From: a virus
Reading direction: 5' to 3' (one strand)
Virus record (IMG/VR): IMGVR_UViG_2864926767_000001
Length of the DNA: 64,000 bases
The notes beneath the pieces were generated by a model. That model was not told where the DNA came from, ran no database searches, and saw nothing but the letters and a program-made list of their open reading frames with translations. Below are positions 1 through 64,000 of this stretch, in pieces (the first letter of the stretch is position 1; the number at the start of each line of letters is the position of its first letter). Both the position numbers and the translations under genes were made by a program.

Positions 1-1
1 T

Positions 2-448
2 GAGAACCCCCAGGCCGATGCCTCGGAACTCATGGTTGGCAACGTGAACATCCCTCTGCGCGGCCGCATCCCCCACACTTTCATGGCGGACAAAGGCGAC
101 CGACTGGCCTGGTATCAGCGCCTGATGGGAAGCGACTCGGTAGAGGAACTCGACCACAACATGGGCAGCCTGAAGGATCAGTACGGGTTCATCCCGACTG
201 AAGTGGTTGAGTTCTATGGGTACGTTTCTGACCACATCGTGCTGAAATCCCTGGGGTTGGAGGCAGTTCAGGTTCACGATGAAGGAACTCGAGTCGTTGG
301 AGCTGTGAGCGCCAGCGCAACCCGCCTGGAGATGATTCTGCGTCAGACCTTCGGGAATAAGGTGTCTGAGACCGACCGCGCCAAGACCTTCTTGGTCTCC
401 CGGCCGTTGGATGAGGTAATCAGAGGATTGGTTGAGGCGCTCCGCTAG
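2..448 (+). CDS. mfd: Transcription-repair coupling factor, C-terminal TRCF domain (5'-partial)
   Basis: Frame is open from the window edge. IPHTFMADKGDRLAWYQRL...LKDQYGFIPTEV...LKSLGL matches the Mfd C-terminal pattern (IP..Y..D...RL..Y.R....DRFG..P..V). Confidence 0.7.
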   Translation, partial: ENPQADASELMVGNVNIPLRGRIPHTFMADKGDRLAWYQRLMGSDSVEELDHNMGSLKDQYGFIPTEVVEFYGYVSDHIVLKSLGLEAVQVHDEGTRVVGAVSASATRLEMILRQTFGNKVSETDRAKTFLVSRPLDEVIRGLVEALR

Positions 449-461
449 GGGCGCCCATCAC

Positions 462-1010
462 CTAAATCGAGAACGAGCGCCCGGCCACCCTAGCTGTCCA
501 GAACGGGTGGTAGGCGTCTCTCGATGCGTACAGCGCCAGCACATGGGCAAACTGGATGTCGCCTATGCAGAACTTGAAGATGCGCGCAGCCATCTTGGAA
601 ACCGACTTGGCGTAATCCGGATCACGGTAGGCGGCGGCCGTGAAAGAGGCGTAGATAGGGTTGCTGGTCTCGTCCACCTGGAACGAACGAATCCGAAGCT
701 GACGCATCACCTCGCCTCGCAATTTGAACGAGCCATACACCTGCAACCAGGGCTCCCCGTCGAACAACGAAGCGGCCGACGCCTCGACCTTCAGATCCTC
801 ATCACCAATACGCACCCCTGGCGGGATACCCATCGGGAAGTGGGCTTTCACCATGAATTCGGCAAGGCTATGCCACGGGCAGAAGGTGAGCAGCCGTGAG
901 CGACAAGCCCCTAGACGATTAGTTTCTTCAATCGTATACGCAATAGTCATACAATTATCATAGATGAGATTTGCATCACAGAGGTAGCGCAGCCATTCCT
1001 TTTTTGACAA
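462..1010 (-). CDS. Hypothetical protein
   Basis: 182-aa ORF filling the gap between mfd and the next + gene; start uncertain; no recognised motif. Confidence 0.5.
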   Translation of the reverse strand: MSKKEWLRYLCDANLIYDNCMTIAYTIEETNRLGACRSRLLTFCPWHSLAEFMVKAHFPMGIPPGVRIGDEDLKVEASAASLFDGEPWLQVYGSFKLRGEVMRQLRIRSFQVDETSNPIYASFTAAAYRDPDYAKSVSKMAARIFKFCIGDIQFAHVLALYASRDAYHPFWTARVAGRSFSI

Positions 1011-1055
1011 AATGCCAAACTTCGCTATACGCCCCCTCCCATTCAGGTGTAGCTG

Positions 1056-1619
1056 ATGTTGCTCAATTCATACGTAGATCCGGTGTTCGGCGTCAAAACC
1101 CTAGTTAGCCTTGGTAGGGCCTCGATCATCGTCAACGTCGACGGCCTGTCTGAAGCCACATTCCTTCTGAATGATGCTCGCGCCCGGATTGATCGCTGCA
1201 AGTGCCACCTGACCATGGCCACACTCCTGGATTTTGCCAATGAGTGCACGTGGCGTCTCCCCCAAGGGCTTGAAACAATTTCCGAGAAAATGACGATTTC
1301 GCTGGCTGGGGCAGGTTTTCCAGCGCTCGGTCAGCTGATTAAGCCGCTAATTGCGGAGCACAAGCCAACGGTGGATACCCTCTCGACCCTGTGGCGTAAA
1401 GTGATCGAACCAAGGCTTCACCAGCGGGCTGGAGCGGCTGGTTATACCTCCTCAAGGAAACAGACCCTAGCGGTCGAAGAAGCGATCCGAGAAGCTCACC
1501 CCTTGCGTCACTCCACCCTACTCCACCCCCGCGCAATTCACTTCATTGATCAAGCTTGGCCAAACATCTACTACCGCCTCAAGGATCAGGTATCCGAATA
1601 CCACCGGGCGATTTCATGA
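1056..1619 (+). CDS. Hypothetical protein
   Basis: 187-aa ORF whose stop overlaps the pilD start (ATGA at 1616-1619). Confidence 0.6.
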   Translation: MLLNSYVDPVFGVKTLVSLGRASIIVNVDGLSEATFLLNDARARIDRCKCHLTMATLLDFANECTWRLPQGLETISEKMTISLAGAGFPALGQLIKPLIAEHKPTVDTLSTLWRKVIEPRLHQRAGAAGYTSSRKQTLAVEEAIREAHPLRHSTLLHPRAIHFIDQAWPNIYYRLKDQVSEYHRAIS

Positions 1620-2503
1620 CCCTGCTTGACGCTCGACTCTACGCAGACCTCCCTTGGCCATACACCGGCCTCTTCTTGATGATCGGCGCCGCGCTCGGCA
1701 GCTTCTTCAACGTCCTGGCCCTCAGATGGCCGCGTTGGCAGGTACACTGCAATGACACGGAAGCGTCATTTTGGCTGAAATTGCGAGGCCTCCGCGCTCC
1801 TGAGATTGAACAGCCTTCCGACACGCGCAAGCTCATGGGTGGTCGCTCGCATTGCCCCACTTGCTCCAAGCCTATTCCTCTCTTTCTGAACATCCCGATC
1901 CTGAGTTGGTTAATGCTTCGCGGCCGCTCTGCCTGCTGCAAGACACCGATCCATATCCGCTACCTCGGATTTGAGCTGCTCGGTTTCGGCATCTTCCTGG
2001 GCATCTCGCTGACTTGCGGGCCGACTGCCTATGGCTTGGTGATAGGCACTCTGCTGATGGTGCTCGCCCTTATCGCTGTGATCGACCTGACTGACTCGTT
2101 CATCCCTGACCAACTACTCTTCGTAGCCCTGTTGATCAGCTATGGGCTTACCTTCTCATCGACGCATTGGATGACCCTGGAGCAAACCTTCCTGTGGCAT
2201 GTCGGCGCAACCCTGGTCTTGCTGGCCCTTGGAGGCCTGCTCCGTGCGTTTTTCAACGTAGATGGCATCGGTGGGGCCGACGTCCATCTGATCGGCCTTT
2301 GCGGAGCTCTCCTGGGCGGAATGCCAATGCTATACGCCCTGGTGATCTGCGGCCTACTGGCCAAACCCTGCCTGAGCCTTCGCAATCGACTCTTCCCCGT
2401 CGGGGCCTATGCTCAAGTTATCGGTGAGCGCGGTGTACCGCTCGGGCCGATCCTCTGCTCCGGGATGATCGGAATCGTTTTCACCCAGCTGGCCTTGGCC
2501 TAA
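1616..2503 (+). CDS. pilD: Prepilin peptidase / N-methyltransferase (A24A)
   Basis: GSFFNV, SHCPTC...LSWLMLRGRSACC zinc motif, catalytic Asp contexts IAVID and GIGGAD, several TM segments, VPLGP. Confidence 0.92.
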   Translation: MTLLDARLYADLPWPYTGLFLMIGAALGSFFNVLALRWPRWQVHCNDTEASFWLKLRGLRAPEIEQPSDTRKLMGGRSHCPTCSKPIPLFLNIPILSWLMLRGRSACCKTPIHIRYLGFELLGFGIFLGISLTCGPTAYGLVIGTLLMVLALIAVIDLTDSFIPDQLLFVALLISYGLTFSSTHWMTLEQTFLWHVGATLVLLALGGLLRAFFNVDGIGGADVHLIGLCGALLGGMPMLYALVICGLLAKPCLSLRNRLFPVGAYAQVIGERGVPLGPILCSGMIGIVFTQLALA

Positions 2504-2619
2504 CGGTTCACCGCACCAGGTTATTGTTTGACCTGGTGCTCATTGCAATACTGGTAAAAGGCGCGTGCAGCTTTGCCTGCACCATTGCACAGGAGGCGGC
2601 CGGATCAGCCGCGAATGCC

Positions 2620-2964
2620 ATGAAGAAACTTCTACTGACCGTCATTCTCGCCTGTCTGCCGGCGTTCGCATTGGCAGACCAATCTTGTCTTAAACTGGAT
2701 GGCACGGGCATTGATCCGAACGGCGGTGGCGCCAAGCAGATCGAGCAGACCTACAAGGAAAAGCAAGATCCTGTCTCTGATCTCATGGGCTGCGCCGCTG
2801 AGGTAACTCAGGGTGGCATGGGCGCATCGGAGGTCAAAGGCACCTGCGGCTGTAAGCAAGCAGTGCAGAAGCTCTGTAAGTACAACACCAAAAAACAAAA
2901 GGTGAAGGCTTCCGGCGGTGCCGACAAGGCCTGGTGCGCGGTCTTCGCACCCTGGGCCCTGTAG
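2620..2964 (+). CDS. Small secreted cysteine-rich protein
   Basis: Signal peptide MKKLLLTVILACLPAFALA; six Cys in the mature part; followed by a terminator. Confidence 0.7.
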   Translation: MKKLLLTVILACLPAFALADQSCLKLDGTGIDPNGGGAKQIEQTYKEKQDPVSDLMGCAAEVTQGGMGASEVKGTCGCKQAVQKLCKYNTKKQKVKASGGADKAWCAVFAPWAL

Positions 2965-2980
2965 CTGCTCCTACGCTTCG

Positions 2981-3009
2981 AAAGAAGGCCGGCTTTGCCG
3001 GCTTTTTTG
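2981..3009 (+). terminator. Rho-independent terminator
   Basis: GCCGGC-TTT-GCCGGC hairpin followed by TTTTTT. Confidence 0.7.
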
Positions 3010-3097
3010 TTGCCGCAGCTACCAAGCACCTGGTATCCATCCGCATACTCGTTTAAAAGGGGCTACTGGCCCGGATGAATAGCAGGGAACCGACTCC

Positions 3098-4219
3098 ATG
3101 GCTGCCAAAGAAAACGAGACTGTCGACTACAAAGCTCTAGCCGAGCGCGTCCGGAATCTCCACGAGGAGTTTCCAGCCATGTTCACTGCTATGAGCGAGG
3201 TAACGATTGCCCGCCGCAAGGAGGTGCTCCAAGACATTGCAGATGCACTTGATGCAGGCGAGTTCCCGAACGCCAAATTTGCAGACTTCAAGTACACGAT
3301 GGCTGAGGTGCTGAGGCAATATTGGGCTTCCGGCCCATCAGACCCCAACTACAACAACAGGCCTGAGGCGCTCTACATGGCCAGGGCTGGCTGGAGCACG
3401 AACGGCTACTCTAGCGGGCCTTCTCTTCGGAAGAAGCTTGAGAAATTTGCAAAGCTCTACCCGGAAGAAGCCAAGCAACCCCATACCGCCCCTTACTACG
3501 ACATGCTGGCATTCACTGACCTGATGTTCTTGATCGGCACGAGGCTCAAAGAGACTGCGGTCAAGAAGGTGCAGAAGACCGAGGCCGAGCGCGAGGCTGA
3601 GGAGGTCTACGTGCAGCCCTACGTAAGCCCTGCCTCCCAGAAAAAGGTTCATGACGTCTTGGTGGCTCTGACGGAATCGAAGCGCGAGGAGATGGAAGAG
3701 GCTTACGCTTCAGGCTTCAGGAAAAGTCTTCAGAATGCCCTGGAGAAACAATACGAGCCGTACTTCAGGGCGAACCACCCCTACTACGCCCACATGATCA
3801 GCATGTTCGGGAAGAGTGTTGAGTACCCAGAACGTCGTGGCCGCTACTACTACGTTGCGCACCCAGACGCTGAGGCCATGATCACGAAGCATGCCCAGCA
3901 AGTTTCACAGCGGGTACAGGAAGTCTTCGTTGCAAAGAACCTGAACAAGCTGCGGGTGCCTATCGACGTGAAGGGCAATCTGAAGTCGGTTGAGCTGCTT
4001 GGCAACAACCTCAGAATGGATCGCCTTGAAGGGAAGCTCCGCGTCACTTTTGAGGACGGCTCCAGGTTCGATGTTCATAACCAACTGGTCTTTGTGACCA
4101 ATCAGAATGGAACTCATTTCTCACGATTCCCCCTGACTTATCACAACGTTATCGATAGCGCCGGGGCCCTCGTTGCTAAGAAACGCTCCGAAGAAGAGAT
4201 GGGCACACAACCCTTCTAA
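3098..4219 (+). CDS. Hypothetical protein (373 aa)
   Basis: Long ORF with coding-like codon usage, ending before a bidirectional terminator. Confidence 0.75.
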   Translation: MAAKENETVDYKALAERVRNLHEEFPAMFTAMSEVTIARRKEVLQDIADALDAGEFPNAKFADFKYTMAEVLRQYWASGPSDPNYNNRPEALYMARAGWSTNGYSSGPSLRKKLEKFAKLYPEEAKQPHTAPYYDMLAFTDLMFLIGTRLKETAVKKVQKTEAEREAEEVYVQPYVSPASQKKVHDVLVALTESKREEMEEAYASGFRKSLQNALEKQYEPYFRANHPYYAHMISMFGKSVEYPERRGRYYYVAHPDAEAMITKHAQQVSQRVQEVFVAKNLNKLRVPIDVKGNLKSVELLGNNLRMDRLEGKLRVTFEDGSRFDVHNQLVFVTNQNGTHFSRFPLTYHNVIDSAGALVAKKRSEEEMGTQPF

Positions 4220-4228
4220 TCCAAAGAG

Positions 4229-4254
4229 AAAAGCCCCGGCGTACCGGGGCTTTT
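4229..4254. terminator. Bidirectional rho-independent terminator
   Basis: AAAAGCCCCGG-CGTA-CCGGGGCTTTT between convergent genes. Confidence 0.8.
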
Positions 4255-4266
4255 GCATTGCGGAGC

Positions 4267-4935
4267 TTACGCCTGGACGCCCAGGGCAAACTCCTTGTAC
4301 AAAACGTCCATTCTGCGATAGAGCTCATCTGCACCCTGATCAGGAGTCCAGGTTTCCATCTCCTCAGCCAGGAACTCGTTGTCCTCGCGGCCAGACCAGA
4401 CCTTGATGTACTCGCCGGTCTTGTAACCGTTGTGCTGACGGAAGAGGTTCAGCACGCTCTTGGAGATGTAGGTGTTGTACCAAGTCTCGCCCGTCAACTT
4501 GAAGTCATCCATCAGCCGGCGCAGCAGGCTGAAGCTGAAGCGGCCGACGTAGCCCATGGCGCCCATCAGATCGAGGCAGACCTCGGTCTCCAGCTCAGCG
4601 ACAACATAGTCCTTCTCGTCAAAGCGGATCACAGGCTCAGGTTTGTGCCAGGCGTCCAACAGGGCCTGCCCTTCCTTCGACGGCTCGTTCACCGCACGAG
4701 CGATCTCGCTGATGATGAAGTGAGTCATGTCGATCAGCTCGAGCTGGATCTGAGGCAGGTTTACTTCCTGCTTCTTCCACCACTTGTAGGCATTGTGGTC
4801 ATGGCACTCGCCCACCTCCACCGATGACGCGCGCAGGTAATGCATGCGCGTCACCCGCCAGTCGGGCTTCATCACGTCGTTGAGCTGACTCTGGTAGCTC
4901 AACATGTCCAGGAGCATGTTATCAGTGACTTGCAC
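4267..4935 (-). CDS. Dimeric all-alpha dUTPase (dUTPase_2 family)
   Basis: EVGECHDH..YKWWK, ELIDMTHF, K..LN.FRQ.NGYK.G.Y.K.W.GREDN motifs of the Campylobacter/trypanosome-type dUTPase. Confidence 0.88.
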   Translation of the reverse strand: MQVTDNMLLDMLSYQSQLNDVMKPDWRVTRMHYLRASSVEVGECHDHNAYKWWKKQEVNLPQIQLELIDMTHFIISEIARAVNEPSKEGQALLDAWHKPEPVIRFDEKDYVVAELETEVCLDLMGAMGYVGRFSFSLLRRLMDDFKLTGETWYNTYISKSVLNLFRQHNGYKTGEYIKVWSGREDNEFLAEEMETWTPDQGADELYRRMDVLYKEFALGVQA

Positions 4936-4944
4936 AGTCGTTCC

Positions 4945-5331
4945 TTACTTCACGGAATGGTAGGAGTTGCGGAGCTGTTCCATCTTCTGCGCCAGCTCAG
5001 CCGGCGGCGACAGGTGGGGGTAGACAGCAGAGAGCGCCTGGACGGCATCCCAGTTGGTCAGAAGCAACGCATGCTGCGGCATGTAGCCGTTACGCACGTA
5101 GGCCTCGTAAAGTTCTTCGGCGCCTGGGAGCGGAGGAACTGGCGCCCCTGCGTGAGGGCTTGCAGCCTGCAACTGAGCCTGGCCAGCATCGGCCGACGTA
5201 GCTGCTGGGTTTGCCACCGTGATCTCAGGTACAGCCTGGCCCGAAGCTTCCAGATGCGATTCGTTGGCTTCGTCGGCAAAAGCGAAGGCGCTGAACAGCG
5301 CAAACGCTGCGGGGATAAGCGTTTTGAACAT
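4945..5331 (-). CDS. Secreted hypothetical protein
   Basis: Signal peptide MFKTLIPAAFALFSAFAFA; GGAG RBS upstream. Confidence 0.7.
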   Translation of the reverse strand: MFKTLIPAAFALFSAFAFADEANESHLEASGQAVPEITVANPAATSADAGQAQLQAASPHAGAPVPPLPGAEELYEAYVRNGYMPQHALLLTNWDAVQALSAVYPHLSPPAELAQKMEQLRNSYHSVK

Positions 5332-5482
5332 GAGTTTGGGCTCTCCTGCGCACCAGTTTGGCGATTCAGTACCCCAAACCGGCGTGTGAATTAACGATAT
5401 ATTGTCACGCAGGAGGGTCGCCTTCCAGACAATTTGTGTGAAAATGAAGCAATGATCCCTATTCTGAAGCGCGGAGAACAGC

Positions 5483-7951
5483 GTGAGAATTGTCGATAAC
5501 TATCTGACAAATAAGAAGATTCAGCAGTATCGCGACGAGGCTGAAGCCATCCTCGAGTACGCTGAAACCCTAAAGGGGATGGAAGACTGGACGCTCGTCG
5601 TCAACTTCACACAGATCAAGACCGCCCGTAACCGGCCGAATATGCTGCTGGCCTACGCCATCATCACCGAGGTGATCCAGCGCAAGCTCAAACTCTCTCC
5701 TTACGTAGAGCAGATCATGGGTGCCCTGGCGATGGGCGATGGTCATATCGTCGAGATGGCAACCGGAGAAGGTAAGACCCTTGCAGCGGCGTATCCCCTG
5801 GCCTGGCACGCACTCTTCGGACGCAGTCACTGCATTACCGCGAACGATTACTTGGCCCGGCGCGATTCCGAGTTTCTGCACCCGGTCTATCAGACGCTGC
5901 ACCTCAACTGCGACTACCTGCAGGAGAACTTTGGCCGCGAGACGCGCCAACTGTCGTACCGCCGGCAAATCGTATACGGCACTGCAAGCCAGTTCGTCTT
6001 CGACTACCTGCGGGACAACACGGCCCTCGACGTCCAGGATCTCATCCAGCAAGGAAACAACTTCGCCCTGATCGATGAGGCCGACAGCATCCTTATAGAC
6101 GAAGCCAGGACGCCGTTCCTGCTCTCCGGAGAGGTTGGGGCTGAGGATGACCAGTATCAGCTTCTGGACGAGCTTGCACGCAGCCTGGAGGCCGTTGACG
6201 CGCCAATTGACGTGAAGACCAAGCTCGACACCCTCGTCACCCGGCGTACCTCAGATCACGGTGATTGTCTGGTGGACATCCGAGGTCAGGCGGTTAGTCT
6301 CACTGAACGAGGCTTCGCCAAGGCGGAAGCGTTCCTGATTGAACGTGGGATCGTCGCCGCCGGCCGACAGTGGATGCCGGAGGAAGCTCCGGTCTGGGCC
6401 GCCCTTTTCGCCGCACTCAAAGCTCACTACGTCTTCCAGAAAGACAGAGACTACGTGGTCTCTGAGCTCGGAGAAGTCATCACAGTTGACCCTGAAACTG
6501 GTCGTCTCAGTCCTGGTCGCCGCTGGAACCAAGGCATTCACCAGGCCGTGGAGTGCAAGGAAGGCCTCGAGGTCAAAGGCGAAGCCCGAGAGATTGGGCG
6601 TATCGCACTGGCCAGCTACCTGGACGTCTACGATGACGTTGCCGGGATGTCAGGTACGGCCGTCGCCGTGGCCGATGAGCTCCATACCCTCTACGGTCTC
6701 AAAGTGATCCCAATCCCGAGGCACCTCCCCTCCAAGTTGGTACAGCACCCGGACAAGCTATTTGCAACCAAAGAGGCCAAGTTCAACGAGATCGCCGACG
6801 ACGTCGAGGCCATCCACAAGACCACTCAGCCTATCCTAGTTGGCACCGGGTCTATTGAAGATTCTGAGGCCCTATCCAAACTGTTCCATCAGCGCGGCCT
6901 GCACCATCGCGTGCTGAACGCGAAGCAGAATCTACAGGAGGCGCTAATCATCGCTGAGGCTGGAAAACCCAAAGCGATCACGATTGCCACCAACATGGCC
7001 GGACGCGGGACGGACATCCTGCTAGGCGGCTCTGCCGAACATAGCGATGCTGTGTCGGAGCAGCTCGTGCTTGAACAAGGCGGTCTGTTTGTCATCGGCG
7101 CTGAGCGTATGGATTCGGCCAGGCTGGATCAGCAACTTGCTGGTCGTGCCGGCCGACAGGGTGATCCTGGTCACGTGCGATTCTACGCATCTCTCGAGGA
7201 TGCCCTGCTGCGCCAGGCCGGCGCCAAGCACATGGCTCCCCTCTTCCGCTTTGCAGCTAACCCGGACGCCGGCCTCCAGGGTACGACAATCAGTCGGGCT
7301 CTCAAGCGGATTCAGAAGCAGAAGCAGTCCATGACTGCTGACGCGAGACGCGCAGGACTGGCTCAGGATCGCCTGCTAGACGAGCCGCGCGGCATCTTCC
7401 TCACCCAGCGTGATGTGGTTCTGCGCACGGACGCCGGGGACTTGCTGGATGACCTCGACCAGGTCGCCAGGCTGGCTGCTCATCGCCTGATGTCTGTGTA
7501 CAGCGATGCCACGGGCTCAGAGGGGCGCTCGGCTGTCCTTGAAAAGATCAAGCAGTGGCACCTTTCGCCATCCTGGGCTGAGCGTGCCATCCATGATTAC
7601 GAGAAAACTCTAAGCGTGGATGACTATGCTGTCCTGATCAGGGAGTTCGAGCAGTGGCTTTCTTTTGAGCTCACGGCGCGCTCCCGGAGCCTTCTGGAGC
7701 AGGAGCCGAAGGCACTGAAGCAGTCCATGCTCCTTGGCATCGATACCATGTGGCAAAGCATCGTCGAAGAGTCTGACAGAGTAAGGCAGGGCGTTTCGCT
7801 GCAGGCCTACGTCGGCGTGAAACCTCACCTGGCTCTGAAGCAGTCTATCTACCAGATCTTCCACGAGGCCCTGGCGGATGTACCGGTCGCCCAGCTTGAC
7901 TACTTCTTCGAAGCTATCGAGCAACACGCGTTGTCCCTGGAGGCAGCTTGA
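5483..7951 (+). CDS. secA: Preprotein translocase ATPase SecA (short form, no C-terminal Zn tail)
   Basis: EMATGEGKTL, TANDYLARRD, FDYLRDN, DEADSILIDEARTP, VLNAK, ATNMAGRGTDI, QLAGRAGRQGDPG. Confidence 0.95.
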   Translation: MRIVDNYLTNKKIQQYRDEAEAILEYAETLKGMEDWTLVVNFTQIKTARNRPNMLLAYAIITEVIQRKLKLSPYVEQIMGALAMGDGHIVEMATGEGKTLAAAYPLAWHALFGRSHCITANDYLARRDSEFLHPVYQTLHLNCDYLQENFGRETRQLSYRRQIVYGTASQFVFDYLRDNTALDVQDLIQQGNNFALIDEADSILIDEARTPFLLSGEVGAEDDQYQLLDELARSLEAVDAPIDVKTKLDTLVTRRTSDHGDCLVDIRGQAVSLTERGFAKAEAFLIERGIVAAGRQWMPEEAPVWAALFAALKAHYVFQKDRDYVVSELGEVITVDPETGRLSPGRRWNQGIHQAVECKEGLEVKGEAREIGRIALASYLDVYDDVAGMSGTAVAVADELHTLYGLKVIPIPRHLPSKLVQHPDKLFATKEAKFNEIADDVEAIHKTTQPILVGTGSIEDSEALSKLFHQRGLHHRVLNAKQNLQEALIIAEAGKPKAITIATNMAGRGTDILLGGSAEHSDAVSEQLVLEQGGLFVIGAERMDSARLDQQLAGRAGRQGDPGHVRFYASLEDALLRQAGAKHMAPLFRFAANPDAGLQGTTISRALKRIQKQKQSMTADARRAGLAQDRLLDEPRGIFLTQRDVVLRTDAGDLLDDLDQVARLAAHRLMSVYSDATGSEGRSAVLEKIKQWHLSPSWAERAIHDYEKTLSVDDYAVLIREFEQWLSFELTARSRSLLEQEPKALKQSMLLGIDTMWQSIVEESDRVRQGVSLQAYVGVKPHLALKQSIYQIFHEALADVPVAQLDYFFEAIEQHALSLEAA

Positions 7952-8005
7952 TTACAGGCTTATGGCTCTGGATCAGGATCTTCTGACCCCTCGCCCCCAG
8001 AAATG

Positions 8006-8034
8006 AAAAAAGGCCCGCCATTGGCGGGCCTTTT
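8006..8034. terminator. Bidirectional terminator between secA and ftsZ
   Basis: AAAAGGCCCGCCA-T-TGGCGGGCCTTTT. Confidence 0.8.
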
Positions 8035-8050
8035 CGCGACTCAGAAGTTC

Positions 8051-9529
8051 CTAGTCACGAATTCCTTCACCCTGTTGGCGGCGAAGGAAAGCCGGGATAT
8101 CCAGGTAGTCGAGGTCGTCATGCTGGTTTTGCTGCTGCGGCTGCTGGGTTCTCTCAGCGGGAAGCAACCTCCGATTGTCGAGTTCAACCGGGCGGCTGGC
8201 AGCCATGCGAGTACCTTCTTGCTCAGCGTACTCGAACTCTTCGCGGGACTGACGAGTGTTGCGCGGCTCGTACTGGCGCTCCTGGAACTCGCGCTGATGC
8301 AGGTCGCGGGTACCACCTACCGGACGCTGCACGCCTTGCTCAGACTGGAAGCCGTGGCGCAGGATGCGATGATCTTGAGCCGCCGGACGAGCTGCAGATA
8401 CACCCAGGTCGTCATGTTCACGACGATTGTCGAACTGACGCTCTTGAGTCATAGCAGGGCGCAGTTCAGCAACTTGAGGACGCTGAACCGGATTACGGCT
8501 AACTACCGGCTCCTGCTTCGGCTCTGCGGCGCGAAGAGGCTGAGCGGCCTGCTTCATTTCCGCCTGGTACTGGGAATCGCCCAGACCGGTGATGACTACA
8601 GTCACAGTCATCTCTTCACCCAGGTCAGGATCGATGACAGTACCGAACTTCATACGAGCGTCAGGCGATGCGAATTCTTCGATGATTGCACCGACGGCCG
8701 CGTACTCGTCCAGCGTCAGATCCTGGTTGGAGGAGATATTGACGAGGATGCCTTTGGCACCCTGGAGATTGGTGTCACGCAGCAGCGGGTGGAACAGGGC
8801 GGCTTCAGTGGCTTTTTGTGCACGATCAGCACCGCTAGCACGGCCTTCACCCATAACAGCTTGGCCGGCCTTTTCCATCACAGCCTTCACGTCGGCGAAG
8901 TCGACGTTGATCATGCCAGGGCGCTTGATGATGTCGGAGATGCCGCGAACCGAGCTGCACAGAACGTCATTGGAGTGAGCGAACGCCTCCAGCAACGAGC
9001 ACTTCCCGGCCATCTCTTGGATCAGCTTCTCATTCTTCACCACGATCAAGGTGTCGACGTATTTTTCGAGCTCTTTCAGGCCTTCCAGTGCGTAGGCCAT
9101 GCGCTTACGACCTTCGAACATGAACGGCAGGGTCACCACGCCTACGGTGAGGATGCCCTTCTCTTTAGCGATTTGCGCGATTACCGGGGACGCGCCAGTA
9201 CCGGTGCCGCCACCCAGGCCAGTTGCGATGAAGAGCATGTCAGCGCCATGCATGGCATCTGCAAGCTGGCTGCGGTCTTCCAGGGCCGCTTCCTGGCCCC
9301 TGGCCGGATCGGCGCCAGCGCCCAGACCTGAGGTGGTGTTAGCGCCGAGCTGGAGGACGCTCTTGGCCTTGGTGTTCTTCAGTGCCTGAGAATCGGTGTT
9401 GGCGACGATGAACTCGACACCCTCGATGTTGTTCTCGCACATGTGATCCACGGCGTTACCGCCGCCCCCACCCACGCCAATCACCTTGATGATTGCGCCG
9501 CCATCGCCGCGATTACTCGTTTCGAACAT
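8051..9529 (-). CDS. ftsZ: Cell division GTPase FtsZ with a long linker
   Basis: IKVIGVGGGGGNAV, GGGTGTGA tubulin signature, T7 loop NVDFADV, C-terminal DYLDIPAFLRRQ. The ATG at 9529 has GGAG at 6-nt spacing. Confidence 0.96.
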   Translation of the reverse strand: MFETSNRGDGGAIIKVIGVGGGGGNAVDHMCENNIEGVEFIVANTDSQALKNTKAKSVLQLGANTTSGLGAGADPARGQEAALEDRSQLADAMHGADMLFIATGLGGGTGTGASPVIAQIAKEKGILTVGVVTLPFMFEGRKRMAYALEGLKELEKYVDTLIVVKNEKLIQEMAGKCSLLEAFAHSNDVLCSSVRGISDIIKRPGMINVDFADVKAVMEKAGQAVMGEGRASGADRAQKATEAALFHPLLRDTNLQGAKGILVNISSNQDLTLDEYAAVGAIIEEFASPDARMKFGTVIDPDLGEEMTVTVVITGLGDSQYQAEMKQAAQPLRAAEPKQEPVVSRNPVQRPQVAELRPAMTQERQFDNRREHDDLGVSAARPAAQDHRILRHGFQSEQGVQRPVGGTRDLHQREFQERQYEPRNTRQSREEFEYAEQEGTRMAASRPVELDNRRLLPAERTQQPQQQNQHDDLDYLDIPAFLRRQQGEGIRD

Positions 9530-9683
9530 GTGCATCTCCGTAATTTACAATTTCGCAGTAAGCGCCGGGCGGCGCTTGGGTAAGGTTGCCGAGGTGGTAT
9601 GGCAAGGTGTCGCAATACTGCCAATATTCAGCTGCTCTAGCAATACGCTTGGCCGCTAAAAATGCGCCTTTTCTAATAAATTG

Positions 9684-10199
9684 TCAGTTCGACAACCCCA
9701 GCTCCTCTCCGAGCTCCGATTTAAGGCGCGCGGCGATGTCCTGGCCCAGCTGCTGCGACAGGGATTCGCTCTGCTCCATTCGGAAGCGCAAGGTTTCTGA
9801 TCCCATGAACACGGACTTTCGGCCTAGCTTGGAGTGATAGAAGGAGTTGAGCTGGTTGATCTCATCAGCGGTCAGGCCGCTAGCGTAGGCCATCACAACC
9901 TTCTGGTTAGCCTGCTTGATGGCGTCGGCTTTGGACATGTAGGCCTCGTAAACAATCTGTTCGGCCCTGACGTACACCTGCTCGGGCTTGCCGGCGAAGC
10001 GCCTACGAACCTCCTGGCCATTTGCTTTTGCTGCTTGCCGCGCCAGTTGCTCGGGAGACTGCGCCAGGCCTGACGCCTGCAGCAGCTCATTGATCGCGTC
10101 GATCTTCTCGACAGTGATCTGCTCCGCTTTGGCCTTGGTCGCCAAAGCCATGTAACAGATGGCCGTCATTGCGACGGCCATGCGTATCATCTTTCTCAT
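9684..10199 (-). CDS. Secreted DUF2059-like protein
   Basis: Signal peptide; YASGLTADEINQLNSFYHSKLGRK resembles the DUF2059 motif (Y...T..E...L..FY.S..G.K). Confidence 0.65.
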   Translation of the reverse strand: MRKMIRMAVAMTAICYMALATKAKAEQITVEKIDAINELLQASGLAQSPEQLARQAAKANGQEVRRRFAGKPEQVYVRAEQIVYEAYMSKADAIKQANQKVVMAYASGLTADEINQLNSFYHSKLGRKSVFMGSETLRFRMEQSESLSQQLGQDIAARLKSELGEELGLSN

Positions 10200-10236
10200 T
10201 TCAGTGTCCTTTCAGTGGAGAAGCTTTGGAGAAGCT

Positions 10237-11559
10237 TCAAAAGGCGGGAGTGGCCGGCTCGTATGCGGTCGCGGCCACCAGGGCCTTACCGCTGGGCTTC
10301 ACCGCCTCATCGAGCACATAGGTGCGGTTCAGATCGCGGTCGATCTCCAGCACGTTGCCGAGAGGTTTACCGAAGGTGTGGAAGGTGCTGAGCAGCGTGT
10401 CATTCTTGCTCTCGCCCTTACGCACGTCAGCGTTACGCATAGCGACTGGGGACACCAGGTAGGCGCTCTGCTGCTCGAAGTTCATGTACGGATAGGTGTG
10501 GAACAGTCGATCCACTCCGGACTTAAGCTGTTTGAGCTTGCCTGCCAGGTAGTCCTTCTGGAAGTTGGCATTTCCAACCGGGCCGCAGTTGGTGCGCTGC
10601 GTGGGGATGATCTCGGCTTTCATGCCGTTCCTGACCATGTAGGTGAACCAGGAAGCGTTCTTGGAGAGGAACTCATTCCAAGTCGCCTCCCCGTTGATCA
10701 CCCCACCACCGTTGGTGTAGTTGTACCTGGTGTTCAGGTTCTTGACGCAGGAAAGCTCGACAATACGAGTGCCCCTCTCCTCTCGGTAAGGGCGAATGAT
10801 TACGCCGCCATACATCCCGTCGAACATGTTGGAGTCGAGCAACTCGATGATCTGGCGCCTGGCGTTCGCCTGGTTGACCAAGTCCAGTTCCTCAATGCGC
10901 CGGTACTGGACATCCACACCGATGAACCAGTGTTTCTTGCCCATGGCCAGCAGCTCCCTGGTGAGGTCACTGACCTCCACCTGGATCTGGATCAACGGCA
11001 CCCCATTCACCGAAACCTGCTTGTCTGCGACGGCCTTGGTGACAATGGCGTTGAGCTTCTGCAGGCGAAGCTTTTTCGTGGCGTAGGCTGAATCTGCCGT
11101 CGGGAAGATCGTGTTGATCTCTAGGTAGCCCGTGCAGATCTTGGGCTTCTTCAGCTTGGGGTTGGTTTTCGACTTAAGCACCGACATCCAGGTGGCTTTG
11201 AGGACATTGTTGTCCTTGTCGATGAACTCGACCTGCTCGGCGACAAAGGCCCCGCCAGACACGGTGCCGGGGGCGTTGTCGTCCGTGGCGAAGCACGGAT
11301 TCTTCGCGCGGTCGTCATCATCAGCCAGGTCTTCAAGGCTGGGGACGGTCTTGTCAGCACGGTTCTTGGCTTCATCGATGAAGCGTTGCGGAACCTCAAG
11401 AGTCAGCTTGAACGGAGCGCCAGCCTGATCAACGCCCAGCATGACGCAATCCTGAGGGGTCTTCCCGATCTGGTAGCTGCGGGGGTAACCCACGAAACCA
11501 GTCGTCAGGCCCTGCTTCAAGGCTTCGATACTGCCAAGTGGCGGTTTCATGTCGAGCAC
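10237..11559 (-). CDS. Hypothetical protein, paralog of 36607..38487
   Basis: 440-aa ORF; its N-terminal ~110 aa aligns by eye with 36607..38487 (PRSY, PS...AKN.C.A...N, A.W..VL). Confidence 0.8.
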   Translation of the reverse strand: MLDMKPPLGSIEALKQGLTTGFVGYPRSYQIGKTPQDCVMLGVDQAGAPFKLTLEVPQRFIDEAKNRADKTVPSLEDLADDDDRAKNPCFATDDNAPGTVSGGAFVAEQVEFIDKDNNVLKATWMSVLKSKTNPKLKKPKICTGYLEINTIFPTADSAYATKKLRLQKLNAIVTKAVADKQVSVNGVPLIQIQVEVSDLTRELLAMGKKHWFIGVDVQYRRIEELDLVNQANARRQIIELLDSNMFDGMYGGVIIRPYREERGTRIVELSCVKNLNTRYNYTNGGGVINGEATWNEFLSKNASWFTYMVRNGMKAEIIPTQRTNCGPVGNANFQKDYLAGKLKQLKSGVDRLFHTYPYMNFEQQSAYLVSPVAMRNADVRKGESKNDTLLSTFHTFGKPLGNVLEIDRDLNRTYVLDEAVKPSGKALVAATAYEPATPAF

Positions 11560-11779
11560 TCCGTAGAATCACAATTATCTAAGTATTGCACGCGATCTTC
11601 GGACTGAACAAACGCTAAACCCTGTTTCCATGCGGATTTACCGATAAATTGCCAGGCTGTACCTGGGATCACGGTAAACGGACGGCCCGACCGCACCGGG
11701 CGTTCCCAGGATCACGGTTAGAGCGTCTCGGAATGTACCTCTAATCCCGGTCTGCCCCTTCCCTGGGGCGGCTCAGCTG

Positions 11780-14308
11780 TCAGTCCTCGGTACGAATGCG
11801 CGCCATACGCGCCAGCATCTGCTCTAGGGCATCGGAAACGCCCTCTGCAGTGAGTTTGTTCGGCTGAGGGTCTACCGGGTAGTTGATCGTCTCATCGATG
11901 ATCTCAAGCCCCCTGCGAGCCTCCTCCATGGCTTCCAGCTCACTACGGCCGGCTGCCTTCTCAATCTCAAGCAGTTGCTTGATCGGCATGGCACGGTCTT
12001 TCTGGTCTGCCGACAACACCTCGGGATAGACCTTGAAGCTCTCTTTCACCGAGTCGCTCATCAAGTCGCTGAGTGACTTGAAGACATCGTCCGCCTCGTC
12101 GAGGATCGATGTGTCGTACTCCTCATCATCCTCCTCGTGGAGGAATGGGAGGTTCCCGAGCACTGTGTCCATCTCCTGGTCATAGCGCTTGGCGGACGGC
12201 CTTGCCGGCGGCAAATCGTCATCCGAGTCGTCTTCCATGATGGGTGCCTGACGCGGCGCCGGGCGTACTGCCGGCGCTGCTGAGACCCCGTTCGCTCTGC
12301 CCTTCAGAGAGGCGACGAACTCATCGTCCAGCAGCTTTTCCTTGTGCTCCATCATGCCAAACGCGATCTTGGCCGCCATGTCTGGCTCCTGAGCCCTGGA
12401 CACAGCCACGTCGTAGGCGTTGAACAAGGCCTGCAGGTTCCTGTCCAGGTCGACGGGCTTGGATCGGCGGCTATCAGCCTGGCTGTCATCGAACAGCTTG
12501 GTGATGTTGTTCCTCGAATCACGGAGCGTTTTGACCATGTCTCGGCTTGGGCCGTTGACCATCAGCATCCGATTGATACGGTACTCAGGCGATTTCTCCG
12601 GGTCAGTGAAGTACAGGCTCACCCTGGCCAGCTTGTCGCCGAAGATGACGTGGGCCTGGCCTGGCTTCTGGTCAACCAGGTCGCGGACGTTGATCCGTTT
12701 TTTACGCTCGGACTTCGACTGGTTATTATCCGCATATCCAGGGAACATCCCTTTCGAAACCTCGTAACCAGCCGAACTTGCTGTTTCGGCTTCACCAGCA
12801 CGCTCGATTGCCAAGTCCAAAGTTTCTTTGGCATCTTCAAGTTTCATGAAGATTTTAATGTTGGTGTTTGCAACAATGGATTTGGCTTCTTTTTCATCTG
12901 AGCGCTGGAAGGATGGGAAGTCCTGGCCAGCGAAAACAACAGAAATACCAAGGCTTCGGGCCTGGGCCGCAACAACCGAGAAGCCCTTGACGCTGTAGTA
13001 GCCGTATTCATCAAGTATTAGCATGAAGGGTACGTCAGAGTTTGTCGGCTTAGCGTCGATTACTTCTGCGTGAGAACCTTCTACTTTTTCACCAAGTGCA
13101 GGTGCAAGTGCACTTCGAACACCGGCCACAACCAACTTTCCGAGACCTGCTAGTGCGTCCGGCTCTTTCTCGAGGGCCGGCAACATAACAAATAGGATTC
13201 GGCGATTGTAAACAAGGTCTTTGTAGTCCACCTCCCCTCTCGGTGCATTGAAGATGTGAGAGTAAGTTGCAGACAATTCTTGCAGCACCTCGGTTAGCTG
13301 CATTGTCAAATAGTTGTGTTGTTCGTAACACTTGGCGTTAAGTTCGCCTTGGCGTGCTTCTTTCTCCTGGTAACCAGGAAGTTCGAGGAGATACTTATTA
13401 AGAAGAGAGATATTTTTCTCTGGAATATCTGCGCGCTGAGTTAGGTCTAGAATCCTATCCAAAGGCATGTTGTCACGCAGTACACCAACGTCCAAGTTGA
13501 TCTCGCCAGTGTCTCTCAGATACACCAGGCAATCGAGCAAAGCCAGCAGCAGCGCGTTCGCGCGGCCTTTCCACATGTCGTCGCCGCCCCCGTCGCGCAT
13601 CAGCGATGCAACAAGGGACTGAATTTGTTTCGCAGGGCCTAGGGCAAACGGGTTAGTTGTGTTGGAAAGCCGCGAACCATCATTAATGCTCTTGTCTGTT
13701 TTGGAGCCTGTTAGATAGTTGATTACAAGTAGATCGTCCTCTCGACCAAGCCTTCTGACCATCGAGAAAACGAGGCCGAAGACGGTAGTATCCCCCTTCC
13801 CGTCTACATACATTACGCCAGACCCGAGAACCAGTGCCTGGTAGAAAAGAGATAGCAGGAAGCGGGTTTTCCCCGAGCCTGTCGAGCCAAATACCAGCAT
13901 ATGGGTACGAGCATCGTCGTTGCTCACCCAGAACGATTCGTTAGTTACCAGATCATTGCCGATCAGAATGATGCCGTCACCAATCGGAACGCTCTTGTAT
14001 TTGTCCTTTCCTTTCTTACCTTTCACGCGGACTTGTTTGGTCTCTAGTGGGTTGAAAGGATGGCGATGCGGGTACTTCCTGACGTGCCGCTTGGCGTACA
14101 GGTAGGCCATGAGCGCGACGAGAATGAATATGTCGCTAGAGGTGGCGTAAGGACTGAACGGAAGTACGAAAGCCATAAATCCAAGGAAGCAGACAACGAA
14201 GCCGCCGATCTCAGCAAAGAGGCTCCTGATTCTGTACTTCAGCGGCCTGATCTCACGCTGCAAAAGTGTGGGGTCGAGGTCAGCGTTTTTCGTTACGCCA
14301 TGTACCAT
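11780..14308 (-). CDS. dotL: Type IVB secretion coupling ATPase DotL/IcmO (TrbC-like)
   Basis: N-terminal LDPTLLQR as in IcmO, TM segments, RTHMLVFGSTGSGKT, YVDGKGD, ILDEYGYY, AQARSLG, FAGQD, ANTNIKIFMKLED. Confidence 0.92.
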   Translation of the reverse strand: MVHGVTKNADLDPTLLQREIRPLKYRIRSLFAEIGGFVVCFLGFMAFVLPFSPYATSSDIFILVALMAYLYAKRHVRKYPHRHPFNPLETKQVRVKGKKGKDKYKSVPIGDGIILIGNDLVTNESFWVSNDDARTHMLVFGSTGSGKTRFLLSLFYQALVLGSGVMYVDGKGDTTVFGLVFSMVRRLGREDDLLVINYLTGSKTDKSINDGSRLSNTTNPFALGPAKQIQSLVASLMRDGGGDDMWKGRANALLLALLDCLVYLRDTGEINLDVGVLRDNMPLDRILDLTQRADIPEKNISLLNKYLLELPGYQEKEARQGELNAKCYEQHNYLTMQLTEVLQELSATYSHIFNAPRGEVDYKDLVYNRRILFVMLPALEKEPDALAGLGKLVVAGVRSALAPALGEKVEGSHAEVIDAKPTNSDVPFMLILDEYGYYSVKGFSVVAAQARSLGISVVFAGQDFPSFQRSDEKEAKSIVANTNIKIFMKLEDAKETLDLAIERAGEAETASSAGYEVSKGMFPGYADNNQSKSERKKRINVRDLVDQKPGQAHVIFGDKLARVSLYFTDPEKSPEYRINRMLMVNGPSRDMVKTLRDSRNNITKLFDDSQADSRRSKPVDLDRNLQALFNAYDVAVSRAQEPDMAAKIAFGMMEHKEKLLDDEFVASLKGRANGVSAAPAVRPAPRQAPIMEDDSDDDLPPARPSAKRYDQEMDTVLGNLPFLHEEDDEEYDTSILDEADDVFKSLSDLMSDSVKESFKVYPEVLSADQKDRAMPIKQLLEIEKAAGRSELEAMEEARRGLEIIDETINYPVDPQPNKLTAEGVSDALEQMLARMARIRTED

Positions 14309-14346
14309 GTGTCACCGTTTCTTATTGTTCTTATTGGTGGCGCTAA

Positions 14347-14748
14347 TCAGTTTTTCGTGACCCAGCCAAATTCGTTGCACAAGAAGGCATGCTTCTCGTA
14401 GTACTTGATCGGAATCTCGGCGGAGAGGTCTTCCAGGTTGATCTCCGGGTACAGGGCCTTCAGGTAACGGCGCACGCGCGGCTCGGTTCGTTCGTCGCAA
14501 CGACCTTCAGCCAAGTGCTTGATCATCCTGTCCAAGACAAGCCAGTCCCTGACCATTTCTACGGTCAGCATCACGCCCTGCTCGGCAGCCTGCTGGTAAG
14601 CCATGGCCAGGGAAGCTTCCACCAGGCGAATCATGGCCAGCCTCCACCTGAACTCATCCAAAGGCGGTAGCCAGTCGCTGAAGGCCGCGATCACCTCGCC
14701 GAAGTGCCTCCGGACGAAAATGTCCTGGGTGAACGGTGGCGCTCTCAT
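14347..14748 (-). CDS. Stand-alone protein resembling the DotL all-alpha domain
   Basis: ATGA-coupled to dotM. W...L.V..VRD.L.LDR....YL..L....K.YE.H..L pattern is shared with DotL residues encoded at ~13295-13575. Confidence 0.7.
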   Translation of the reverse strand: MRAPPFTQDIFVRRHFGEVIAAFSDWLPPLDEFRWRLAMIRLVEASLAMAYQQAAEQGVMLTVEMVRDWLVLDRMIKHLAEGRCDERTEPRVRRYLKALYPEINLEDLSAEIPIKYYEKHAFLCNEFGWVTKN

Positions 14749-16088
14749 ATGCCCATCTCCCACATGTCGTCCGAGTGATCCTGGGTTTGCCCTTCCCTCG
14801 CCGTCAGACCCAGCGCAACGCGCAGCCCTTCAATCGCTTCGGTGGTCTCTGGGTAGGGCACTGCAAAGCCGCACTCGGTTTCAAGCAGCCAATGGGCCCA
14901 AGTGCCCGAGGACTCCGTATACGCCGTTTTCTTGCCCACGTTGCTGATGGCGTACCAGAGAGGCCTGTTACGACCTTTGAGCCAGCGCAGGATGAGAGGT
15001 GGCAGAGTGGCACCCTCCCGTGCGGCCTCCAGGAGCGTCATAAGGCCGGTCGACACGAAGGCATGCTTGGAGAGCTTCTCGTCGGCAACCACCTGCTGCA
15101 GCACCCCTTTGAGCGAAGGACTGGCACAAAGAGAGCGGGCAACCGAGTCCGTTGGGCGCCAATCAGACTTGGCATCCATCTGCTCCTTCACGAAAGCCAT
15201 GAGCTTGTCGGCCAGGGCCTTGTGAGAAATATCCTGAGTCTTGTAGCGGAATCGGCTGGGTTGTTTCTTACCTGCGCGGCGAGCCTTCTCGATCATGTAA
15301 GCCTGTTTCAGGTAATCCTGGACGTATGGAAGCACTTCATCACGCTTCACCAGGATCTTGTCGATCAGCAGGTCGGTGATGCGCTTGGCGTCTTCGTCGA
15401 GGTTGTTGTAGCCGGCGTACATGGGGCCGAGTTGACTGTCGAAAGCCTTGCGCGCCAGTTCTTCATCGAACGCACCGGTCTCCTGCACCCAGATTGGGCG
15501 ATTGAGGCGCTTATCCTTGAGTGCGGCATTGGCCAGGCCAACCGGAGGAACACAGGTGGCGAACTGGCGCTCACCCATAGCCATCGAGTACTCGTAGGTG
15601 TCCGGGTCGTCCGGGTAGAAGTCGAGGGGCGTCTTCTCGGGGTGCTTGCCGATGAAGTCTTTTACGTGCTTAAAGCCGGGCGCCATCTTCGGCAGGATGT
15701 TCTCCATGTTCCAGCCCGAGAACGCGATATCACCACCCTGGATGTGAAGCTTGAAGCCATAGAAGCAGATGATGAGCCCCGGCAGCCAGTTGAAGAAGCA
15801 GAGGTAGAGGTTGTCGAACTTGCTGATAATCTCAGCCGTGAGGATGTCCGGGTCTGAGGTGAGTAGGAAGCGCAGGCCGGCCTCGAAGTCGAAGCCGATC
15901 AGATGCTCCACCGAGTCCGGGATCAGGAAGGCGAAGAAACCCACCTCCAAGACGCGGAGCCACTTCCAGAAGGTCGCGTAAACCCAGAAGATCTGGCTCA
16001 GGCCCCAGATAGCCAGCAGAACGACGATGATCAGGATGATCCCGACGTTCTCCAGGTTTGAGTCCTGCCCACCACCACCTTTAGCCAT
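14745..16088 (-). CDS. dotM: Type IVB coupling-complex protein DotM/IcmP (TrbA-like)
   Basis: N-terminal TM helices; C-terminal KHAFVST..LLEAAR..LP....WLK...R.LWYA..NVG....E..G..AHW..E signature. Confidence 0.88.
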   Translation of the reverse strand: MAKGGGGQDSNLENVGIILIIVVLLAIWGLSQIFWVYATFWKWLRVLEVGFFAFLIPDSVEHLIGFDFEAGLRFLLTSDPDILTAEIISKFDNLYLCFFNWLPGLIICFYGFKLHIQGGDIAFSGWNMENILPKMAPGFKHVKDFIGKHPEKTPLDFYPDDPDTYEYSMAMGERQFATCVPPVGLANAALKDKRLNRPIWVQETGAFDEELARKAFDSQLGPMYAGYNNLDEDAKRITDLLIDKILVKRDEVLPYVQDYLKQAYMIEKARRAGKKQPSRFRYKTQDISHKALADKLMAFVKEQMDAKSDWRPTDSVARSLCASPSLKGVLQQVVADEKLSKHAFVSTGLMTLLEAAREGATLPPLILRWLKGRNRPLWYAISNVGKKTAYTESSGTWAHWLLETECGFAVPYPETTEAIEGLRVALGLTAREGQTQDHSDDMWEMGI

Positions 16089-16092
16089 TCAC

Positions 16093-16644
16093 CTAGTCCC
16101 CTGACTGCTGACGCAACCACGCCAGCGTGTTCGATTCGTCGTAGTCATCGACGTGTTGTTCTTCTTCTGGCCCGAACAGCGATCCCTCGCTCAAGGTCAC
16201 CGTGTTTTCGGGTACGACCGGCTCATTTACCTCGAAAATGCGGCCTTCAATCACACTTGCTTGTTCCATCGGAGTAATCGAAGCTTGTGAAGGCCTCTCC
16301 CAGCCCTTTCCTGGGCCTGTCTCAACTTTCTGCGGCTGCGCCACTGCTTTTGCTGTCGATGGCCTCGGTGGCGCTTCTGGAGGCCTTCCTGGCCCTACTT
16401 CACGTGCTGACTTCGGCTTCACCTTGCCCCTAAGGTCTTCCAGGCGCCTGAGATCCGGGTTTCGTGCCCGGATGAACGCTTCCTCACCGCCCTCCTGCCT
16501 TGCCATAACCCTGAAACCGATCAGGGCCATCTGCGCCAGCTCCATCGATTGCCGGGTGCGCCCTTCGATGCCTTCAAGATGGAGGATCAATTCCAGGTGC
16601 AGCGGGTCTTCGTCGTAGAGGTTTACAACCCTCCGGTGTCTCAT
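16093..16644 (-). CDS. Putative ParR/StbB-like adaptor
   Basis: ATGA-coupled directly downstream of parM; compact N-terminal beta-alpha-alpha-like segment, then a disordered acidic tail. Confidence 0.55.
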   Translation of the reverse strand: MRHRRVVNLYDEDPLHLELILHLEGIEGRTRQSMELAQMALIGFRVMARQEGGEEAFIRARNPDLRRLEDLRGKVKPKSAREVGPGRPPEAPPRPSTAKAVAQPQKVETGPGKGWERPSQASITPMEQASVIEGRIFEVNEPVVPENTVTLSEGSLFGPEEEQHVDDYDESNTLAWLRQQSGD

Positions 16645-17660
16645 GCCGCTACGCCACCCATCTTGTATTCCGCGAACTTCAGCATCCCCAGGGCGTTCTC
16701 GAAGACAGGGTCTTCGGCCATCACCTGGTTTCTGAACCACCCCTGCAGGTAACGCTCCAGGTACTGGCTGGTGCCGCCCAGGAATGTCACTTGCTCGATG
16801 TCATGCGACTTCTGCAGACACGACTTGATCGTCGAGCGGATCTTGTTCACCACAGCCTTGTTTGCCTCTTCGACCAAGGCGCGGACGTCATGGGTCTCAC
16901 CCCACAGGCGAATCAGACCAGTACGCAGGGCCTCATCGACCTGCTCGTCAGTTACCTCGATGCCTTCGAAGCGGTGGAATAGACGCTCTCGAATGTCCTT
17001 TACGATGTTGATCATCCCGATGTCTTCGGTCGTGGAGCGGTCACCGTCGAGCTCCCAGTCACGGATCACGGCGATGTCCAGCGTGCGGCCGCCGATATCG
17101 ATCAGGGCCATGCGGCGCTTCACGCGCTCCTTGTCGAAGTCCAGCTTTCCTGATGGCTGGCGAACCAGAATCTGGTTTACCCAGGCAGCGATGCCTTCGG
17201 ACATAACATCGTGCCGGGAAATAATTGGCGGGATATATCCATCAGCGCCGGCAACATCCCCTTTCATGAGGTTTTTGCGCTTCCTGGAAATTACCGCCTT
17301 ATTTGGCGTATTCCCTATGTAATAACGCTTCAGCGGAAGTCCGGATACACCATGAATTTCAACATTGCTGGGCAGGTCGAACTGGCGCAGTGCGTGGGCC
17401 ACGATGACCCTGTTCTGAGCGCTGAACGGATACTCGTCGTAAGCCGTGAACTCGGAGGTGCCGATGTCACCGACCGTGAAGGGCCCGTCCTCTGTGTTGT
17501 ACACCCAGTTGCCGCTGGTGGAGCCGCTGATGGAAATCTTGTTGAAGACACCGCTGGCCGCGCGCGACGGGATGACGAGCCTGGAACCATTCGAGAGTAC
17601 GATCTTTGTGTCGCGGTGGCCGTCATCAATACCAGCGAACAATACTTGTTTTTGTTCCAT
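16641..17660 (-). CDS. parM: Actin-like ParM/StbA plasmid segregation ATPase
   Basis: GIDDGHRDTK (phosphate 1), SGLP, SEGIAA, IDIGGRTLD (phosphate 2), FLGG (adenosine), PVFENALG. Confidence 0.9.
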   Translation of the reverse strand: MEQKQVLFAGIDDGHRDTKIVLSNGSRLVIPSRAASGVFNKISISGSTSGNWVYNTEDGPFTVGDIGTSEFTAYDEYPFSAQNRVIVAHALRQFDLPSNVEIHGVSGLPLKRYYIGNTPNKAVISRKRKNLMKGDVAGADGYIPPIISRHDVMSEGIAAWVNQILVRQPSGKLDFDKERVKRRMALIDIGGRTLDIAVIRDWELDGDRSTTEDIGMINIVKDIRERLFHRFEGIEVTDEQVDEALRTGLIRLWGETHDVRALVEEANKAVVNKIRSTIKSCLQKSHDIEQVTFLGGTSQYLERYLQGWFRNQVMAEDPVFENALGMLKFAEYKMGGVAA

Positions 17661-17801
17661 TGACAAACTCTCGAATAAATAAGTCAACGGAAAATATAAA
17701 TCAGCAAGAGTTTGCTTACAATAGAATAACTGCTTGTCGATCTTGTGCTTAGTTATATATTTGGCGTTATTGTGGTTCGCACTTATATTTATCTAGGCAT
17801 T

Positions 17802-17823
17802 AAAAAAGGGGCTTTCGCCCCTT
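17802..17823 (-). terminator. Rho-independent terminator after gmk
   Basis: AAGGGGC-GAAA-GCCCCTTTTTT on the minus strand. Confidence 0.75.
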
Positions 17824-17826
17824 CCT

Positions 17827-18600
17827 TTAGATCTCGTAGACCGAGTCCATCTCTCTGTCCCTGACCTTTGCCGGGAAGACGGCCTGCAGGAACCCCTTGT
17901 CGCTCAAAGTGCCCTGGATTCGACTCAGGATCAGGCCCTTGAGCGTATCCACGTCGGGCCCGGTGTAGTTCAAGTTGGACGGCGACGCGATAGGCTGCAC
18001 CTTCGGAGGCTGGCGGGTGGCCTTGGCTGCCACCAACATGCTCTTGGCCATGTCGTAGCGGCCGGGCTCGTGCAGGTTCTTCAGGGTGAGATCCCAATTC
18101 CAGCGCTGGCCCCAGAGCATTTCCTGGCTCAGCATGACGTGCAGTCGCTCAGCTTCGATGCTGCGGTCGAACTTGCCCTTGAGCATCTCGTCCTCGATGC
18201 GCTTGAAGAAGCGCGCCATGAGGATTTCCTTGTCCGCCTGCAAGAACACCGACATCATCGGCAGCCCCTTCTGAGCGGCAAACTGGCGCAGGCTCTGCAC
18301 GCCAATGGGCTCCAGGACGATCACCGGGGACTTGCCCTCGCCCAGGATGCGCTCGATCTCAAACTTAGGAGTGCCGTAGAAGGCGCCGTGCGACTCCACG
18401 TATTCGATCAGATGACCCTTGTCCACGAACTGCTTGAAGGCCGGCGCATTGACGAAGTGGTAGTGCACACCGTCGATCTCGCCTTCCCTCGGTTTGCGGG
18501 TGGTCATCGTCACTGCCTTGTGGAAGATCTTCTCTTTGAGCAGCTGATCTGCCAGGTGGGTCTTACCACTGGTGCTCATCCCGGACAGCGTGAGAATCAT
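17827..18600 (-). CDS. gmk: Guanylate kinase-like protein with C-terminal extension
   Basis: SGMSTSGKT P-loop, TTRKPREGEIDGVHYHFV, YGTP. Confidence 0.88.
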   Translation of the reverse strand: MILTLSGMSTSGKTHLADQLLKEKIFHKAVTMTTRKPREGEIDGVHYHFVNAPAFKQFVDKGHLIEYVESHGAFYGTPKFEIERILGEGKSPVIVLEPIGVQSLRQFAAQKGLPMMSVFLQADKEILMARFFKRIEDEMLKGKFDRSIEAERLHVMLSQEMLWGQRWNWDLTLKNLHEPGRYDMAKSMLVAAKATRQPPKVQPIASPSNLNYTGPDVDTLKGLILSRIQGTLSDKGFLQAVFPAKVRDREMDSVYEI

Positions 18601-18617
18601 GTCGTTACCCTCTGTGC

Positions 18618-20744
18618 TCAGAACTGAGCAGAATCTTTGTTTGTGCCGGTAACCGTCGCCAGGAGGTTCTGCATCTCCAGGCGAGTTTGTGAGATCGGCC
18701 TTCTCTTGGTCTGAGCAGCTACGCCACGGAACTTGGTGTTCGCCGCCTCCCCTGTCTCAAGGATCGTCTCTTCCATCGCCTGGCGATGGCTTTGCTCTTC
18801 CTGCTGACGCTGGGCTTCGGCAGCGCGCACCTTCTTGGCGTGCTCTTCCTGTCTTTGGTTATGCAGGGCGAGATTGGGATCGTGCAAGTTCGACAGCATC
18901 AATTGCACGGAAATCATCCCTTTGAACTCGTTGATGCTGAGCTGGAAAACTGCCTCGAAGCTGTCTCCCACGGGCATCTGACCGTCGTCTTTGATGGCCT
19001 TGAAGCAAATTGCCCCAAACTGGCGGGCATGAGGGTCATTGGCCAGGGAGACCTTCATGCTCAGATGGTTCTTCATCTCGCCAACCGGACGCTTCTGGTG
19101 GACGATGAACTTCCCGTAGAAGGTCGGCTCCTGGAAGTACTGACCCCACGGGCCCAAGTCGCGGATGATCTCAGCGACCTCAAGGGTCAGCCAATCCGGG
19201 TCGAAGTCACAGGTATCGACATGCACACTGCCGGCAAGCATCTCAGGCGTCACAACGGCGCCGATCTCGCTGTCGAAGACCCTCTTGAACTCGTCCAGGT
19301 GCTTGTACTTGAGGCCAACACCGGCCGCCATGGCGTGCCCGCCAAACTTACCCAGCAGCCCTGGGAACTTCTTGTAGATGTGGTCGAGCACATGCTTGAG
19401 ATGAACGCCTTCAATCGAGCGCGCGCTGCCCTTGATGTCGCATTCGAGCAGGGCCTGGGTGGCAGCTTCGATCTCTTCTTTCGGGGCACCCCTGAGGACG
19501 AGCTTGTCGCGCACTTCGCGTGCTTTCGTGGCCACCTCAGTGTCGGTCATGATGATGTTCGGGCGGTTCGTCATGTCCTTCACACGGGAAGAAACGATGC
19601 CCACGACACCAGGGTGGAACGTCTCGTCGAACACGATGATACCGTTGAGGTTCACCAGCTCGTGACGGTCAATGATCAGCATCGCTTCACGAACGTGGTC
19701 AGCCTCTGCGTCCTTCCGCTCTTCGTTGAGCTCCTGCAGCCGAGCGGCGTAGTTTGCTGCTTCGTCTGGATCTTCAGTCAGCAGGCAGTTGACCCCAAGG
19801 GTCATATCGTCCAGCCGGCCGGCGGCGTTGATACGGGGGCCAATAGCAAAGCCGAAGTCGCTTGCAACAGCCTTTTCAGGATTCTTACCGGCAATCTCGT
19901 ACAGGGCTTTAAGCCCTGGGCGTGCATGCCCTGCCCTAACTCGCTTGAGGCCGGCGTCGACGAGGACGCGGTTGTTGTAATCCAGGGCCACTACGTCAGC
20001 GACCGTGCCCAGGGCGACGAGGTCGAGAAGTCGGCCGATACTGGGCTGCTCCATCTCGAACTCAGTGAAGTAGCCCTTCTCACGAAGGAAGGTGCGAAGC
20101 GCCATGATGGTGCTAAATGCCACGCCGCAGCCTGCCATCGACTTGCTTGGGAAGGGGCAGCCGTCCTGGTTCGGGTTCACGATGGTCTTGCACTCAGGCA
20201 ACAGCCCATTGTCCGCCGGCAGGTGATGGTCGGTGATCAGCAGGTCGCACTTTCGGCCATCTGGATCGTCCTTGTACATCTCAGCAACCGCAGTGGCGCC
20301 ATCAAAGCTGGCGATACCGCTGTCTACCGTAATGATCAGATCGGGCTCCAGCTCAGCGGCCATGGCCACGATGCCCGGCGTCAGGCCGTAGCCATGGGCC
20401 TTACGGTCAGGGATCAGGAACTGGATATCTGTCCTGGTGCCGGCGTAGGACTTCGGGTACATCATCCGCAGCCCTTCAACCATGATGCTTGTGGAGGTAG
20501 CACCGTCACAGTCAAAGTCGCCGATGATCACGATCTTGCTGCGGCGCCTGATGTGCACCTCGAGCAGCTCTGTAGCCAGGCGCATATTCATGAGCAGGAA
20601 AGGGTCGTGCAGGCGCCTCAAGTCATACTCGATGTCGGTGAGCGACGTGACGCCACGGTTGAGCAGAATCCGGTTGATCAACGGATGCTCGTGTAGCTGC
20701 GCTCCTGCGACAGGGGTACGTTCGATGATGGGCTTCTGACTCAT
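18618..20744 (-). CDS. recJ: Single-stranded-DNA exonuclease RecJ
   Basis: GDFDCDGATS, HGYGL, TVDSGI, ITDHH, LGTVADVV, GPRINAAGRL, GSARS, GGHAMAAG. Confidence 0.95.
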   Translation of the reverse strand: MSQKPIIERTPVAGAQLHEHPLINRILLNRGVTSLTDIEYDLRRLHDPFLLMNMRLATELLEVHIRRRSKIVIIGDFDCDGATSTSIMVEGLRMMYPKSYAGTRTDIQFLIPDRKAHGYGLTPGIVAMAAELEPDLIITVDSGIASFDGATAVAEMYKDDPDGRKCDLLITDHHLPADNGLLPECKTIVNPNQDGCPFPSKSMAGCGVAFSTIMALRTFLREKGYFTEFEMEQPSIGRLLDLVALGTVADVVALDYNNRVLVDAGLKRVRAGHARPGLKALYEIAGKNPEKAVASDFGFAIGPRINAAGRLDDMTLGVNCLLTEDPDEAANYAARLQELNEERKDAEADHVREAMLIIDRHELVNLNGIIVFDETFHPGVVGIVSSRVKDMTNRPNIIMTDTEVATKAREVRDKLVLRGAPKEEIEAATQALLECDIKGSARSIEGVHLKHVLDHIYKKFPGLLGKFGGHAMAAGVGLKYKHLDEFKRVFDSEIGAVVTPEMLAGSVHVDTCDFDPDWLTLEVAEIIRDLGPWGQYFQEPTFYGKFIVHQKRPVGEMKNHLSMKVSLANDPHARQFGAICFKAIKDDGQMPVGDSFEAVFQLSINEFKGMISVQLMLSNLHDPNLALHNQRQEEHAKKVRAAEAQRQQEEQSHRQAMEETILETGEAANTKFRGVAAQTKRRPISQTRLEMQNLLATVTGTNKDSAQF

Positions 20745-20811
20745 GAACTACTCTTCAGATGTCACATTTAACTGATTATTGCACGGGAGCACCCGCCGGG
20801 CACCCCTGAGG

Positions 20812-20855
20812 CTGTACCTCAAATCACGGCTAGATCACCGTGATTTGAGGTACAG
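20812..20855. repeat. Perfect 18-bp inverted repeat with 8-nt spacer (two copies of the dispersed motif)
   Basis: CTGTACCTCAAATCACGG-CTAGATCA-CCGTGATTTGAGGTACAG. Confidence 0.9.
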
Positions 20856-20872
20856 ACTCCCCCCTCAAAACG

Positions 20873-20899
20873 AAAACCGCCAGGCAAGCCTGGCGGTTT
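20873..20899 (-). terminator. Terminator after nrdA
   Basis: AAACCGCCAGGC-TT-GCCTGGCGGTTTT on the minus strand. Confidence 0.75.
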
Positions 20900-20912
20900 C
20901 CTTGCTGAGGCC

Positions 20913-23564
<2,652 letters not shown>

Positions 23565-23687
23565 GCTCAACCCTTTTGTGTAAGCGCTGCGACCATCGCA
23601 GGCGCCCTAAGCCCTGCCCGGAAATCCAGGCGAATCATCTCCGCAATATATCACTAAAGGAGTCTCGCTCAGCAACCGCTCAAACCC

Positions 23688-24314
23688 TCACTTAAGCCCA
23701 CGCATTAGGAAGTGAAATGGCTTCCAGACGCCCACTTGAGCATCCTGTGCCCGCTTCTGCGCGGCTTGCAGCTCTGCAGCGCTTGCATGGTCACCGAGGC
23801 CGGCGGGAGCGCCGGGAACGGCGAGGCCCTGCTCCAGCACAGTGACCCCAAGGCTCACACCGTTGTGGTCTACGAAGCTGCAGTACGGCACCACTCTGTT
23901 GCTGTACGCCCCATAGCAGGTGAACTGATACGTGTGCCCGGCCGCCATGGCATCGATCTTGGCTTCAGACTTACCTGCATAGTCATCATTCATCAGGTCT
24001 TTGGAGGTGTCTTCGCCGAGCTGCGGAATCTCCAGGCCGGCAATCCGGATCTGGATGGCCAAGGGATTTTCGCGGTAATTGTTGCTGTGCGAGACGTCCA
24101 GGTACTGCTTTACGGCAGCCCTGCCTTGCGTATCTTCTGGGTATGGGAGCACCCAGTACACCAGGTTCCCGGCCGGCGCCAGTACGTCGCCTATGAAGAC
24201 CAGGGGGTCTTTGAAGGGTTCAGGGTCACCCAAAGGCTCCACCCCAGCCCAAGCAGGTTGGGTGCCGGCGGCTACTGCAATCCCAAGGCATTTCAGGAGG
24301 GTTCTCAACTTCAC
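23688..24314 (-). CDS. Secreted thermonuclease (SNase)-like protein, degenerate active site
   Basis: Signal peptide; IRIAGLEIPQ, VLEQGLA, AQKRAQDAQVGVW resemble SNase-fold motifs; no DGDT. Confidence 0.65.
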   Translation of the reverse strand: MKLRTLLKCLGIAVAAGTQPAWAGVEPLGDPEPFKDPLVFIGDVLAPAGNLVYWVLPYPEDTQGRAAVKQYLDVSHSNNYRENPLAIQIRIAGLEIPQLGEDTSKDLMNDDYAGKSEAKIDAMAAGHTYQFTCYGAYSNRVVPYCSFVDHNGVSLGVTVLEQGLAVPGAPAGLGDHASAAELQAAQKRAQDAQVGVWKPFHFLMRGLK

Positions 24315-24366
24315 AATAAGTACACCCTGCAAAATCTCTAGTGATATGCTCAAAGTTGTCTGACAG

Positions 24367-26748
24367 ATGATCTTAACAATGAATGATATTACTCCACCAA
24401 CCCTTAGTGAAGTTACCGACTTCCCCGAGCTGACAGCCGGGCGAGTTGAGTGGGCTTTTGCTATTGATGTGGGGATTGTCGAAGGCTCTTATAGGATCAA
24501 ACCTCTCCGAGAGATATATACGGATGATCTTCCATCTGTCTCTCTGTTCCACCCTTCCCTGGGCCGGGACGAATGGTTTTCCGCGTGCCTGGACGATGGC
24601 CTGCAGCCCCCGGAGCCCGGAAACTACCTGGCCCTGGTTGAGCCTGCGCCAGCTGGCTCCCCTGCAAGCATCCAGGTGAAAGGCGTCCTCCCACTGGTGA
24701 CCTTTGGGATCAAGGCGTTTGCCTATCAGGCATGTAACTCTCCAAGATTCGCATTCCTTGAAAACCGTAGAATAGACGGATTGAATCGAATCCATGATGT
24801 TTATGATATCTACGGCGAGTTGACGTTTTCCGCAATTGTTGATGCTCCTGAAGTTGTGCAGAGAATTCTCAAGCTGCCCGACTGGAAGATGCGGCGTCTG
24901 ATTAAAGAAGCAACTATCTTGCGCGAGGGGTGGCAGTATATTCGCGTGATGATGCTGAACGGTCTGGACTTTAACGAAGCCGAGCGCTACGTCGATTTTT
25001 GCCGGGGCCAAAACGGCGGATTCAGCAACAGTGCCCCCTTCGACTACACCCGGCGTGCGAAGCTCAAGGCTGGTGTGGAGCGGCAGGTGTTTCATGCGGC
25101 TGGGGTTTTTGATCGTGCCTATGCAGATCCCGCCGGAACTGTCTCGGACTATCTGGATGCGCTCCTCGGCAAACGAGGGCACGCTGCAGAGTCCTTTGCT
25201 TACTGCATCGAGATGGCGTCGACTGCTCTAGACCTCCAGCCTGAGTGGGTTGAAGAGTGCATTCTTGAGCACATTGCCGAAGGCCGCGCCGATCAGCGCC
25301 GGCTTTACGGCGAAGACACCGTATCCCTGGGCAAACTGTACGATGTTGATCGACTGATGGCAGAGACCATCGTCAGGCGCTTCGATGACATCACCTATGA
25401 CATCCCCTTCGAGATGATCGACAACAAGGTTGTGGTCGAAGGGGAGACTCGCGAGCTCGGTGACGAGCAGATGGCTGCGGTCTACCTGGCACTCACCCAG
25501 AAGACCTCGATCCTGACTGGGGGCCCCGGCACCGGAAAAACCACGACTGTTGCTGCGATCACCCAGATGATCAGGCGGATTGCCCCAAAGGGCCGCATCC
25601 TCATGGCTGCACCCACCGGCAAAGCCGCCAAGCGCATGCAGGACTCCACCGGGATCAAGTGCTATACGCTGCACCGCCTGATGGGGCTATCCCCAAACTC
25701 GTCCTCGATGATGAACACCTTCGGCCCCGACGACATCCTGATCATGGATGAACTGGGGATGATGGACTTGCCCCTGGCCGCACGCTGCCTGCACCACTGC
25801 CGAGATCGCGGGCGTGTTCTGCTCGTCGGCGACTTCGATCAGCTGGAGTCCATCGAAGCCGGCTCAGTGCTCAAGGACTTGCTGGATTCCCGGTACATTC
25901 CTGCGGTCAGGCTTACCACGCCCCACCGCTTTGCCCAGGAAAGCGCAATCATCCAGGGTGTCTACAGCATCCTGAACGGCTACATGCCCAAGTTCGACAG
26001 GCCGAACAGCGACCTGCACTTGGTCGAAACCAAGTCCACCCAGGATATCCAATACCAGGTTGGCCAGATCGTTAAGCATGAGATCGAGGTGCGAGGCACC
26101 GACCCGCGAGACATTCAGATCATCTCCGCGAACCGGTATTCCGATGCAGGGGTGACCTCGCTCAACCAGTACATCAAGTCGTTCTTCAACCCCACTGCAG
26201 GGGAAAACGGCGTTAAGCTCGGGCGCATCCAGTACGACATTGGCGACCGAATCACTTTCCAGACCAACCGGTACGACCTCGATCTGCAAAACGGGGACGT
26301 AGGTGTCATCGTTAACTTTGATGAGGCCAACCGCACCGTAGAAATCGACTTCGGCGACCGGCTGCTTAACCTCTCCTTCGACCTTTACCGCGACCTGCTG
26401 CACTCCTGGGTAGCTACATGCCACAAGATGCAGGGGTCAGAGGCGCAGGTGGTGATCATCGTGCTCCCTAAGGAGCATGAACACCAGCTGACCCGCCGTT
26501 GGCTGTTCACCGCGCTTTCTCGCGCCAAGCGTGACGGCTATGTCGTGGGGTCGAGGCAGACCCTCTACAAGGCGATCCAGAACGTCAAAGAGCACGACAG
26601 GAAGAACCACCTGGCATTCCTCATTGCCGAGGGAATTGCTAGTAAAATCAACAACAAACTCTTCCAGGCCCTCGGCAATAGTGGTAATAATCTGGGATTG
26701 AATCTCCTCAGGGGCGCCGATAAGGAATCGACAGTCGCACCCGGCTGA
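24367..26748 (+). CDS. recD2: RecD2-like SF1B helicase
   Basis: TGGPGTGKTT, APTGKAAKRM, DELGMMD, VGDFDQL, HR...S.I, TCHKMQGSE, FTALSRAK; long N-terminal region. Confidence 0.88.
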   Translation: MILTMNDITPPTLSEVTDFPELTAGRVEWAFAIDVGIVEGSYRIKPLREIYTDDLPSVSLFHPSLGRDEWFSACLDDGLQPPEPGNYLALVEPAPAGSPASIQVKGVLPLVTFGIKAFAYQACNSPRFAFLENRRIDGLNRIHDVYDIYGELTFSAIVDAPEVVQRILKLPDWKMRRLIKEATILREGWQYIRVMMLNGLDFNEAERYVDFCRGQNGGFSNSAPFDYTRRAKLKAGVERQVFHAAGVFDRAYADPAGTVSDYLDALLGKRGHAAESFAYCIEMASTALDLQPEWVEECILEHIAEGRADQRRLYGEDTVSLGKLYDVDRLMAETIVRRFDDITYDIPFEMIDNKVVVEGETRELGDEQMAAVYLALTQKTSILTGGPGTGKTTTVAAITQMIRRIAPKGRILMAAPTGKAAKRMQDSTGIKCYTLHRLMGLSPNSSSMMNTFGPDDILIMDELGMMDLPLAARCLHHCRDRGRVLLVGDFDQLESIEAGSVLKDLLDSRYIPAVRLTTPHRFAQESAIIQGVYSILNGYMPKFDRPNSDLHLVETKSTQDIQYQVGQIVKHEIEVRGTDPRDIQIISANRYSDAGVTSLNQYIKSFFNPTAGENGVKLGRIQYDIGDRITFQTNRYDLDLQNGDVGVIVNFDEANRTVEIDFGDRLLNLSFDLYRDLLHSWVATCHKMQGSEAQVVIIVLPKEHEHQLTRRWLFTALSRAKRDGYVVGSRQTLYKAIQNVKEHDRKNHLAFLIAEGIASKINNKLFQALGNSGNNLGLNLLRGADKESTVAPG

Positions 26749-26752
26749 CGAC

Positions 26753-27235
26753 ATGGCGCACAGGGAAGAACTCTACCTGGTCTGGCTATTCCTAGCCGGC
26801 CTCCCCCTCATCTACGTCCTGGACTTTGTCTTCAAATGCCTGTTCGGCACCAGAAGGCGGAGGAAGTACCGTCGTGTCCGCAGGAAAGGCATCTCCGCTC
26901 TCAAATCGATGAGCTGGCAGGACTTCGAGCACTACTGCGCTGAGTACTTCCTGGAGCAGGGCTACAAGGTCAAAATGATGGGTCTGGGCGGCGCCGATGG
27001 CGGGATGGATCTGCTGCTCAAGAAAGGCGGCAAGACTACGCTAGTGCAGTGCAAGCACTGGAAGTCGAAGGTCGGGGTGATGACCGTTCGCGAGATGTAC
27101 GGGGTGATGTACGCCCATCAGTTTGATGCAGTGGCTATCGTGGCACTGACGGGCTTCACCAAAGACGCTCGATCCTGGGTCGGCAACAAGCCCATCAAGC
27201 TCATTGCCGGCCAGGATATCGTTGATAAGCGTTAG
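26753..27235 (+). CDS. Membrane-anchored Mrr-family restriction endonuclease
   Basis: N-terminal TM; SWQDFE..C...F...GY, GGADGGMDL, VQCKHW, VREMYG (Mrr_cat). Confidence 0.85.
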   Translation: MAHREELYLVWLFLAGLPLIYVLDFVFKCLFGTRRRRKYRRVRRKGISALKSMSWQDFEHYCAEYFLEQGYKVKMMGLGGADGGMDLLLKKGGKTTLVQCKHWKSKVGVMTVREMYGVMYAHQFDAVAIVALTGFTKDARSWVGNKPIKLIAGQDIVDKR

Positions 27236-28638
27236 CCGAAGGTTGCCCAGGCGCCGATGGCTGCGGCGATCACTGACAGGCCGGACATGACGGCCAGCGC
27301 TACCTTCATCTGCGCCTGGTAACGGGTCTCGCTCACCAGATCACCCTGTAGACGCTCCACATCCTGCTTCAGGTTCTTGATGGCGGTCTCCATCTGGCCC
27401 TTCAGCTCTTTGTAGCGGCCGGCAGACATGCTGATCTTCATCTGCATCTCTTTGGTCAGGTGAGCATGCTCAGCAACCTGGCCACGCAGCTCCAGAGCTT
27501 CAGCATGGTAGGCCTCGGACGCTGCCTTCGCGATGTTCAGTCGCTCCTGCAGCACAACGAAGTCGCTGGCGTTGAGGCGCTTCTCCATCAGTTCGGCGAC
27601 CTTGGCTTCCATCGAGGCCATTTCTCGGCGGCTGTTGTCGAGTTGCGACTCCAGGTGCGTATTGGCCTCGCGCAGCTCCTGCTCGGTCATCTTAGATCGA
27701 TCCAGCTGCAGGTTCAGCACGCCGATCTGGTCGCGCAGGCTCTGCTCTACCGTTTGAAGACTGACAACACGGGCTTCGGCGTCCTTGAGCTTGGTGGCGT
27801 CGACCAGCTCGCCACTGGCGATCCTGCCCTTGAGGGCTTCCACCTCAGCTCTGGCCAAGGCTGTTTCACCCTTGGCGCTCTCGACCTGGCGCAGCAATTC
27901 TACGCGCACCGCCGCTACAGCATTGGCGATGCTGGCGTCCTGCTCGGCCCGTACAGCCTGGATCTTGCGGCTGGTTTCGCTCTCTTGGCTCTCCATGCGC
28001 AGCGCCATCTCGTGCGTCATGGTCTGGATGCGGTTGGTGCACTCATCTCGCACCTGCTTGAGCTCAGTGCCCAACGTGACCACCTTCTGGGTCTCGTCGG
28101 CCAGCTCACGCATCAGGCCGCGAACACGCGCATCACTTTCGGCGCGGCTGGCGGCATGCTCACGATCCTGCTCGCTGATGCGTCCTTTTAGGATCTTTTG
28201 CACGGTCATGTTGAATTCAGCGGCCGTCTCCGGCAGGCGGCCCAACACGGATGCACAATCGGCAACCTGGTTGTTGATCTCCTGATAGGTCAGGTTGGAC
28301 GGGAGCTGGTAGCGCGTAAAGGCGACCTGTGCAGACGCCTTTTCGAGGAAATTGTTCCAGTCCATGCCCAGGCCACCGTCGGCTTCAGGCATAGTCACCA
28401 GGGCCTGGATGGTCTTGTGGCCGGCGGAGGCGGCGATGCTGCCTTCCTTGGTGGTAGCGCCTTCGGCGAGGATCGACTGAGTGGGAGCGAGGTCGCAAAG
28501 CTTGAGCACTTGCGTGACCTGCATGTCCCACGACATCATCTTGAGCATGTTCTGCGCGGCGACGATCTCGCTGCGCACCGAGGCGCTCTGACGGTGGTCG
28601 GCAATTTGGATAACCGTGTTTTCAGCAGCTTCTGGCAT
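27232..28638 (-). CDS. Long coiled-coil protein with C-terminal membrane anchor
   Basis: ~300 aa of heptad-rich A/E/L/Q/R sequence ending in the hydrophobic VALAVMSGLSVIAAAIGAWATFG. Confidence 0.75.
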   Translation of the reverse strand: MPEAAENTVIQIADHRQSASVRSEIVAAQNMLKMMSWDMQVTQVLKLCDLAPTQSILAEGATTKEGSIAASAGHKTIQALVTMPEADGGLGMDWNNFLEKASAQVAFTRYQLPSNLTYQEINNQVADCASVLGRLPETAAEFNMTVQKILKGRISEQDREHAASRAESDARVRGLMRELADETQKVVTLGTELKQVRDECTNRIQTMTHEMALRMESQESETSRKIQAVRAEQDASIANAVAAVRVELLRQVESAKGETALARAEVEALKGRIASGELVDATKLKDAEARVVSLQTVEQSLRDQIGVLNLQLDRSKMTEQELREANTHLESQLDNSRREMASMEAKVAELMEKRLNASDFVVLQERLNIAKAASEAYHAEALELRGQVAEHAHLTKEMQMKISMSAGRYKELKGQMETAIKNLKQDVERLQGDLVSETRYQAQMKVALAVMSGLSVIAAAIGAWATFG

Positions 28639-28709
28639 GTCGTGGACTCTCTCGGAAGTTCCGGGATTCTCTATTTGGATTTGCCATTCTAGTCAATAAA
28701 GGCAATAAA

Positions 28710-30815
28710 GTGATAGATCCCAAAGACGGACTTCGGATAACTCTCAAGAAATACTTTGGCTTTGACGAATTGCGGCCAGGCCAAGTGCCCATCGTCGACT
28801 CGGTGCTCAACGGTCGCGATATCCTGGCGATCTTGAAGACATCTGGGGGCAAAAGCCTCTGCTACCAGTTGCCGGCGATTCATCTTGGCGGAACCACGAT
28901 TGTTATCAGTCCGCTCATTTCTTTGATGAAAGACCAAGTTGAAGCCCTCGATAAAAAGGGGATTTCAGCAACATTTGCCAACTCGTCAATTCCTGCCGGA
29001 GAAATGAGACTTCGGTATGAGGGACTTTCCAAAGGGAAGTACACCCTCTTTTACATTTCCCCAGAGCGGATGAAAGACCCAGAGTTCCTCGGGGCTCTGA
29101 TCCGGTCACCTGTTCGCGTCTTCGCAGTGGACGAAGCTCACTGCGCCTCCCAATGGGGTCACAACTTCCGCCCTGCCTATGCCAAGGTCGGTGAGTACCT
29201 GGACGAGATCGAGGACTACCTGCAGCGTCCGATCCAGCGCCTGGCGTTCACGGCGACCGCCAACAGCAAGGTGCAGGAAGACATCGTGCGAATGCTGCGC
29301 CTCAAGGCCCCTGAGGTGCACATCCAGGACTTCGACCGGGACAACATCACCTATTCGGTCATCCCTTGCGCCAACACCAACCGCTCGGACGATGTCTTGC
29401 GATTGGTAATGGAACACCCCGAAGACTGCATCATCGTCTACTGCGTGACGGTCAAAGAGGTGGAGAAGGTCTGCCACTACCTGCAGGATTTCGGGGTTCA
29501 AGCGAACCGTTACCACGGAAAGCTCCCCACCGACGAAAAGAACCAGATCCAGGAAGACTTCCTCAACGACAAGATTCGCGTCCTGGTGGCCACCAGCGCC
29601 TTTGGAATGGGTGTCGACAAACCCAACGTGCGCTTGGTAATTCACCCCCAGATGCCGGGCTCAGTCGAGGCGTACTCCCAGGAGTCGGGCCGCGCTGGAC
29701 GTGATGGACTGCCGGCGAAAGCCATCCTGCTCTATCACCCGAATGACCGATCCATCCACGCTTACTTCATCGGGGTGACCAACCCCAATGGCGCCAAGAT
29801 CGAGCCCATCAAGCGGGTTATTGGAAAGATCCTGGTGAATGGGCCCGCGCCACTGAGCTTCAAGCACATCAGCCTGCAGGCCAGCCGGCAGCAGTCGATC
29901 ATCAACTCCGTCCTGGAGGGCCTCAACAGCTCCCAGAGCGACATCAAGATGGTCGACGTCCAGGCCACCGTTGGCATGCTTGTGAACCAGGGTGAACTGG
30001 AGGTCTTCGAGGGGGTGTACACCCTCGCCAATTGGCAGGATGACTCCGACTACTACTGGATCGAGGAAGTACGCAAGAACGACTGGAGCAAGCTCAGTGC
30101 CATGTGCAACTGGTGCGAGACTAACCTCTGCCGGCGCTGGACGATGCTCCGCTACTTCGACGAGCGTAAACCCATCTACCGCTGTGGCATGTGTGACAAC
30201 TGCCAGCGGGAATCACTCTCTCAGCTCGCAATAGGGCCGCTAGAGAAGACGGTACGCACCAGCACCCTGATCAACCTCGCAAAGAACCTGCAGCCTCTGG
30301 TGGGCGCTGAGGGCAGCCGCTGGCTGCACGTATTGCTGGGGACACTCTCTCCCGACGAGCTCACGCCAGGAGAGCAGGAAGTGTTCGGACGATTCGCCTG
30401 GAACGCTGTCTCAGACATTCGCCGTTGGCGGGACATGCTGGTCGAGCGGGAGATCCTCACCCAGGACAACGCCCTCACCGAGCAAGGGCACCTCTGGATT
30501 GACGGCAAACTGGTGATCGAGCCACGTTCTGTACCTCAGATCACGGTTGAAACAGGCCGCATCGTTTCAATCCAGGAGGTTGAGCAACGCATGAAGGTGC
30601 TCAAGGCCTGGCGTAAAGCAACCGCTTACCGCGAAGACTGCGCCGAGATCCAGATTTGCTCCGAAGCCCAGCTCAAGAAGATCGTCGTTCTGGACGATGT
30701 TACGGAGTCCAGCCTGACCGGCGCCGGGTTTAACCCTTCTTGGCTCCGAAAGTATGCTGGAGGGGTGACCTTAGCCATCAGCAAAATTCCGAAGGCCGAA
30801 GATGTATCAGCGTAA
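28710..30815 (+). CDS. recQ: ATP-dependent DNA helicase RecQ
   Basis: GGKSLCYQLPA, SPLISLMKDQV, DEAHCASQWGHNFRP, ATSAFGMGVDK, QESGRAGRDG, CRR...CGMCDNC zinc site, HRDC-like C-terminus. Confidence 0.93.
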   Translation: MIDPKDGLRITLKKYFGFDELRPGQVPIVDSVLNGRDILAILKTSGGKSLCYQLPAIHLGGTTIVISPLISLMKDQVEALDKKGISATFANSSIPAGEMRLRYEGLSKGKYTLFYISPERMKDPEFLGALIRSPVRVFAVDEAHCASQWGHNFRPAYAKVGEYLDEIEDYLQRPIQRLAFTATANSKVQEDIVRMLRLKAPEVHIQDFDRDNITYSVIPCANTNRSDDVLRLVMEHPEDCIIVYCVTVKEVEKVCHYLQDFGVQANRYHGKLPTDEKNQIQEDFLNDKIRVLVATSAFGMGVDKPNVRLVIHPQMPGSVEAYSQESGRAGRDGLPAKAILLYHPNDRSIHAYFIGVTNPNGAKIEPIKRVIGKILVNGPAPLSFKHISLQASRQQSIINSVLEGLNSSQSDIKMVDVQATVGMLVNQGELEVFEGVYTLANWQDDSDYYWIEEVRKNDWSKLSAMCNWCETNLCRRWTMLRYFDERKPIYRCGMCDNCQRESLSQLAIGPLEKTVRTSTLINLAKNLQPLVGAEGSRWLHVLLGTLSPDELTPGEQEVFGRFAWNAVSDIRRWRDMLVEREILTQDNALTEQGHLWIDGKLVIEPRSVPQITVETGRIVSIQEVEQRMKVLKAWRKATAYREDCAEIQICSEAQLKKIVVLDDVTESSLTGAGFNPSWLRKYAGGVTLAISKIPKAEDVSA

Positions 30816-31524
30816 GTTCGCAACCATGGTTGGCTCCCGCGAGACCCCTAATACGCCGGACTATCCCATCGGCACTCTTCTAGGGCGCGCGGCCCATAAG
30901 CTTTTGTACGAGCGTGGCTATGACCTAGGTAGTGGGGGCGCCCCTGGGGCTGACATGGAGGCTCAAAAGGCCCTTGGGGATGACGATGCTATCCGTCAAC
31001 TCATTGAGGATCATCGATTCGATCTGATACTCCCGTACAAAGGGTTCAACGGGAACAAGCATGGCCTGCTAGTTACCGATCCGCTCATCCGAAACCGTTG
31101 TCGCCAGATCCTCATCGAGCAGGTTTACTCAAGGCTCGGGTCAGTCCCTCGGTTCATCTCGCTGAGCGATTCGCAGATTGGCGACGGCCCCGGTCAGGTG
31201 AAGCTAACCGGCAAGGAATCTTTCACACGAGAGGCATTCATCCGCAACGTGTGCCAGGTTCTCCGACGCGATCTGGAAGGGATGACTGACTTCGTTATCT
31301 GCTGGACACCTGACGGCTGTATCGACTTCTCCGGGTACAAGCAAGGGGTAACTGGCGGCACCGGTATCGCCATCCTGCTCGCGGCCAGCTACAACCGCCC
31401 CGTATTCAACTTGGAACGCGATGACCACCGTAGGCGTATCTGCGACTTCGTCGGGATGGATTACTTCGAGCGGCCGAAAGCTGCCCCAGAGCCTGGGGAC
31501 ACTCAGATCGGACTCGGATTCTAG
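30802..31524 (+). CDS. DprA-like / SLOG-superfamily protein
   Basis: VGSRETP, SGGAPGAD, RN..QVL, FVICWTPDG, GGTG.A..LA....PVFNL. Confidence 0.8.
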   Translation: MYQRKFATMVGSRETPNTPDYPIGTLLGRAAHKLLYERGYDLGSGGAPGADMEAQKALGDDDAIRQLIEDHRFDLILPYKGFNGNKHGLLVTDPLIRNRCRQILIEQVYSRLGSVPRFISLSDSQIGDGPGQVKLTGKESFTREAFIRNVCQVLRRDLEGMTDFVICWTPDGCIDFSGYKQGVTGGTGIAILLAASYNRPVFNLERDDHRRRICDFVGMDYFERPKAAPEPGDTQIGLGF

Positions 31525-31913
31525 GCTGCCGGGGACAGGCCTCTGCCGGCTTCCACAGAGGCCATACGCACCCCGCCCTCTTCGCTCACCAGGCGCACTG
31601 GAAACTCCACGGAGATCGCGTCCAGGCCCTGCAGCTTCCACACGTCTCCGGCCTGATCCACGACCCTCTCACCAGGGATTACTTCATGCGGAAGGTTCAG
31701 CGCATCTCGATTGGCAAACCACTGCTGAGCCCAGATGCTTTCCTGATCAGATGCGTAGAGGGAGATGCGCAGGTGCAACGCGCCCCCTGCAATCGCGCCT
31801 GTGACGTCGCCGTGCTTCAGCCCTAGCTCACTGACCAATCGCTCGATCTCTGCAGGAATTCGCCTTGCAGCGTCCTGGAGAGCCTTCTGTGCGCCCTCTT
31901 CCAACTCAATCAT
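31521..31913 (-). CDS. Hypothetical protein
   Basis: The ATG at 31913 overlaps the end of the upstream gene; operon-like arrangement. Confidence 0.6.
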   Translation of the reverse strand: MIELEEGAQKALQDAARRIPAEIERLVSELGLKHGDVTGAIAGGALHLRISLYASDQESIWAQQWFANRDALNLPHEVIPGERVVDQAGDVWKLQGLDAISVEFPVRLVSEEGGVRMASVEAGRGLSPAA

Positions 31914-32619
31914 GAACTCGCCCTGTCTCGACGCGATCCGTATAGGCCCCGTCTGGGCCGACGAAATCAACGAGCCTGGCCTTCCAGTAGGCACTTTGCG
32001 CATACGGGGGCAGACACTGGCTGAACGGTAGGCCGGTGGTTTCACGTAGCCGGACACGCTGAGTGCTGCTGAGCTCGTAGTAGTACGAGGAAGGCCCCTT
32101 GCCCATCTTGCATACCAGGATGGGCTTTCCATCCGGGCCGGCCGGGGGCAGACCCTTCAGCATCCGTGCGGATGAGGTGTGGACGTCAGAATTCGCCGGC
32201 AGGCCGGCAACGACCACATACCCGTTGTTCATGATCGCCTTGGGGAGGCTGTAACTGGCAGCAACAGGTCGGTCGAGGTTGAACAGACCATCCTGGGGAA
32301 CTACCGCACCATTGATGGCGCTCCGGGCGAACTGAGGCTGGAAAACGATGTAGTGATCAGCCATTTCGATAAGATTCGTCCCTGCCCTTGCCCAGGCCTG
32401 GAGATCATTACCGGCTGATTCTTTGTTACTCCACTCGGAGAACACCGAAGGGGAAGCCCCCACGTTGGGGTCGAGCCTTTTCTGCAAAATTGCAAGAGAG
32501 CTCCTGTCGGTTGGCCTGGCGACGAACTCCTCCAGGGCAGACTTGAATACGGGGTTGGCAACCGCCGATGTCGAGATCGAAACCAAGATGAGCGCCAGCA
32601 CGCTCAGAGGCTTTCTCAC
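31906..32619 (-). CDS. Secreted protein with a degenerate LHH (HNH/EndoVII) nuclease-like domain
   Basis: Signal peptide; RMLKGLPPAGPDGKPI....EL....YWKARL matches the LHH-domain frame, but the LHH histidines are replaced (LVCK). Confidence 0.6.
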   Translation of the reverse strand: MRKPLSVLALILVSISTSAVANPVFKSALEEFVARPTDRSSLAILQKRLDPNVGASPSVFSEWSNKESAGNDLQAWARAGTNLIEMADHYIVFQPQFARSAINGAVVPQDGLFNLDRPVAASYSLPKAIMNNGYVVVAGLPANSDVHTSSARMLKGLPPAGPDGKPILVCKMGKGPSSYYYELSSTQRVRLRETTGLPFSQCLPPYAQSAYWKARLVDFVGPDGAYTDRVETGRVHD

Positions 32620-33089
32620 TTCTTCTTCGCCTCCTGCTGCTGCTCGTCAATGTCCACCTGGCTCGTAACCCGGTGAAGACTGCGATACAGGCGCATCATA
32701 TTGTCGAATATGATCTTCTCCTGGATCACGTAGATCTTCTTCCCGTCATCAACCGCAACGCTGTGCTTTCCGATGATGATGACTTCCTGAATGTCCTTGA
32801 GCTTGATGGCTTCGTTGAAGCTACGCACAGGAAGGTCAGGGAAGCTGCTGGAGAGATGTGTTGCGGCCGGCAAGCGCGCTAGCGCCGAGCTCTTGCCGAG
32901 GCGAGCCTTGGTCTTGCCCGGTAGCCAAGACAGGTAGGCTTGGAACAGATGGCCGCCAGCCGGCCCTACCCCCAGGTAGTGCACGTCACCGCGCGATTCA
33001 TCAACCTCGATGAATGCCATCTTGATCTTGTTTAGGCTTGTCTCAATGTCCTCATAGACCAGGCCTTCAACTTCCATCGGAAGTGTCAT
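32616..33089 (-). CDS. Hypothetical protein
   Basis: GGAG RBS before the ATG at 33089; GTGA overlap with the next gene. Confidence 0.6.
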   Translation of the reverse strand: MTLPMEVEGLVYEDIETSLNKIKMAFIEVDESRGDVHYLGVGPAGGHLFQAYLSWLPGKTKARLGKSSALARLPAATHLSSSFPDLPVRSFNEAIKLKDIQEVIIIGKHSVAVDDGKKIYVIQEKIIFDNMMRLYRSLHRVTSQVDIDEQQQEAKKK

Positions 33090-33198
33090 TGGAATTCTCC
33101 GAACGGCCCGGCAACTAAAAAGCCAAGCGTGAACTAATGCGATCTTAAACAACAAACCGCAAAAGTTCTACACTTGGCCTTTTGTACGAAATTGGAGA

Positions 33199-34083
33199 TT
33201 AATGCTCCAATTCACCGCCCAGGTTTTCAACCATGGTGGTCAGCAGCTCTGAGACGTACTTGGAGATCAGGATCATGTCTGCCGCAAGCAGCTCCAGCGG
33301 CTCCCCGGTGCCGGCATCATGGTCTTCGAATGCGGCATCGGTGAGTTTGAAGCCCTTGAAGACAAAGTCTTCGGTCAGGCTGAAATCGACCTTCTTGTCG
33401 TGTTGCAGCTTGATCTGACTGATGACATAGCCTTCCGTGAGGTATTCGCGGAGGCGCTCGTCATCCAGGTCGTTCTTGTTGTATTTGATCTGGCTGCCAT
33501 CGCGCTCCAGGATACAGGAGTCGCCGAACAGCAGGTCTTTGGGCATCTGCGCGTGCTGCATCCAGGTAGTGATGCAGGTCTTCACGTTGTGCTGCGGACG
33601 CATCGGATAGATGACGTTTGAGGACATGCCGTCGCGGATGGCCGAAACCATCACATCAGCGTTCTTAGCGCTGCCCGTGTCGATGATCAGCAGCTTGTTG
33701 ATGTTGTCGATGTAGGCCCAGAGGTCTTTTGCCCTTGGCGCCGCCTGGTCAGTGAGGCGTTTGGTGATTTCCTCTTTGATGTCCCGGCGCTCGCTGCTCT
33801 TGATCTTCTCACCACCGCGCTCGAGCTTGAGGATCTGGATACGCTTATCCAGCTCAGTCTTTACGGCACCAGGGTCAGCTCGACGGGTTTCGGTGCGTAG
33901 GCAGAATAGGAAGCACTTATTCTGCTCGAAGACGCGCTGCTCAAGGCCGAAGATCTGGGCAAAGCCCTGAGTCTCATGCTGCTTGTCCCTGATCGGCTGG
34001 AATGCCTTCGACTCCAGGTGCTCCTGGAATGCCTCAACGTCGATGGGATCGATGCGGTAGGCGTTGATGTTTGAGAATTTCAT
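33199..34083 (-). CDS. rdgC: Recombination-associated protein RdgC
   Basis: MKFSNINAYR (F.NL..YR), F.P......GF, ERRDIKEEI...L..A, LLIIDTGSAK.AD, F.LTEDF..K. Confidence 0.85.
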   Translation of the reverse strand: MKFSNINAYRIDPIDVEAFQEHLESKAFQPIRDKQHETQGFAQIFGLEQRVFEQNKCFLFCLRTETRRADPGAVKTELDKRIQILKLERGGEKIKSSERRDIKEEITKRLTDQAAPRAKDLWAYIDNINKLLIIDTGSAKNADVMVSAIRDGMSSNVIYPMRPQHNVKTCITTWMQHAQMPKDLLFGDSCILERDGSQIKYNKNDLDDERLREYLTEGYVISQIKLQHDKKVDFSLTEDFVFKGFKLTDAAFEDHDAGTGEPLELLAADMILISKYVSELLTTMVENLGGELEH

Positions 34084-34181
34084 TGTAAAGGAATCGCTCC
34101 ATCTCCGTGATCTTGGGTACGGCAGCCCGTCGAGGCGACCGAAGGGGACGTGATAATTACAGATTAATTGACAGAGTGGAA

Positions 34182-34934
34182 GTGAATCCGCAGACTCCCT
34201 GCCTGCTCCTTTTCCATTATATTGTCGGTCTCGTTGTGTCACCTTCCGATCCCGTAGCCAGGCGCGAACAGCTAGCCATCTGGACGGCCCACCAGCCGTT
34301 GGCGAAGGCTCTCGTCCGGGAGAAGTGTGCCTTCAACCCCAGTATCGCCAAGGATGCGCTCCAGGAGGTGCAGCTTGCCCTCTGGGAGGCTACCCTCGAG
34401 CGGGATGTAGAGCTGGGCGACGCCTTCGCGGCCTTTGCCCACAAGCGAATGAGCCGGCGGCTCATCCACTTCCTCAGATACCTCGTCGAGGATAAGCCCA
34501 AGCTCTCAAGCCGCGAGCGTGAGCTGATCAAAGCCATTCGAACACGCGTGCGCGCCGGCACCGCACTCAACACCCTGATCATCAACGAACTCAGCCAAGA
34601 GCATGGTGTGGGCATGTTCAGGATCGTTGTCTTGCTCAATACCTGGGTGCACAACATGTCGGCGTACACGGCTGATGCGCACGCGACTCTCGATAGGCTT
34701 TCATCGGAAGAGCCGGATTTCGATGTGGATGATGAGCACCAACTCCTTGAGTTGGAGCTGGCCTTAGCGAAGCTCAACGAACGTGAGCTTGAGATTATCC
34801 AGGGCCGTTACCTGCAAGACCCCAATTCGACACTGGCTGAACTGGCGGCGCGCTTCAGCATTACCCCCCAGCGCGTTCGGCAGATCGAGGTGGCAGCCAT
34901 TGGGAAGCTAAGATCGCTGCTTCCCGCCGGCTGA
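34182..34934 (+). CDS. Alternative sigma-70-family factor (RpoH-like region 4)
   Basis: Region 2-like DALQEVQLALWEA...FAAFA; region 4 LNERELEIIQGRYL...TLAELAARFSITPQRVRQIE..AIGKLR; start uncertain. Confidence 0.8.
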   Translation: MNPQTPCLLLFHYIVGLVVSPSDPVARREQLAIWTAHQPLAKALVREKCAFNPSIAKDALQEVQLALWEATLERDVELGDAFAAFAHKRMSRRLIHFLRYLVEDKPKLSSRERELIKAIRTRVRAGTALNTLIINELSQEHGVGMFRIVVLLNTWVHNMSAYTADAHATLDRLSSEEPDFDVDDEHQLLELELALAKLNERELEIIQGRYLQDPNSTLAELAARFSITPQRVRQIEVAAIGKLRSLLPAG

Positions 34935-34943
34935 GACGGCGGC

Positions 34944-35789
34944 CTATCGCCCTTTCCCGAAAATGCTCAGGATCTCTTCTTTCGAGGCCTGACGATCAGT
35001 ATCCTCCTCCTGTACCTCGGATCGCGGTTCTTCCAGTGAAGACCCGTCATAGAGCCATGTGCGGTACATGGCCTTGAACCGCTCTTCCAGTTCACGAGTA
35101 CTTTTACCGTTCTCGCGTTTCTCAAAGCCCCCTGCCCGACCAATGGCCTTGCGCACCAGCGGGTGGAGGTCTGTCCCCGAATGGGCGCTGATTGCCGAGA
35201 ACCATGCCTCTTCGATGATTGGCACGCCCCTGCGGCTGGCCTGAACGGCATCCAGGAACTGGGTGGAGTTTGGCGCAAACACGCGGAAGGTTGGGCAGTT
35301 GGTGATCGCGTGTTCTGCCTGCCGGATTTCCTCTGGAGTAGCAGACATGCTTTCCAGGTCGGCGATCCACACGCGTTCCCTTACCAGGGACTCGATGGAC
35401 ATTTCTGTTTTCCAGCGGGCGTAGCAAACCCCGAATTTGACATCCACGTGGGCCCAGGCCTGGCGGACGCTCTTGGCGTATTCGTTGTACGGATAACACT
35501 GCACCGTACCCGCAAGCTGAACCACCGTTTCCATACTGGGAGGAAATTTTACGAACGGGGCCAACCCGGTTCCCATCCACTCTCTCAGCTGTATCAGGGT
35601 CTCAAGCGTAATCCCTGCGAAAACCAGCTCAGCAACGAGATTCGGCAGGTAGGTGTTGCTCACCCCGAGCTGATCCTCCACCAACTTGATGTTGTACCTG
35701 GTGGTGAAGTGCTTGTAGAGCTTGGCGGCTTCAGCCAACAGCTTGGGGTAGAGTTCTTTCTTTTGCTGTTCGTCCTGCATGTTCGCCAC
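34944..35789 (-). CDS. Lambda-P-like replication protein (putative helicase loader)
   Basis: W.....F.P...QF.....G.P..EEAW..A....HPLV..A....G.FE.R......RF..MY pattern recalls replication protein P homologs. Confidence 0.55.
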   Translation of the reverse strand: MANMQDEQQKKELYPKLLAEAAKLYKHFTTRYNIKLVEDQLGVSNTYLPNLVAELVFAGITLETLIQLREWMGTGLAPFVKFPPSMETVVQLAGTVQCYPYNEYAKSVRQAWAHVDVKFGVCYARWKTEMSIESLVRERVWIADLESMSATPEEIRQAEHAITNCPTFRVFAPNSTQFLDAVQASRRGVPIIEEAWFSAISAHSGTDLHPLVRKAIGRAGGFEKRENGKSTRELEERFKAMYRTWLYDGSSLEEPRSEVQEEDTDRQASKEEILSIFGKGR

Positions 35790-36503
35790 CTAGCGGTTTT
35801 CAATCAGATCCAACAGGGCTGCCATGTGATCCTCTTCAGAGGCCTGCACCTGGGCTTTGGAGCCGCTCTCTTTGAGCCAGTTCCTGATCCACAAGTGCAT
35901 CATCCGGATCTTAGGCCTGGCGTTGTGTCGCAGCTCTGAGAACATGAGTGCAAGTGCTGCCTCGATGTCTACACTCGGAAACTCCGTGCGCAAGGCTTGG
36001 AGAAGTCCATCATCTGGCTTGAACGCGATACCGTCGATGCTGAAATTCTCGCACGGGAGCCAGCCCGGATACCCGCCTTCCATGAACGGCTTTCGCTCAG
36101 CGCGCGGGATTATCAGGGTAACCTCCTGCACGACGGACTTACCAACCTTGACCAAGTCGAGCGTCTCGACGTGATCCTGGACTGTCTTCTCCTTCAGGCG
36201 GGAGTGCATCCTGGTGGTCTGCTTCCGGGCGATCCCTTTGGCAGCCTGGCTAATGGACTCACAGATCAGCAGCGGCTCGATGTTGCTGTAGTCGACCAGC
36301 CAGTAACCACACTTTTCAAGGGCGCCTATCGCGCTCCAAAGCTGCTCTGGTGGGAGTTCCCATTCACGAGCCCAGGCATCAACCGCCATCTGCAGCTTGC
36401 CGGCCGGCCTTGCCGCCATCAGCATTGCATTCAGCTCTCGACAGATGGCCCGCTCGATGAAAGGCATCCCGGCAGCCCTGAGCTCATGGCTCAAATCGTC
36501 CAT
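35790..36503 (-). CDS. DnaT / phage replisome-organiser-like protein
   Basis: N-terminal wHTH-like segment; C-terminal F.PD...L...FP.VD.E..L..M.....N......IRNWL motif; directly abuts the P-like gene. Confidence 0.5.
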   Translation of the reverse strand: MDDLSHELRAAGMPFIERAICRELNAMLMAARPAGKLQMAVDAWAREWELPPEQLWSAIGALEKCGYWLVDYSNIEPLLICESISQAAKGIARKQTTRMHSRLKEKTVQDHVETLDLVKVGKSVVQEVTLIIPRAERKPFMEGGYPGWLPCENFSIDGIAFKPDDGLLQALRTEFPSVDIEAALALMFSELRHNARPKIRMMHLWIRNWLKESGSKAQVQASEEDHMAALLDLIENR

Positions 36504-36606
36504 CGTTGAATCTCCTGCTTCTGTGATGGAAGGTGGCAGTCAGGCCTGCAATTTGTATAAAATTGAGGCTTGCGAGGAGCGCGGAGTCTATTCATTTTGA
36601 GGTCAA

Positions 36607-38487
36607 ATGACAATGTTGCGCGCTCACGAAGAAGCTATCGTCCTGTTCCCCCGAAGCTACAACAAGCGCGGGGATGAGAAGCTTCACTCGGTTCAAGGTG
36701 TCACTCTGGATGGCACCGAGGTGAACATCAAGCTGCGCATCGACACCTCTCGAAAAACCCGCGAAACACCTCCAAGCATCGCCGAGTTCTCCAGGACTGA
36801 CATCAAGGCCAAGAATCTATGCCTTGCGTCGCCGGAGAACAGCCGCGAAAACCGCGAAGGAATCCTGCTCTTCACAAACTGTGAGCTCGAGGAATCCAGG
36901 AAGAACACGATCCCCACCTACGTGGCCAAGTGGGCCTTCGTCCTGGCTGACCATTCGGAGACGAACGCTCCAATCTTCGGAAAGGGACGTATTGCGCTGA
37001 TCATCAACTCCGAGGCACTGCGTCGCAACCAGGAGGCCATCAAAAACCTCCAGGACACCAAGCCCATCGGCTGGGAGGCGTTGGTAGAGCAGAAGCGCCG
37101 TGAGCTTGATGATCCTTCTCTCCACCTTTTCCACGGGCACATTTACGACGAGGCCCGTGAGGTCACCCTTCCTCTGACCGACAAGGCTGCAGTGATTGAG
37201 TACGCAAAGCTTGTCTTCGATGAGCGTTCAAAGCATGGCGCCGTCATGGGCCTTCTGGCGCGCCTGGAGGGCGAGGCCGAAGCTCCTGAGGGATACGGCT
37301 GCCAAGAGCTGTTCCCACGTTGGAGCAAGCAGACCGGCAAGTACCAGCCGGCAGAGGACGTTCTCTCGTTCTACTTCGCGAACCTGGAACGGATCAAAGT
37401 CGACAAGACCCTGTTCAGGATCAGGCTGATGCCGATCCGCCGATACGCCGCCGGCACCCAGTTCAAAAACTACTACCTCAGCCGTGATCCTGGCGCGTCC
37501 ATGGCAAAGCTGAAGCAGAAGTTCCTCATCAACAACGAGCCTACGATCTGCCAGGTAGCTTTCACGCTGACCAAGCGTGAGGAAGGTGGCGATCACTTCC
37601 TGGGCAAGTATTACGTCCTGGATGCACCTGAGAGCTCGGTAGCTCGCCTCGGGCTTAAGTCGGATGACAGGGCCATGGCCCTGGTAGCAGGTGCTATTGA
37701 TCCGTTTGCTCGGTTGCCACTCGGCATATGCTGGCCGTCGCCAATCAGTCTCCCCGAATGGTGTGTAGGGGCTCCGCCGATTAACGATGTAGAAGCGCTG
37801 GCCCATGATCACGATGATCTGACTCTCCCCCTCCCAGAAGAAACCGAGGGCGTACCAGAGACGCTCGAATTCAGCGAGGATCTCCCAGTGCCAGAGGTCG
37901 GCCAGGATGACGTACCTCAGGGAGCTGAAGCTGAAGAGGTATCTGATCCTCAGCAAGTAATTGCTGAGCATTCACCGGATGAAGATCCCGAGTCTCCCGG
38001 AGTATTCGAAGTAAAGGTTTCCGCAGAGCTCGTGCCGGATCTCACCATTTCGCCTGAGCCTGAGCCTGAGCCTGAGCCTGTGGCGGAGCCGGTTGTTCAC
38101 GAAGCGTCGTCAGAACTTGTCGAGGAAGAAGATGACTCCTTGGCCGATCTCCTAGAGCTTGATGTCACAGACGAACAGCTCAGGATTGCCGAGGAAGAGC
38201 GAGAGCAAGTTGTAGCTTCCATTGCCCAGGATGCGCTCGATACCGCCCAGGAGGAGCCCCAGGAGGCCCAGGATGAACTGGAATACCCTTCCGACTCGTC
38301 TGTGGTAGGGGAAATGGTGATCGTTGATTCTGCGGCCGCTGGAGAGGCTACTGATGAAGGTGCCCGCTTTGCCCAACCAGACGGGGTAACCCCTCCATCG
38401 CTACCAGCGCCAGATGGCGAGCCAGAAACAGACAAGCCCGCCAGTGGCGGGCTTGCTGCGATTCTCAAGAAGCGCGGCTTGCTCTGA
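36607..38487 (+). CDS. Hypothetical protein with acidic disordered C-terminus, paralog of 10237..11559
   Basis: 626-aa ORF with GAGG RBS; E/P-rich tail including an (EP)n run. Confidence 0.8.
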   Translation: MTMLRAHEEAIVLFPRSYNKRGDEKLHSVQGVTLDGTEVNIKLRIDTSRKTRETPPSIAEFSRTDIKAKNLCLASPENSRENREGILLFTNCELEESRKNTIPTYVAKWAFVLADHSETNAPIFGKGRIALIINSEALRRNQEAIKNLQDTKPIGWEALVEQKRRELDDPSLHLFHGHIYDEAREVTLPLTDKAAVIEYAKLVFDERSKHGAVMGLLARLEGEAEAPEGYGCQELFPRWSKQTGKYQPAEDVLSFYFANLERIKVDKTLFRIRLMPIRRYAAGTQFKNYYLSRDPGASMAKLKQKFLINNEPTICQVAFTLTKREEGGDHFLGKYYVLDAPESSVARLGLKSDDRAMALVAGAIDPFARLPLGICWPSPISLPEWCVGAPPINDVEALAHDHDDLTLPLPEETEGVPETLEFSEDLPVPEVGQDDVPQGAEAEEVSDPQQVIAEHSPDEDPESPGVFEVKVSAELVPDLTISPEPEPEPEPVAEPVVHEASSELVEEEDDSLADLLELDVTDEQLRIAEEEREQVVASIAQDALDTAQEEPQEAQDELEYPSDSSVVGEMVIVDSAAAGEATDEGARFAQPDGVTPPSLPAPDGEPETDKPASGGLAAILKKRGLL

Positions 38488-38499
38488 GCAAGCCTAGGC

Positions 38500-39450
38500 T
38501 TAACGCCCCAAGGACGGGGATGGGCTCGTTTCGGGGAAGAAGAACTCTCGACCCACAGTGCAACCCATCTGCCCCTTGACCCATCGCTTCTCCAGCTCTT
38601 TGAGTCGAGTGACGATCTCTTCGTGCTCGAAGTAGTCCTCGGGCTCAATACCTGCGCGCAGAGCAATTTCAGCAGTCTTCTCCAGCTGCTGAGTGAGCTT
38701 CTGCTCGGTCATAGCGTCCTTGGGAGATCTGAATTCGTAACGCACCATCGACCTGGAGCCTTCAGGCCAGAATCGAGCCGTGTCGAGGATCTCCCCGGCA
38801 ATCTCTTCCACATAGCGCGCAGGCTCACCGGGGTTGGCCGGCCGGATAAGTGCGCCTGCTGGGGCCCCGCCGCCATCGCGCCAGCTGTATCCCTCTTGTT
38901 CATCCTTCACGTTGATGTAGGCGAGGAAGCCGCCGTGCAGTGGTTTATTCATCACCAGAAGCACAGTTTCCTTCATCTTCGGGTAAACGACGATCTTGCG
39001 CTCCCCATACTGAAGGATGTGACTATCCACCAGTGCTAGGGGCTTACCATCAACCTCCTGGCCGAGCTCCAGCTCGCCAATGTTGCGCAGCGGGTTGTTC
39101 TGCATGATGAGGTAAACCTGCTTCTTGCCCGCACCCTGCCCGCGTTCCTGCTTCTTCCTAGCGTGGAACTCATGGTTGATGTCTTTCCCGATGACTACGC
39201 TCTTGTCACCAAAGCGCAGGACACCAGAGTCGTCCTTGTACGGTACGACCTTGCCTTCAAGGGTCATGATCTCGCGGTGAAGGCTGATGTGGCGCTTGAG
39301 GCCGTCCTCGCGGATCATGTTGTACTCATCACCTGAGATGTGGTGAGCCTCCCAGCCAACCATCAGTTCGCCAGGAAAGCAGTACTCCAAGCTAAAGGCT
39401 TTCACCAGTCGCTCTTTGTTCGGTTGTGGGCTTTTCCTGTTTGTGCTCAT
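38500..39450 (-). CDS. Hypothetical protein
   Basis: 316-aa ORF, coding-like composition. Confidence 0.7.
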   Translation of the reverse strand: MSTNRKSPQPNKERLVKAFSLEYCFPGELMVGWEAHHISGDEYNMIREDGLKRHISLHREIMTLEGKVVPYKDDSGVLRFGDKSVVIGKDINHEFHARKKQERGQGAGKKQVYLIMQNNPLRNIGELELGQEVDGKPLALVDSHILQYGERKIVVYPKMKETVLLVMNKPLHGGFLAYINVKDEQEGYSWRDGGGAPAGALIRPANPGEPARYVEEIAGEILDTARFWPEGSRSMVRYEFRSPKDAMTEQKLTQQLEKTAEIALRAGIEPEDYFEHEEIVTRLKELEKRWVKGQMGCTVGREFFFPETSPSPSLGR

Positions 39451-39556
39451 GTGGTGTCACCGTGGGGACGCATTTCTCTTTACCTACTATGAAGCCGGAT
39501 GACGCAGGCAAGCAAGCCTTTAGCCATAAATTGCACGATCTTACTGGGCTGCAAGC

Positions 39557-39584
39557 TTGACACCCCCCTGCCCCGCCATATAAT
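39557..39584 (+). promoter_or_regulatory. Consensus sigma-70 promoter for the HU gene
   Basis: TTGACA-N16-TATAAT, ~65 nt upstream of the ATG. Confidence 0.75.
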
Positions 39585-39649
39585 TCGTGCCAGCAGTTGT
39601 GGCCCTGTAGCAGGGATGCGCTGTCCCAACCCTCAAGCTGGAGTGAACC

Positions 39650-39922
39650 ATGAACAAACAAGATCTGATCGACGCTATCGCCCAGGGCACTGGCCAGGCC
39701 AAGACCGAAGTGCGCGCCGTGCTGGACAAGCTGGTTGAAATCGCCGTTTCCGAAGTGCAAATCAACGGCAAGTTCTCGCTGCCGGACATGGCCATCCTGA
39801 CCAAGTCCCACCGTAAGGCCCGTACCGGCACCAACCCGCAGACCAAGCAGCCGGTTGCCATCGCCGCGAAAGACGTCGTGTCCATCAAGCCCCAGGGCAA
39901 GGTCAAGAAAGCCTTCGGCTAA
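39650..39922 (+). CDS. hup: HU-family nucleoid-associated protein
   Basis: MNKQDLIDAIA, RKARTGTNPQT...I.A, 90 aa. Confidence 0.92.
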   Translation: MNKQDLIDAIAQGTGQAKTEVRAVLDKLVEIAVSEVQINGKFSLPDMAILTKSHRKARTGTNPQTKQPVAIAAKDVVSIKPQGKVKKAFG

Positions 39923-39939
39923 GAAGCTTTCTCGGTTCG

Positions 39940-39967
39940 AAACGGCCTGCCTTGAGCAGGCCGTTTT
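39940..39967 (+). terminator. Rho-independent terminator
   Basis: AAACGGCCTGC-CTTGA-GCAGGCCGTTTT. Confidence 0.7.
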
Positions 39968-40037
39968 CGTTTCAGGGGTGTCGCCTTGTCCACTGCATTT
40001 CTATGCTCTATTATCGCGAAATTGCAAAGAGGTACGC

Positions 40038-40712
40038 ATGCGACATCCCACCATTCGCCGGCAGAACAATTTCCAAGAAAAAGACGAGCTTGAGTTTGAG
40101 CGCTTGCGCCTCGAGAACCTTCGCGCTGGCCTGGTTGAGGCCAAAGCGAGGGATCGGACGCCAGCCAACGTCGTCGCAACACTTCGCATTGCGTGTGAGA
40201 TTGAAGCCGTCACCCTAAACCTGGCTCTTCTTCAGGCTAAGAAGGATGGCCACATGGCTCTCTCTGCAGCTCGTGCGTTCCTTGATCAACTTTCCTCCAT
40301 GTTTCCTCGGCACTACGTTGATCAGCTGCCGGAAACGGTCTGTGACCGTAATATAGCCGAGCTCGAACTCAAGAATGTCACGGTCAAGGCGAAGAACAAG
40401 ATCCTAATTCTGAGCAACGTGATCATTGATCGCTTTAAGTCTATCGAGCCTCATGTTGCGCGTGCCCGTTTTGCGTTACCTGATGAAGCGCAAGCTGAAC
40501 TGCAGGGGATCAAAACCCTGGTGTCGACTTCCACCATGGAAATTCGCAAGAACTTAGGTCAGATGGAAGCTCTCTTCAGCGCGCACCCTGACATCATACT
40601 TGAGGGAATGAACCGAATCGCCCTCCCCTCGCATGTCATTAAAGAGGTAGAGTTCCACACACCCAGGAGAACAGCTTATTTGAGGCGCCTGATGTTTGAT
40701 TCGCGTGCATGA
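40038..40712 (+). CDS. Hypothetical helical protein
   Basis: GAGG RBS before the ATG at 40038. Confidence 0.65.
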   Translation: MRHPTIRRQNNFQEKDELEFERLRLENLRAGLVEAKARDRTPANVVATLRIACEIEAVTLNLALLQAKKDGHMALSAARAFLDQLSSMFPRHYVDQLPETVCDRNIAELELKNVTVKAKNKILILSNVIIDRFKSIEPHVARARFALPDEAQAELQGIKTLVSTSTMEIRKNLGQMEALFSAHPDIILEGMNRIALPSHVIKEVEFHTPRRTAYLRRLMFDSRA

Positions 40713-40720
40713 ACATCTAC

Positions 40721-40757
40721 CAAATAAAAAGCCCCGCAATGCGGGGCTTTTTATTTG
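40721..40757. terminator. Bidirectional terminator
   Basis: CAAATAAAAAGCCCCGCA-A-TGCGGGGCTTTTTATTTG. Confidence 0.85.
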
Positions 40758-40763
40758 TCTTGC

Positions 40764-41717
40764 CTACGAGACAGCTTCGACGCTGAAGAACTTTGCTAGC
40801 ACTTCCATCAAAGCGTCGTAACGATCTTTTGGCAAATTTTCTTTACTCACGACGAGTTTGAGCTCGGTAGGAGTAACAGTCATATCGCCGACTTGAACGC
40901 CTTCATGCTTGATTACATGGTCAACGTTTACTTTCTGTCTTTTTCTTCTGGACTTAGGCGGCCCAGCAATAGCCGAAAGACGCCTGATAATTTCAGCTCG
41001 GCTAGAGATTTCCTTCCTGCTGTACAGTTTTATGCACTCCAAAAGCTCAGAGGTGATGCTCTTCTTTTTTTCTGCATCCTCTTCGTTAGCGCTGTACAGA
41101 TTGGTGATGTACATGGCCTCGTTACGGCCAAGTGCAGATGGGTAATCTGCTAGGGCATCTTTAACGACATCTGGCAAATTTCCGAATCGGACATACTTAG
41201 TCCAATCCTCATAAACAATACACAAACGCTGACGAATAGTGTCTTCGTCTTCGTGCAGCTTCTGGAGGTTATCAATACCAACCCAGATCTCAAAGTCGTA
41301 GGTTCGTACACGGCCGGCGTTCTCGGTCATGCACAAGTAAGCCATGTCCCGATCCGAAACGATCCTGATCACAGCCTTGACCGGGATTCCCAGGGCCTTA
41401 CAGGCACGCCAGCGACGCTCACCGAAGATGATCTCGTAACGCCCGTTTTTCTTGCGGACGCCGATAGCTTGTTGCTGTCCGTTTTCTTTGATCTGTGAAG
41501 CAAGAGCGTCGATTTCGTCCTGATCGAACTTCTGCCTGTTTTGGAATGGGTTAGGGATACAGAGTTTGTTGTCCAGCTCTTGTACCGTTTCGTTCTCCAT
41601 GGCCTCGTCAGTTTTAGTATATTGCGAGGCATAGGTTGAAACGGAAGGCTTTCCTTCTACAGGAGGTGTCGCTCCGCCCTGAAGATGGGCTTGAAGCCCA
41701 AGTTTTTTACTGGCCAT
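40764..41717 (-). CDS. parB: ParB/Spo0J CTPase partition protein
   Basis: PNPFQNR..F, LASQIKENGQQQAI.VR, IFGERRWRAC, TEN..R. Confidence 0.92.
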   Translation of the reverse strand: MASKKLGLQAHLQGGATPPVEGKPSVSTYASQYTKTDEAMENETVQELDNKLCIPNPFQNRQKFDQDEIDALASQIKENGQQQAIGVRKKNGRYEIIFGERRWRACKALGIPVKAVIRIVSDRDMAYLCMTENAGRVRTYDFEIWVGIDNLQKLHEDEDTIRQRLCIVYEDWTKYVRFGNLPDVVKDALADYPSALGRNEAMYITNLYSANEEDAEKKKSITSELLECIKLYSRKEISSRAEIIRRLSAIAGPPKSRRKRQKVNVDHVIKHEGVQVGDMTVTPTELKLVVSKENLPKDRYDALMEVLAKFFSVEAVS

Positions 41718-42585
41718 TTACTACCCCCCTTTGGGTGAGCTGCATGTCGTTAATGAGGTAATCACCCAGCTCATTGTATTTTTTCGACAGCAAACTACCC
41801 GGATTCTGCTGAATCGCGAATTGTTTGAAGTGAGTTCCCTCTTCCACTTCCACACGGTGAGGGATGTAATGCTCAAGGCGCGGTATCCCAGCGAGCATCT
41901 TTTCTTTCAAAAGCTCCCTGGAAAGAGCTGTGCGGGTATCAACTTTATTAAGAAGCACACCGCAGATCTTGAGGTTCTCGTTAAGCGCAACAGCTTCGTT
42001 GAACTCTTCAGAGCTAACGAAGTTTTTCAGGCCATCAATCGCATAGCCGCTTTGGTCAACCACATAAAGGATATGGGTGGCCAGAGACATGATTACTTTC
42101 GCGGCGTGATCCATTGCCGGAGTAGCGTCGATGATGATCACGTCGAATGGTAGTTCGGTCTGCTCTTCATCAAAGAGTACTTCGAGCTTTTGGGTCAGCC
42201 TGGAAACCAGTTCCACCAGAGCGCGAGGATCTTGTGCGATCCGGTTGATGGTGTTGCGCAGGCCCGGCTCTGCCGGAATGACATGAAGGTTTTGGAGTCG
42301 AGTGTGATTGAGGATGCAATCCTCAATTTTCATGTCTTTCTGGGAGATCAGATCAGAGAGCGGGAAACAACTCTCCCCCGATTCCGGATCACGAAGATGA
42401 TTTGTGCTGTTCATCGATTCGTCGAAGTCGATGAACAGAACGCGACGGCCTTTGCTTGCAAGCACAGCCGCTTCGTTGATCGCGGTGCTCGTCTTCCCCA
42501 CCCCGCCTTTGTTGTTTGCAAACGCGAGAATTTTTGCTGTGCGGTTACGGAGAACGTTCGTGACAGCGTTCAGCGCTTGATTCAT
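41707..42585 (-). CDS. parA: ParA/Soj Walker-type partition ATPase
   Basis: NNKGGVGKTS, VLFIDFD, DVIIIDATP, LLNKVD.R. Confidence 0.93.
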   Translation of the reverse strand: MNQALNAVTNVLRNRTAKILAFANNKGGVGKTSTAINEAAVLASKGRRVLFIDFDESMNSTNHLRDPESGESCFPLSDLISQKDMKIEDCILNHTRLQNLHVIPAEPGLRNTINRIAQDPRALVELVSRLTQKLEVLFDEEQTELPFDVIIIDATPAMDHAAKVIMSLATHILYVVDQSGYAIDGLKNFVSSEEFNEAVALNENLKICGVLLNKVDTRTALSRELLKEKMLAGIPRLEHYIPHRVEVEEGTHFKQFAIQQNPGSLLSKKYNELGDYLINDMQLTQRGVVNGQ

Positions 42586-43774
42586 GTCCTGCTTCCTTGA
42601 TCTGACGTCTAGTTATCGGTCTGTGCGTAAGAATATACCTTTTCTCTAAGGATGCGTCAAATCGTAAGGTAGACATTTTTCTCTAAGAAAGGTGACGCAC
42701 GATCTTACAAGGCTTGTCATCTGCAAAATGCAGTGCCCTCCCCTACTCCGTCGAATACCAACCGAGGAGCTCGCGTCTCACCTTGCCTCGGCTTTCTGCA
42801 AAATGCAGTTAAAGCTAAGCGTTATCCGTGCCTGGTTTGACTAGCCCGTGGTTCTAGAGTTCACGGATTAGCGAAACGTATGGGCTGGCCAGCTGCTCCT
42901 GTTGCTTCTGCATTTTGCAGTACATGAGGCAAGGCAGATGATCGAGTGTCGGATCGAAATCGCAGCTACCGTCTTGCTCTAGCAACCGATCTGAGATCAT
43001 CGGTCGGTGACGCGTAGGAAGTCCTGTCTTGACCTGGTTATTAGCTTCGGTCGTGAGAGCCGATTGATATCGCTTCACTCAACTCGACAAGACTTGAGTG
43101 AATCTCCCGGTTGCGAACTGCAAAATGCAGAAGCCCTGGGGCTCGATAGACGTAAACGAAAAGTAGTCAGCAAGGCCCGGATGCCATCAGGTTGGGATTG
43201 GTCACCCGGCCTTGCAGTTATACCGTTCCTTGGATGTGGAACTCGAAACATAACTCACCTTGGAAAGTGAGTTTTCGAGATGAGGTTTCTATGTCTTCGC
43301 CGAGCGATATCCAGAGCCTGGATTATCGACCTCTGGAGAATGCAGTAATCGTCTACCTTCTCGCCCGGTATGGCATCGGCATTGAAGGGTTTCTTATCGC
43401 CCGATGTAATGCTTTCTGCATTTTGCAGAAGATCACTGAGAGGCTTTGGAAGGGATGATGCTACTCAACAAATCTTCGTGGGTAAGGCCGGCGCTGAGCT
43501 CTTGAAGTGAGGGTTCTGCAAAATGCAGAAAGTGGCGAGCGCGAGAGGCTCTGCATTTTGCAGAAAGTCCGATTCGAGCCATCTATGAACCCCCAGGGCT
43601 GAGTGTTGGAGGCATCGGGTCTAGAGAACCTCTACGGAAGTCCCAGGGTTTCATTTTGATATCACGGTTGACCCCGCCATTTCCCCGAACCCCATGCTGG
43701 TCATTACGGGACACCTAGAAGCGAAACAGCCGGCCGACATGAAATCCTTCTGTCGTTGCAAGACTCCAGGAGAA

Positions 43775-43883
43775 GCTGGAGCTGGAGCTGGAGCAGGAAC
43801 TGGAGCAGGAACTGGAGCAGGAACTGGAGCAGGTGCAGGAACTGGAGCAGGTGCAGGAACTGGAGCAGGAGAAGGAGCAGGTG
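43775..43883 (+). repeat. Purine-rich tandem repeat (GGAGCAGGAACT)n / (GGAGCT)n
   Basis: Directly visible 6/12-bp periodic repeat. Confidence 0.9.
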
Positions 43884-45510
43884 ATGGTGCGACCAGGGCT
43901 TGTTTTGAGTGCTAGGTTGTCCAGGGAGCTGCGTGGCGGAATGACTAACCATAGACAGAGTAGGCGTGGCAGGCTAATGCATCGCCTGATGAGAGGTCGG
44001 GTCAGGGCAGACAGTAATGTCCTCGCGGCCTGCTCAAAGAACGCCACGCTCCGAGAAATGGAGGGGCCTTGTTCGACTCTCCTGAGCAAGGGCAAGCGTC
44101 TCTTCGTGCTCTTATTGCATGTCTGGACGCCTTCTCAAGGTGGGCGAGGCGCAGCAGTCAGCTTCGCGTTTAACCAATACCTGCAGTCGACGGAGCACCG
44201 ACTTCTGCATTTTGCAGAAGGAGCAAACTGGTTATATATCCGCAAATAAACGGATTTCTGTCATTTTAGTATCAAATTCTACATATGAATCCCGATATTT
44301 ATCGTCATTTCTTCTTCTGCATTTTGCAGAAAAAGCCTTCTCAGACGGCGCATCCATCTCCCTGAGACCCATGATCTGGGTTCTGCAAAATGCAGAAATC
44401 CTCGCGTTTGGCGGGTTCTGCATTTTGCAGAAACTGCCTCGTGTGACTTCTGCATTTTGCAGAAGCAGGTCGATGGGGCTGGCTCCTTTGGGGCTGGATA
44501 GTTTCTGCATTGTGCAGAATATTCGCAATGCGACCTCCCTTGAGCGGTTCTCGCCAGCAGTTCGGCTTCGCCTGCTTTGCATCTTTAGAAGGTTCCGCAT
44601 GCTTGTCGGGAGTCTTCCAAATGAGGTGATGATCTACTGAGGGTGGGGTGTTGTTTCTGCAAAATGCAGAAAGAGTCTCGCGTCTTGGAGTCTTCTTGCG
44701 GCGTACTGTTGGAGGGATGGGTTGGGTGTCGTTCGTTTAGCGGTTGGTAATCTTTTTTGTTACTGGCTTTAGTGGTGACTAGGTTGCCTTCTAAAGGTGT
44801 CCGCTTTGGCTTGTGGTACGCCTTAATGTTCCTGTCTTCTAATCGTGTATAGGTGTGAAGGATCTTTCTGCAAAGTGCAGAAGAAAAATTGACCCGTCCG
44901 CTTATTGATAGTGGTCGCTCCGTAGCGCGTGTGTCCTTGGCTAAAGCCTGTTGTATTTGAATTGCGCCGCCATCAGCTAAGCGAAATTCCATATGAGAAG
45001 AGTGCTCCTGGGGTGGGTTAGATGCGTGGTCAAATTCTTATGTTGTTGTCCATTATCTATCGGTTCGCTTTGAAGGTCGTGCCATGGTCGTGAGCTTAAG
45101 GGTTCTGAAATCCGATCTCCGTCCATCGCTATGGTTAGTCCCTGGGTTTGTCGTTAGTTGTTAGCGGTTTTGGCTTTGGATAGGGCCGATGTCGTGAGCG
45201 GTTGTAGTGCAGGGCTTTGCGTTGGGTGAGGTGCTTATTTCTGGTCTATGGGGTGTTAGATGTTGATAGGAAAACTGAGGAGGCCCAGGAGGTTAAGTGC
45301 CGGGGTGGTTAGCCCCTTTCTGTTATTCGCCTGGAACAGACGTGTTTGATAAGGCTTCGCTACTTGATGGCCAATGAGTCATGCATAGAAGTCTTTGACT
45401 GATCGCTTGCGAAGAATGCATCTCGGGATCACTCGCTGAGAGGAGAGCGCAATCCTGGGTGATGGCAGGGAGGAGGAGGGGAGGCTTGACTCAAGACATT
45501 GTTTGCATGG

Positions 45511-45526
45511 CTGTACATGTATACAG
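45511..45526. promoter_or_regulatory. Putative LexA (SOS) box
   Basis: CTGT-ACATGTAT-ACAG matches the gammaproteobacterial CTGT-N8-ACAG with an AT-rich spacer. Confidence 0.55.
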
Positions 45527-46135
45527 CCTAGGCTTCTGCATTTTGCAGAACGTCAATTTTGAAGGCACGGTTATGCTTGTTCGCATCTTGAAATGTCGCG
45601 GAGAAACACCTTGCGGTTCTGTCAGATTTTAAAATCAGAAAGCCTCTAAGGGGTGGCGCGATTCAGGGTGGAGCTTGAAGATCTTGATCATGTGAAAACC
45701 CGAAGCTCCGTTCCGGTCTGACTGAGCTTCTGGCTGAGTTGGAGGAAGAGGCGCGGATCAGCTAACCAGGGTGATCATGGGTTATGTGGTGGGTAGGGTG
45801 GTGGGGAGTGTTCGATCTTCTGATGGAGGGGGCTTTTTTTTGGGGGGTAGGTGATCGAACTCGGCTCGAGGCCAGGCGCTGTGAGCATATTGTGGTGTGT
45901 AACCAGTGTGCAGGTACATTAATCCAGATTTGTTAATCGTCGAAACCACTGTATTAATTGACATGTTGTCAAGTTTGATTACTTCACCTACTGTGTTGGA
46001 TATCAAATGGCTACACAGAATCAACTGCCTGTTCTGTGTAGCTAAACCGTAATGCGTTGCCTGGATACACAATCACCAGCAGCTCTATTACGGGGATTGC
46101 CAGTCATTCTGTGTTACCAAAGTAGGATTTGAGCT

Positions 46136-47917
46136 ATGGATACTCCCTTTGAACTGGCAATGAACTTGTTCGGGCCCGGTGAGGCTGGCGAAGGGCTGAT
46201 AACGCTTGGATTCTTTCTAGGGGAGGTTGAAGCTCAGACCATCCAGGACTCCATCCCATCTTGGTTCAGTCCTTCTTTCGAGGGCATAGCAGAGATAGTG
46301 CTTGAAGTGATGACGGAGAAGGGCCTCCTGAACGGCGCTCGATACCAAGAGCACCTGGACGTCTGGCGAAAGCACGTGATGGAGCTGACAGGGGAGGGGA
46401 AGGAGGTTATTCAACGGATCGGCTATGAACCTGTCGACCTTGGCTCTGCCTTCCTGGACGGGCACCTGTACTACCCGGTGCAGACACTGATTCGAAAGTC
46501 TTCCTTCGGACAAGGTGGGCCGGTCAATTCAAGCGAGCGCATTGACGTAGTAGTAATTCGCTCCGACCGTACACTCTTGGAGATCCGCGAATCGAAGGAC
46601 GAACACGGCCGGCGTACTGGGATTACGCGCCTGGACGATGGCACTCTTCTGCAAAAATACCCGGCTGGCAGCGATCACGCGACTTGGAGCTGGGAGAGCA
46701 TCCAGAGCTACCTACGCGAGGACTACCCCAGAAAACCCATTGCAAACCTCGCCATGCGGATTGTAAGACACCTTCGCAAAGCCGCTTGGCTGCCGGACGA
46801 AAATGATTACTGGGTACTGACGTGTACTGTGATCTGCTCCTACGTGCAGGCGATCTTCGACGCAGTGCCTCTGATCCTTCTCAATGGATCGCACAACAGC
46901 GGCAAGAGCCAGCTGGGCGTCGCCATGAAGGCGGTCTCGTGCAACGCAGTGATGATCGGCATGGTGTCACCGAGCTCCATGATGCGGCTTATGGATGAAG
47001 CTCGGGGCCTGGTGGTCATTGATGACCTGGAGTCGATTGGCGGAGCCGACAAGAGCAAAGGCAAGGAGAAGTTCAGCGACATGATGCAAACGCTGAAATT
47101 GTCCTACAAGAAGGAAACAGCCAAGAAGGTCATAACCAATCAACATCGGACTTCCGAGACAATGAACTTCTTCGGGGTCAAGGTCATCTCCAACACAGAA
47201 GGGGTGGACGAGATCCTCGGGAGCCGGATGCTCCATGTGAGCACAAGCCAGATTCCCAAGCATGAGGTCGATGACTTCCTGCAGCGAAGCGGGGTAAGCG
47301 AGTCTGAACTACGCGTTCTAAGGGACGATCTTCATACCTGGGCGTTTGACCACGTAGCCGAGATCAATGAAATCTACCAGGAAGAGCTTGCAGGGGCCTC
47401 AGAGCGCGAGAAAGAGATTGCGGCACCTCTACGCACCATAGCTCGCTTAATTCGCCTGGAAGGCGTCCTACAGGCCGTGGAAGAGGCGGTCGGGCGTAAA
47501 GCCCTTGCTCAGAGGACATTCTCCAGCGCCGAGGACGGTCTCAAAGCAGTGTTGAACGGCCTGGCCGGCGAGGGTAGGGCAGCCGTATCTGTTATCGAGA
47601 TCGCGCTGAGGCTTCGAGCTGTAATGCGAGTGCCAATCACTAGGAGGAATCCTCCGGTCTGGACGAAGTCTGATTGGGTGTCGAAGAAAGCCCGCAGCCT
47701 GGGCTATATCGACGAAGACCTGGGAAGAACACGCATCTACGGCTACCAGACCAAGCAACTCAAAATCAGCCCGGAGAAGAGGCTTGAGAACGGGGCTATG
47801 GAGCTCAGTGAAGCGAAGATCGACACGTTCTGCGGGGGGTGCAAGCGCTGCCCGTACAACAAGCTGCAGTGCGAAATCATGCCCGGCAGGCTCAAAAAAG
47901 AAGGCGTCCTGGGTTGA
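46136..47917 (+). CDS. P-loop ATPase, putative replication helicase/initiator (DUF3631-like), with C-terminal Cys cluster
   Basis: Walker A GSHNSGKS, Walker B VVIDDLE, ILGSR arginine-finger-like motif, C-terminal CGGCKRCPY...C; adjacent to the origin-like region. Confidence 0.65.
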   Translation: MDTPFELAMNLFGPGEAGEGLITLGFFLGEVEAQTIQDSIPSWFSPSFEGIAEIVLEVMTEKGLLNGARYQEHLDVWRKHVMELTGEGKEVIQRIGYEPVDLGSAFLDGHLYYPVQTLIRKSSFGQGGPVNSSERIDVVVIRSDRTLLEIRESKDEHGRRTGITRLDDGTLLQKYPAGSDHATWSWESIQSYLREDYPRKPIANLAMRIVRHLRKAAWLPDENDYWVLTCTVICSYVQAIFDAVPLILLNGSHNSGKSQLGVAMKAVSCNAVMIGMVSPSSMMRLMDEARGLVVIDDLESIGGADKSKGKEKFSDMMQTLKLSYKKETAKKVITNQHRTSETMNFFGVKVISNTEGVDEILGSRMLHVSTSQIPKHEVDDFLQRSGVSESELRVLRDDLHTWAFDHVAEINEIYQEELAGASEREKEIAAPLRTIARLIRLEGVLQAVEEAVGRKALAQRTFSSAEDGLKAVLNGLAGEGRAAVSVIEIALRLRAVMRVPITRRNPPVWTKSDWVSKKARSLGYIDEDLGRTRIYGYQTKQLKISPEKRLENGAMELSEAKIDTFCGGCKRCPYNKLQCEIMPGRLKKEGVLG

Positions 47918-47945
47918 GCAGGACGCCTCGACAGGGCTCTATCGG

Positions 47946-49475
47946 TCAGCGCGACATAGCTACCGACTGGTCTGCTTGCTTGGGCTGACGCAGCTGAGCT
48001 GGAACCTTCTGAGCAAGCTGAACCCGCAGGGCGCCGGCCATGAAGCGGAGCTTCTTCTCGTCGACCGAAAGTCCCATTTTTGGCAACTGATCGCAAAGCT
48101 TGGGAATGTCCTCTGCGAAATACGCCAACGCAGTCTTCTCGTCGATCCCCTTCACTTTCCGGTTGTAACCGGTGTGGAAGGTAAACAGCGCGTGGGCAAC
48201 GTCTGAATAGGCCGGGATCTCAATTTTGAGTTCCTGGTTGACGATCTCACGCACCAGGTCACTGAAATTACCAGTGGTCGAGAAGGACTTCAGTGCTTTG
48301 ATGTGCCGCGTCCTGAGGCTTGCGTAGTAGTTCTGCTCGACGGTGACATCAAGCTCCTGCGGAGCCTGTTTGACCTCGAGAGATGCCTCACGGTAAGTCG
48401 TCATTCCCCAGCGAACCTCGCCCGTTACCCAGGCCTCGAGGTTCTGGCCATGGATCTCGTTGAGCATGTGGAACGACTCAGGAGCGTACTTCATCAGGGC
48501 CGTGATGATCAGACCTGGAAGCTCCTCCGGAGTGTTGCCGGCTTCAATCGGGCGGTTGCAGTCTCGCAGGCCAATTTGTGCCAGGAAGATAACCAGCTTG
48601 CGAATGTCAGCCTTATGGCCGTATAGCCTCATTTCACGCCCGGCGCAGTCGCGCGCCAAGTTGTGGTAAGAGCCGTCAGTGCCGAAGGCATAGATGCTTT
48701 GCCCATGGGTATCTTCAAAGCGCTGGAAGCTGCAATCGATCACATCAGGCAGCACGTCATGGGCGCCGATCACGTCGCCAGAGAAGTGCCTACGACGAGT
48801 GCTCTGACCAACGCCGTTCGGGTTGATCTTGAGTTTGCTGGCAAACCGGCCTTCTTTGATGGCGTTCTTCACGTCATCGGATGCCAGGCCCAGGATGTTG
48901 TCGATAGACATGGCTTTGCCAGGCTTATGCCAGGCACGAGGCGCCACGCCCCCATCAGGGTTGTGGCTCGGGTAGTAATACATCCTGGAGGGGTTACGGC
49001 AGGACTGATCCATGTCGATGTTCTGCGCTAGCAGAACTTCGAAGCAAGTAGGCCACTGCTCTACAGGGATAGGTTCCGCGAGGCGAACCACCATCCTGTA
49101 TTTCCAGGGTGTTTCCACAGAGAAGTTGTGGGTCGAGTAGCAGACGTACTCATAGCCCTTGAATAGGTCTTCGGCGTACTGGAGCGCACCGATCTTGTCG
49201 AGGTCGATGACCAAGGCGGTCACGGACTCGATGTTGATGTCAGCCTTGAAGTGTGGAGTCCCATCCTTGGTGTAAACCGTCACGCATTCGTTGTCTGGCT
49301 TCATGGCAACCGGCATGAAGCATTCGCCGTCCTTGGAGCGGCGGAGGCGGTGTCTTAGCAGGTCTTCCTTGAAGTCGTCCCAAGACGGCTCCACGATGCC
49401 CTCGTCGACATCAAGGTCGAAGACATTATCGAGGTTCACAACGAACAGGTAGTCAGCGGCTTGGACTTCAGACAT
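47946..49475 (-). CDS. AEP-superfamily primase-polymerase (phage/plasmid prim-pol type)
   Basis: LVIDLD (motif A), YSTHN....P.KYR.V..L..PI (motif B), D.SC.N.SR.YY.PS (motif C). Confidence 0.75.
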   Translation of the reverse strand: MSEVQAADYLFVVNLDNVFDLDVDEGIVEPSWDDFKEDLLRHRLRRSKDGECFMPVAMKPDNECVTVYTKDGTPHFKADINIESVTALVIDLDKIGALQYAEDLFKGYEYVCYSTHNFSVETPWKYRMVVRLAEPIPVEQWPTCFEVLLAQNIDMDQSCRNPSRMYYYPSHNPDGGVAPRAWHKPGKAMSIDNILGLASDDVKNAIKEGRFASKLKINPNGVGQSTRRRHFSGDVIGAHDVLPDVIDCSFQRFEDTHGQSIYAFGTDGSYHNLARDCAGREMRLYGHKADIRKLVIFLAQIGLRDCNRPIEAGNTPEELPGLIITALMKYAPESFHMLNEIHGQNLEAWVTGEVRWGMTTYREASLEVKQAPQELDVTVEQNYYASLRTRHIKALKSFSTTGNFSDLVREIVNQELKIEIPAYSDVAHALFTFHTGYNRKVKGIDEKTALAYFAEDIPKLCDQLPKMGLSVDEKKLRFMAGALRVQLAQKVPAQLRQPKQADQSVAMSR

Positions 49476-49618
49476 GACGAGATCTCTCTATGACAATTCA
49501 TCTTAAAAGGTGATTTGTTGGGCGCGCAACACGTGCATGAGGGGCGGGCGGATAAAAATTGACCATGTACATCTCCTTTTGATAGAAATTGCACCCCACC
49601 TCAGGAAATGTTGCCTCC

Positions 49619-50257
49619 ATGAAGCACCTGCCCATCGCAGTCGACCTGGACGATGTTGTCGTCGTGTTCGGCCACACCCTGCATGCAGCCGCTGAAAAGG
49701 CCGGCCTGAACCCACCGAAGTTCGAGGACTGGTACACCTACAACCTCTGCACGCTGCTGAACATCAACCTCGAGCAGTTCTACAGCCTGATCATCAGGAG
49801 CGAAGTACTGAAGATCGCTCCAGTGGTGAAAGGTGCCAAGGCGGCCCTGGAGCAGCTCAAGGCAAGCGGGCACCAGCTGGTAATGATCACCTCGCGGGGT
49901 TATCACCCGGACGCCTACGCCATCACCATGGGCTGGCTGAAGCTGCATGGGATTCCTTGTGACGAACTGATCGTTGTTCCCGAGGGCATGACAAAGCCGG
50001 AAGCCGTAGCGCTGAAGTACCCCAATGGGTTCTCCTACATGATCGACGATTACCAGAAGAACCTGGCCGACATGAAGGCTGCAGGGATGGTTCAGCGTAC
50101 CGTCCTGGTCGATAAGCCTTGGAACAAAGCCCTCACCGAATACCGGATGGGCGTGAACCGGTTTGAATCGCTGGCCACATTCGTCGAGTCGCTGAAGGTA
50201 GAGGTCTGCCCACCAAGCCAGCGCCGGCAGGAAGAAGAAGCCGCACTGGCAATCTGA
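49619..50257 (+). CDS. HAD-family 5'(3')-deoxyribonucleotidase (NT5C-like)
   Basis: AVDLDDV, ITSR, K, IDD, PWN motifs. Confidence 0.85.
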   Translation: MKHLPIAVDLDDVVVVFGHTLHAAAEKAGLNPPKFEDWYTYNLCTLLNINLEQFYSLIIRSEVLKIAPVVKGAKAALEQLKASGHQLVMITSRGYHPDAYAITMGWLKLHGIPCDELIVVPEGMTKPEAVALKYPNGFSYMIDDYQKNLADMKAAGMVQRTVLVDKPWNKALTEYRMGVNRFESLATFVESLKVEVCPPSQRRQEEEAALAI

Positions 50258-50380
50258 CCCTGCAATTAGTGATATATTGGCGGCAGTGGTCTAACCCGAT
50301 TCCTACGGTCACTGCTGTCAATGTTATGGACATGGTCTGATAGAAGGCCAAGCAGGAATCATTGAATCCCGAGGCATTCA

Positions 50381-51502
50381 ATGATGAATACCCCCGCCCC
50401 AAAGCGCGATCTCATGAAGTTGTTGAAGGAGATTGCGATCATCGGCGCCGCTCTCTGCGCCGGTTATTTCTTCATTACCCAAGCTCACAAGCAAAGCGCT
50501 GACGCGCCCAAAGCCGAACAGGTCGCGCAGAGCCCAACGAACGCCGACACGGCAGGGCAGGCAGCCCAGGGCGGGGAAATCCAGCGAGACGACGCTATTG
50601 CAGCTCAAGAGCCCGAGGTTACTCAGGATGAGCGCAATGCTCGAATCAAGGGCATCCTGGAGAAGCGCGCCGCCGAAGTGGACGCTGCCGGCCCGGTGCA
50701 GTTCAACTTGCCCGTCCATGGTGCGACAGACAAGCCGCGAATCCAGACCCTCCCAGCCATTCAAGCCACTCCTGCTGAAGCACTAGCCCCGGCAAAGCCG
50801 GTAAGTAGCGAGCAGGGTGGGGCTTCGGCTTCCGCGAACGGTTCTGATGTCACCAGTACCCTTCATCCGGCCCCGTTGGTTGACCAGGATGCAGCAGCCA
50901 GCATCACCGCCCACCGCACCGCCTACCTGGAAAAGCGCAAGACTGAGCCGGGCCTTCAAGGCATCTTCAAGATCGGCACCCACGTCGACGGCGCGGCCAT
51001 GACCCCGGCCGAGACTGCAGAGCAGATAAGACAAACCCTGGCCAAGATCCCTGATGAGTGGACGATCAGCTACAAGGCAGCGAACGAGCGCGCCAGGATC
51101 TACGTCTTCACGGACATCACGTGTCCGTTCTGCGCCAAGCTCCACAACTCTCTGAACGAGATCCTGGCTGCCGGCGTCAGCGTGCACTACCTGATGTATC
51201 CGCGCGATATGGCCCGCGACGAGTCCAAGATCAGCCCCACCGCCGCAGACATGATCAACATCTGGTGCGCACCAAACCAGCAAGAGGCTATCAACGATGC
51301 CTTCCACAAGTACAAGCCGCGCGAAGCCCGTTGCGACGCACTGCCGAAAGACATCGTCCGGATCAAACCGCCGGTAATGGATCACTACCGCATCGGCGAC
51401 GTGTTCAACGTGAACGGCACCCCGACGATCTACGCCTCCATTGGCACGCACACGGTCGGGTTCTCCGACGCCGCCAAGCTTCTGGCAGAGCTTGGGCTGT
51501 AA
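50381..51502 (+). CDS. dsbC: DsbC-like thiol:disulfide isomerase with N-terminal anchor
   Basis: YVFTDITCPFCAKLH, YPR, IWCA, GTP cis-Pro loop. Confidence 0.85.
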   Translation: MMNTPAPKRDLMKLLKEIAIIGAALCAGYFFITQAHKQSADAPKAEQVAQSPTNADTAGQAAQGGEIQRDDAIAAQEPEVTQDERNARIKGILEKRAAEVDAAGPVQFNLPVHGATDKPRIQTLPAIQATPAEALAPAKPVSSEQGGASASANGSDVTSTLHPAPLVDQDAAASITAHRTAYLEKRKTEPGLQGIFKIGTHVDGAAMTPAETAEQIRQTLAKIPDEWTISYKAANERARIYVFTDITCPFCAKLHNSLNEILAAGVSVHYLMYPRDMARDESKISPTAADMINIWCAPNQQEAINDAFHKYKPREARCDALPKDIVRIKPPVMDHYRIGDVFNVNGTPTIYASIGTHTVGFSDAAKLLAELGL

Positions 51503-51513
51503 GCGCCAGCAAC

Positions 51514-51542
51514 GAAAAAGCCCCGCGATGCGGGGCTTTTTC
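51514..51542. terminator. Bidirectional terminator
   Basis: GAAAAAGCCCCGC-GAT-GCGGGGCTTTTTC. Confidence 0.85.
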
Positions 51543-51553
51543 ATGGAGGCAAT

Positions 51554-52312
51554 TCAGAATTCCAGAGTGAGGGCGACTGCCTCGTTGCCTGCCTTCTTGG
51601 CGATACGAGCACAGGAGGCCTCGTGGCGCTCTCTGTCAGCTTTTGAGACGCTGGCTACCCGTAGGGCGCCCCTTTGTAGCGAAACCCTCTCAGGCGTGAG
51701 GATAGGGCCGATAGCGGCGTAGCTCTCTTCGACCTGCAGGGTGTTCTGCTGAACGGTCATCTCCATAAAGACCATGCTCAGCAGCATGGCGTCCTTGAGG
51801 GCTCCGTGAAGTTCCCGGTCGATATCGCAGTTTGGTAGGTATCGGGAGACCAGGGCGTCCAGGTTGTTCCTCTTGCCTGGGTGTTTTGCCCTAGCGAGAC
51901 TCAGCGAGTCGATGACCCCAATACCCATCTGCTCAATCGAGCTGGCACCGAAGGTGTTCATCTCCCAGTTTAGGAACCCAATGTCGAAAGACGCGTTGTG
52001 AGCGACTACAGTCGTGGGCCCAGGAAGGCTGCCATCTCCCTTCAAGAAGGAGCGCAGACTGGGGAGGATGTCCTGGAAGGTCTTTCCACCGCCGAGGCGA
52101 ATGGCGTCATCACGTGAGATCCCGTGTACCGCGTATGCCTCCTCCGGAACATCCCGTTGGGGGTCAAAATACCGGTGATAGATCTTCCCGGTCGGTTTGC
52201 GGTTGAAGTACTCAACAATGCCGATTTCCAGCAATCGATGGCCTTCCTTCCACTCGAACCCAGTCGACTCAGAGTCGAGGATGCAAAGTCTTCCGGACGT
52301 CATCTCAATCAT
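51554..52312 (-). CDS. dnaQ: DNA polymerase III epsilon subunit
   Basis: LDSESTG, HRLLEIG, AHNASFDIGF, NNLDAL, LHGALKDA, QQNTL clamp-binding-like motif. Confidence 0.93.
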   Translation of the reverse strand: MIEMTSGRLCILDSESTGFEWKEGHRLLEIGIVEYFNRKPTGKIYHRYFDPQRDVPEEAYAVHGISRDDAIRLGGGKTFQDILPSLRSFLKGDGSLPGPTTVVAHNASFDIGFLNWEMNTFGASSIEQMGIGVIDSLSLARAKHPGKRNNLDALVSRYLPNCDIDRELHGALKDAMLLSMVFMEMTVQQNTLQVEESYAAIGPILTPERVSLQRGALRVASVSKADRERHEASCARIAKKAGNEAVALTLEF

Positions 52313-52359
52313 GCGTATGCCCTCAAGCTATGCCGTAGTGTGGCATGGGAGACGGAACA

Positions 52360-53856
52360 CTAAAAAGGTCGCTCGGGGGCATCAACAAACGTGATCCCCT
52401 CTACATGGCTGGCCGCGTTGATCTCAACCCCAGGCCCGTCCCCAGAAAGGCTGTTCGCGAGAGCAATACTCCGCTGCCGAGCATCGTCGGCGACGACGTC
52501 TGGAAGCGTGAATAACCCTGAAATTGAACCAGCCACCAGGTTGACGAACTTCGTGAAGCGGCCCATCCATCCAAGCTTGGCCGTGCCAAGTGCACCAGCA
52601 CGCTGCTTACCGACGATGATCTCGGCGATCCCCTTGTCTTCAGTCTCGGGGTGGTACACCTCGTCTCGGTAAACGAACATGATCAGGTTGGCGTCTTGTT
52701 CGATAGCACCCGACTCTCGCAGGTCGGAGTTCATAGGACGCTTGTTGGGGCGCGCCTCAAGCGCACGGCTGAGCTGCGACAGGGCAATCACTGCGATATT
52801 GAAGGTCTTGGCGATTGTCTTTAGGGCCATGGAGTTCGCGCCAACAGCGGCAGCCATGTTCCCGCCCCATTTCTCATCGAGTGCCATCAGTTGAAGGTAG
52901 TCGACCAGGATGAAATCGAGTTGACCATGCTCTTCAATGAAGTCGTAGATGATCGAGGTCATCTGCATTGGGGACAGCGCCGGCTCATCGCAGACGAAGA
53001 GCTTGAGCCCCTGGACTTGGCTAAGGCTTGCGCCAAGTTTCTCGACTTCCCCGTGCTTAAGCTTGCCGGTTCGGAGGTTATGGGCGTCAATTTCGCCATA
53101 GCCGGAGACTGTTCGCTGGAAGAGCTGGTCAGCAGGCATCTCCATCGAGAAGACCAGACCAACCTTTCCTTGGAACTTAGCCGCATGTTCAGCAATGTTC
53201 ATGGCAAAGGTGGTTTTACCCATGGCCGGGCGACCAGCAATGATCACCAGGTCAGTCGGCTGCATGCTGACAATGATGTCATCAAGCGCAGCAAACCCTG
53301 ACTGGATTCCGGGTATCTCACCGTCTTCGATCTTCTTCTTGAACGCCTGGGCCCATTGCTCGCCAATCTGCGAGTAGGAGAAGAACCTTTTCTTCTTGCT
53401 GCGCAGGGCTGTGCCGGCGCGAGACAGCTTGGCACTGATCGTATGAATGGTGGCTTCTACAGGGATCGAGGAGTCCCTGATGTCCTTTGCCGAACGCAGC
53501 AGGGCCTGCAGCGAACTGGCACGGACTGCGAGCTCCTTCATGGCATGTACGTTCTGAACCACTGCGTCGTGCCGGGGGATCTCTGTGAGAATCCCCATGA
53601 CATAGGGCTCCAGGTCGCTGCCGGCGAATTTCGACATGGCAATCTCGGGGGTTACACCCCGCTCAGCCTGGAATTCGGTGTTGATCCAGTCGAAGAATGC
53701 CTTGGCATTGGGCGATAGGAAGTCAGAAGGGGCGAGCCCATCCAGCTGCCTGAGGAGAGACGGGGTCTCAAGAACCGTGACGAGAACGCTCTTTTCTAGG
53801 GGAATTGCACGAAGGTGAAAGTCCTCACCTACGGCACTCAACGGTTCTGCGGACAT
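52360..53856 (-). CDS. dnaB: Replicative DNA helicase DnaB
   Basis: AGRPAMGKT, FSMEM, VDYLQL, LSQLSR..E.R..KRP..SDLRESGAIEQDA, KQRAG. Confidence 0.95.
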   Translation of the reverse strand: MSAEPLSAVGEDFHLRAIPLEKSVLVTVLETPSLLRQLDGLAPSDFLSPNAKAFFDWINTEFQAERGVTPEIAMSKFAGSDLEPYVMGILTEIPRHDAVVQNVHAMKELAVRASSLQALLRSAKDIRDSSIPVEATIHTISAKLSRAGTALRSKKKRFFSYSQIGEQWAQAFKKKIEDGEIPGIQSGFAALDDIIVSMQPTDLVIIAGRPAMGKTTFAMNIAEHAAKFQGKVGLVFSMEMPADQLFQRTVSGYGEIDAHNLRTGKLKHGEVEKLGASLSQVQGLKLFVCDEPALSPMQMTSIIYDFIEEHGQLDFILVDYLQLMALDEKWGGNMAAAVGANSMALKTIAKTFNIAVIALSQLSRALEARPNKRPMNSDLRESGAIEQDANLIMFVYRDEVYHPETEDKGIAEIIVGKQRAGALGTAKLGWMGRFTKFVNLVAGSISGLFTLPDVVADDARQRSIALANSLSGDGPGVEINAASHVEGITFVDAPERPF

Positions 53857-53972
53857 GCCAAGGGCTCCGATAGAAGGGGACGGCGAGTATATGCCGTCGC
53901 GTTTTTCTGTCAATTGATGCAATATTCACTCATCTGCCAGGGTATAGAAAGCCCCTAAAGCCGGAGTCTGCC

Positions 53973-57605
<3,633 letters not shown>

Positions 57606-57653
57606 TCCATCCTCCAACACCGAGGCGGCGCGAGAGATCGCGCCGATTTCTTG

Positions 57654-58259
57654 ATGGTTGATACCTGGCGCAATGCGGCTGTTCACATTCCCACCGAAGA
57701 CAAGGAGAAATGGTGCAAGGAAGGTGAAGAATACGAGAGGAAGTTCGTCGAATGCATGAACAAGTACTCCGATATCCAAGTTCAGATTAACCCCAAGAAG
57801 CAGCGCGACAAGTACGCCCCTGATTTGCTGGTTCCTGGTTATGGTGAGTGCGACCTTAAAGCACAGAGAACACCATTTTTTACTGCCGCAAAGTTCGGTA
57901 TACATCCTCGTAACGCTTTTACACTTAACGAGAAGGACGTTATACGTTACCGGCAGATGTACCCCGGTATCGGCATTTTCTTCTGGGTCGACTGGCAGAA
58001 TCGTGAGTCCAAGGGGCGCAACTACAAGCCGGTGGAGTACAAGTGGGGTGTCTACTACGCCACGATCCGGGAGATCCTCGGGATCATCGATACCGGCTTG
58101 GCCAAGCTGCATTCGTACCAGCACCGCCAGGACAGCGCGGAGCACGCCACGCGCAACAAGCGAGGCATGAACGATGACGGGAATGCCAAAGGTAGTTACG
58201 TGCTGAGTGTGGAGTGGATAACTCCAATTCTTTTCAGTAAAGACGATCCCTGGGTCTAA
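57654..58259 (+). CDS. Hypothetical protein, possible PD-(D/E)xK nuclease
   Basis: E..F, PDLL...DLK motif. Confidence 0.55.
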   Translation: MVDTWRNAAVHIPTEDKEKWCKEGEEYERKFVECMNKYSDIQVQINPKKQRDKYAPDLLVPGYGECDLKAQRTPFFTAAKFGIHPRNAFTLNEKDVIRYRQMYPGIGIFFWVDWQNRESKGRNYKPVEYKWGVYYATIREILGIIDTGLAKLHSYQHRQDSAEHATRNKRGMNDDGNAKGSYVLSVEWITPILFSKDDPWV

Positions 58260-58269
58260 TAGACTCTTG

Positions 58270-58307
58270 AAAGAGGTCAACTATAACGATTGTTGACCTC
58301 TTTTTTT
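58270..58307 (+). terminator. Rho-independent terminator
   Basis: AAAGAGGTCAAC-N10-GTTGACCTCTTTTTTT. Confidence 0.65.
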
Positions 58308-58375
58308 ACCGATTGTATATTGGGTCATCTGACATTAAGTCAGCGCCATAAAAATAATAATAGAGGCGAACATTG

Positions 58376-59479
58376 ATGACCTTCAGAGCTGAGGTCAGGG
58401 AGCTCATTGCAGCTACCTTTCCGACCATCTCCACGAAAGAGCAACGCGACATCAACATCGCCAGCCGCCTGTATGGCTGGGATGGAAAGGGCGGTTGCAG
58501 CCTTCAAATCGCCGGTCAGGAATTCAACCTGACCCGCGAACGTGTCCGCCAAATCGCAGGCGAAGTCGCCGAGAAGATGAAGGCGAAGGCGCCGGAAGTC
58601 TTGAAGACGGTTCCGGGCCTACTGCAGTACATCCACCAACTGATCCCCGCCAGCGCATCCCGCGTAGAATCCGAGCTCTCCGGCCATGGCCTGGGCGAAG
58701 ATCGCGTGGAAGGCGTGATCAAGAGCGCCACGCTGTTCTTCAAGGTCGGCGACAACCTCAAGCTGGGCGACCACATCCGTGTGGGCGTCGAGAATGGCGT
58801 GCGCTACGTGACACCGCCTGACATGGAAGGCACTGCCACCAGGATCTCGGCCAAAGCGCAGAAGATCGTCACTCACGTGGGCATGGTACATGTCAACGAA
58901 CTACTCCCCCTGACGCCGGCCCTGTCGGAAGAGAGCGCCCTGGCGTTCATCCGCGATGTGCTGGGCTCTCGTTCCGATGCCCACTGGCTGGATGAGGAGT
59001 GCAACTGGGTGTGGCTGAGCGATGCGCCCAGAAACAGGCTGATCACCTGCCTCCACAAGATGCTCCACGTGTACTCCAGCACTACCCTGGAAAACATCGT
59101 GGCCGGGGTGAACCGCTACTTCCGCAAAGATGCCGAGAAAGACGCCCCTGCGACCAAGCTTGAAGCGCCGCTGGAGATCCTGGGCAAGATGATCAACGCC
59201 TGGGGTGAGGCAACCGTCTCCGAAGCCGGCATCGTCCGCAAGACAGCTACCTTCCACGCAGTGAAGCAACCGACCGAGTACGAAGTGCTGCTCGTGAAGG
59301 AGATCATGGCCAAGCCTGAGAAGATCGCCAGGGAGAAAGAGCTGGAGAACGCTCTGGTGCCGCTGGTCGATGGCAAGCCGCACCCGCACAAGCACCGCTT
59401 CAGCATCCAGCTGAACTACTCACCGCTGGTGTGCAAAGGCGCCAAGCGGGGCGAGTACGTGGCAACTGGGGTGATCTGA
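58376..59479 (+). CDS. Protein with an N-terminal sigma-70 region-4 HTH
   Basis: RD..I...LYG......SLQ.AGQEFNLTRERVRQI. Confidence 0.75.
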   Translation: MTFRAEVRELIAATFPTISTKEQRDINIASRLYGWDGKGGCSLQIAGQEFNLTRERVRQIAGEVAEKMKAKAPEVLKTVPGLLQYIHQLIPASASRVESELSGHGLGEDRVEGVIKSATLFFKVGDNLKLGDHIRVGVENGVRYVTPPDMEGTATRISAKAQKIVTHVGMVHVNELLPLTPALSEESALAFIRDVLGSRSDAHWLDEECNWVWLSDAPRNRLITCLHKMLHVYSSTTLENIVAGVNRYFRKDAEKDAPATKLEAPLEILGKMINAWGEATVSEAGIVRKTATFHAVKQPTEYEVLLVKEIMAKPEKIAREKELENALVPLVDGKPHPHKHRFSIQLNYSPLVCKGAKRGEYVATGVI

Positions 59480-59492
59480 TCCCCCAGAACGC

Positions 59493-59521
59493 AAAAGGCC
59501 TGGAGTGATCCAGGCCTTTTT
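59493..59521. terminator. Bidirectional terminator
   Basis: AAAAGGCCTGGA-GTGA-TCCAGGCCTTTTT. Confidence 0.8.
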
Positions 59522-59542
59522 GTTTACAGCCCCTGGGAGGGC

Positions 59543-60118
59543 CTACCTTGCAGCGAGACAGCCACCCTGCATCTCGACACCCATTCCAGGGCGTTCGCGC
59601 GGTGGTGGGGCAGGGAGGGGCTTTCTGAGCCCAAAAGCTTGCTCCCGCAGAACTGCTTCTTCCCGAGAGTCTTCAACGCACTGGGTGCCGCAACGCGCCA
59701 CGCGCTCCTGGTCGGCGAATAGTGCGCGCAGCATGTACGGGTTCGGATGGCGGTTGATCGCCGGCTCCAGGTACTCCATCGCAGAGCACAGGCGTCCGTC
59801 CTTCAGGTGGAAGTAGACCATCAAGGCGCGCCGGGCGTGACGCGCCTTGGAGGCTTCGTCAGATGGGAGGTCTGCCGGGGTGACATGCAGCCACTCCTTC
59901 GCAATTGCCTCGGTATGCGCCGGGCGCGGCAGTTCTGCCCAGCCGCCGGCATCGCCAGACATCAGTCGTTCGTAGGCTTGGAGCCAGGCCTGCGCACGCT
60001 GGCGCAGAGGAGGGGCGATCATATCCATTCGGTTGCACACCACAGCAGGGAGAGCCCAGACCAACTGGTCACAGGCCAGGAAGGGCCGGATGGTAGGAGG
60101 TAGACACTGGAGTGTCAA
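59543..60118 (-). CDS. Hypothetical protein
   Basis: 191-aa ORF divergent from dnaG and ending near a terminator; start uncertain. Confidence 0.5.
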   Translation of the reverse strand: MTLQCLPPTIRPFLACDQLVWALPAVVCNRMDMIAPPLRQRAQAWLQAYERLMSGDAGGWAELPRPAHTEAIAKEWLHVTPADLPSDEASKARHARRALMVYFHLKDGRLCSAMEYLEPAINRHPNPYMLRALFADQERVARCGTQCVEDSREEAVLREQAFGLRKPLPAPPPRERPGMGVEMQGGCLAAR

Positions 60119-60146
60119 TTAGCTGAAAATTGCGCGCTTAGACCAG

Positions 60147-62027
60147 ATGCTAGGAGCACCCGTGGCTAGCCCCAAATTGATGAAAATTCCGCAGGAAGTC
60201 ATCAACCGACTGATTGCGCAGCAAGACATCGTCTCCCTCATTGGCAAGTACCTTCCCCTGAAGAAGGTTGGTGTCGACTTCGTAGCCCTGTGCCCATTTC
60301 ACAAGGAACGATCACCTTCGTTCACGGTGATTCCGAAGAAGCAGTGCTACTACTGCTTTGGTTGCGGCGCCGGGGGCAACGCCATGGTCTTCCTCCAGGA
60401 CTACACCGGTAAAGGATTCCTCCCGATCCTCATGGAGATGGCGGAGGAGTGCAACGAAGACATCACGCCGTTCCTGAAGTCATCCCAGGAAGGCCAGCTG
60501 GCCCTGGCGATCAACCAGGCCATGCAGGAGGCTGGCAATTACTTCGAAAACGAGCTTTGGGAAACAGAGAACCAGGTTGGCCTGGATTACCTGTTCGACC
60601 GTGGATTCAGTGAGCCTGTCATCAAGCTCTACAAGATGGGCTACGCCGGCTTCAGCAAAGACATCATGAGCGCGTTGAGCGAGCACGAACCGGCCCTGAT
60701 CAGCTCGGGCGTTTTCGCGAAAAACGACCGTGATGAGGTCTACTCGGCCTTCCGTGACCGAATTGTGCTTCCCATCCGAGATGCGCGAGGCAAGATCATC
60801 GCGCTGAGCGGCCGCACGCTGAAAGGCGACGTGAAGCCCAAGTACCTCAACTCGAAGGAAACGGCACTGTTCTCGAAGAACAACGTGCTGTACGGGCTAC
60901 ACGAAGCACTAGCCGTGGCGGCGTTGGACAAGCTCGAAGAGCTCCGCGTCGTTGAAGGCCAGCTCGATGTTGTTGCTCACCGCATGATCGGTTTGGACGC
61001 GGTAGCAGCAATGGGTTCCTCACTGTCTGTCCCACAGATGCGCCTGCTGGTGCGACACGCCAAGAAGGTGCTGTTCGTCTACGACGGCGACAAGGCCGGC
61101 CGTAAGGCACTGGTAAACGCATGCACCATCCTCCTGGAGAACCTGGCGGATCACTCGGTTGTCTTCGAGGTCGCGACGCTCCCGGAGGGGCAAGACCCAG
61201 ACAGCATGATCAAAGCTGATCCCGAGGCCTACAAGGAAGCCACCGAGCAGCGTATCCCCTGGCTCGAGGCTCTGTTCACCAAACTTGAGGAGTACGAGAG
61301 CCTACAAGCAGCAGGGCCTGCAGAGGTTGGCCGGGCACGGATGGATTACGCGTCTGCCGCGCTGAGCATCATCCACGGAGCGCGCGATCCGCTCCTGAAG
61401 TTCCAAGCTGTCGAGACGGTGTCCCGGATTGCCGACATCCCAGTGGAAGTGCTCAATGATCAGCTGCTGAAGATCCCGCTCAGCATGTCCGGGATTGCAG
61501 CCAAGCAGATCGATAAGCTGGTAGTCACCATGCCTATCCGGCTGGCGCGGATGCTGTGGGATGATCCGAAGTATGCTGCCGACATCGAGTACCTGGATGT
61601 CTGGAAGGAAGAGGGGGACGAGCTGACCGTTACCATGGCGAACTGGATCGAAGACATGCGCCAGGGTGTCTACGACCTGGAGCTCAGCGACGAGCAGATC
61701 CAAACCATTGCGAACAAGCCGTACCAGGAAGAGAGGTTCCGGCAGGACAACCGGGAACAGGGCGCCATGCAGGCGTTTGGCAACATTCTGGGTCTTCTTC
61801 CCAAGGACATTACCCAAACGATCATGGCTGAAGAGCCAGAGACGGGGAATAACACCGCCTTTGCACTGGCCATGACGATCACCTCCCTGTGTGCAGGAAA
61901 AGCAATGGAGCGCATCCAGCGCCAGGCCGGCATGAACATGCTCTCGGATGGCGATAGGGAGTATTTCCGCAAAATGATGGAAATTCGGCGTTCAGCAATT
62001 GCGCGAAGTAAGACAATTACTTTGTAA
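60147..62027 (+). CDS. dnaG: DNA primase DnaG
   Basis: CPFH.E.SPSF..CFGCG zinc ribbon, FRDRI..PI, GR, PKYLNS.ET, VVEGQLDV, YDGDKAG, DPD; start could be 60162 or 60180. Confidence 0.95.
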   Translation: MLGAPVASPKLMKIPQEVINRLIAQQDIVSLIGKYLPLKKVGVDFVALCPFHKERSPSFTVIPKKQCYYCFGCGAGGNAMVFLQDYTGKGFLPILMEMAEECNEDITPFLKSSQEGQLALAINQAMQEAGNYFENELWETENQVGLDYLFDRGFSEPVIKLYKMGYAGFSKDIMSALSEHEPALISSGVFAKNDRDEVYSAFRDRIVLPIRDARGKIIALSGRTLKGDVKPKYLNSKETALFSKNNVLYGLHEALAVAALDKLEELRVVEGQLDVVAHRMIGLDAVAAMGSSLSVPQMRLLVRHAKKVLFVYDGDKAGRKALVNACTILLENLADHSVVFEVATLPEGQDPDSMIKADPEAYKEATEQRIPWLEALFTKLEEYESLQAAGPAEVGRARMDYASAALSIIHGARDPLLKFQAVETVSRIADIPVEVLNDQLLKIPLSMSGIAAKQIDKLVVTMPIRLARMLWDDPKYAADIEYLDVWKEEGDELTVTMANWIEDMRQGVYDLELSDEQIQTIANKPYQEERFRQDNREQGAMQAFGNILGLLPKDITQTIMAEEPETGNNTAFALAMTITSLCAGKAMERIQRQAGMNMLSDGDREYFRKMMEIRRSAIARSKTITL

Positions 62028-62056
62028 TTGTGCATAGAATGGAGGAATAAGGGGAG

Positions 62057-64000: not shown

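Follow-up and report, generated by a model that had tools for sequence, protein, structure and literature searches.

What kind of site is an 18-bp asymmetric motif that recurs through unrelated genes in one part of a stretch of DNA, and what would it do there? The question is raised by IMG/VR record IMGVR_UViG_2864926767_000001, of which a stretch of 64,000 nucleotides (the window) was analysed. The motif Y-GTACCT-NRR-ATCACGG-T occurs in 11–14 copies, all at 4.9–35 kb of the window, against 0.14 expected: 11 copies match GTWCCYNRRATCRCGG with at most one mismatch, dinucleotide shuffles having a mean of 0.14 and a largest count of 2, and three further, weaker copies come from a matrix (4940-4955, plus strand; 6642-6657, minus; 16200-16215, minus). 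The 11 copies had been listed in an earlier note on this DNA, and all 11 are regained at 17.9–28.7 bits by a matrix trained elsewhere, on an array outside the window. The note had also observed that ATCACGG heptamers tend to carry a GTWCC box at fixed spacing, which holds for 9 of 11 heptamers in 1–35 kb and for 0 of 4 in 35–64 kb. The sites in the window, with their matrix scores, are:

4940..4955, plus strand: weak orphan iteron-like copy from the matrix scan, 16.3 bits, between two minus-strand ORFs
5217..5232, minus strand: candidate orphan iteron of consensus grade, 28.4 bits, in the overlapping ORFs 4840-5394 (plus) and 4945-5331 (minus), spelling V-P-E-I-T in the latter
6246..6261, plus strand: candidate orphan iteron, 26.8 bits, within the SecA-like gene 5483-7951 (plus)
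6642..6657, minus strand: candidate orphan iteron, variant GTACCTGACATCCCGG, 21.9 bits, antisense to the SecA-like gene
11659..11750, plus strand: three co-oriented copies, 27.5, 17.9 and 22.5 bits, at offsets of 43 and 33 bp, within the 220 bp that separate the coupling-protein gene from a 440-aa gene
12509..12524, plus strand: candidate orphan iteron, 25.1 bits, antisense to the coupling-protein gene 11780-14308 (minus)
16200..16215, minus strand: weak copy with ATC changed to AAC, 15.8 bits, within ORF 16093-16740 (minus)
20814..20853, both orientations: perfect inverted pair of consensus candidate iterons 8 bp apart, 27.5 and 28.7 bits, between nrdA (20913-23570, minus) and recJ (18618-20744, minus)
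30531..30546, plus strand: candidate orphan iteron, 28.0 bits, within the RecQ gene 28710-30815 (plus), spelling V-P-Q-I-T
34105..34120, minus strand: candidate orphan iteron, 19.2 bits, within the RdgC gene 33199-34242 (minus)
35012..35027, plus strand: candidate orphan iteron with ATCGCGG for ATCACGG, 24.5 bits, antisense to ORF 34944-35789 (minus)

Across the genome, all 33 exact matches to the motif lie on a single contig of a giant Pseudomonas plasmid, C1 (450 kb, 57.5% GC, compared with about 66% for the chromosome). At 20 bits or more, a matrix built from the array alone finds 19 copies elsewhere on C1 and none in the other 7.1 Mb; that total includes 559 kb of plasmid-like contigs of 57% GC, which stay empty even at 14 bits. 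Sites of at least 16 bits fall within 84–208 kb of C1 in 26 of 30 cases, around the array at 106 kb, and orphan sites reach 20–100 kb (also 211 kb) from it. The cumulative GC skew of C1 falls to about 115 kb, stays flat until about 205 kb and rises after that; the sites are thus concentrated in the roughly 120 kb of the skew sign change, the origin-proximal domain, with the array at the left edge of the transition and not at its centre. The part of the window from 35.1 to 64 kb had been described as free of copies, and this 35-kb gap (C1 148–182 kb) is real. It is not the end of the field, given that copies reappear 6–31 kb beyond the window's right end, while eight more and the 22-copy main array lie to the left. 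A simple distance-from-origin rule does not explain this gap or an outlier trio at 317–319 kb.

Placement in unrelated genes is borne out for the SecA-like, coupling-protein (TraG/DotL-like), RecQ and RdgC genes, as is the use of both strands and of different frames, five of the six reading frames being occupied. The exceptional copy at 35012..35027 stands in the sole frame in which an unchanged consensus would introduce a TGA stop, and its A-to-G variant avoids the TGA. Sites within ORFs (23 of 30) are spread along their genes, between relative positions 0.11 and 0.98, and show no preference for the start. Shuffling the 483 ORFs of C1 with codons preserved yields 0.58 ± 0.74 sites of at least 20 bits (maximum 3) compared with 14 observed, and 0.03 compared with 9 at 24 bits or more, so the hits stand far above the background against which the earlier note had proposed to judge them. 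Every V-P-x-I-T peptide in the C1 ORFs (7 of 7) is spelled by the motif, whereas codon usage predicts 0.18. Judged from the sequence, single and often consensus-grade orphan sites are encoded through codon choice, and selection very probably maintains them. The site holds about 25 bits (array matrix maximum 28.9 bits), limited to 18 bp, and its flanks are 26.5% identical, which is the random level; with such flanks and with 23 of 30 copies inside ORFs, dispersed mobile repeats (REP, MITE or IS ends) were rejected.

The identity of the site is suggested by the array, which lies outside the window. At C1:105834-106722, 5.5–6.4 kb to the left, 22 copies within 890 bp fill part of a 1.2-kb gap directly upstream of a TrfA-family gene (C1:104584-105708, 374 aa, 6.5–7.7 kb left of the window). 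This is the sole TrfA-family gene in the genome (PF07042, 6e-12, 45.6 bits with a cut-off of 22), and no repP-2A homologue, Rep_3 gene or other recognisable initiator was found on C1. Read from the rep promoter, the array consists of 15 strong, irregularly placed copies, a 90-bp AT-rich gap and seven weaker copies whose starts are exactly 21 bp apart (C1:106576-106702). The AT-rich gap adjoining the phased copies has 38–40% GC, compared with 57% overall, and phasing, gap and position at the rep promoter are hallmarks of an origin. A search for DnaA boxes (TTATCCACA) gave only matches with two mismatches, three of them clustered in the AT-rich gap and the total not above chance. The AlphaFold model of the TrfA-like protein (pLDDT 73.8) has RctB as its best structural match, over RctB domains 2–3 (E 2.6e-6), and it matches the RepE54–iteron and Rep–iteron–DUE complexes with probability 1.0 and a TM-score by target of about 0.6; the initiator is accordingly modelled with two winged-helix domains, a double-winged-helix fold. 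The motif is very likely an iteron, that is, a 16–18-bp asymmetric binding site of the plasmid's own TrfA-type Rep. The site had been called an undescribed kind, a description that does not survive its match to the origin-type array upstream of the TrfA-family gene. Of the proposal that these are sites of a replicon-encoded organiser, one part stands, namely replicon-specific DNA-level sites that are tolerated in genes and almost certainly bound by a replicon-encoded protein; the organiser part gives way to a consensus that matches a TrfA-family iteron. The 440-aa and 368-aa proteins named as candidate binders have no family match, and we found no evidence in their favour.

Homologues of the initiator with 37–45% identity are found in IncP-2 and other megaplasmids of Pseudomonadaceae (pBT2436, pPniHBP1, G010, G181 and G226), each with its own upstream array in a common 5-4-7 layout and different letters (IncP-2, CGYWCA-N4-AWTCCGG; G181, GYWCA-NRAA-ACTACGG; G226, GTACC-YNNN-YCTTCGW). 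Scattered copies also occur in each relative, with zero matches for the reversed-pattern controls, and the four versions of the site go with four initiator lineages, each motif being restricted to its own plasmid. Between pBT2436 and pPniHBP1, orphan sites at homologous places are identical at 20–22 of 23 bases in flanks that are 67–70% identical, and substitution rates in sites below those at synonymous sites are already indicated for IncP-2. The TrfA-like gene is the only gene conserved beside the array across lineages; no second candidate binder is kept. For IncP-2, another gene, repP-2A, is accepted as the initiator (PMC8969547). The literature consulted centres on repP-2A, and the IncP-2 records mostly annotate the TrfA-like gene as hypothetical. 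Because a weak GC skew in the IncP-2 relatives also favours repP-2A and not the TrfA-like locus, the TrfA-like module may serve as an auxiliary replicon, or some other function may have recruited it.

Our preferred explanation, to which we give somewhat better than an even chance as a whole, is that orphan iterons in the vicinity of the origin restrain the initiator by titration or handcuffing. The orphan sites share the recognition sequence of the origin, scoring up to 28.7 of 28.9 bits with the array matrix. A monomeric double-winged-helix initiator would dock on both the array and the scattered copies, and free Rep would be mopped up by the origin-proximal sites, which double soon after firing. 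Alternatively, orphan sites would pair with the origin array by handcuffing or looping. Either route could give once-per-cycle control of a single-copy megaplasmid. By analogy with known systems, negative control of initiation through titration or handcuffing as the main role of the orphan copies is an evenly balanced proposition.

The closest parallel is chromosome II of Vibrio cholerae, where initiation is held back, most likely through titration, by five RctB iterons scattered across 74 kb close to oriII (PMC3937223), and in which early duplication of these iterons is argued to prevent re-initiation (Baek and Chattoraj 2014, PMC3937223); the set of RctB sites has since been extended by ChIP-seq (PMC11711613). 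Both systems have single copies of the origin iteron outside the origin, over tens of kilobases near it, and a plasmid-type double-winged-helix initiator, the binding of which is predicted here. They differ in that the present sites number about 20–30 instead of five and lie mostly within coding sequence, that the initiator is the TrfA-family protein of a megaplasmid and not RctB, that neither a 39-mer nor a crtS-like site came to light and that a Dam GATC is not strictly contained in the site. Among plasmids, P1 incA, F incC, the extra iterons of RK2 oriV and the R6K alpha and beta sites are Rep-bound iterons of origin type, and such extra sites lower copy number by titrating and handcuffing Rep. 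A control locus of this type is what the 15 irregular copies, placed between rep and the phased array, resemble; the plasmid loci are, however, non-coding and within a few kilobases of the origin, whereas the orphan sites are distant and inside unrelated genes. DnaA provides a further comparison, with datA and dispersed DnaA boxes as DnaA titration and control sites in Escherichia coli. Clusters of DnaA boxes lie close to oriC in Bacillus subtilis (PMC3245932). DnaA sites likewise lie outside but biased towards the origin, delay initiation and in some cases double as operators, but the initiator is an AAA+ protein and the boxes have 9 bp, so chance boxes are frequent, whereas every copy of a site of about 25 bits needs explaining.

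How very large single-copy plasmids are restricted to one initiation per cell cycle is poorly understood, and origin-proximal titration iterons have been called 'chromosome-like', plasmids not being known to have them (PMC3937223). The present case would be a true megaplasmid with the same device on a larger scale, some 20–30 consensus-grade sites being written into genes. The design recurs, with other letters, in the TrfA-like module of the IncP-2 multidrug-resistance megaplasmids, and it offers a concrete, testable set of sites for the copy control, incompatibility and stability of such plasmids.

Several other roles were weighed. The initiator could act at these sites mainly as a transcription factor, tying the expression of plasmid genes for DNA metabolism and transfer to how much of it is present, much as DnaA acts at nrd and other promoters. 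Of the 30 sites, seven fall between genes, roughly double what a non-coding fraction of 12% would predict, and some of them may for this reason be operators: the co-oriented trio lies 98–193 bp upstream of the 440-aa gene, the perfect inverted pair lies 70–110 bp upstream of recJ and just after nrdA. In IncP-2 plasmids, several orphan sites stand immediately before genes (response regulator, integrase and CdaR-like regulator). Genes at or next to sites largely serve replication and repair (ligase, topoisomerase, UvrD, RecQ, RecJ, NrdA and RdgC), but this association is not specific because the region as a whole is rich in DNA-metabolism genes. With the remaining 23 sites inside genes, on either strand and at no preferred distance from the start, we consider a mainly transcriptional role unlikely; the global-regulator role raised in the earlier note may be a side function of the initiator. 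Equally doubtful is a reading in which the TrfA-like protein and its roughly 50 sites (array and orphans) form a checkpoint or organiser added to, or replacing, a conventional replicon. The coexistence of repP-2A with the module in the clinically important IncP-2 plasmids and a distribution of sites that is patchy and not graded would fit it; the system could, for example, be a crtS-like timing relay in which fork passage through successive orphan sites resets the initiator, or a scaffold compacting the origin domain. The organiser reading nearest to the earlier note's proposal seems rather improbable: here the sites would be anchors for folding or cohesion of the origin-proximal domain, or for pairing of sister plasmids, and their binder would be another plasmid protein or the TrfA-like protein acting outside initiation. 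That the sites occupy a single portion of the roughly 1 Mb of plasmid-like DNA would suit such anchors, as would the coexistence of the IncP-2 module with a different accepted initiator and the ability of initiators of this fold to bridge distant sites, RctB forming loops at ori2 (PMC11711613). Against them stand the origin hallmarks of the array (21-bp phasing, AT-rich gap and rep promoter), a contig with no other recognisable initiator, the failure of any second binder to be conserved beside the array and the lack of a link to FtsZ.

That the scattered copies have no function and arose by chance or by copying from the array is still less probable. The unexplained gap and the one outlier cluster would fit, but the excess over the codon-preserving shuffle is 24-fold to 300-fold, the flanks show no homology of the kind that copying would leave, at least four lineages developed this pattern, each in its own letters, and IncP-2 site positions are conserved within diverged flanks. 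Least credible of all, and very improbable indeed, are Ter-like fork barriers for a weakly Tus-like protein, polar motifs of the KOPS or Chi kind, or parS. Like Ter sites, the copies lack symmetry, are dispersed and can lie within genes. The Tus-like candidate, a 294-aa protein encoded next to rep, matches Pfam Ter below the threshold (E 1.4e-3, 18.2 bits with a cut-off of 22) and has a Ter cluster as its top structural neighbour (TM 0.30). Both of these hints are below significance, and other lineages have arrays and orphan sites without a Tus-like gene. Both orientations occur to the right of the array (14 plus, 10 minus) as well as to its left (5 plus, 3 minus), with no polarity relative to genes (13 sites on the same strand, 10 antisense).

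Region-restricted sites tolerated in genes are also typical of ParB–parS, MatP–matS, SlmA and Noc. Those sites are palindromic and dimer-bound, and none is known to occur as a phased array beside the promoter of a rep gene. The earlier note had linked the motif to an FtsZ homologue and nucleoid occlusion, for which we found no support, and had alternatively proposed it as the true parS. The motif is asymmetric and clusters beside rep, and the partition genes have a palindrome array of their own:

40764-42585, minus strand: parB/parA, not part of the motif system
42.6-45.6 kb (to 45553), no strand assigned: palindrome TTCTGCAWWWTGCAGAA, repeated about 16 times in an array beside parAB

This position next to parAB rules out the parS reading of the motif, and the TTCTGCAWWWTGCAGAA array is likely the real centromere.

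The degenerate word GTWCCYNRRATCRCGG, with at most one mismatch, has 11 matches in the window against 0.14 in dinucleotide-preserving shuffles (100 shuffles, maximum 2), which confirms the earlier note's observation of a dispersed 18-bp asymmetric site. The GTWCC box stands at a fixed distance from 9 of the 11 ATCACGG heptamers in 1-35 kb and from 0 of 4 in 35-64 kb. Some copies lie inside genes, the labels of which in the earlier note were correct.

Motif copies in the window (window coordinates, as are all positions without a contig prefix)
4940, 6642 and 16200: weaker copies, found with the position matrix
SecA-like, TraG/DotL-type coupling protein, RecQ and RdgC genes: copies inside genes
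11.66-11.75 kb: triple of copies within a 220-bp gap
20814-20853: perfect inverted pair of copies between nrdA and recJ

The source assembly amounts to 7.58 Mb, and the contig that carries the window (as C1:112247-176246), C1 (449,926 bp), has a GC content of 57.5% compared with approximately 66% for the large contigs; C1 is therefore megaplasmid DNA, from a host in a genus of the Pseudomonas aeruginosa group. C1 accounts for all 33 exact motif matches found genome-wide. With a threshold of 20 bits, a position matrix trained only on the 22 copies of an array left of the window picks up 19 further copies elsewhere on C1 and has no hit in the other 7.1 Mb; scattered copies reach scores as high as 28.7 bits, where the maximum is 28.9. 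A further 559 kb at 57% GC is spread over 22 contigs (C18, C32, C36, C40, C43, C49 and 16 smaller ones), so that the low-GC (plasmid) complement comes to approximately 1 Mb and C1 does not represent a closed replicon; these contigs contain no motif match even at 14 bits. Outside the source genome, two copies 10-40 bp apart had no match in public metagenome or genome collections, no plasmid matched the origin region by megablast, and a single-copy scan of the genus (33 other genomes) returned one match, attributable to chance.

The array comprises 22 copies (≤3 mismatches) at C1:105834-106722, 5.5 kb left of the window, and lies in a 1.2-kb non-coding gap; its nearest copy is 126 bp from the start of rep (C1:104584-105708, minus strand, 374 aa), the sole TrfA-family gene of the genome (PF07042, 45.6 bits). 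Fifteen strong copies (21-28.5 bits), irregularly spaced and three of them inverted, adjoin rep; they are separated by a 90-bp gap of 38-40% GC from seven weaker ones (16-23 bits) that begin at intervals of exactly 21 bp. Judged from sequence, this layout would be that of an iteron origin flanked by a control region. Candidate DnaA boxes at the array are not convincing. A family-profile sequence search of solved structures found nothing relevant to the initiator, and the relation emerged by fold search: an AlphaFold model (24 homologues, pLDDT 73.8) matches domains 2-3 of Vibrio cholerae RctB and many RepE54-iteron and Rep-iteron-DUE complexes, with probability 1.0 and a TM score by target of approximately 0.6. 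No repP-2A or Rep_3 gene was found on C1, which is incomplete and was searched non-exhaustively for other initiator families. Beside rep lies a gene for a 294-aa protein (C1:103607-104491, minus strand) that resembles the Tus terminus-binding family below the Pfam threshold (E 1.4e-3) and has a Tus cluster as its nearest structural neighbor (TM 0.30, poor model). The Tus reading is weak, the resemblance being sub-threshold and the gene not conserved in the other lineages; a Tus-like plasmid gene beside an initiator would be unusual in Pseudomonas.

By computation, the scattered sites are the same as those of the array, are not there by chance and are under selection at the DNA level. When synonymous codons were shuffled within the 483 C1 open reading frames (ORFs), the codon-preserving check by which the earlier note would have refuted its observation and which the motif thus withstood, 0.58 ± 0.74 sites of at least 20 bits remained compared with 14 observed, and 0.03 compared with 9 at 24 bits or more. 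Five of six reading frames are used by the 23 intragenic sites (≥16 bits). A consensus site in the sixth would read CCG-TGA; a single site (35012-35027) does lie in it, and its ATCGCGG variant avoids the stop. The frame GTA-CCT-NNN-ATC-ACG (V-P-x-I-T) is common to ten sites. The motif spells all seven V-P-x-I-T peptides in C1 ORFs, whereas codon usage (GTA serves for 13% of Val and CCT for 22% of Pro) predicts 0.18; the peptide is thus a consequence of the DNA site.

The flanks of different copies are 26.5% identical, which is the random level, and information content is zero beyond 18 bp, so the copies are not pieces of a mobile repeat. The sites have no strand polarity either around the array or relative to genes, which argues against Ter-, KOPS- and Chi-like roles. 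The earlier note's reading, binding sites of a replicon-encoded organizer with a possible link to division or, alternatively, the true parS, is only partly upheld. ParA (41707-42585) and ParB (40764-41717) adjoin a 3.5-kb, mostly non-coding stretch (42700-45553) with approximately 16 copies of the 17-bp palindrome TTCTGCAWWWTGCAGAA, likely the centromere; ParAB thus has its own array, which excludes the motif as parS. The FtsZ homolog proposed as a partner is real (8051-9535, minus strand), but nothing ties it to the motif. A 440-aa protein was dismissed as the binder, having no family and no informative protein-atlas neighbor, and a lambda O/P-like reading of the ORFs at 34944-36503 found no Pfam or PHROG support. 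Within the window, GC content is lowest (49-52%) and local GC skew strongest in the centromere-like stretch. It contains 12-bp tandem repeats at 43751-43894 (GCTGGAGCAGGA-like, at least 8 units), which may be non-coding or, within a small ORF, specify a repeat rich in Gly, Ala and Glu.

Homologs of the initiator (37-45% identity) occur in 124 Pseudomonas megaplasmids of the IncP-2/pBT2436 family (PLSDB) and in three other Pseudomonadaceae genomes. Wherever examined, the TrfA-like gene is preceded by a gap that carries an array with the same 5-4-7 layout in different letters, and across lineages the letters co-vary with the initiator.

Sites by lineage
This plasmid: GTWCC-YNRR-ATCRCGG
IncP-2 (pBT2436, pPniHBP1 and G010): CGYWCA-N4-AWTCCGG
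G181 (Pseudomonadaceae genome): GYWCA-NRAA-ACTACGG
G226 (Pseudomonadaceae genome): GTACC-YNNN-YCTTCGW

Runs phased at 21 bp recur in the arrays of pPniHBP1 and G181. Scattered copies number approximately 10 in pBT2436, approximately 9 each in pPniHBP1 and G010, 5 in G226 and 1 on the short G181 contig, with reversed-pattern controls at 0 in all five, and each motif is missing from the other plasmid. The G226 site (G226:C18:88.8-91.4 kb) has the left half GTACCT of this plasmid and a different right half (YCTTCGWT), which suggests that the two halves are read by separate, independently evolving domains. Around the module pBT2436 and pPniHBP1 are only 61-70% identical, yet their orphan sites at homologous places (in an integrase gene, upstream of it and in a CdaR-like gene) agree at 20-22 of 23 bases. 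No orphan site of this plasmid is positionally homologous to an IncP-2 one; only 27 of the 483 C1 ORFs are common with pBT2436, including an A24 peptidase, an integrase and the TrfA-like gene, and the module is thus a cassette shared by otherwise unrelated megaplasmids.

We infer that the feature is a set of putative initiator-binding sites outside the origin, a kind already known but unusually extensive here. Bound by the initiator, the scattered sites would restrain initiation by titration, by pairing with the origin array or both, and the contrast of strong isolated sites with weak phased ones at the origin fits a sink that would fill before the origin does. V. cholerae chromosome II offers the direct precedent: iterons outside its origin are bound by RctB and hold replication back, and it has been proposed that duplicating early lets them prevent re-initiation (PMC3937223); later ChIP-seq added further iteron-like sites (PMC11711613), and oriC-proximal DnaA-box clusters act similarly in Bacillus subtilis (PMC3245932). 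On C1, 26 of 30 sites are concentrated at 84-208 kb, a stretch that surrounds the array and the switch of GC skew from negative to positive. This transition is broad (115-205 kb), coding-strand bias is uninformative for the origin, and replichore symmetry is unusable because C1 is only part of the low-GC complement. The proposed reading explains neither the 35-kb site-free gap, which houses parAB, the parS-like array and primase genes, nor an outlying group of three sites at 317-319 kb. The intergenic triple (11.66-11.75 kb) and inverted pair (20.81-20.85 kb) may also serve as operators.

The inverted pair, immediately after nrdA, consists of the two top-scoring orphan copies, arranged as a perfect inverted repeat with 16-bp arms and an 8-bp loop. 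It could fold as an RNA or DNA hairpin with a 16-17-bp stem and no U-run behind it, and might be an initiator site and a transcription barrier at once.

In the IncP-2 multidrug-resistance megaplasmids the TrfA-like gene is conserved and mostly annotated as 'hypothetical protein' (pBT2436 156.1-158.3 kb, L011:2700-4900; pPniHBP1, L012:3100-4925). With an upstream 2-kb array of approximately 20-25 iterons and approximately 10 orphan copies nearby, the locus looks like an unrecognized second replicon or control module. The accepted IncP-2 initiator is a different gene, repP-2A (PMC8969547; PMC7971254), located approximately 158 kb from the module in pBT2436, and the weak GC skew of that plasmid points to repP-2A; in IncP-2 the TrfA-like module may therefore be an auxiliary one, or have a main role other than replication.

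Among 5.8 billion proteins, the sole close relative of the initiator is 99% identical and lies on one soil contig of 64,146 bp, which also encodes a 97%-identical neighbor protein and, estimated from shared words, has approximately 93% DNA identity to the plasmid; the next nearest initiator is 45% identical. Soil-metagenome run X1 shares approximately 10% of 31-mers with the plasmid and yields contigs of only 300-430 bp at a depth of approximately 3 over C1:92-112 kb. A close relative of the plasmid is thus present in a soil metagenome and would permit direct comparison of site conservation.

Besides its own FtsZ homolog, the plasmid encodes a SecA-like ATPase (5483-7951, plus strand) and a DnaG primase (60147-62027, plus strand), and the flanks encode an NAD-dependent ligase, a topoisomerase, UvrD, RecQ, RecJ, NrdA and an Mfd-like protein, a DNA-metabolism gene set that is unusually complete for a plasmid.

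Follow-up and report, generated by a model that had tools for sequence, protein, structure and literature searches.

The occurrence of an intact ftsZ on a mobile element raises the question of what a complete bacterial division protein does in a place where no other gene of the division machinery accompanies it. The gene lies in the window, by which the whole analysed stretch of 64,000 nucleotides is meant (virus record IMGVR_UViG_2864926767_000001), and an initial annotation made from the letters alone had proposed that it encodes a true FtsZ able to co-polymerise with the host Z-ring, with which the element could delay or reposition division or bypass SulA arrest. Analysis of the genome, the neighbourhood and the relatives of the locus identified it as an accessory full-length FtsZ paralogue on a conjugative megaplasmid of the Dot/Icm type, about 1 Mb in size and low in GC, which belongs to the pMPPla107 family. 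As to its role, we consider it fairly probable that this FtsZ, which is kept by selection and most likely inherited with the plasmid backbone, acts through the division machinery of the host with altered dynamics or altered inhibitor sensitivity.

The open reading frame is real and is located on the minus strand, which had been left unstated (Table 1). Because GGAG is found 6 nt before the second of two in-frame ATG codons, the start at 9529 (492 aa, MFETSN...) is likelier than the one at 9535, and an entry of a public protein collection (P0002, a singleton) has exactly the 492-aa form. The motifs GGGTGTG and NVDFADV, the conserved C-terminal peptide DDLDYLDIPAFLRRQ and the terminal QGEGIRD, on which the initial annotation had relied, were all recovered from the translation, and GVGGGGGNAV, NTD and FEG.KR could also be read directly in the globular domain. 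The T7 synergy loop MINVDFADV, on which GTP hydrolysis within the polymer depends, is the same in the window protein, the host and E. coli. Pfam matches were obtained to PF00091 Tubulin (6.8e-47) and PF12327 FtsZ_C (5.5e-30), and the score of 403.4 bits on the NCBIfam ftsZ equivalog TIGR00065 exceeds the cut-off of 295.2 bits. The best solved relatives are the P. aeruginosa FtsZ structures 2VAW and 1OFU (E ~1e-126), which share the fold, the GTP-binding and T7 motifs and an identical DDLDYLDIPAFLRRQ, with 64% identity in an almost gapless alignment of the globular part. AlphaFold2 gave residues 12-320 a pLDDT above 90, left the linker at 39-58 with no secondary structure and predicted the tail peptide to form a short helix. 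The linker, estimated beforehand at about 150 aa and rich in Q, R and E, measures 156 aa (Q 15%, R 14%, E 11%), roughly 2.5 times the 63 aa of the host linker.

Table 1: Features of the plasmid ftsZ locus in the window, with positions counted from the first nucleotide of the window.
Feature	Position	Strand	Remarks
secA paralogue	5483..7951	+	822 aa; convergent with ftsZ; 637 bits, below the SecA equivalog cut-off of 814
Hairpin	8007..8035		13-bp G+C-rich stem with flanking A and T runs; predicted strong two-way intrinsic terminator between the secA paralogue and ftsZ
Plasmid ftsZ CDS	8051..9529	-	492 aa; stop codon 8051-8053; alternative in-frame ATG at 9535 gives 494 aa
Extended C-terminal variable tail	8054..8074	-	QGEGIRD; host has AD there; five residues more
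Conserved C-terminal peptide	8075..8119	-	DDLDYLDIPAFLRRQ; predicted helix at residues 480-487
C-terminal linker	8111..8578	-	156 aa; predicted disordered
Globular GTPase and FtsZ_C domain	8579..9502	-	residues 12-319 in 494-aa numbering; AF2 pLDDT >90
Ribosome-binding site	9536..9539	-	GGAG; 6 nt upstream of ATG 9529; abuts ATG 9535
DUF2059 gene	9684..10199	-	directly upstream of ftsZ in the same direction; backbone gene
orf440	10237..11559	-	440 aa; conserved backbone gene
Gene string	11780..17687	-	parM-like gene, 215-aa ORF, dotM, small ORF, dotL (coupling protein); same direction as ftsZ

The equivalog score, the GTPase and FtsZ_C domains, the T7 loop, and the disordered linker with the FtsA/ZipA-binding peptide are thus all those of a TIGR00065-type FtsZ; the location beside ftsA in a dcw cluster is lacking. 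The claim that the protein is a true full-length FtsZ and neither TubZ nor PhuZ was therefore upheld. TubZ and PhuZ are likewise tubulin-superfamily proteins encoded by mobile elements, from which the window protein differs by passing the equivalog threshold, by its FtsZ_C domain and docking tail, by the lack of any match in PHROGs (where FtsZ, DUF2059 and orf440 all remained without one) and by the lack of a TubR-like neighbour.

The assembly in which the window is contained comprises 7.58 Mb in 83 contigs with a bimodal GC content, most of them being near 0.66, while contig C1 and others totalling about 1 Mb are near 0.575; the window sits on C1 (450 kb) and so in the low-GC class. The initial annotation would have been refuted by the gene being the only ftsZ of its genome. 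This is not the case, because a canonical dcw ftsZ is present at C7:219771-220952 on a chromosomal contig of 65% GC, where it encodes 394 aa in the order ftsQ-ftsA-ftsZ-lpxC..secA and is 61-64% identical to the plasmid copy. The orphan status of the latter was borne out: ftsA, ftsQ and lpxC are absent nearby, the neighbours being the secA paralogue, DUF2059, orf440 and dotL, and the models of FtsA, ZipA, SulA and MinC found nothing on the low-GC plasmid contigs and matched high-GC chromosomal contigs only. The assembly was reported with 2.5% contamination, which would favour a reading of the gene as an artefact of assembly or contamination from a second organism, or else as a functionless, drifting hitchhiker. 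However, rpoB is present in a single copy, on a high-GC contig, so that the low-GC set does not represent a second organism, and the gene order of the locus recurs in complete circular plasmids; together with the conservation discussed below, this leaves the artefact or hitchhiker reading largely refuted and highly improbable.

These relatives belong to the pMPPla107 family of Pseudomonas megaplasmids, with which the backbone of the low-GC contigs is collinear. A megablast search of the locus against PLSDB plasmids returned a match of 72 bp only, and the relatives were obtained from protein searches instead. The best matches of the secA paralogue (42-43% identity) are encoded on the complete circular plasmids pPL1, pBASL58, pMPPla107 and that of FeN3W (0.9-1.17 Mb), all with the same gene order around it, and a search with aligned sequences of the orf440 protein added two complete plasmids, pMPCFBP13716 and pPLMAXa, as well as five metagenome contigs. 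Synteny and protein identities of 40-62% connect the window to all six complete plasmids, and its replicon agrees with the family in size (about 1 Mb), in a GC content of 57.5% as compared with 66%, and in the collinear backbone of secA paralogue, orf440, DotL, DotM and ParM. Members of this family were reported to be of ~0.9-1.2 Mb, to have a GC content below that of their hosts and to carry many housekeeping paralogues, among them diverged copies of DNA polymerase III subunits, DnaB and tRNAs (PMC6482414); ftsZ is not mentioned in the main text of that report. The window plasmid shares both the backbone and this habit of keeping diverged core-gene copies, of which its SecA is another case.

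At the locus itself, all 11 related loci of sufficient length have the secA paralogue in the same place, always converging on the slot that ftsZ occupies here. Upstream, neither a terminator-like site between dotL and ftsZ nor, within the 148-nt gap ahead of ftsZ, a sigma-70-like promoter could be detected; expression of the gene is assumed for the latter reason, and the two findings combined make it possible that ftsZ is transcribed by read-through from the transfer/partition operon. An operon of this kind would suit a division brake tied to conjugation, in which FtsZ, made together with the coupling protein, would act as a dominant-negative subunit in the host Z-ring and delay septation in donor or newly converted cells until replication and segregation of the 1-Mb plasmid are complete. 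Such a brake is in line with the position of ftsZ as the last gene of a one-direction string (parM, dotM, dotL, orf440, DUF2059, ftsZ) whose sole detected terminator follows it, and with the finding that the truncated Agrobacterium FtsZ1 blocks division when overproduced (PMC13732431), but the same 148-nt gap has room for a promoter of ftsZ's own, and a simple inhibitor would have no need of the full docking peptide. We regard the brake as unlikely, also in view of the related copies discussed below.

The neighbourhood bears on a further possibility, namely that the protein is an FtsZ by descent which works as TubZ does, as a filament for segregation or positioning of the plasmid. Its place in the partition/transfer backbone near a ParM-like gene and its fast evolution, as seen in plasmid cytomotive filaments, could be so explained; yet the plasmid already possesses that ParM-like gene, neither a TubR-like adaptor nor centromere repeats adjoin ftsZ, the FtsA/ZipA-docking peptide is conserved at the protein level, and seven related plasmids of similar size do without the gene. 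A segregation filament is accordingly held to be very unlikely. As for orf440, it was also considered as a divergent FtsA and rejected, the BLASTP E-value being 3.5 with no Pfam or NCBIfam matches, so that by sequence it is not FtsA. Its counterpart in pPL1 (L004:9954-11203) matches in two pieces as two separate ORFs, pointing to a frameshift or an error in sequencing.

Within the plasmid family, the slot between DUF2059 and the convergent secA holds ftsZ in five members, which are the window, pPL1, pPLMAXa, a contig from a sequencing run (L008) and a 486-kb contig (L078). In seven others, pMPPla107, pMPCFBP13716, pBASL58, the FeN3W plasmid and the contigs L077, L080 and L081, ftsZ is missing and the slot is empty or filled by other genes, so that the gene is dispensable for plasmid maintenance. 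An AAA ATPase takes its place in pBASL58 (L005:11626-13583), and fibrinogen-like proteins with the YCDxxxxGGGW domain do so in the FeN3W plasmid (L007:11707-13783). In a tree of the DotL and SecA backbone proteins the four complete plasmids without ftsZ form one clade (100/99), and the presence of the gene is explained by a single change of state.

The FtsZ tree, calculated from 49 rows and 309 columns of the globular domain, placed the four plasmid proteins analysed in one clade (UFBoot 97, SH-aLRT 73), for which support is moderate on SH-aLRT and whose placement long branches can mislead. This clade is nested in a group with the chromosomal FtsZ of Pseudomonadaceae (100/99), apart from 28 other gammaproteobacterial families. 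The inner topology (window,(L008,(pPL1,pPLMAXa))) is the same quartet as that of the DotL and SecA backbone, suggesting that ftsZ was inherited along with the plasmid. Most likely, ftsZ was captured once from an ftsZ of the Pseudomonadaceae type and then passed on with the backbone in one fixed slot. Placing the root of the FtsZ tree on the backbone tree as well would make the gene ancestral and its loss in the branch of pMPPla107 probable, a conclusion sensitive to long branches. In its GC3 of 0.67 the plasmid ftsZ resembles its plasmid neighbours (0.64-0.79) and not the chromosomal ftsZ (0.83).

The terminal branch of the window FtsZ measures 1.0-1.4 changes per site and those of chromosomal Pseudomonas copies at most 0.04, which amounts to an evolution at least ten times faster in the plasmid proteins. 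Such a very long branch, and the absence of the gene from part of the family, would be expected of the drifting hitchhiker mentioned above, but the ORF has stayed intact in five plasmids that share just ~54% identity in their backbone proteins, and of the 114 near-invariant columns (conservation of 97% or more among 46 canonical proteins) the window copy retains 101, the L008 copy 106 and the pPL1 copy 112. The docking peptide, moreover, is identical to that of the host chromosomal FtsZ in all 15 residues, while the DNA agrees at 37 of 45 nt and the codons have diverged at 8 of 15 third positions; selection, and not recent gene conversion, hence maintains the peptide, which would not be expected of a drifting gene. 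At dN values of 0.30-0.38 synonymous sites are saturated, so that dN/dS is not properly measurable. Purifying selection is nevertheless evident in the sequences from the retention of the GTP-binding and T7-loop core and of the docking peptide. One replacement, T215A (E. coli numbering), is common to all five plasmid copies at a site where 45 of the 46 canonical proteins have T.

Departures from the canonical protein are concentrated in a few regions. The linkers are 156, 133 and 115 aa long in three plasmid copies and ~90-115 aa in the remaining two, hence all longer than that of the host. Judging from linker-length studies in E. coli, a linker of 156 aa may be ill suited to a gammaproteobacterial divisome. 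No tandem repeats were found in a search of the window linker, and across the plasmid copies the linkers are unalignable apart from one weak shared island. This short island, EQEGTRMAASRP at 8159-8200 of the window (about residues 446-459), has a counterpart in L008 (EQYDGARVAASRD) and a faint one in pPL1.

In the globular domain, the residue corresponding to E. coli G191, which 42 of the 46 canonical proteins have as glycine, is replaced by S in the window copy, by C in pPL1 and by N in L008, and in place of the host's TAGP the loop at E. coli 265-268 reads SSNQ (window) or TANA (L008). Substitutions at F268 and G191 were found to permit escape from SulA, MinCD, T7 Gp0.4 and T5 Hdi with division retained (PMC10714956), and the changes at both sites in the window protein would fit an altered sensitivity to inhibitors. 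From this, one could construe the plasmid gene as an insurance for division: an inhibitor-insensitive FtsZ would join the host ring by way of its conserved core and tail and let division continue when host FtsZ is blocked, be it by SulA once transfer has induced SOS, by phage proteins of the Kil, Gp0.4 or Hdi type or by MinC, and cells could keep dividing under such a block because the H7 and 265-268 surfaces are altered. If true, this would be a strategy of a mobile element to replace the target rather than the inhibitor. However, pPL1 is altered at just one of the two sites (G191C) and pPLMAXa at neither G191 nor 265-268, so that escape from inhibitors is not the reason for which the family as a whole keeps ftsZ. 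As an explanation of the gene the insurance is held to be unlikely.

Non-conservative changes in the window copy are P164K, beside the base-contacting N165, as well as M220A and G267N. These could impair GTPase activity or assembly, P164K being the most worrying for activity. A non-conservative replacement so near the nucleotide pocket, in combination with the very long linker, is also what a dominant-negative brake could look like; still, the copies of pPL1 and pPLMAXa are almost canonical (pPL1 keeps 112 of the 114 invariant positions), which is unlike a poison subunit.

The element encodes no FtsA, ZipA, MinC or SulA, and its FtsZ therefore probably acts through the machinery of the host. 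In the reading that we prefer, the plasmid protein is most likely incorporated into the host Z-ring, whose behaviour it would then modify. Contacts with host FtsZ would be made along the conserved longitudinal interfaces, a co-assembly with which the conserved core and tail agree, and the tail would dock on the FtsA and ZipA of the host, while the 2.5-fold longer disordered linker and the altered helix H7 and 265-268 loop would change the dynamics of the ring and its sensitivity to FtsZ inhibitors. Our best guess is that the protein tunes or protects division in cells bearing the plasmid; a replacement of the host gene, or a part in plasmid segregation, seems unlikely.

Compared with a canonical gammaproteobacterial FtsZ, the window copy stands out by its location outside a dcw cluster on a conjugative megaplasmid, the linker (156 versus 63 aa), the tail QGEGIRD, the remodelled H7 and 265-268 loop, an evolution at least ten times faster and its state as a second, presumably non-essential copy. 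Extra copies beside an essential dcw ftsZ are likewise known from Hyphomicrobiales as truncated proteins (FtsZ1 and FtsZ3 of Agrobacterium, plasmid copies of Bradyrhizobium and Rhizobium), some of which are plasmid-borne and which are thought to tune division (PMC13732431). Those paralogues lack linker and docking peptide, whereas the window FtsZ, from a gammaproteobacterium, is complete, its linker being enlarged and its peptide preserved. The long retention of a complete FtsZ with its docking tail on a transmissible plasmid, with no other divisome gene, suggests that a direct action on the host division ring is open to mobile elements. The plasmid copies also offer natural FtsZ variants, with long linkers, altered H7 and 265-268 regions and fast-evolving surfaces, for questions of linker length and of mixed polymers. 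Literature searches found no paper on FtsZ of Pseudomonas megaplasmids. The well-studied pMPPla107 and pBASL58 are themselves without ftsZ, having probably lost a gene that is still present in deeper branches of the family, and only less-studied branches carry it.

Extra full-length FtsZ copies are rare in Pseudomonadaceae: when 401 species genomes were searched with the window protein, the only second full-length ftsZ was that of the window. Two genomes of one small-genome genus (L042 and L043, in G064 and G048) contain a second FtsZ-like ORF of ~200 aa with 34-42% identity, which is restricted to the N-terminal GTPase domain; these extras were set aside as fragments and as a different thing from the full-length copy. 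In a same-genus genome, a contig of 486 bp (L041, G024:C166:1-486) encodes an FtsZ fragment of 161 aa that is 50% identical to the window protein, less than expected of a chromosomal copy, and may derive from another ftsZ of the plasmid type. A separate, plasmid-like metagenome contig with ParA/KorB, CsrA, H-NS and PhoH (L009) encodes at 10001-11479 a full-length FtsZ of 492 aa with a Q/P-rich linker of 160 aa and an intact tail, EFLDIPAFLRRQND. It branches outside the Pseudomonadaceae, and large plasmids may accordingly have acquired long-linker FtsZ more than once and independently. Finally, in a database protein of 840 aa (P0124) two complete FtsZ units are arranged in tandem, with a proline-rich spacer between them.

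Follow-up and report, generated by a model that had tools for sequence, protein, structure and literature searches.

Within a 64,000-nt stretch of DNA (the window), a 133-codon open frame that we call X occupies positions 14347..14748 of the minus strand, stop codon included, with its ATG at 14748 and its TGA at 14347-14349. We describe it here as the long form of a gene for a stand-alone all-alpha domain (AAD). X lies between dotM and dotL, and both this placement and the frame itself agree with an earlier note on this DNA. Upstream is a dotM/icmP homologue of 447 residues (14745..16088, minus strand), whose product matches Pfam DotM_C (3.5e-32) and NCBIfam DotM_IcmP_IVB (7.7e-26, which falls under that model's equivalog cut-off) and is 51-53% identical to the DotM proteins of sister megaplasmids. 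Downstream, a 38-nt spacer with no promoter-like or terminator-like site (14309..14346, minus strand) separates the X stop codon from a dotL/icmO/trbC-type gene for an 842-residue type IVB coupling protein (11780..14308, minus strand). Residues 1-670 of the dotL product match Legionella pneumophila DotL/IcmO (PDB 6SZ9/7OVB, chain 6SZ9_A) with an E-value of 1.2e-145, and the protein also matches Pfam TraG-D_C and TrwB_AAD_bind and NCBIfam TrbC_conju (3e-103). The co-directional block extends upstream of dotM through a 215-aa gene of no assigned family (16093-16740, minus strand) to a ParM/StbA-like gene that matches Pfam ParM/ALP families (16641-17687, minus strand).

The start codon of X overlaps the dotM stop codon in the sequence ATGA (14745..14748, minus strand), an overlap that is a typical layout for translational coupling. 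A Shine-Dalgarno-like GGGAG (14757..14761, minus strand), read from the sequence, precedes the ATG at 14748 by 8 nt and falls inside the last dotM codons. This arrangement would couple translation of X to that of dotM. Around X, no promoter-like or terminator-like sites were found; on the minus strand, promoter-like sites occur only at 17721-17639, ahead of the ParM-like gene. The G+C content of X at the three codon positions (0.575/0.381/0.791) follows a coding-type pattern, with a GC3 of 0.79, that matches dotM (0.589/0.391/0.770). A second allele, P0004, is 97% identical to X and keeps the full frame, with four differences in 133 residues. In addition, three soil metatranscriptome runs from one study yielded contigs that are 100% identical to X and span the dotM-X and X-dotL junctions. 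These contigs are of low depth, do not show strand or level, and could stem from DNA carry-over, and therefore we did not count them as proof of expression. By its sequence features, X is to all appearances a real gene.

Two start codons compete. The NCBI record places the start at Met39, for a product of 95 aa (14347..14634, minus strand); P0015, the member of the X cluster that comes from the 449,926-bp contig, has this length and begins MIRLVE. The Met39 ATG has a GGAGG 6 nt upstream, as read from the sequence. This shorter form would be without helix 1 and without Trp35, which is invariant among related domains, and the homology between X and its nearest family begins at residue 17. For these reasons we prefer Met1 and the 133-aa form as the probable start.

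X resembles a segment inside the neighbouring coupling protein. This segment, the AAD of the window's own DotL, was delimited by BLASTP, profile and alignment to residues 224-345 (13274..13639, minus strand). The part of DotL matched by X sits between Walker A at about 143-150 (GSTGSGKT) and Walker B, in the region of about 428-436, which is the site where the AAD is inserted in coupling proteins, and it corresponds to residues 215-349 of L. pneumophila DotL. The earlier note had claimed that X aligns to this region without gaps, and that claim held up well. Residues 34-123 of X align to residues 245-334 of DotL over 90 ungapped positions with 22 identities and a BLOSUM62 score of +55, and the next best ungapped offset along DotL scores -26. 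In 500 shuffles, with the best score over all offsets taken each time, the mean was -15.6, the SD 8.1 and the maximum 15, which places the observed score about 8.7 SD above the shuffles. A direct BLASTP comparison of X with its own DotL gave an E-value of 3e-4, and hhalign gave a probability of 67% and an E-value of 5e-5.

The shared core consists of a Trp after helix 1, the pattern L..V.RD...LDR, YL..LP and YE.H..L. Two residues of X, Trp35 and Pro101, do not vary across an alignment of 16 AAD segments, and X keeps the core AAD positions W35, L61, R67, L72, Y95-L96, P101, Y117, H120 and L123. Several motifs that are conserved among DotL AADs are missing from X, namely the GRA after the Trp, PGY, and the MQ after YEQHGYL. 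The DotL encoded in the window has them intact (DMWKGRA, LPLDR, LPGY and YEQH.YL.MQL). Their loss from X could reflect relaxed constraint. The X protein has a pI of 5.9 and is mildly acidic, like other AADs of its clade. It has no P-loop motif, its translation contains no hydrophobic N-terminal segment, and the 133-aa protein is modeled as an entirely helical, soluble bundle. Lacking a membrane anchor, an ATPase domain and a C-terminal tail, X cannot itself be a coupling protein.

The nearest relatives of X are found outside dotL genes. A tblastn search with X against 72,556 plasmids returned a single match, which lies outside any dotL gene and corresponds to the 300-aa hypothetical protein WP_005741749.1 of pMPPla107. 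By BLASTP, this protein matches X with an E-value of 1e-10 (32% identity over 116 aa) and the DotL AAD with an E-value of 2e-12. It has relatives on pBASL58 (WP_056799136.1), as a tandem pair on Pseudomonas silesiensis pPL1, and in several metagenome assemblies, all of them annotated "hypothetical protein" and without a Pfam family. The family was linked to X by hhalign at 96.4% (E 1.3e-9) and to DotL at 99.7% (E 2.7e-26). Residues 17-124 of X align to residues 127-236 of the family. A profile built from nine of these 300-aa proteins, with X excluded, was then run against six-frame translations of the 7.58-Mb genome that carries X, and it recovered only the DotL AAD (1.5e-26) and X (1.7e-7). 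In the predicted structure of the 300-aa protein (pLDDT 68), the AAD occupies residues 120-248, with helices at about 126-247, and is flanked by beta-strands at 46-90 and 251-288. Compared with the PDB, the AAD of this model matches DotL (Z 11.3), Cagbeta (8.0 and 7.8) and, in fourth place, TrwB (6.4). The ends of X coincide with the ends of the AAD. Short AAD matches were also seen in a set of 5.8 billion proteins, and most of these are read as dotL gene fragments because flanking ATPase sequence is present. A separate record, P0036, appears to be a Glyoxalase_8-plus-AAD form.

We modeled X with AlphaFold2, using an eight-row alignment and no templates. The model contains six helices, with a mean pLDDT of 79 (about 90 in the core) and a pTM of 0.78. 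The earlier note had proposed superposition on the DotL or TrwB AAD, and the model passes this comparison. A VIA-align search of 48,161 representative PDB chains, which does not depend on Foldseek, placed residues 208-349 of DotL (7OVB_A) first with a Z-score of 9.5 and an rmsd of 3.5 over 119 of 133 residues, followed in second and third place by the Helicobacter pylori Cagbeta AAD (Z 7.2 and 7.0). In sixth place, at Z 4.7, came the AAD of TrwB (chain residues 185-290), level with chains of unrelated proteins, which reached 4.8 at best. For helical bundles, Z-scores under about 13 can arise by chance, and the structure of X is a prediction. The Z range is therefore not decisive in itself, and the case for the fold is that the first three places all go to AADs of DotL and Cagbeta, by a wide margin over the remaining chains, together with the sequence evidence. 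Foldseek found no PDB match for the model at E ≤ 0.001, with 6SZ9_A ranked fifth and having by far the best TM-score, 0.55. In the ESM Atlas, X is present solely in its 95-aa form, with a poor model that gave no usable match. Of the chains in 7OVB and 6SZ9, only chain A (DotL) appeared in the structure searches, which leaves room for weak similarity to other chains. As modeled, X is an all-helical bundle that superposes on solved AADs.

These data bear on whether the resemblance of X to DotL could be a matter of chance or composition, with X no gene but an open frame in GC-rich DNA. Such a reading could appeal to the empty Foldseek result, to the modest direct hhalign probability, and to database searches in which X had no Pfam or NCBIfam match and gave only noise by phmmer against PDB sequences. 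It is contradicted by the shuffle statistics, by an independent profile that gives exactly two matches in the genome, by the transitive link through the 300-aa family, by the DotL AAD and then the Cagbeta AAD coming out best among 48,161 chains, and by codon-position G+C that follows the coding frame. We consider it exceedingly improbable and, on the strength of the profile, the structure search and the shuffles, refuted for practical purposes. Sequence, profile and fold together support the conclusion that X is a divergent but real, free-standing homologue of the DotL/IcmO-type AAD.

We next considered the replicon. The window belongs to a 450-kb contig with a G+C content of 57.5%, against 65-67% for the other large contigs of the genome. 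Taken together, all contigs of less than 61% G+C, most of them close to 57.5%, amount to about 1.01 Mb. Copies of housekeeping genes for FtsZ, SecA, NrdA, RecJ, RecQ and DnaE are borne on the plasmid within the window. Its DotL is 56-62% identical to the DotL proteins of four Pseudomonas megaplasmids of ~0.9-1.2 Mb (pMPPla107, pBASL58, P. silesiensis pPL1 and the FeN3W plasmid) and 48% identical to those of ~0.9-Mb Vibrio plasmids. Based on the G+C content, the housekeeping copies and the DotL identities, the window is part of a conjugative megaplasmid of the pMPPla107 family. The host replicon of X, so identified, is a ~1-Mb Pseudomonas plasmid. PLSDB assigns pMPPla107 and pBASL58 to type MPF_I. 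A profile scan of genome contigs with the DotM alignment found one further close relative, pMPCFBP13716.

Conservation of the neighborhood, which the earlier note had offered as a check, gave a split answer: the gene order is kept, but X is absent from the dotM-dotL slot of the sister plasmids. The order ParM-like, hypothetical, DotM, slot, DotL and two hypothetical genes is retained in these plasmids, and its portion from ParM to DotL is common to pMPPla107, pBASL58, the FeN3W plasmid and the Vibrio plasmids. The slot itself is empty in the FeN3W plasmid and pPL1, and holds an unrelated 65-aa ORF in the Vibrio plasmids. In pMPPla107, pBASL58 and pMPCFBP13716 it contains an 88-106-aa ORF; these ORFs are related to one another and not to the AAD, and the idea that they are degenerate AADs was dropped at an hhalign probability below 1%. 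Because the slot is empty or otherwise filled in sister plasmids, X would not be a core part of the coupling complex and should be dispensable for the machine.

In searches for X elsewhere, phmmer against 1.84 billion representative proteins and a word-index search each returned only the 97% cluster of X itself, and a six-frame search of 33 other species of the genus contained no X. Two sets of candidates, the 260-aa ORFs that separate an IcmP-like from an IcmO-like gene on MPF_I plasmids of P. aeruginosa and Xanthomonas, and a Piscirickettsia ORF of 174 aa, had no significant BLASTP match to X and were rejected. A scan of JGI metagenome contigs pointed to one locus (L026), which shares the exact 11-residue string KALYPEINLED with X. 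Its protein is presumably IscX-like, to judge from the E. coli IscX sequence, and is followed by a frame that reads as NuoB-like, and we took the shared string to be a coincidence of pattern-based scanning. Among the sequences surveyed, X in the dotM-dotL slot is unique to this plasmid lineage. When an AAD profile was applied to five sister plasmids, each of them (5/5) had, in addition to DotL, between one and four open frames of AAD type at other sites on the replicon. The same profile finds only DotL and X in the genome of X. Thus X looks like this plasmid's sole representative of the free-standing AADs, moved into the operon and pared down to the domain.

In a tree of AAD segments built by maximum likelihood, a branch with support of 92/93 has X and the 300-aa proteins together on one side, adjoining the megaplasmid DotLs (93/96). 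The branch leading to X is very long, at 2.1 substitutions per site. The AU test does not separate a position of X inside the 300-aa family from one as sister to it (p-AU 0.115), but placing X as sister to the AAD of its own DotL, as expected for a recent tandem copy, was rejected (p 0.0175). On the tree and this test, X is not a fresh duplication of the neighboring dotL. The earlier description of X as a free-standing copy of the DotL AAD therefore stands as regards homology to the domain, on sequence, profile and fold, and fails as regards copying from the adjacent gene. Instead, X belongs with the free-standing AAD family of the pMPPla107-family megaplasmids.

Could X be an evolutionary leftover, a truncated gene of the 300-aa type that sits in the dotM-dotL spacer and is transcribed by read-through without function? 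Its narrow distribution would fit, as would a slot that is variable and often empty in sister plasmids, and a long branch along which several DotL-conserved motifs have been lost. Against this stand an intact 133-aa frame with coding-type GC3, a start codon that overlaps the dotM stop and is preceded by a Shine-Dalgarno-like site, and cut points that match the domain borders rather than falling at random. X also retains the core positions common to all AADs, its core is modeled confidently (pLDDT about 90), the P0004 allele preserves the frame, and each sister plasmid retains at least one free-standing AAD-like frame. This last observation, that every family megaplasmid checked keeps at least one such frame, suggests a selected function for free-standing AADs. 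We regard the leftover explanation as quite unlikely.

A second alternative grants X a function, only one that is unconnected to the coupling complex, for example as a general protein-binding or chaperone-like module of the kind that the 300-aa proteins may be, with its place in the operon incidental. The 300-aa genes are located far from transfer genes, with a gene for an MscS-type channel as neighbor and one for a ProQ/FinO protein close by, and since they do not adjoin transfer genes, a role outside conjugation is possible for X as well. The beta-strand flanks of these proteins weakly match CS/p23/small-heat-shock sandwiches (Z about 4.5-5), and X has diverged from DotL at the very motifs that DotLs conserve. 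Yet the top structural matches of both the X and the 300-aa models are the AADs of DotL and Cagbeta, the family co-occurs with a DotL-type system on every plasmid checked, and X overlaps the dotM stop codon, with the coupling that this implies, and ends 38 nt from dotL. On balance, we find an unconnected function rather unlikely.

The explanation that we favor, with a little better than even confidence, is that X is a genuine gene whose product, a soluble and independent AAD of the DotL/IcmO type, modulates the coupling complex. The free-standing AAD family would have branched from a megaplasmid-type DotL AAD, and X would descend from this family, trimmed to the domain alone and inserted in the dotM-dotL interval. 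In this position it would most likely share a transcript with both genes and be coupled to dotM in translation, and its product, made in amounts roughly like those of DotM, would add to the cytoplasm a second AAD surface that has diverged from the first. By the kind of protein-protein contacts that AADs make, X could capture a component of the relaxosome or a substrate, or a surface of DotM or DotL, and thereby tune recruitment to the DotL-DotM coupling complex. That X is expressed as a protein, what it binds and in which direction it acts are all inferred here.

Work on isolated domains makes such binding conceivable. The passage of PMC7434980 that cites Whitaker 2015 credits AADs with conferring relaxosome and substrate specificity, and the isolated Xanthomonas citri VirD4 AAD binds the XVIPCD signals of effectors (PMC8740702); the earlier note's claim that the AAD of coupling proteins serves substrate and relaxosome recognition agrees with these sources. 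The Cagbeta AAD is bound by the inhibitor CagZ, which blocks hexamer formation (PMC9886983), and isolated AADs are stable binding modules (PMC8740702, PMC9886983). In Legionella, the regions of DotL that contact DotM include beta5-alpha4 and a stretch around alpha10 (PMC7280309). We infer that these are the two AAD-NBD junctions, an assignment that is not stated in that paper.

The earlier note's reading of X as a soluble adaptor or decoy at the coupling complex is plausible. We lean toward a modulator or competitor, that is, a decoy, over an essential adaptor, since sister plasmids lack X in the slot and pMPPla107, which has no X there, is reported to conjugate efficiently, with high rates (PMC6482414), and since an unanchored AAD would keep its ligand away from the membrane complex. 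More broadly, free-standing AADs might be a general, hitherto undescribed means by which giant plasmids control type IVB conjugation, serving as gatekeepers in trans, with X as the minimal, operon-embedded form. To this wider proposal we give only a small chance. Soluble AADs would then bind relaxosome or DotM surfaces and decide when, or which, DNA reaches the DotL hexamer, for example by shutting off costly transfer or by excluding the relaxosome of a co-resident plasmid. If true, a piece of the machine itself would serve as a natural switch, either dominant-negative or for specificity.

The AAD is the part of coupling proteins that is thought to choose cargo, and to our knowledge it has been studied so far only as an internal domain or a laboratory-made fragment. 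A narrow literature search, covering the DotL "all-alpha domain" and AAD paralogues, turned up no account of an AAD that exists as a protein of its own. The domain is already known, and what appears to be new is its stand-alone, operon-embedded minimal form. As a natural gene for the AAD alone, X offers a tool to show what the AAD binds, and it could reveal whether a soluble AAD competes with or assists the motor and how giant, costly plasmids regulate their own transfer. Should free-standing AADs prove to be decoys, they would suggest a route to blocking conjugation as well.

Several known systems can be set beside X. IcmS, IcmW, LvgA, DotN, DotY and DotZ of Legionella and CagZ of H. pylori are small cytoplasmic adaptors or regulators of coupling proteins, and X may act similarly. 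X differs from them in resembling part of the motor rather than a distinct adaptor fold, and no match to these proteins was seen in Pfam, NCBIfam or the structure searches. The AADs of VirD4-type proteins (TrwB of R388, 184-297; Cagbeta of H. pylori; VirD4 of Agrobacterium tumefaciens and X. citri; PcfC of pCF10) share the fold class of X, whereas they have no detectable sequence similarity to it and are internal domains of ATPases. We know of none described as a separate gene product, nor of the AAD fold outside coupling proteins. The 300-aa family comprises the closest relatives of X and, like X, has neither motor nor membrane anchor. In contrast to X, which has no strands, these proteins carry about 120 N-terminal and 50 C-terminal residues around the AAD, and they are encoded away from dotM and dotL, which makes X the only member found in the dotM-dotL operon. 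Finally, the DotL/IcmO AAD of the L. pneumophila coupling complex (6SZ9, 7OVB; about 208-349) has the same fold as X and detectable homology to it. Even the DotL encoded next door is only about 24% identical to X, which is without its GRA, PGY and MQ motifs. In DotL proteins, the AAD sits inside the ATPase domain of a membrane-anchored protein of 783-842 residues, whereas X is the domain alone.

We favour the 133-residue form of the stand-alone all-alpha domain (AAD) protein, which would start at window position 14748. The public annotation of the contig contains only a 95-residue product that begins at the internal Met39 (window 14347-14634, minus strand), whereas homology and the modelled fold both argue for the longer form. 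Sequence identical to the stretch around this gene is present in both soil DNA (one metagenome) and soil RNA (metatranscriptomes). In the genome that holds the window, contigs of approximately 57.5% G+C (C1, C18, C32, C36, C40, C43, C49 and smaller ones) total about 1.01 Mb; the host genome of about 6.6 Mb has 65-67% G+C. This contig set fits a megaplasmid of about 1 Mb.

The nearest relatives are free-standing AAD proteins of about 300 residues, annotated as "hypothetical", in which β-strands flank a DotL-type AAD. Members are encoded on pMPPla107 (L004:8620-9522) and pBASL58 (L011:4821-5756), and as a tandem pair on pPL1 (L012:2032-2919 and 2983-3876). Pfam has no entry for this family, and its flanking strands show weak similarity to CS/p23/small-heat-shock sandwiches. 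On pMPPla107 and pBASL58, an MscS-type channel gene lies directly upstream of the family gene, with a ProQ/FinO gene nearby. Each sister megaplasmid also carries additional AAD-like open frames of 268-412 residues, beyond DotL and the 300-residue type. These frames are more divergent and are found on pPL1 (W04 293719-294006 and 575757-575948), contig C2 of genome G034 (858263-858520), the FeN3W plasmid (W01 864479-864832) and pBASL58 (W03 799583-799909).

A second free-standing architecture is represented by the 224-residue protein cluster P0036, in which a DotL-type AAD is fused to an N-terminal Glyoxalase_8-like piece (Pfam, 3.4e-10). This cluster was found on 85 contigs, the longest of 1.34 Mb, from a low-GC source organism. 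Its AAD shares 33-34% identity with the AADs of IcmO-like proteins from Xanthomonas plasmids. A metagenomic protein (L026:95-301) that shares the exact 11-residue string KALYPEINLED with the 133-residue protein was rejected as a relative. Its sequence reads as that of an E. coli IscX-like protein, and we consider the match a coincidence of pattern-based scanning.

Two conserved neighbours, a 440-residue protein beside dotL (window 10237-11559, minus strand) and a 215-residue protein beside dotM (16093-16740, minus strand), had no match in Pfam, NCBIfam or PDB sequence comparisons. Both could be partners of the coupling complex or of partition that have so far escaped recognition.

The position between dotM and dotL has other occupants. 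A conserved ORF of 88-106 residues with the motif LALSL.LG..P lies there in pMPPla107 (L005:3656-3925), pBASL58 (L006:3615-3935) and pMPCFBP13716 (L021:7592-7858). It differs from the 133-residue protein, has no Pfam match and shows no relation to the AAD. In other type IVB/MPF_I plasmids, an unnamed gene of 174-263 codons separates the DotM-like and DotL-like genes, as in P. aeruginosa pPA15W-NR (L018:1695-2486), Xanthomonas (L019:1705-2484) and Piscirickettsia (L016:4814-5338). BLASTP gave no significant similarity between these products and the 133-residue protein. Across these systems, the space between the DotM and DotL genes seems to serve repeatedly as a site for accessory genes.
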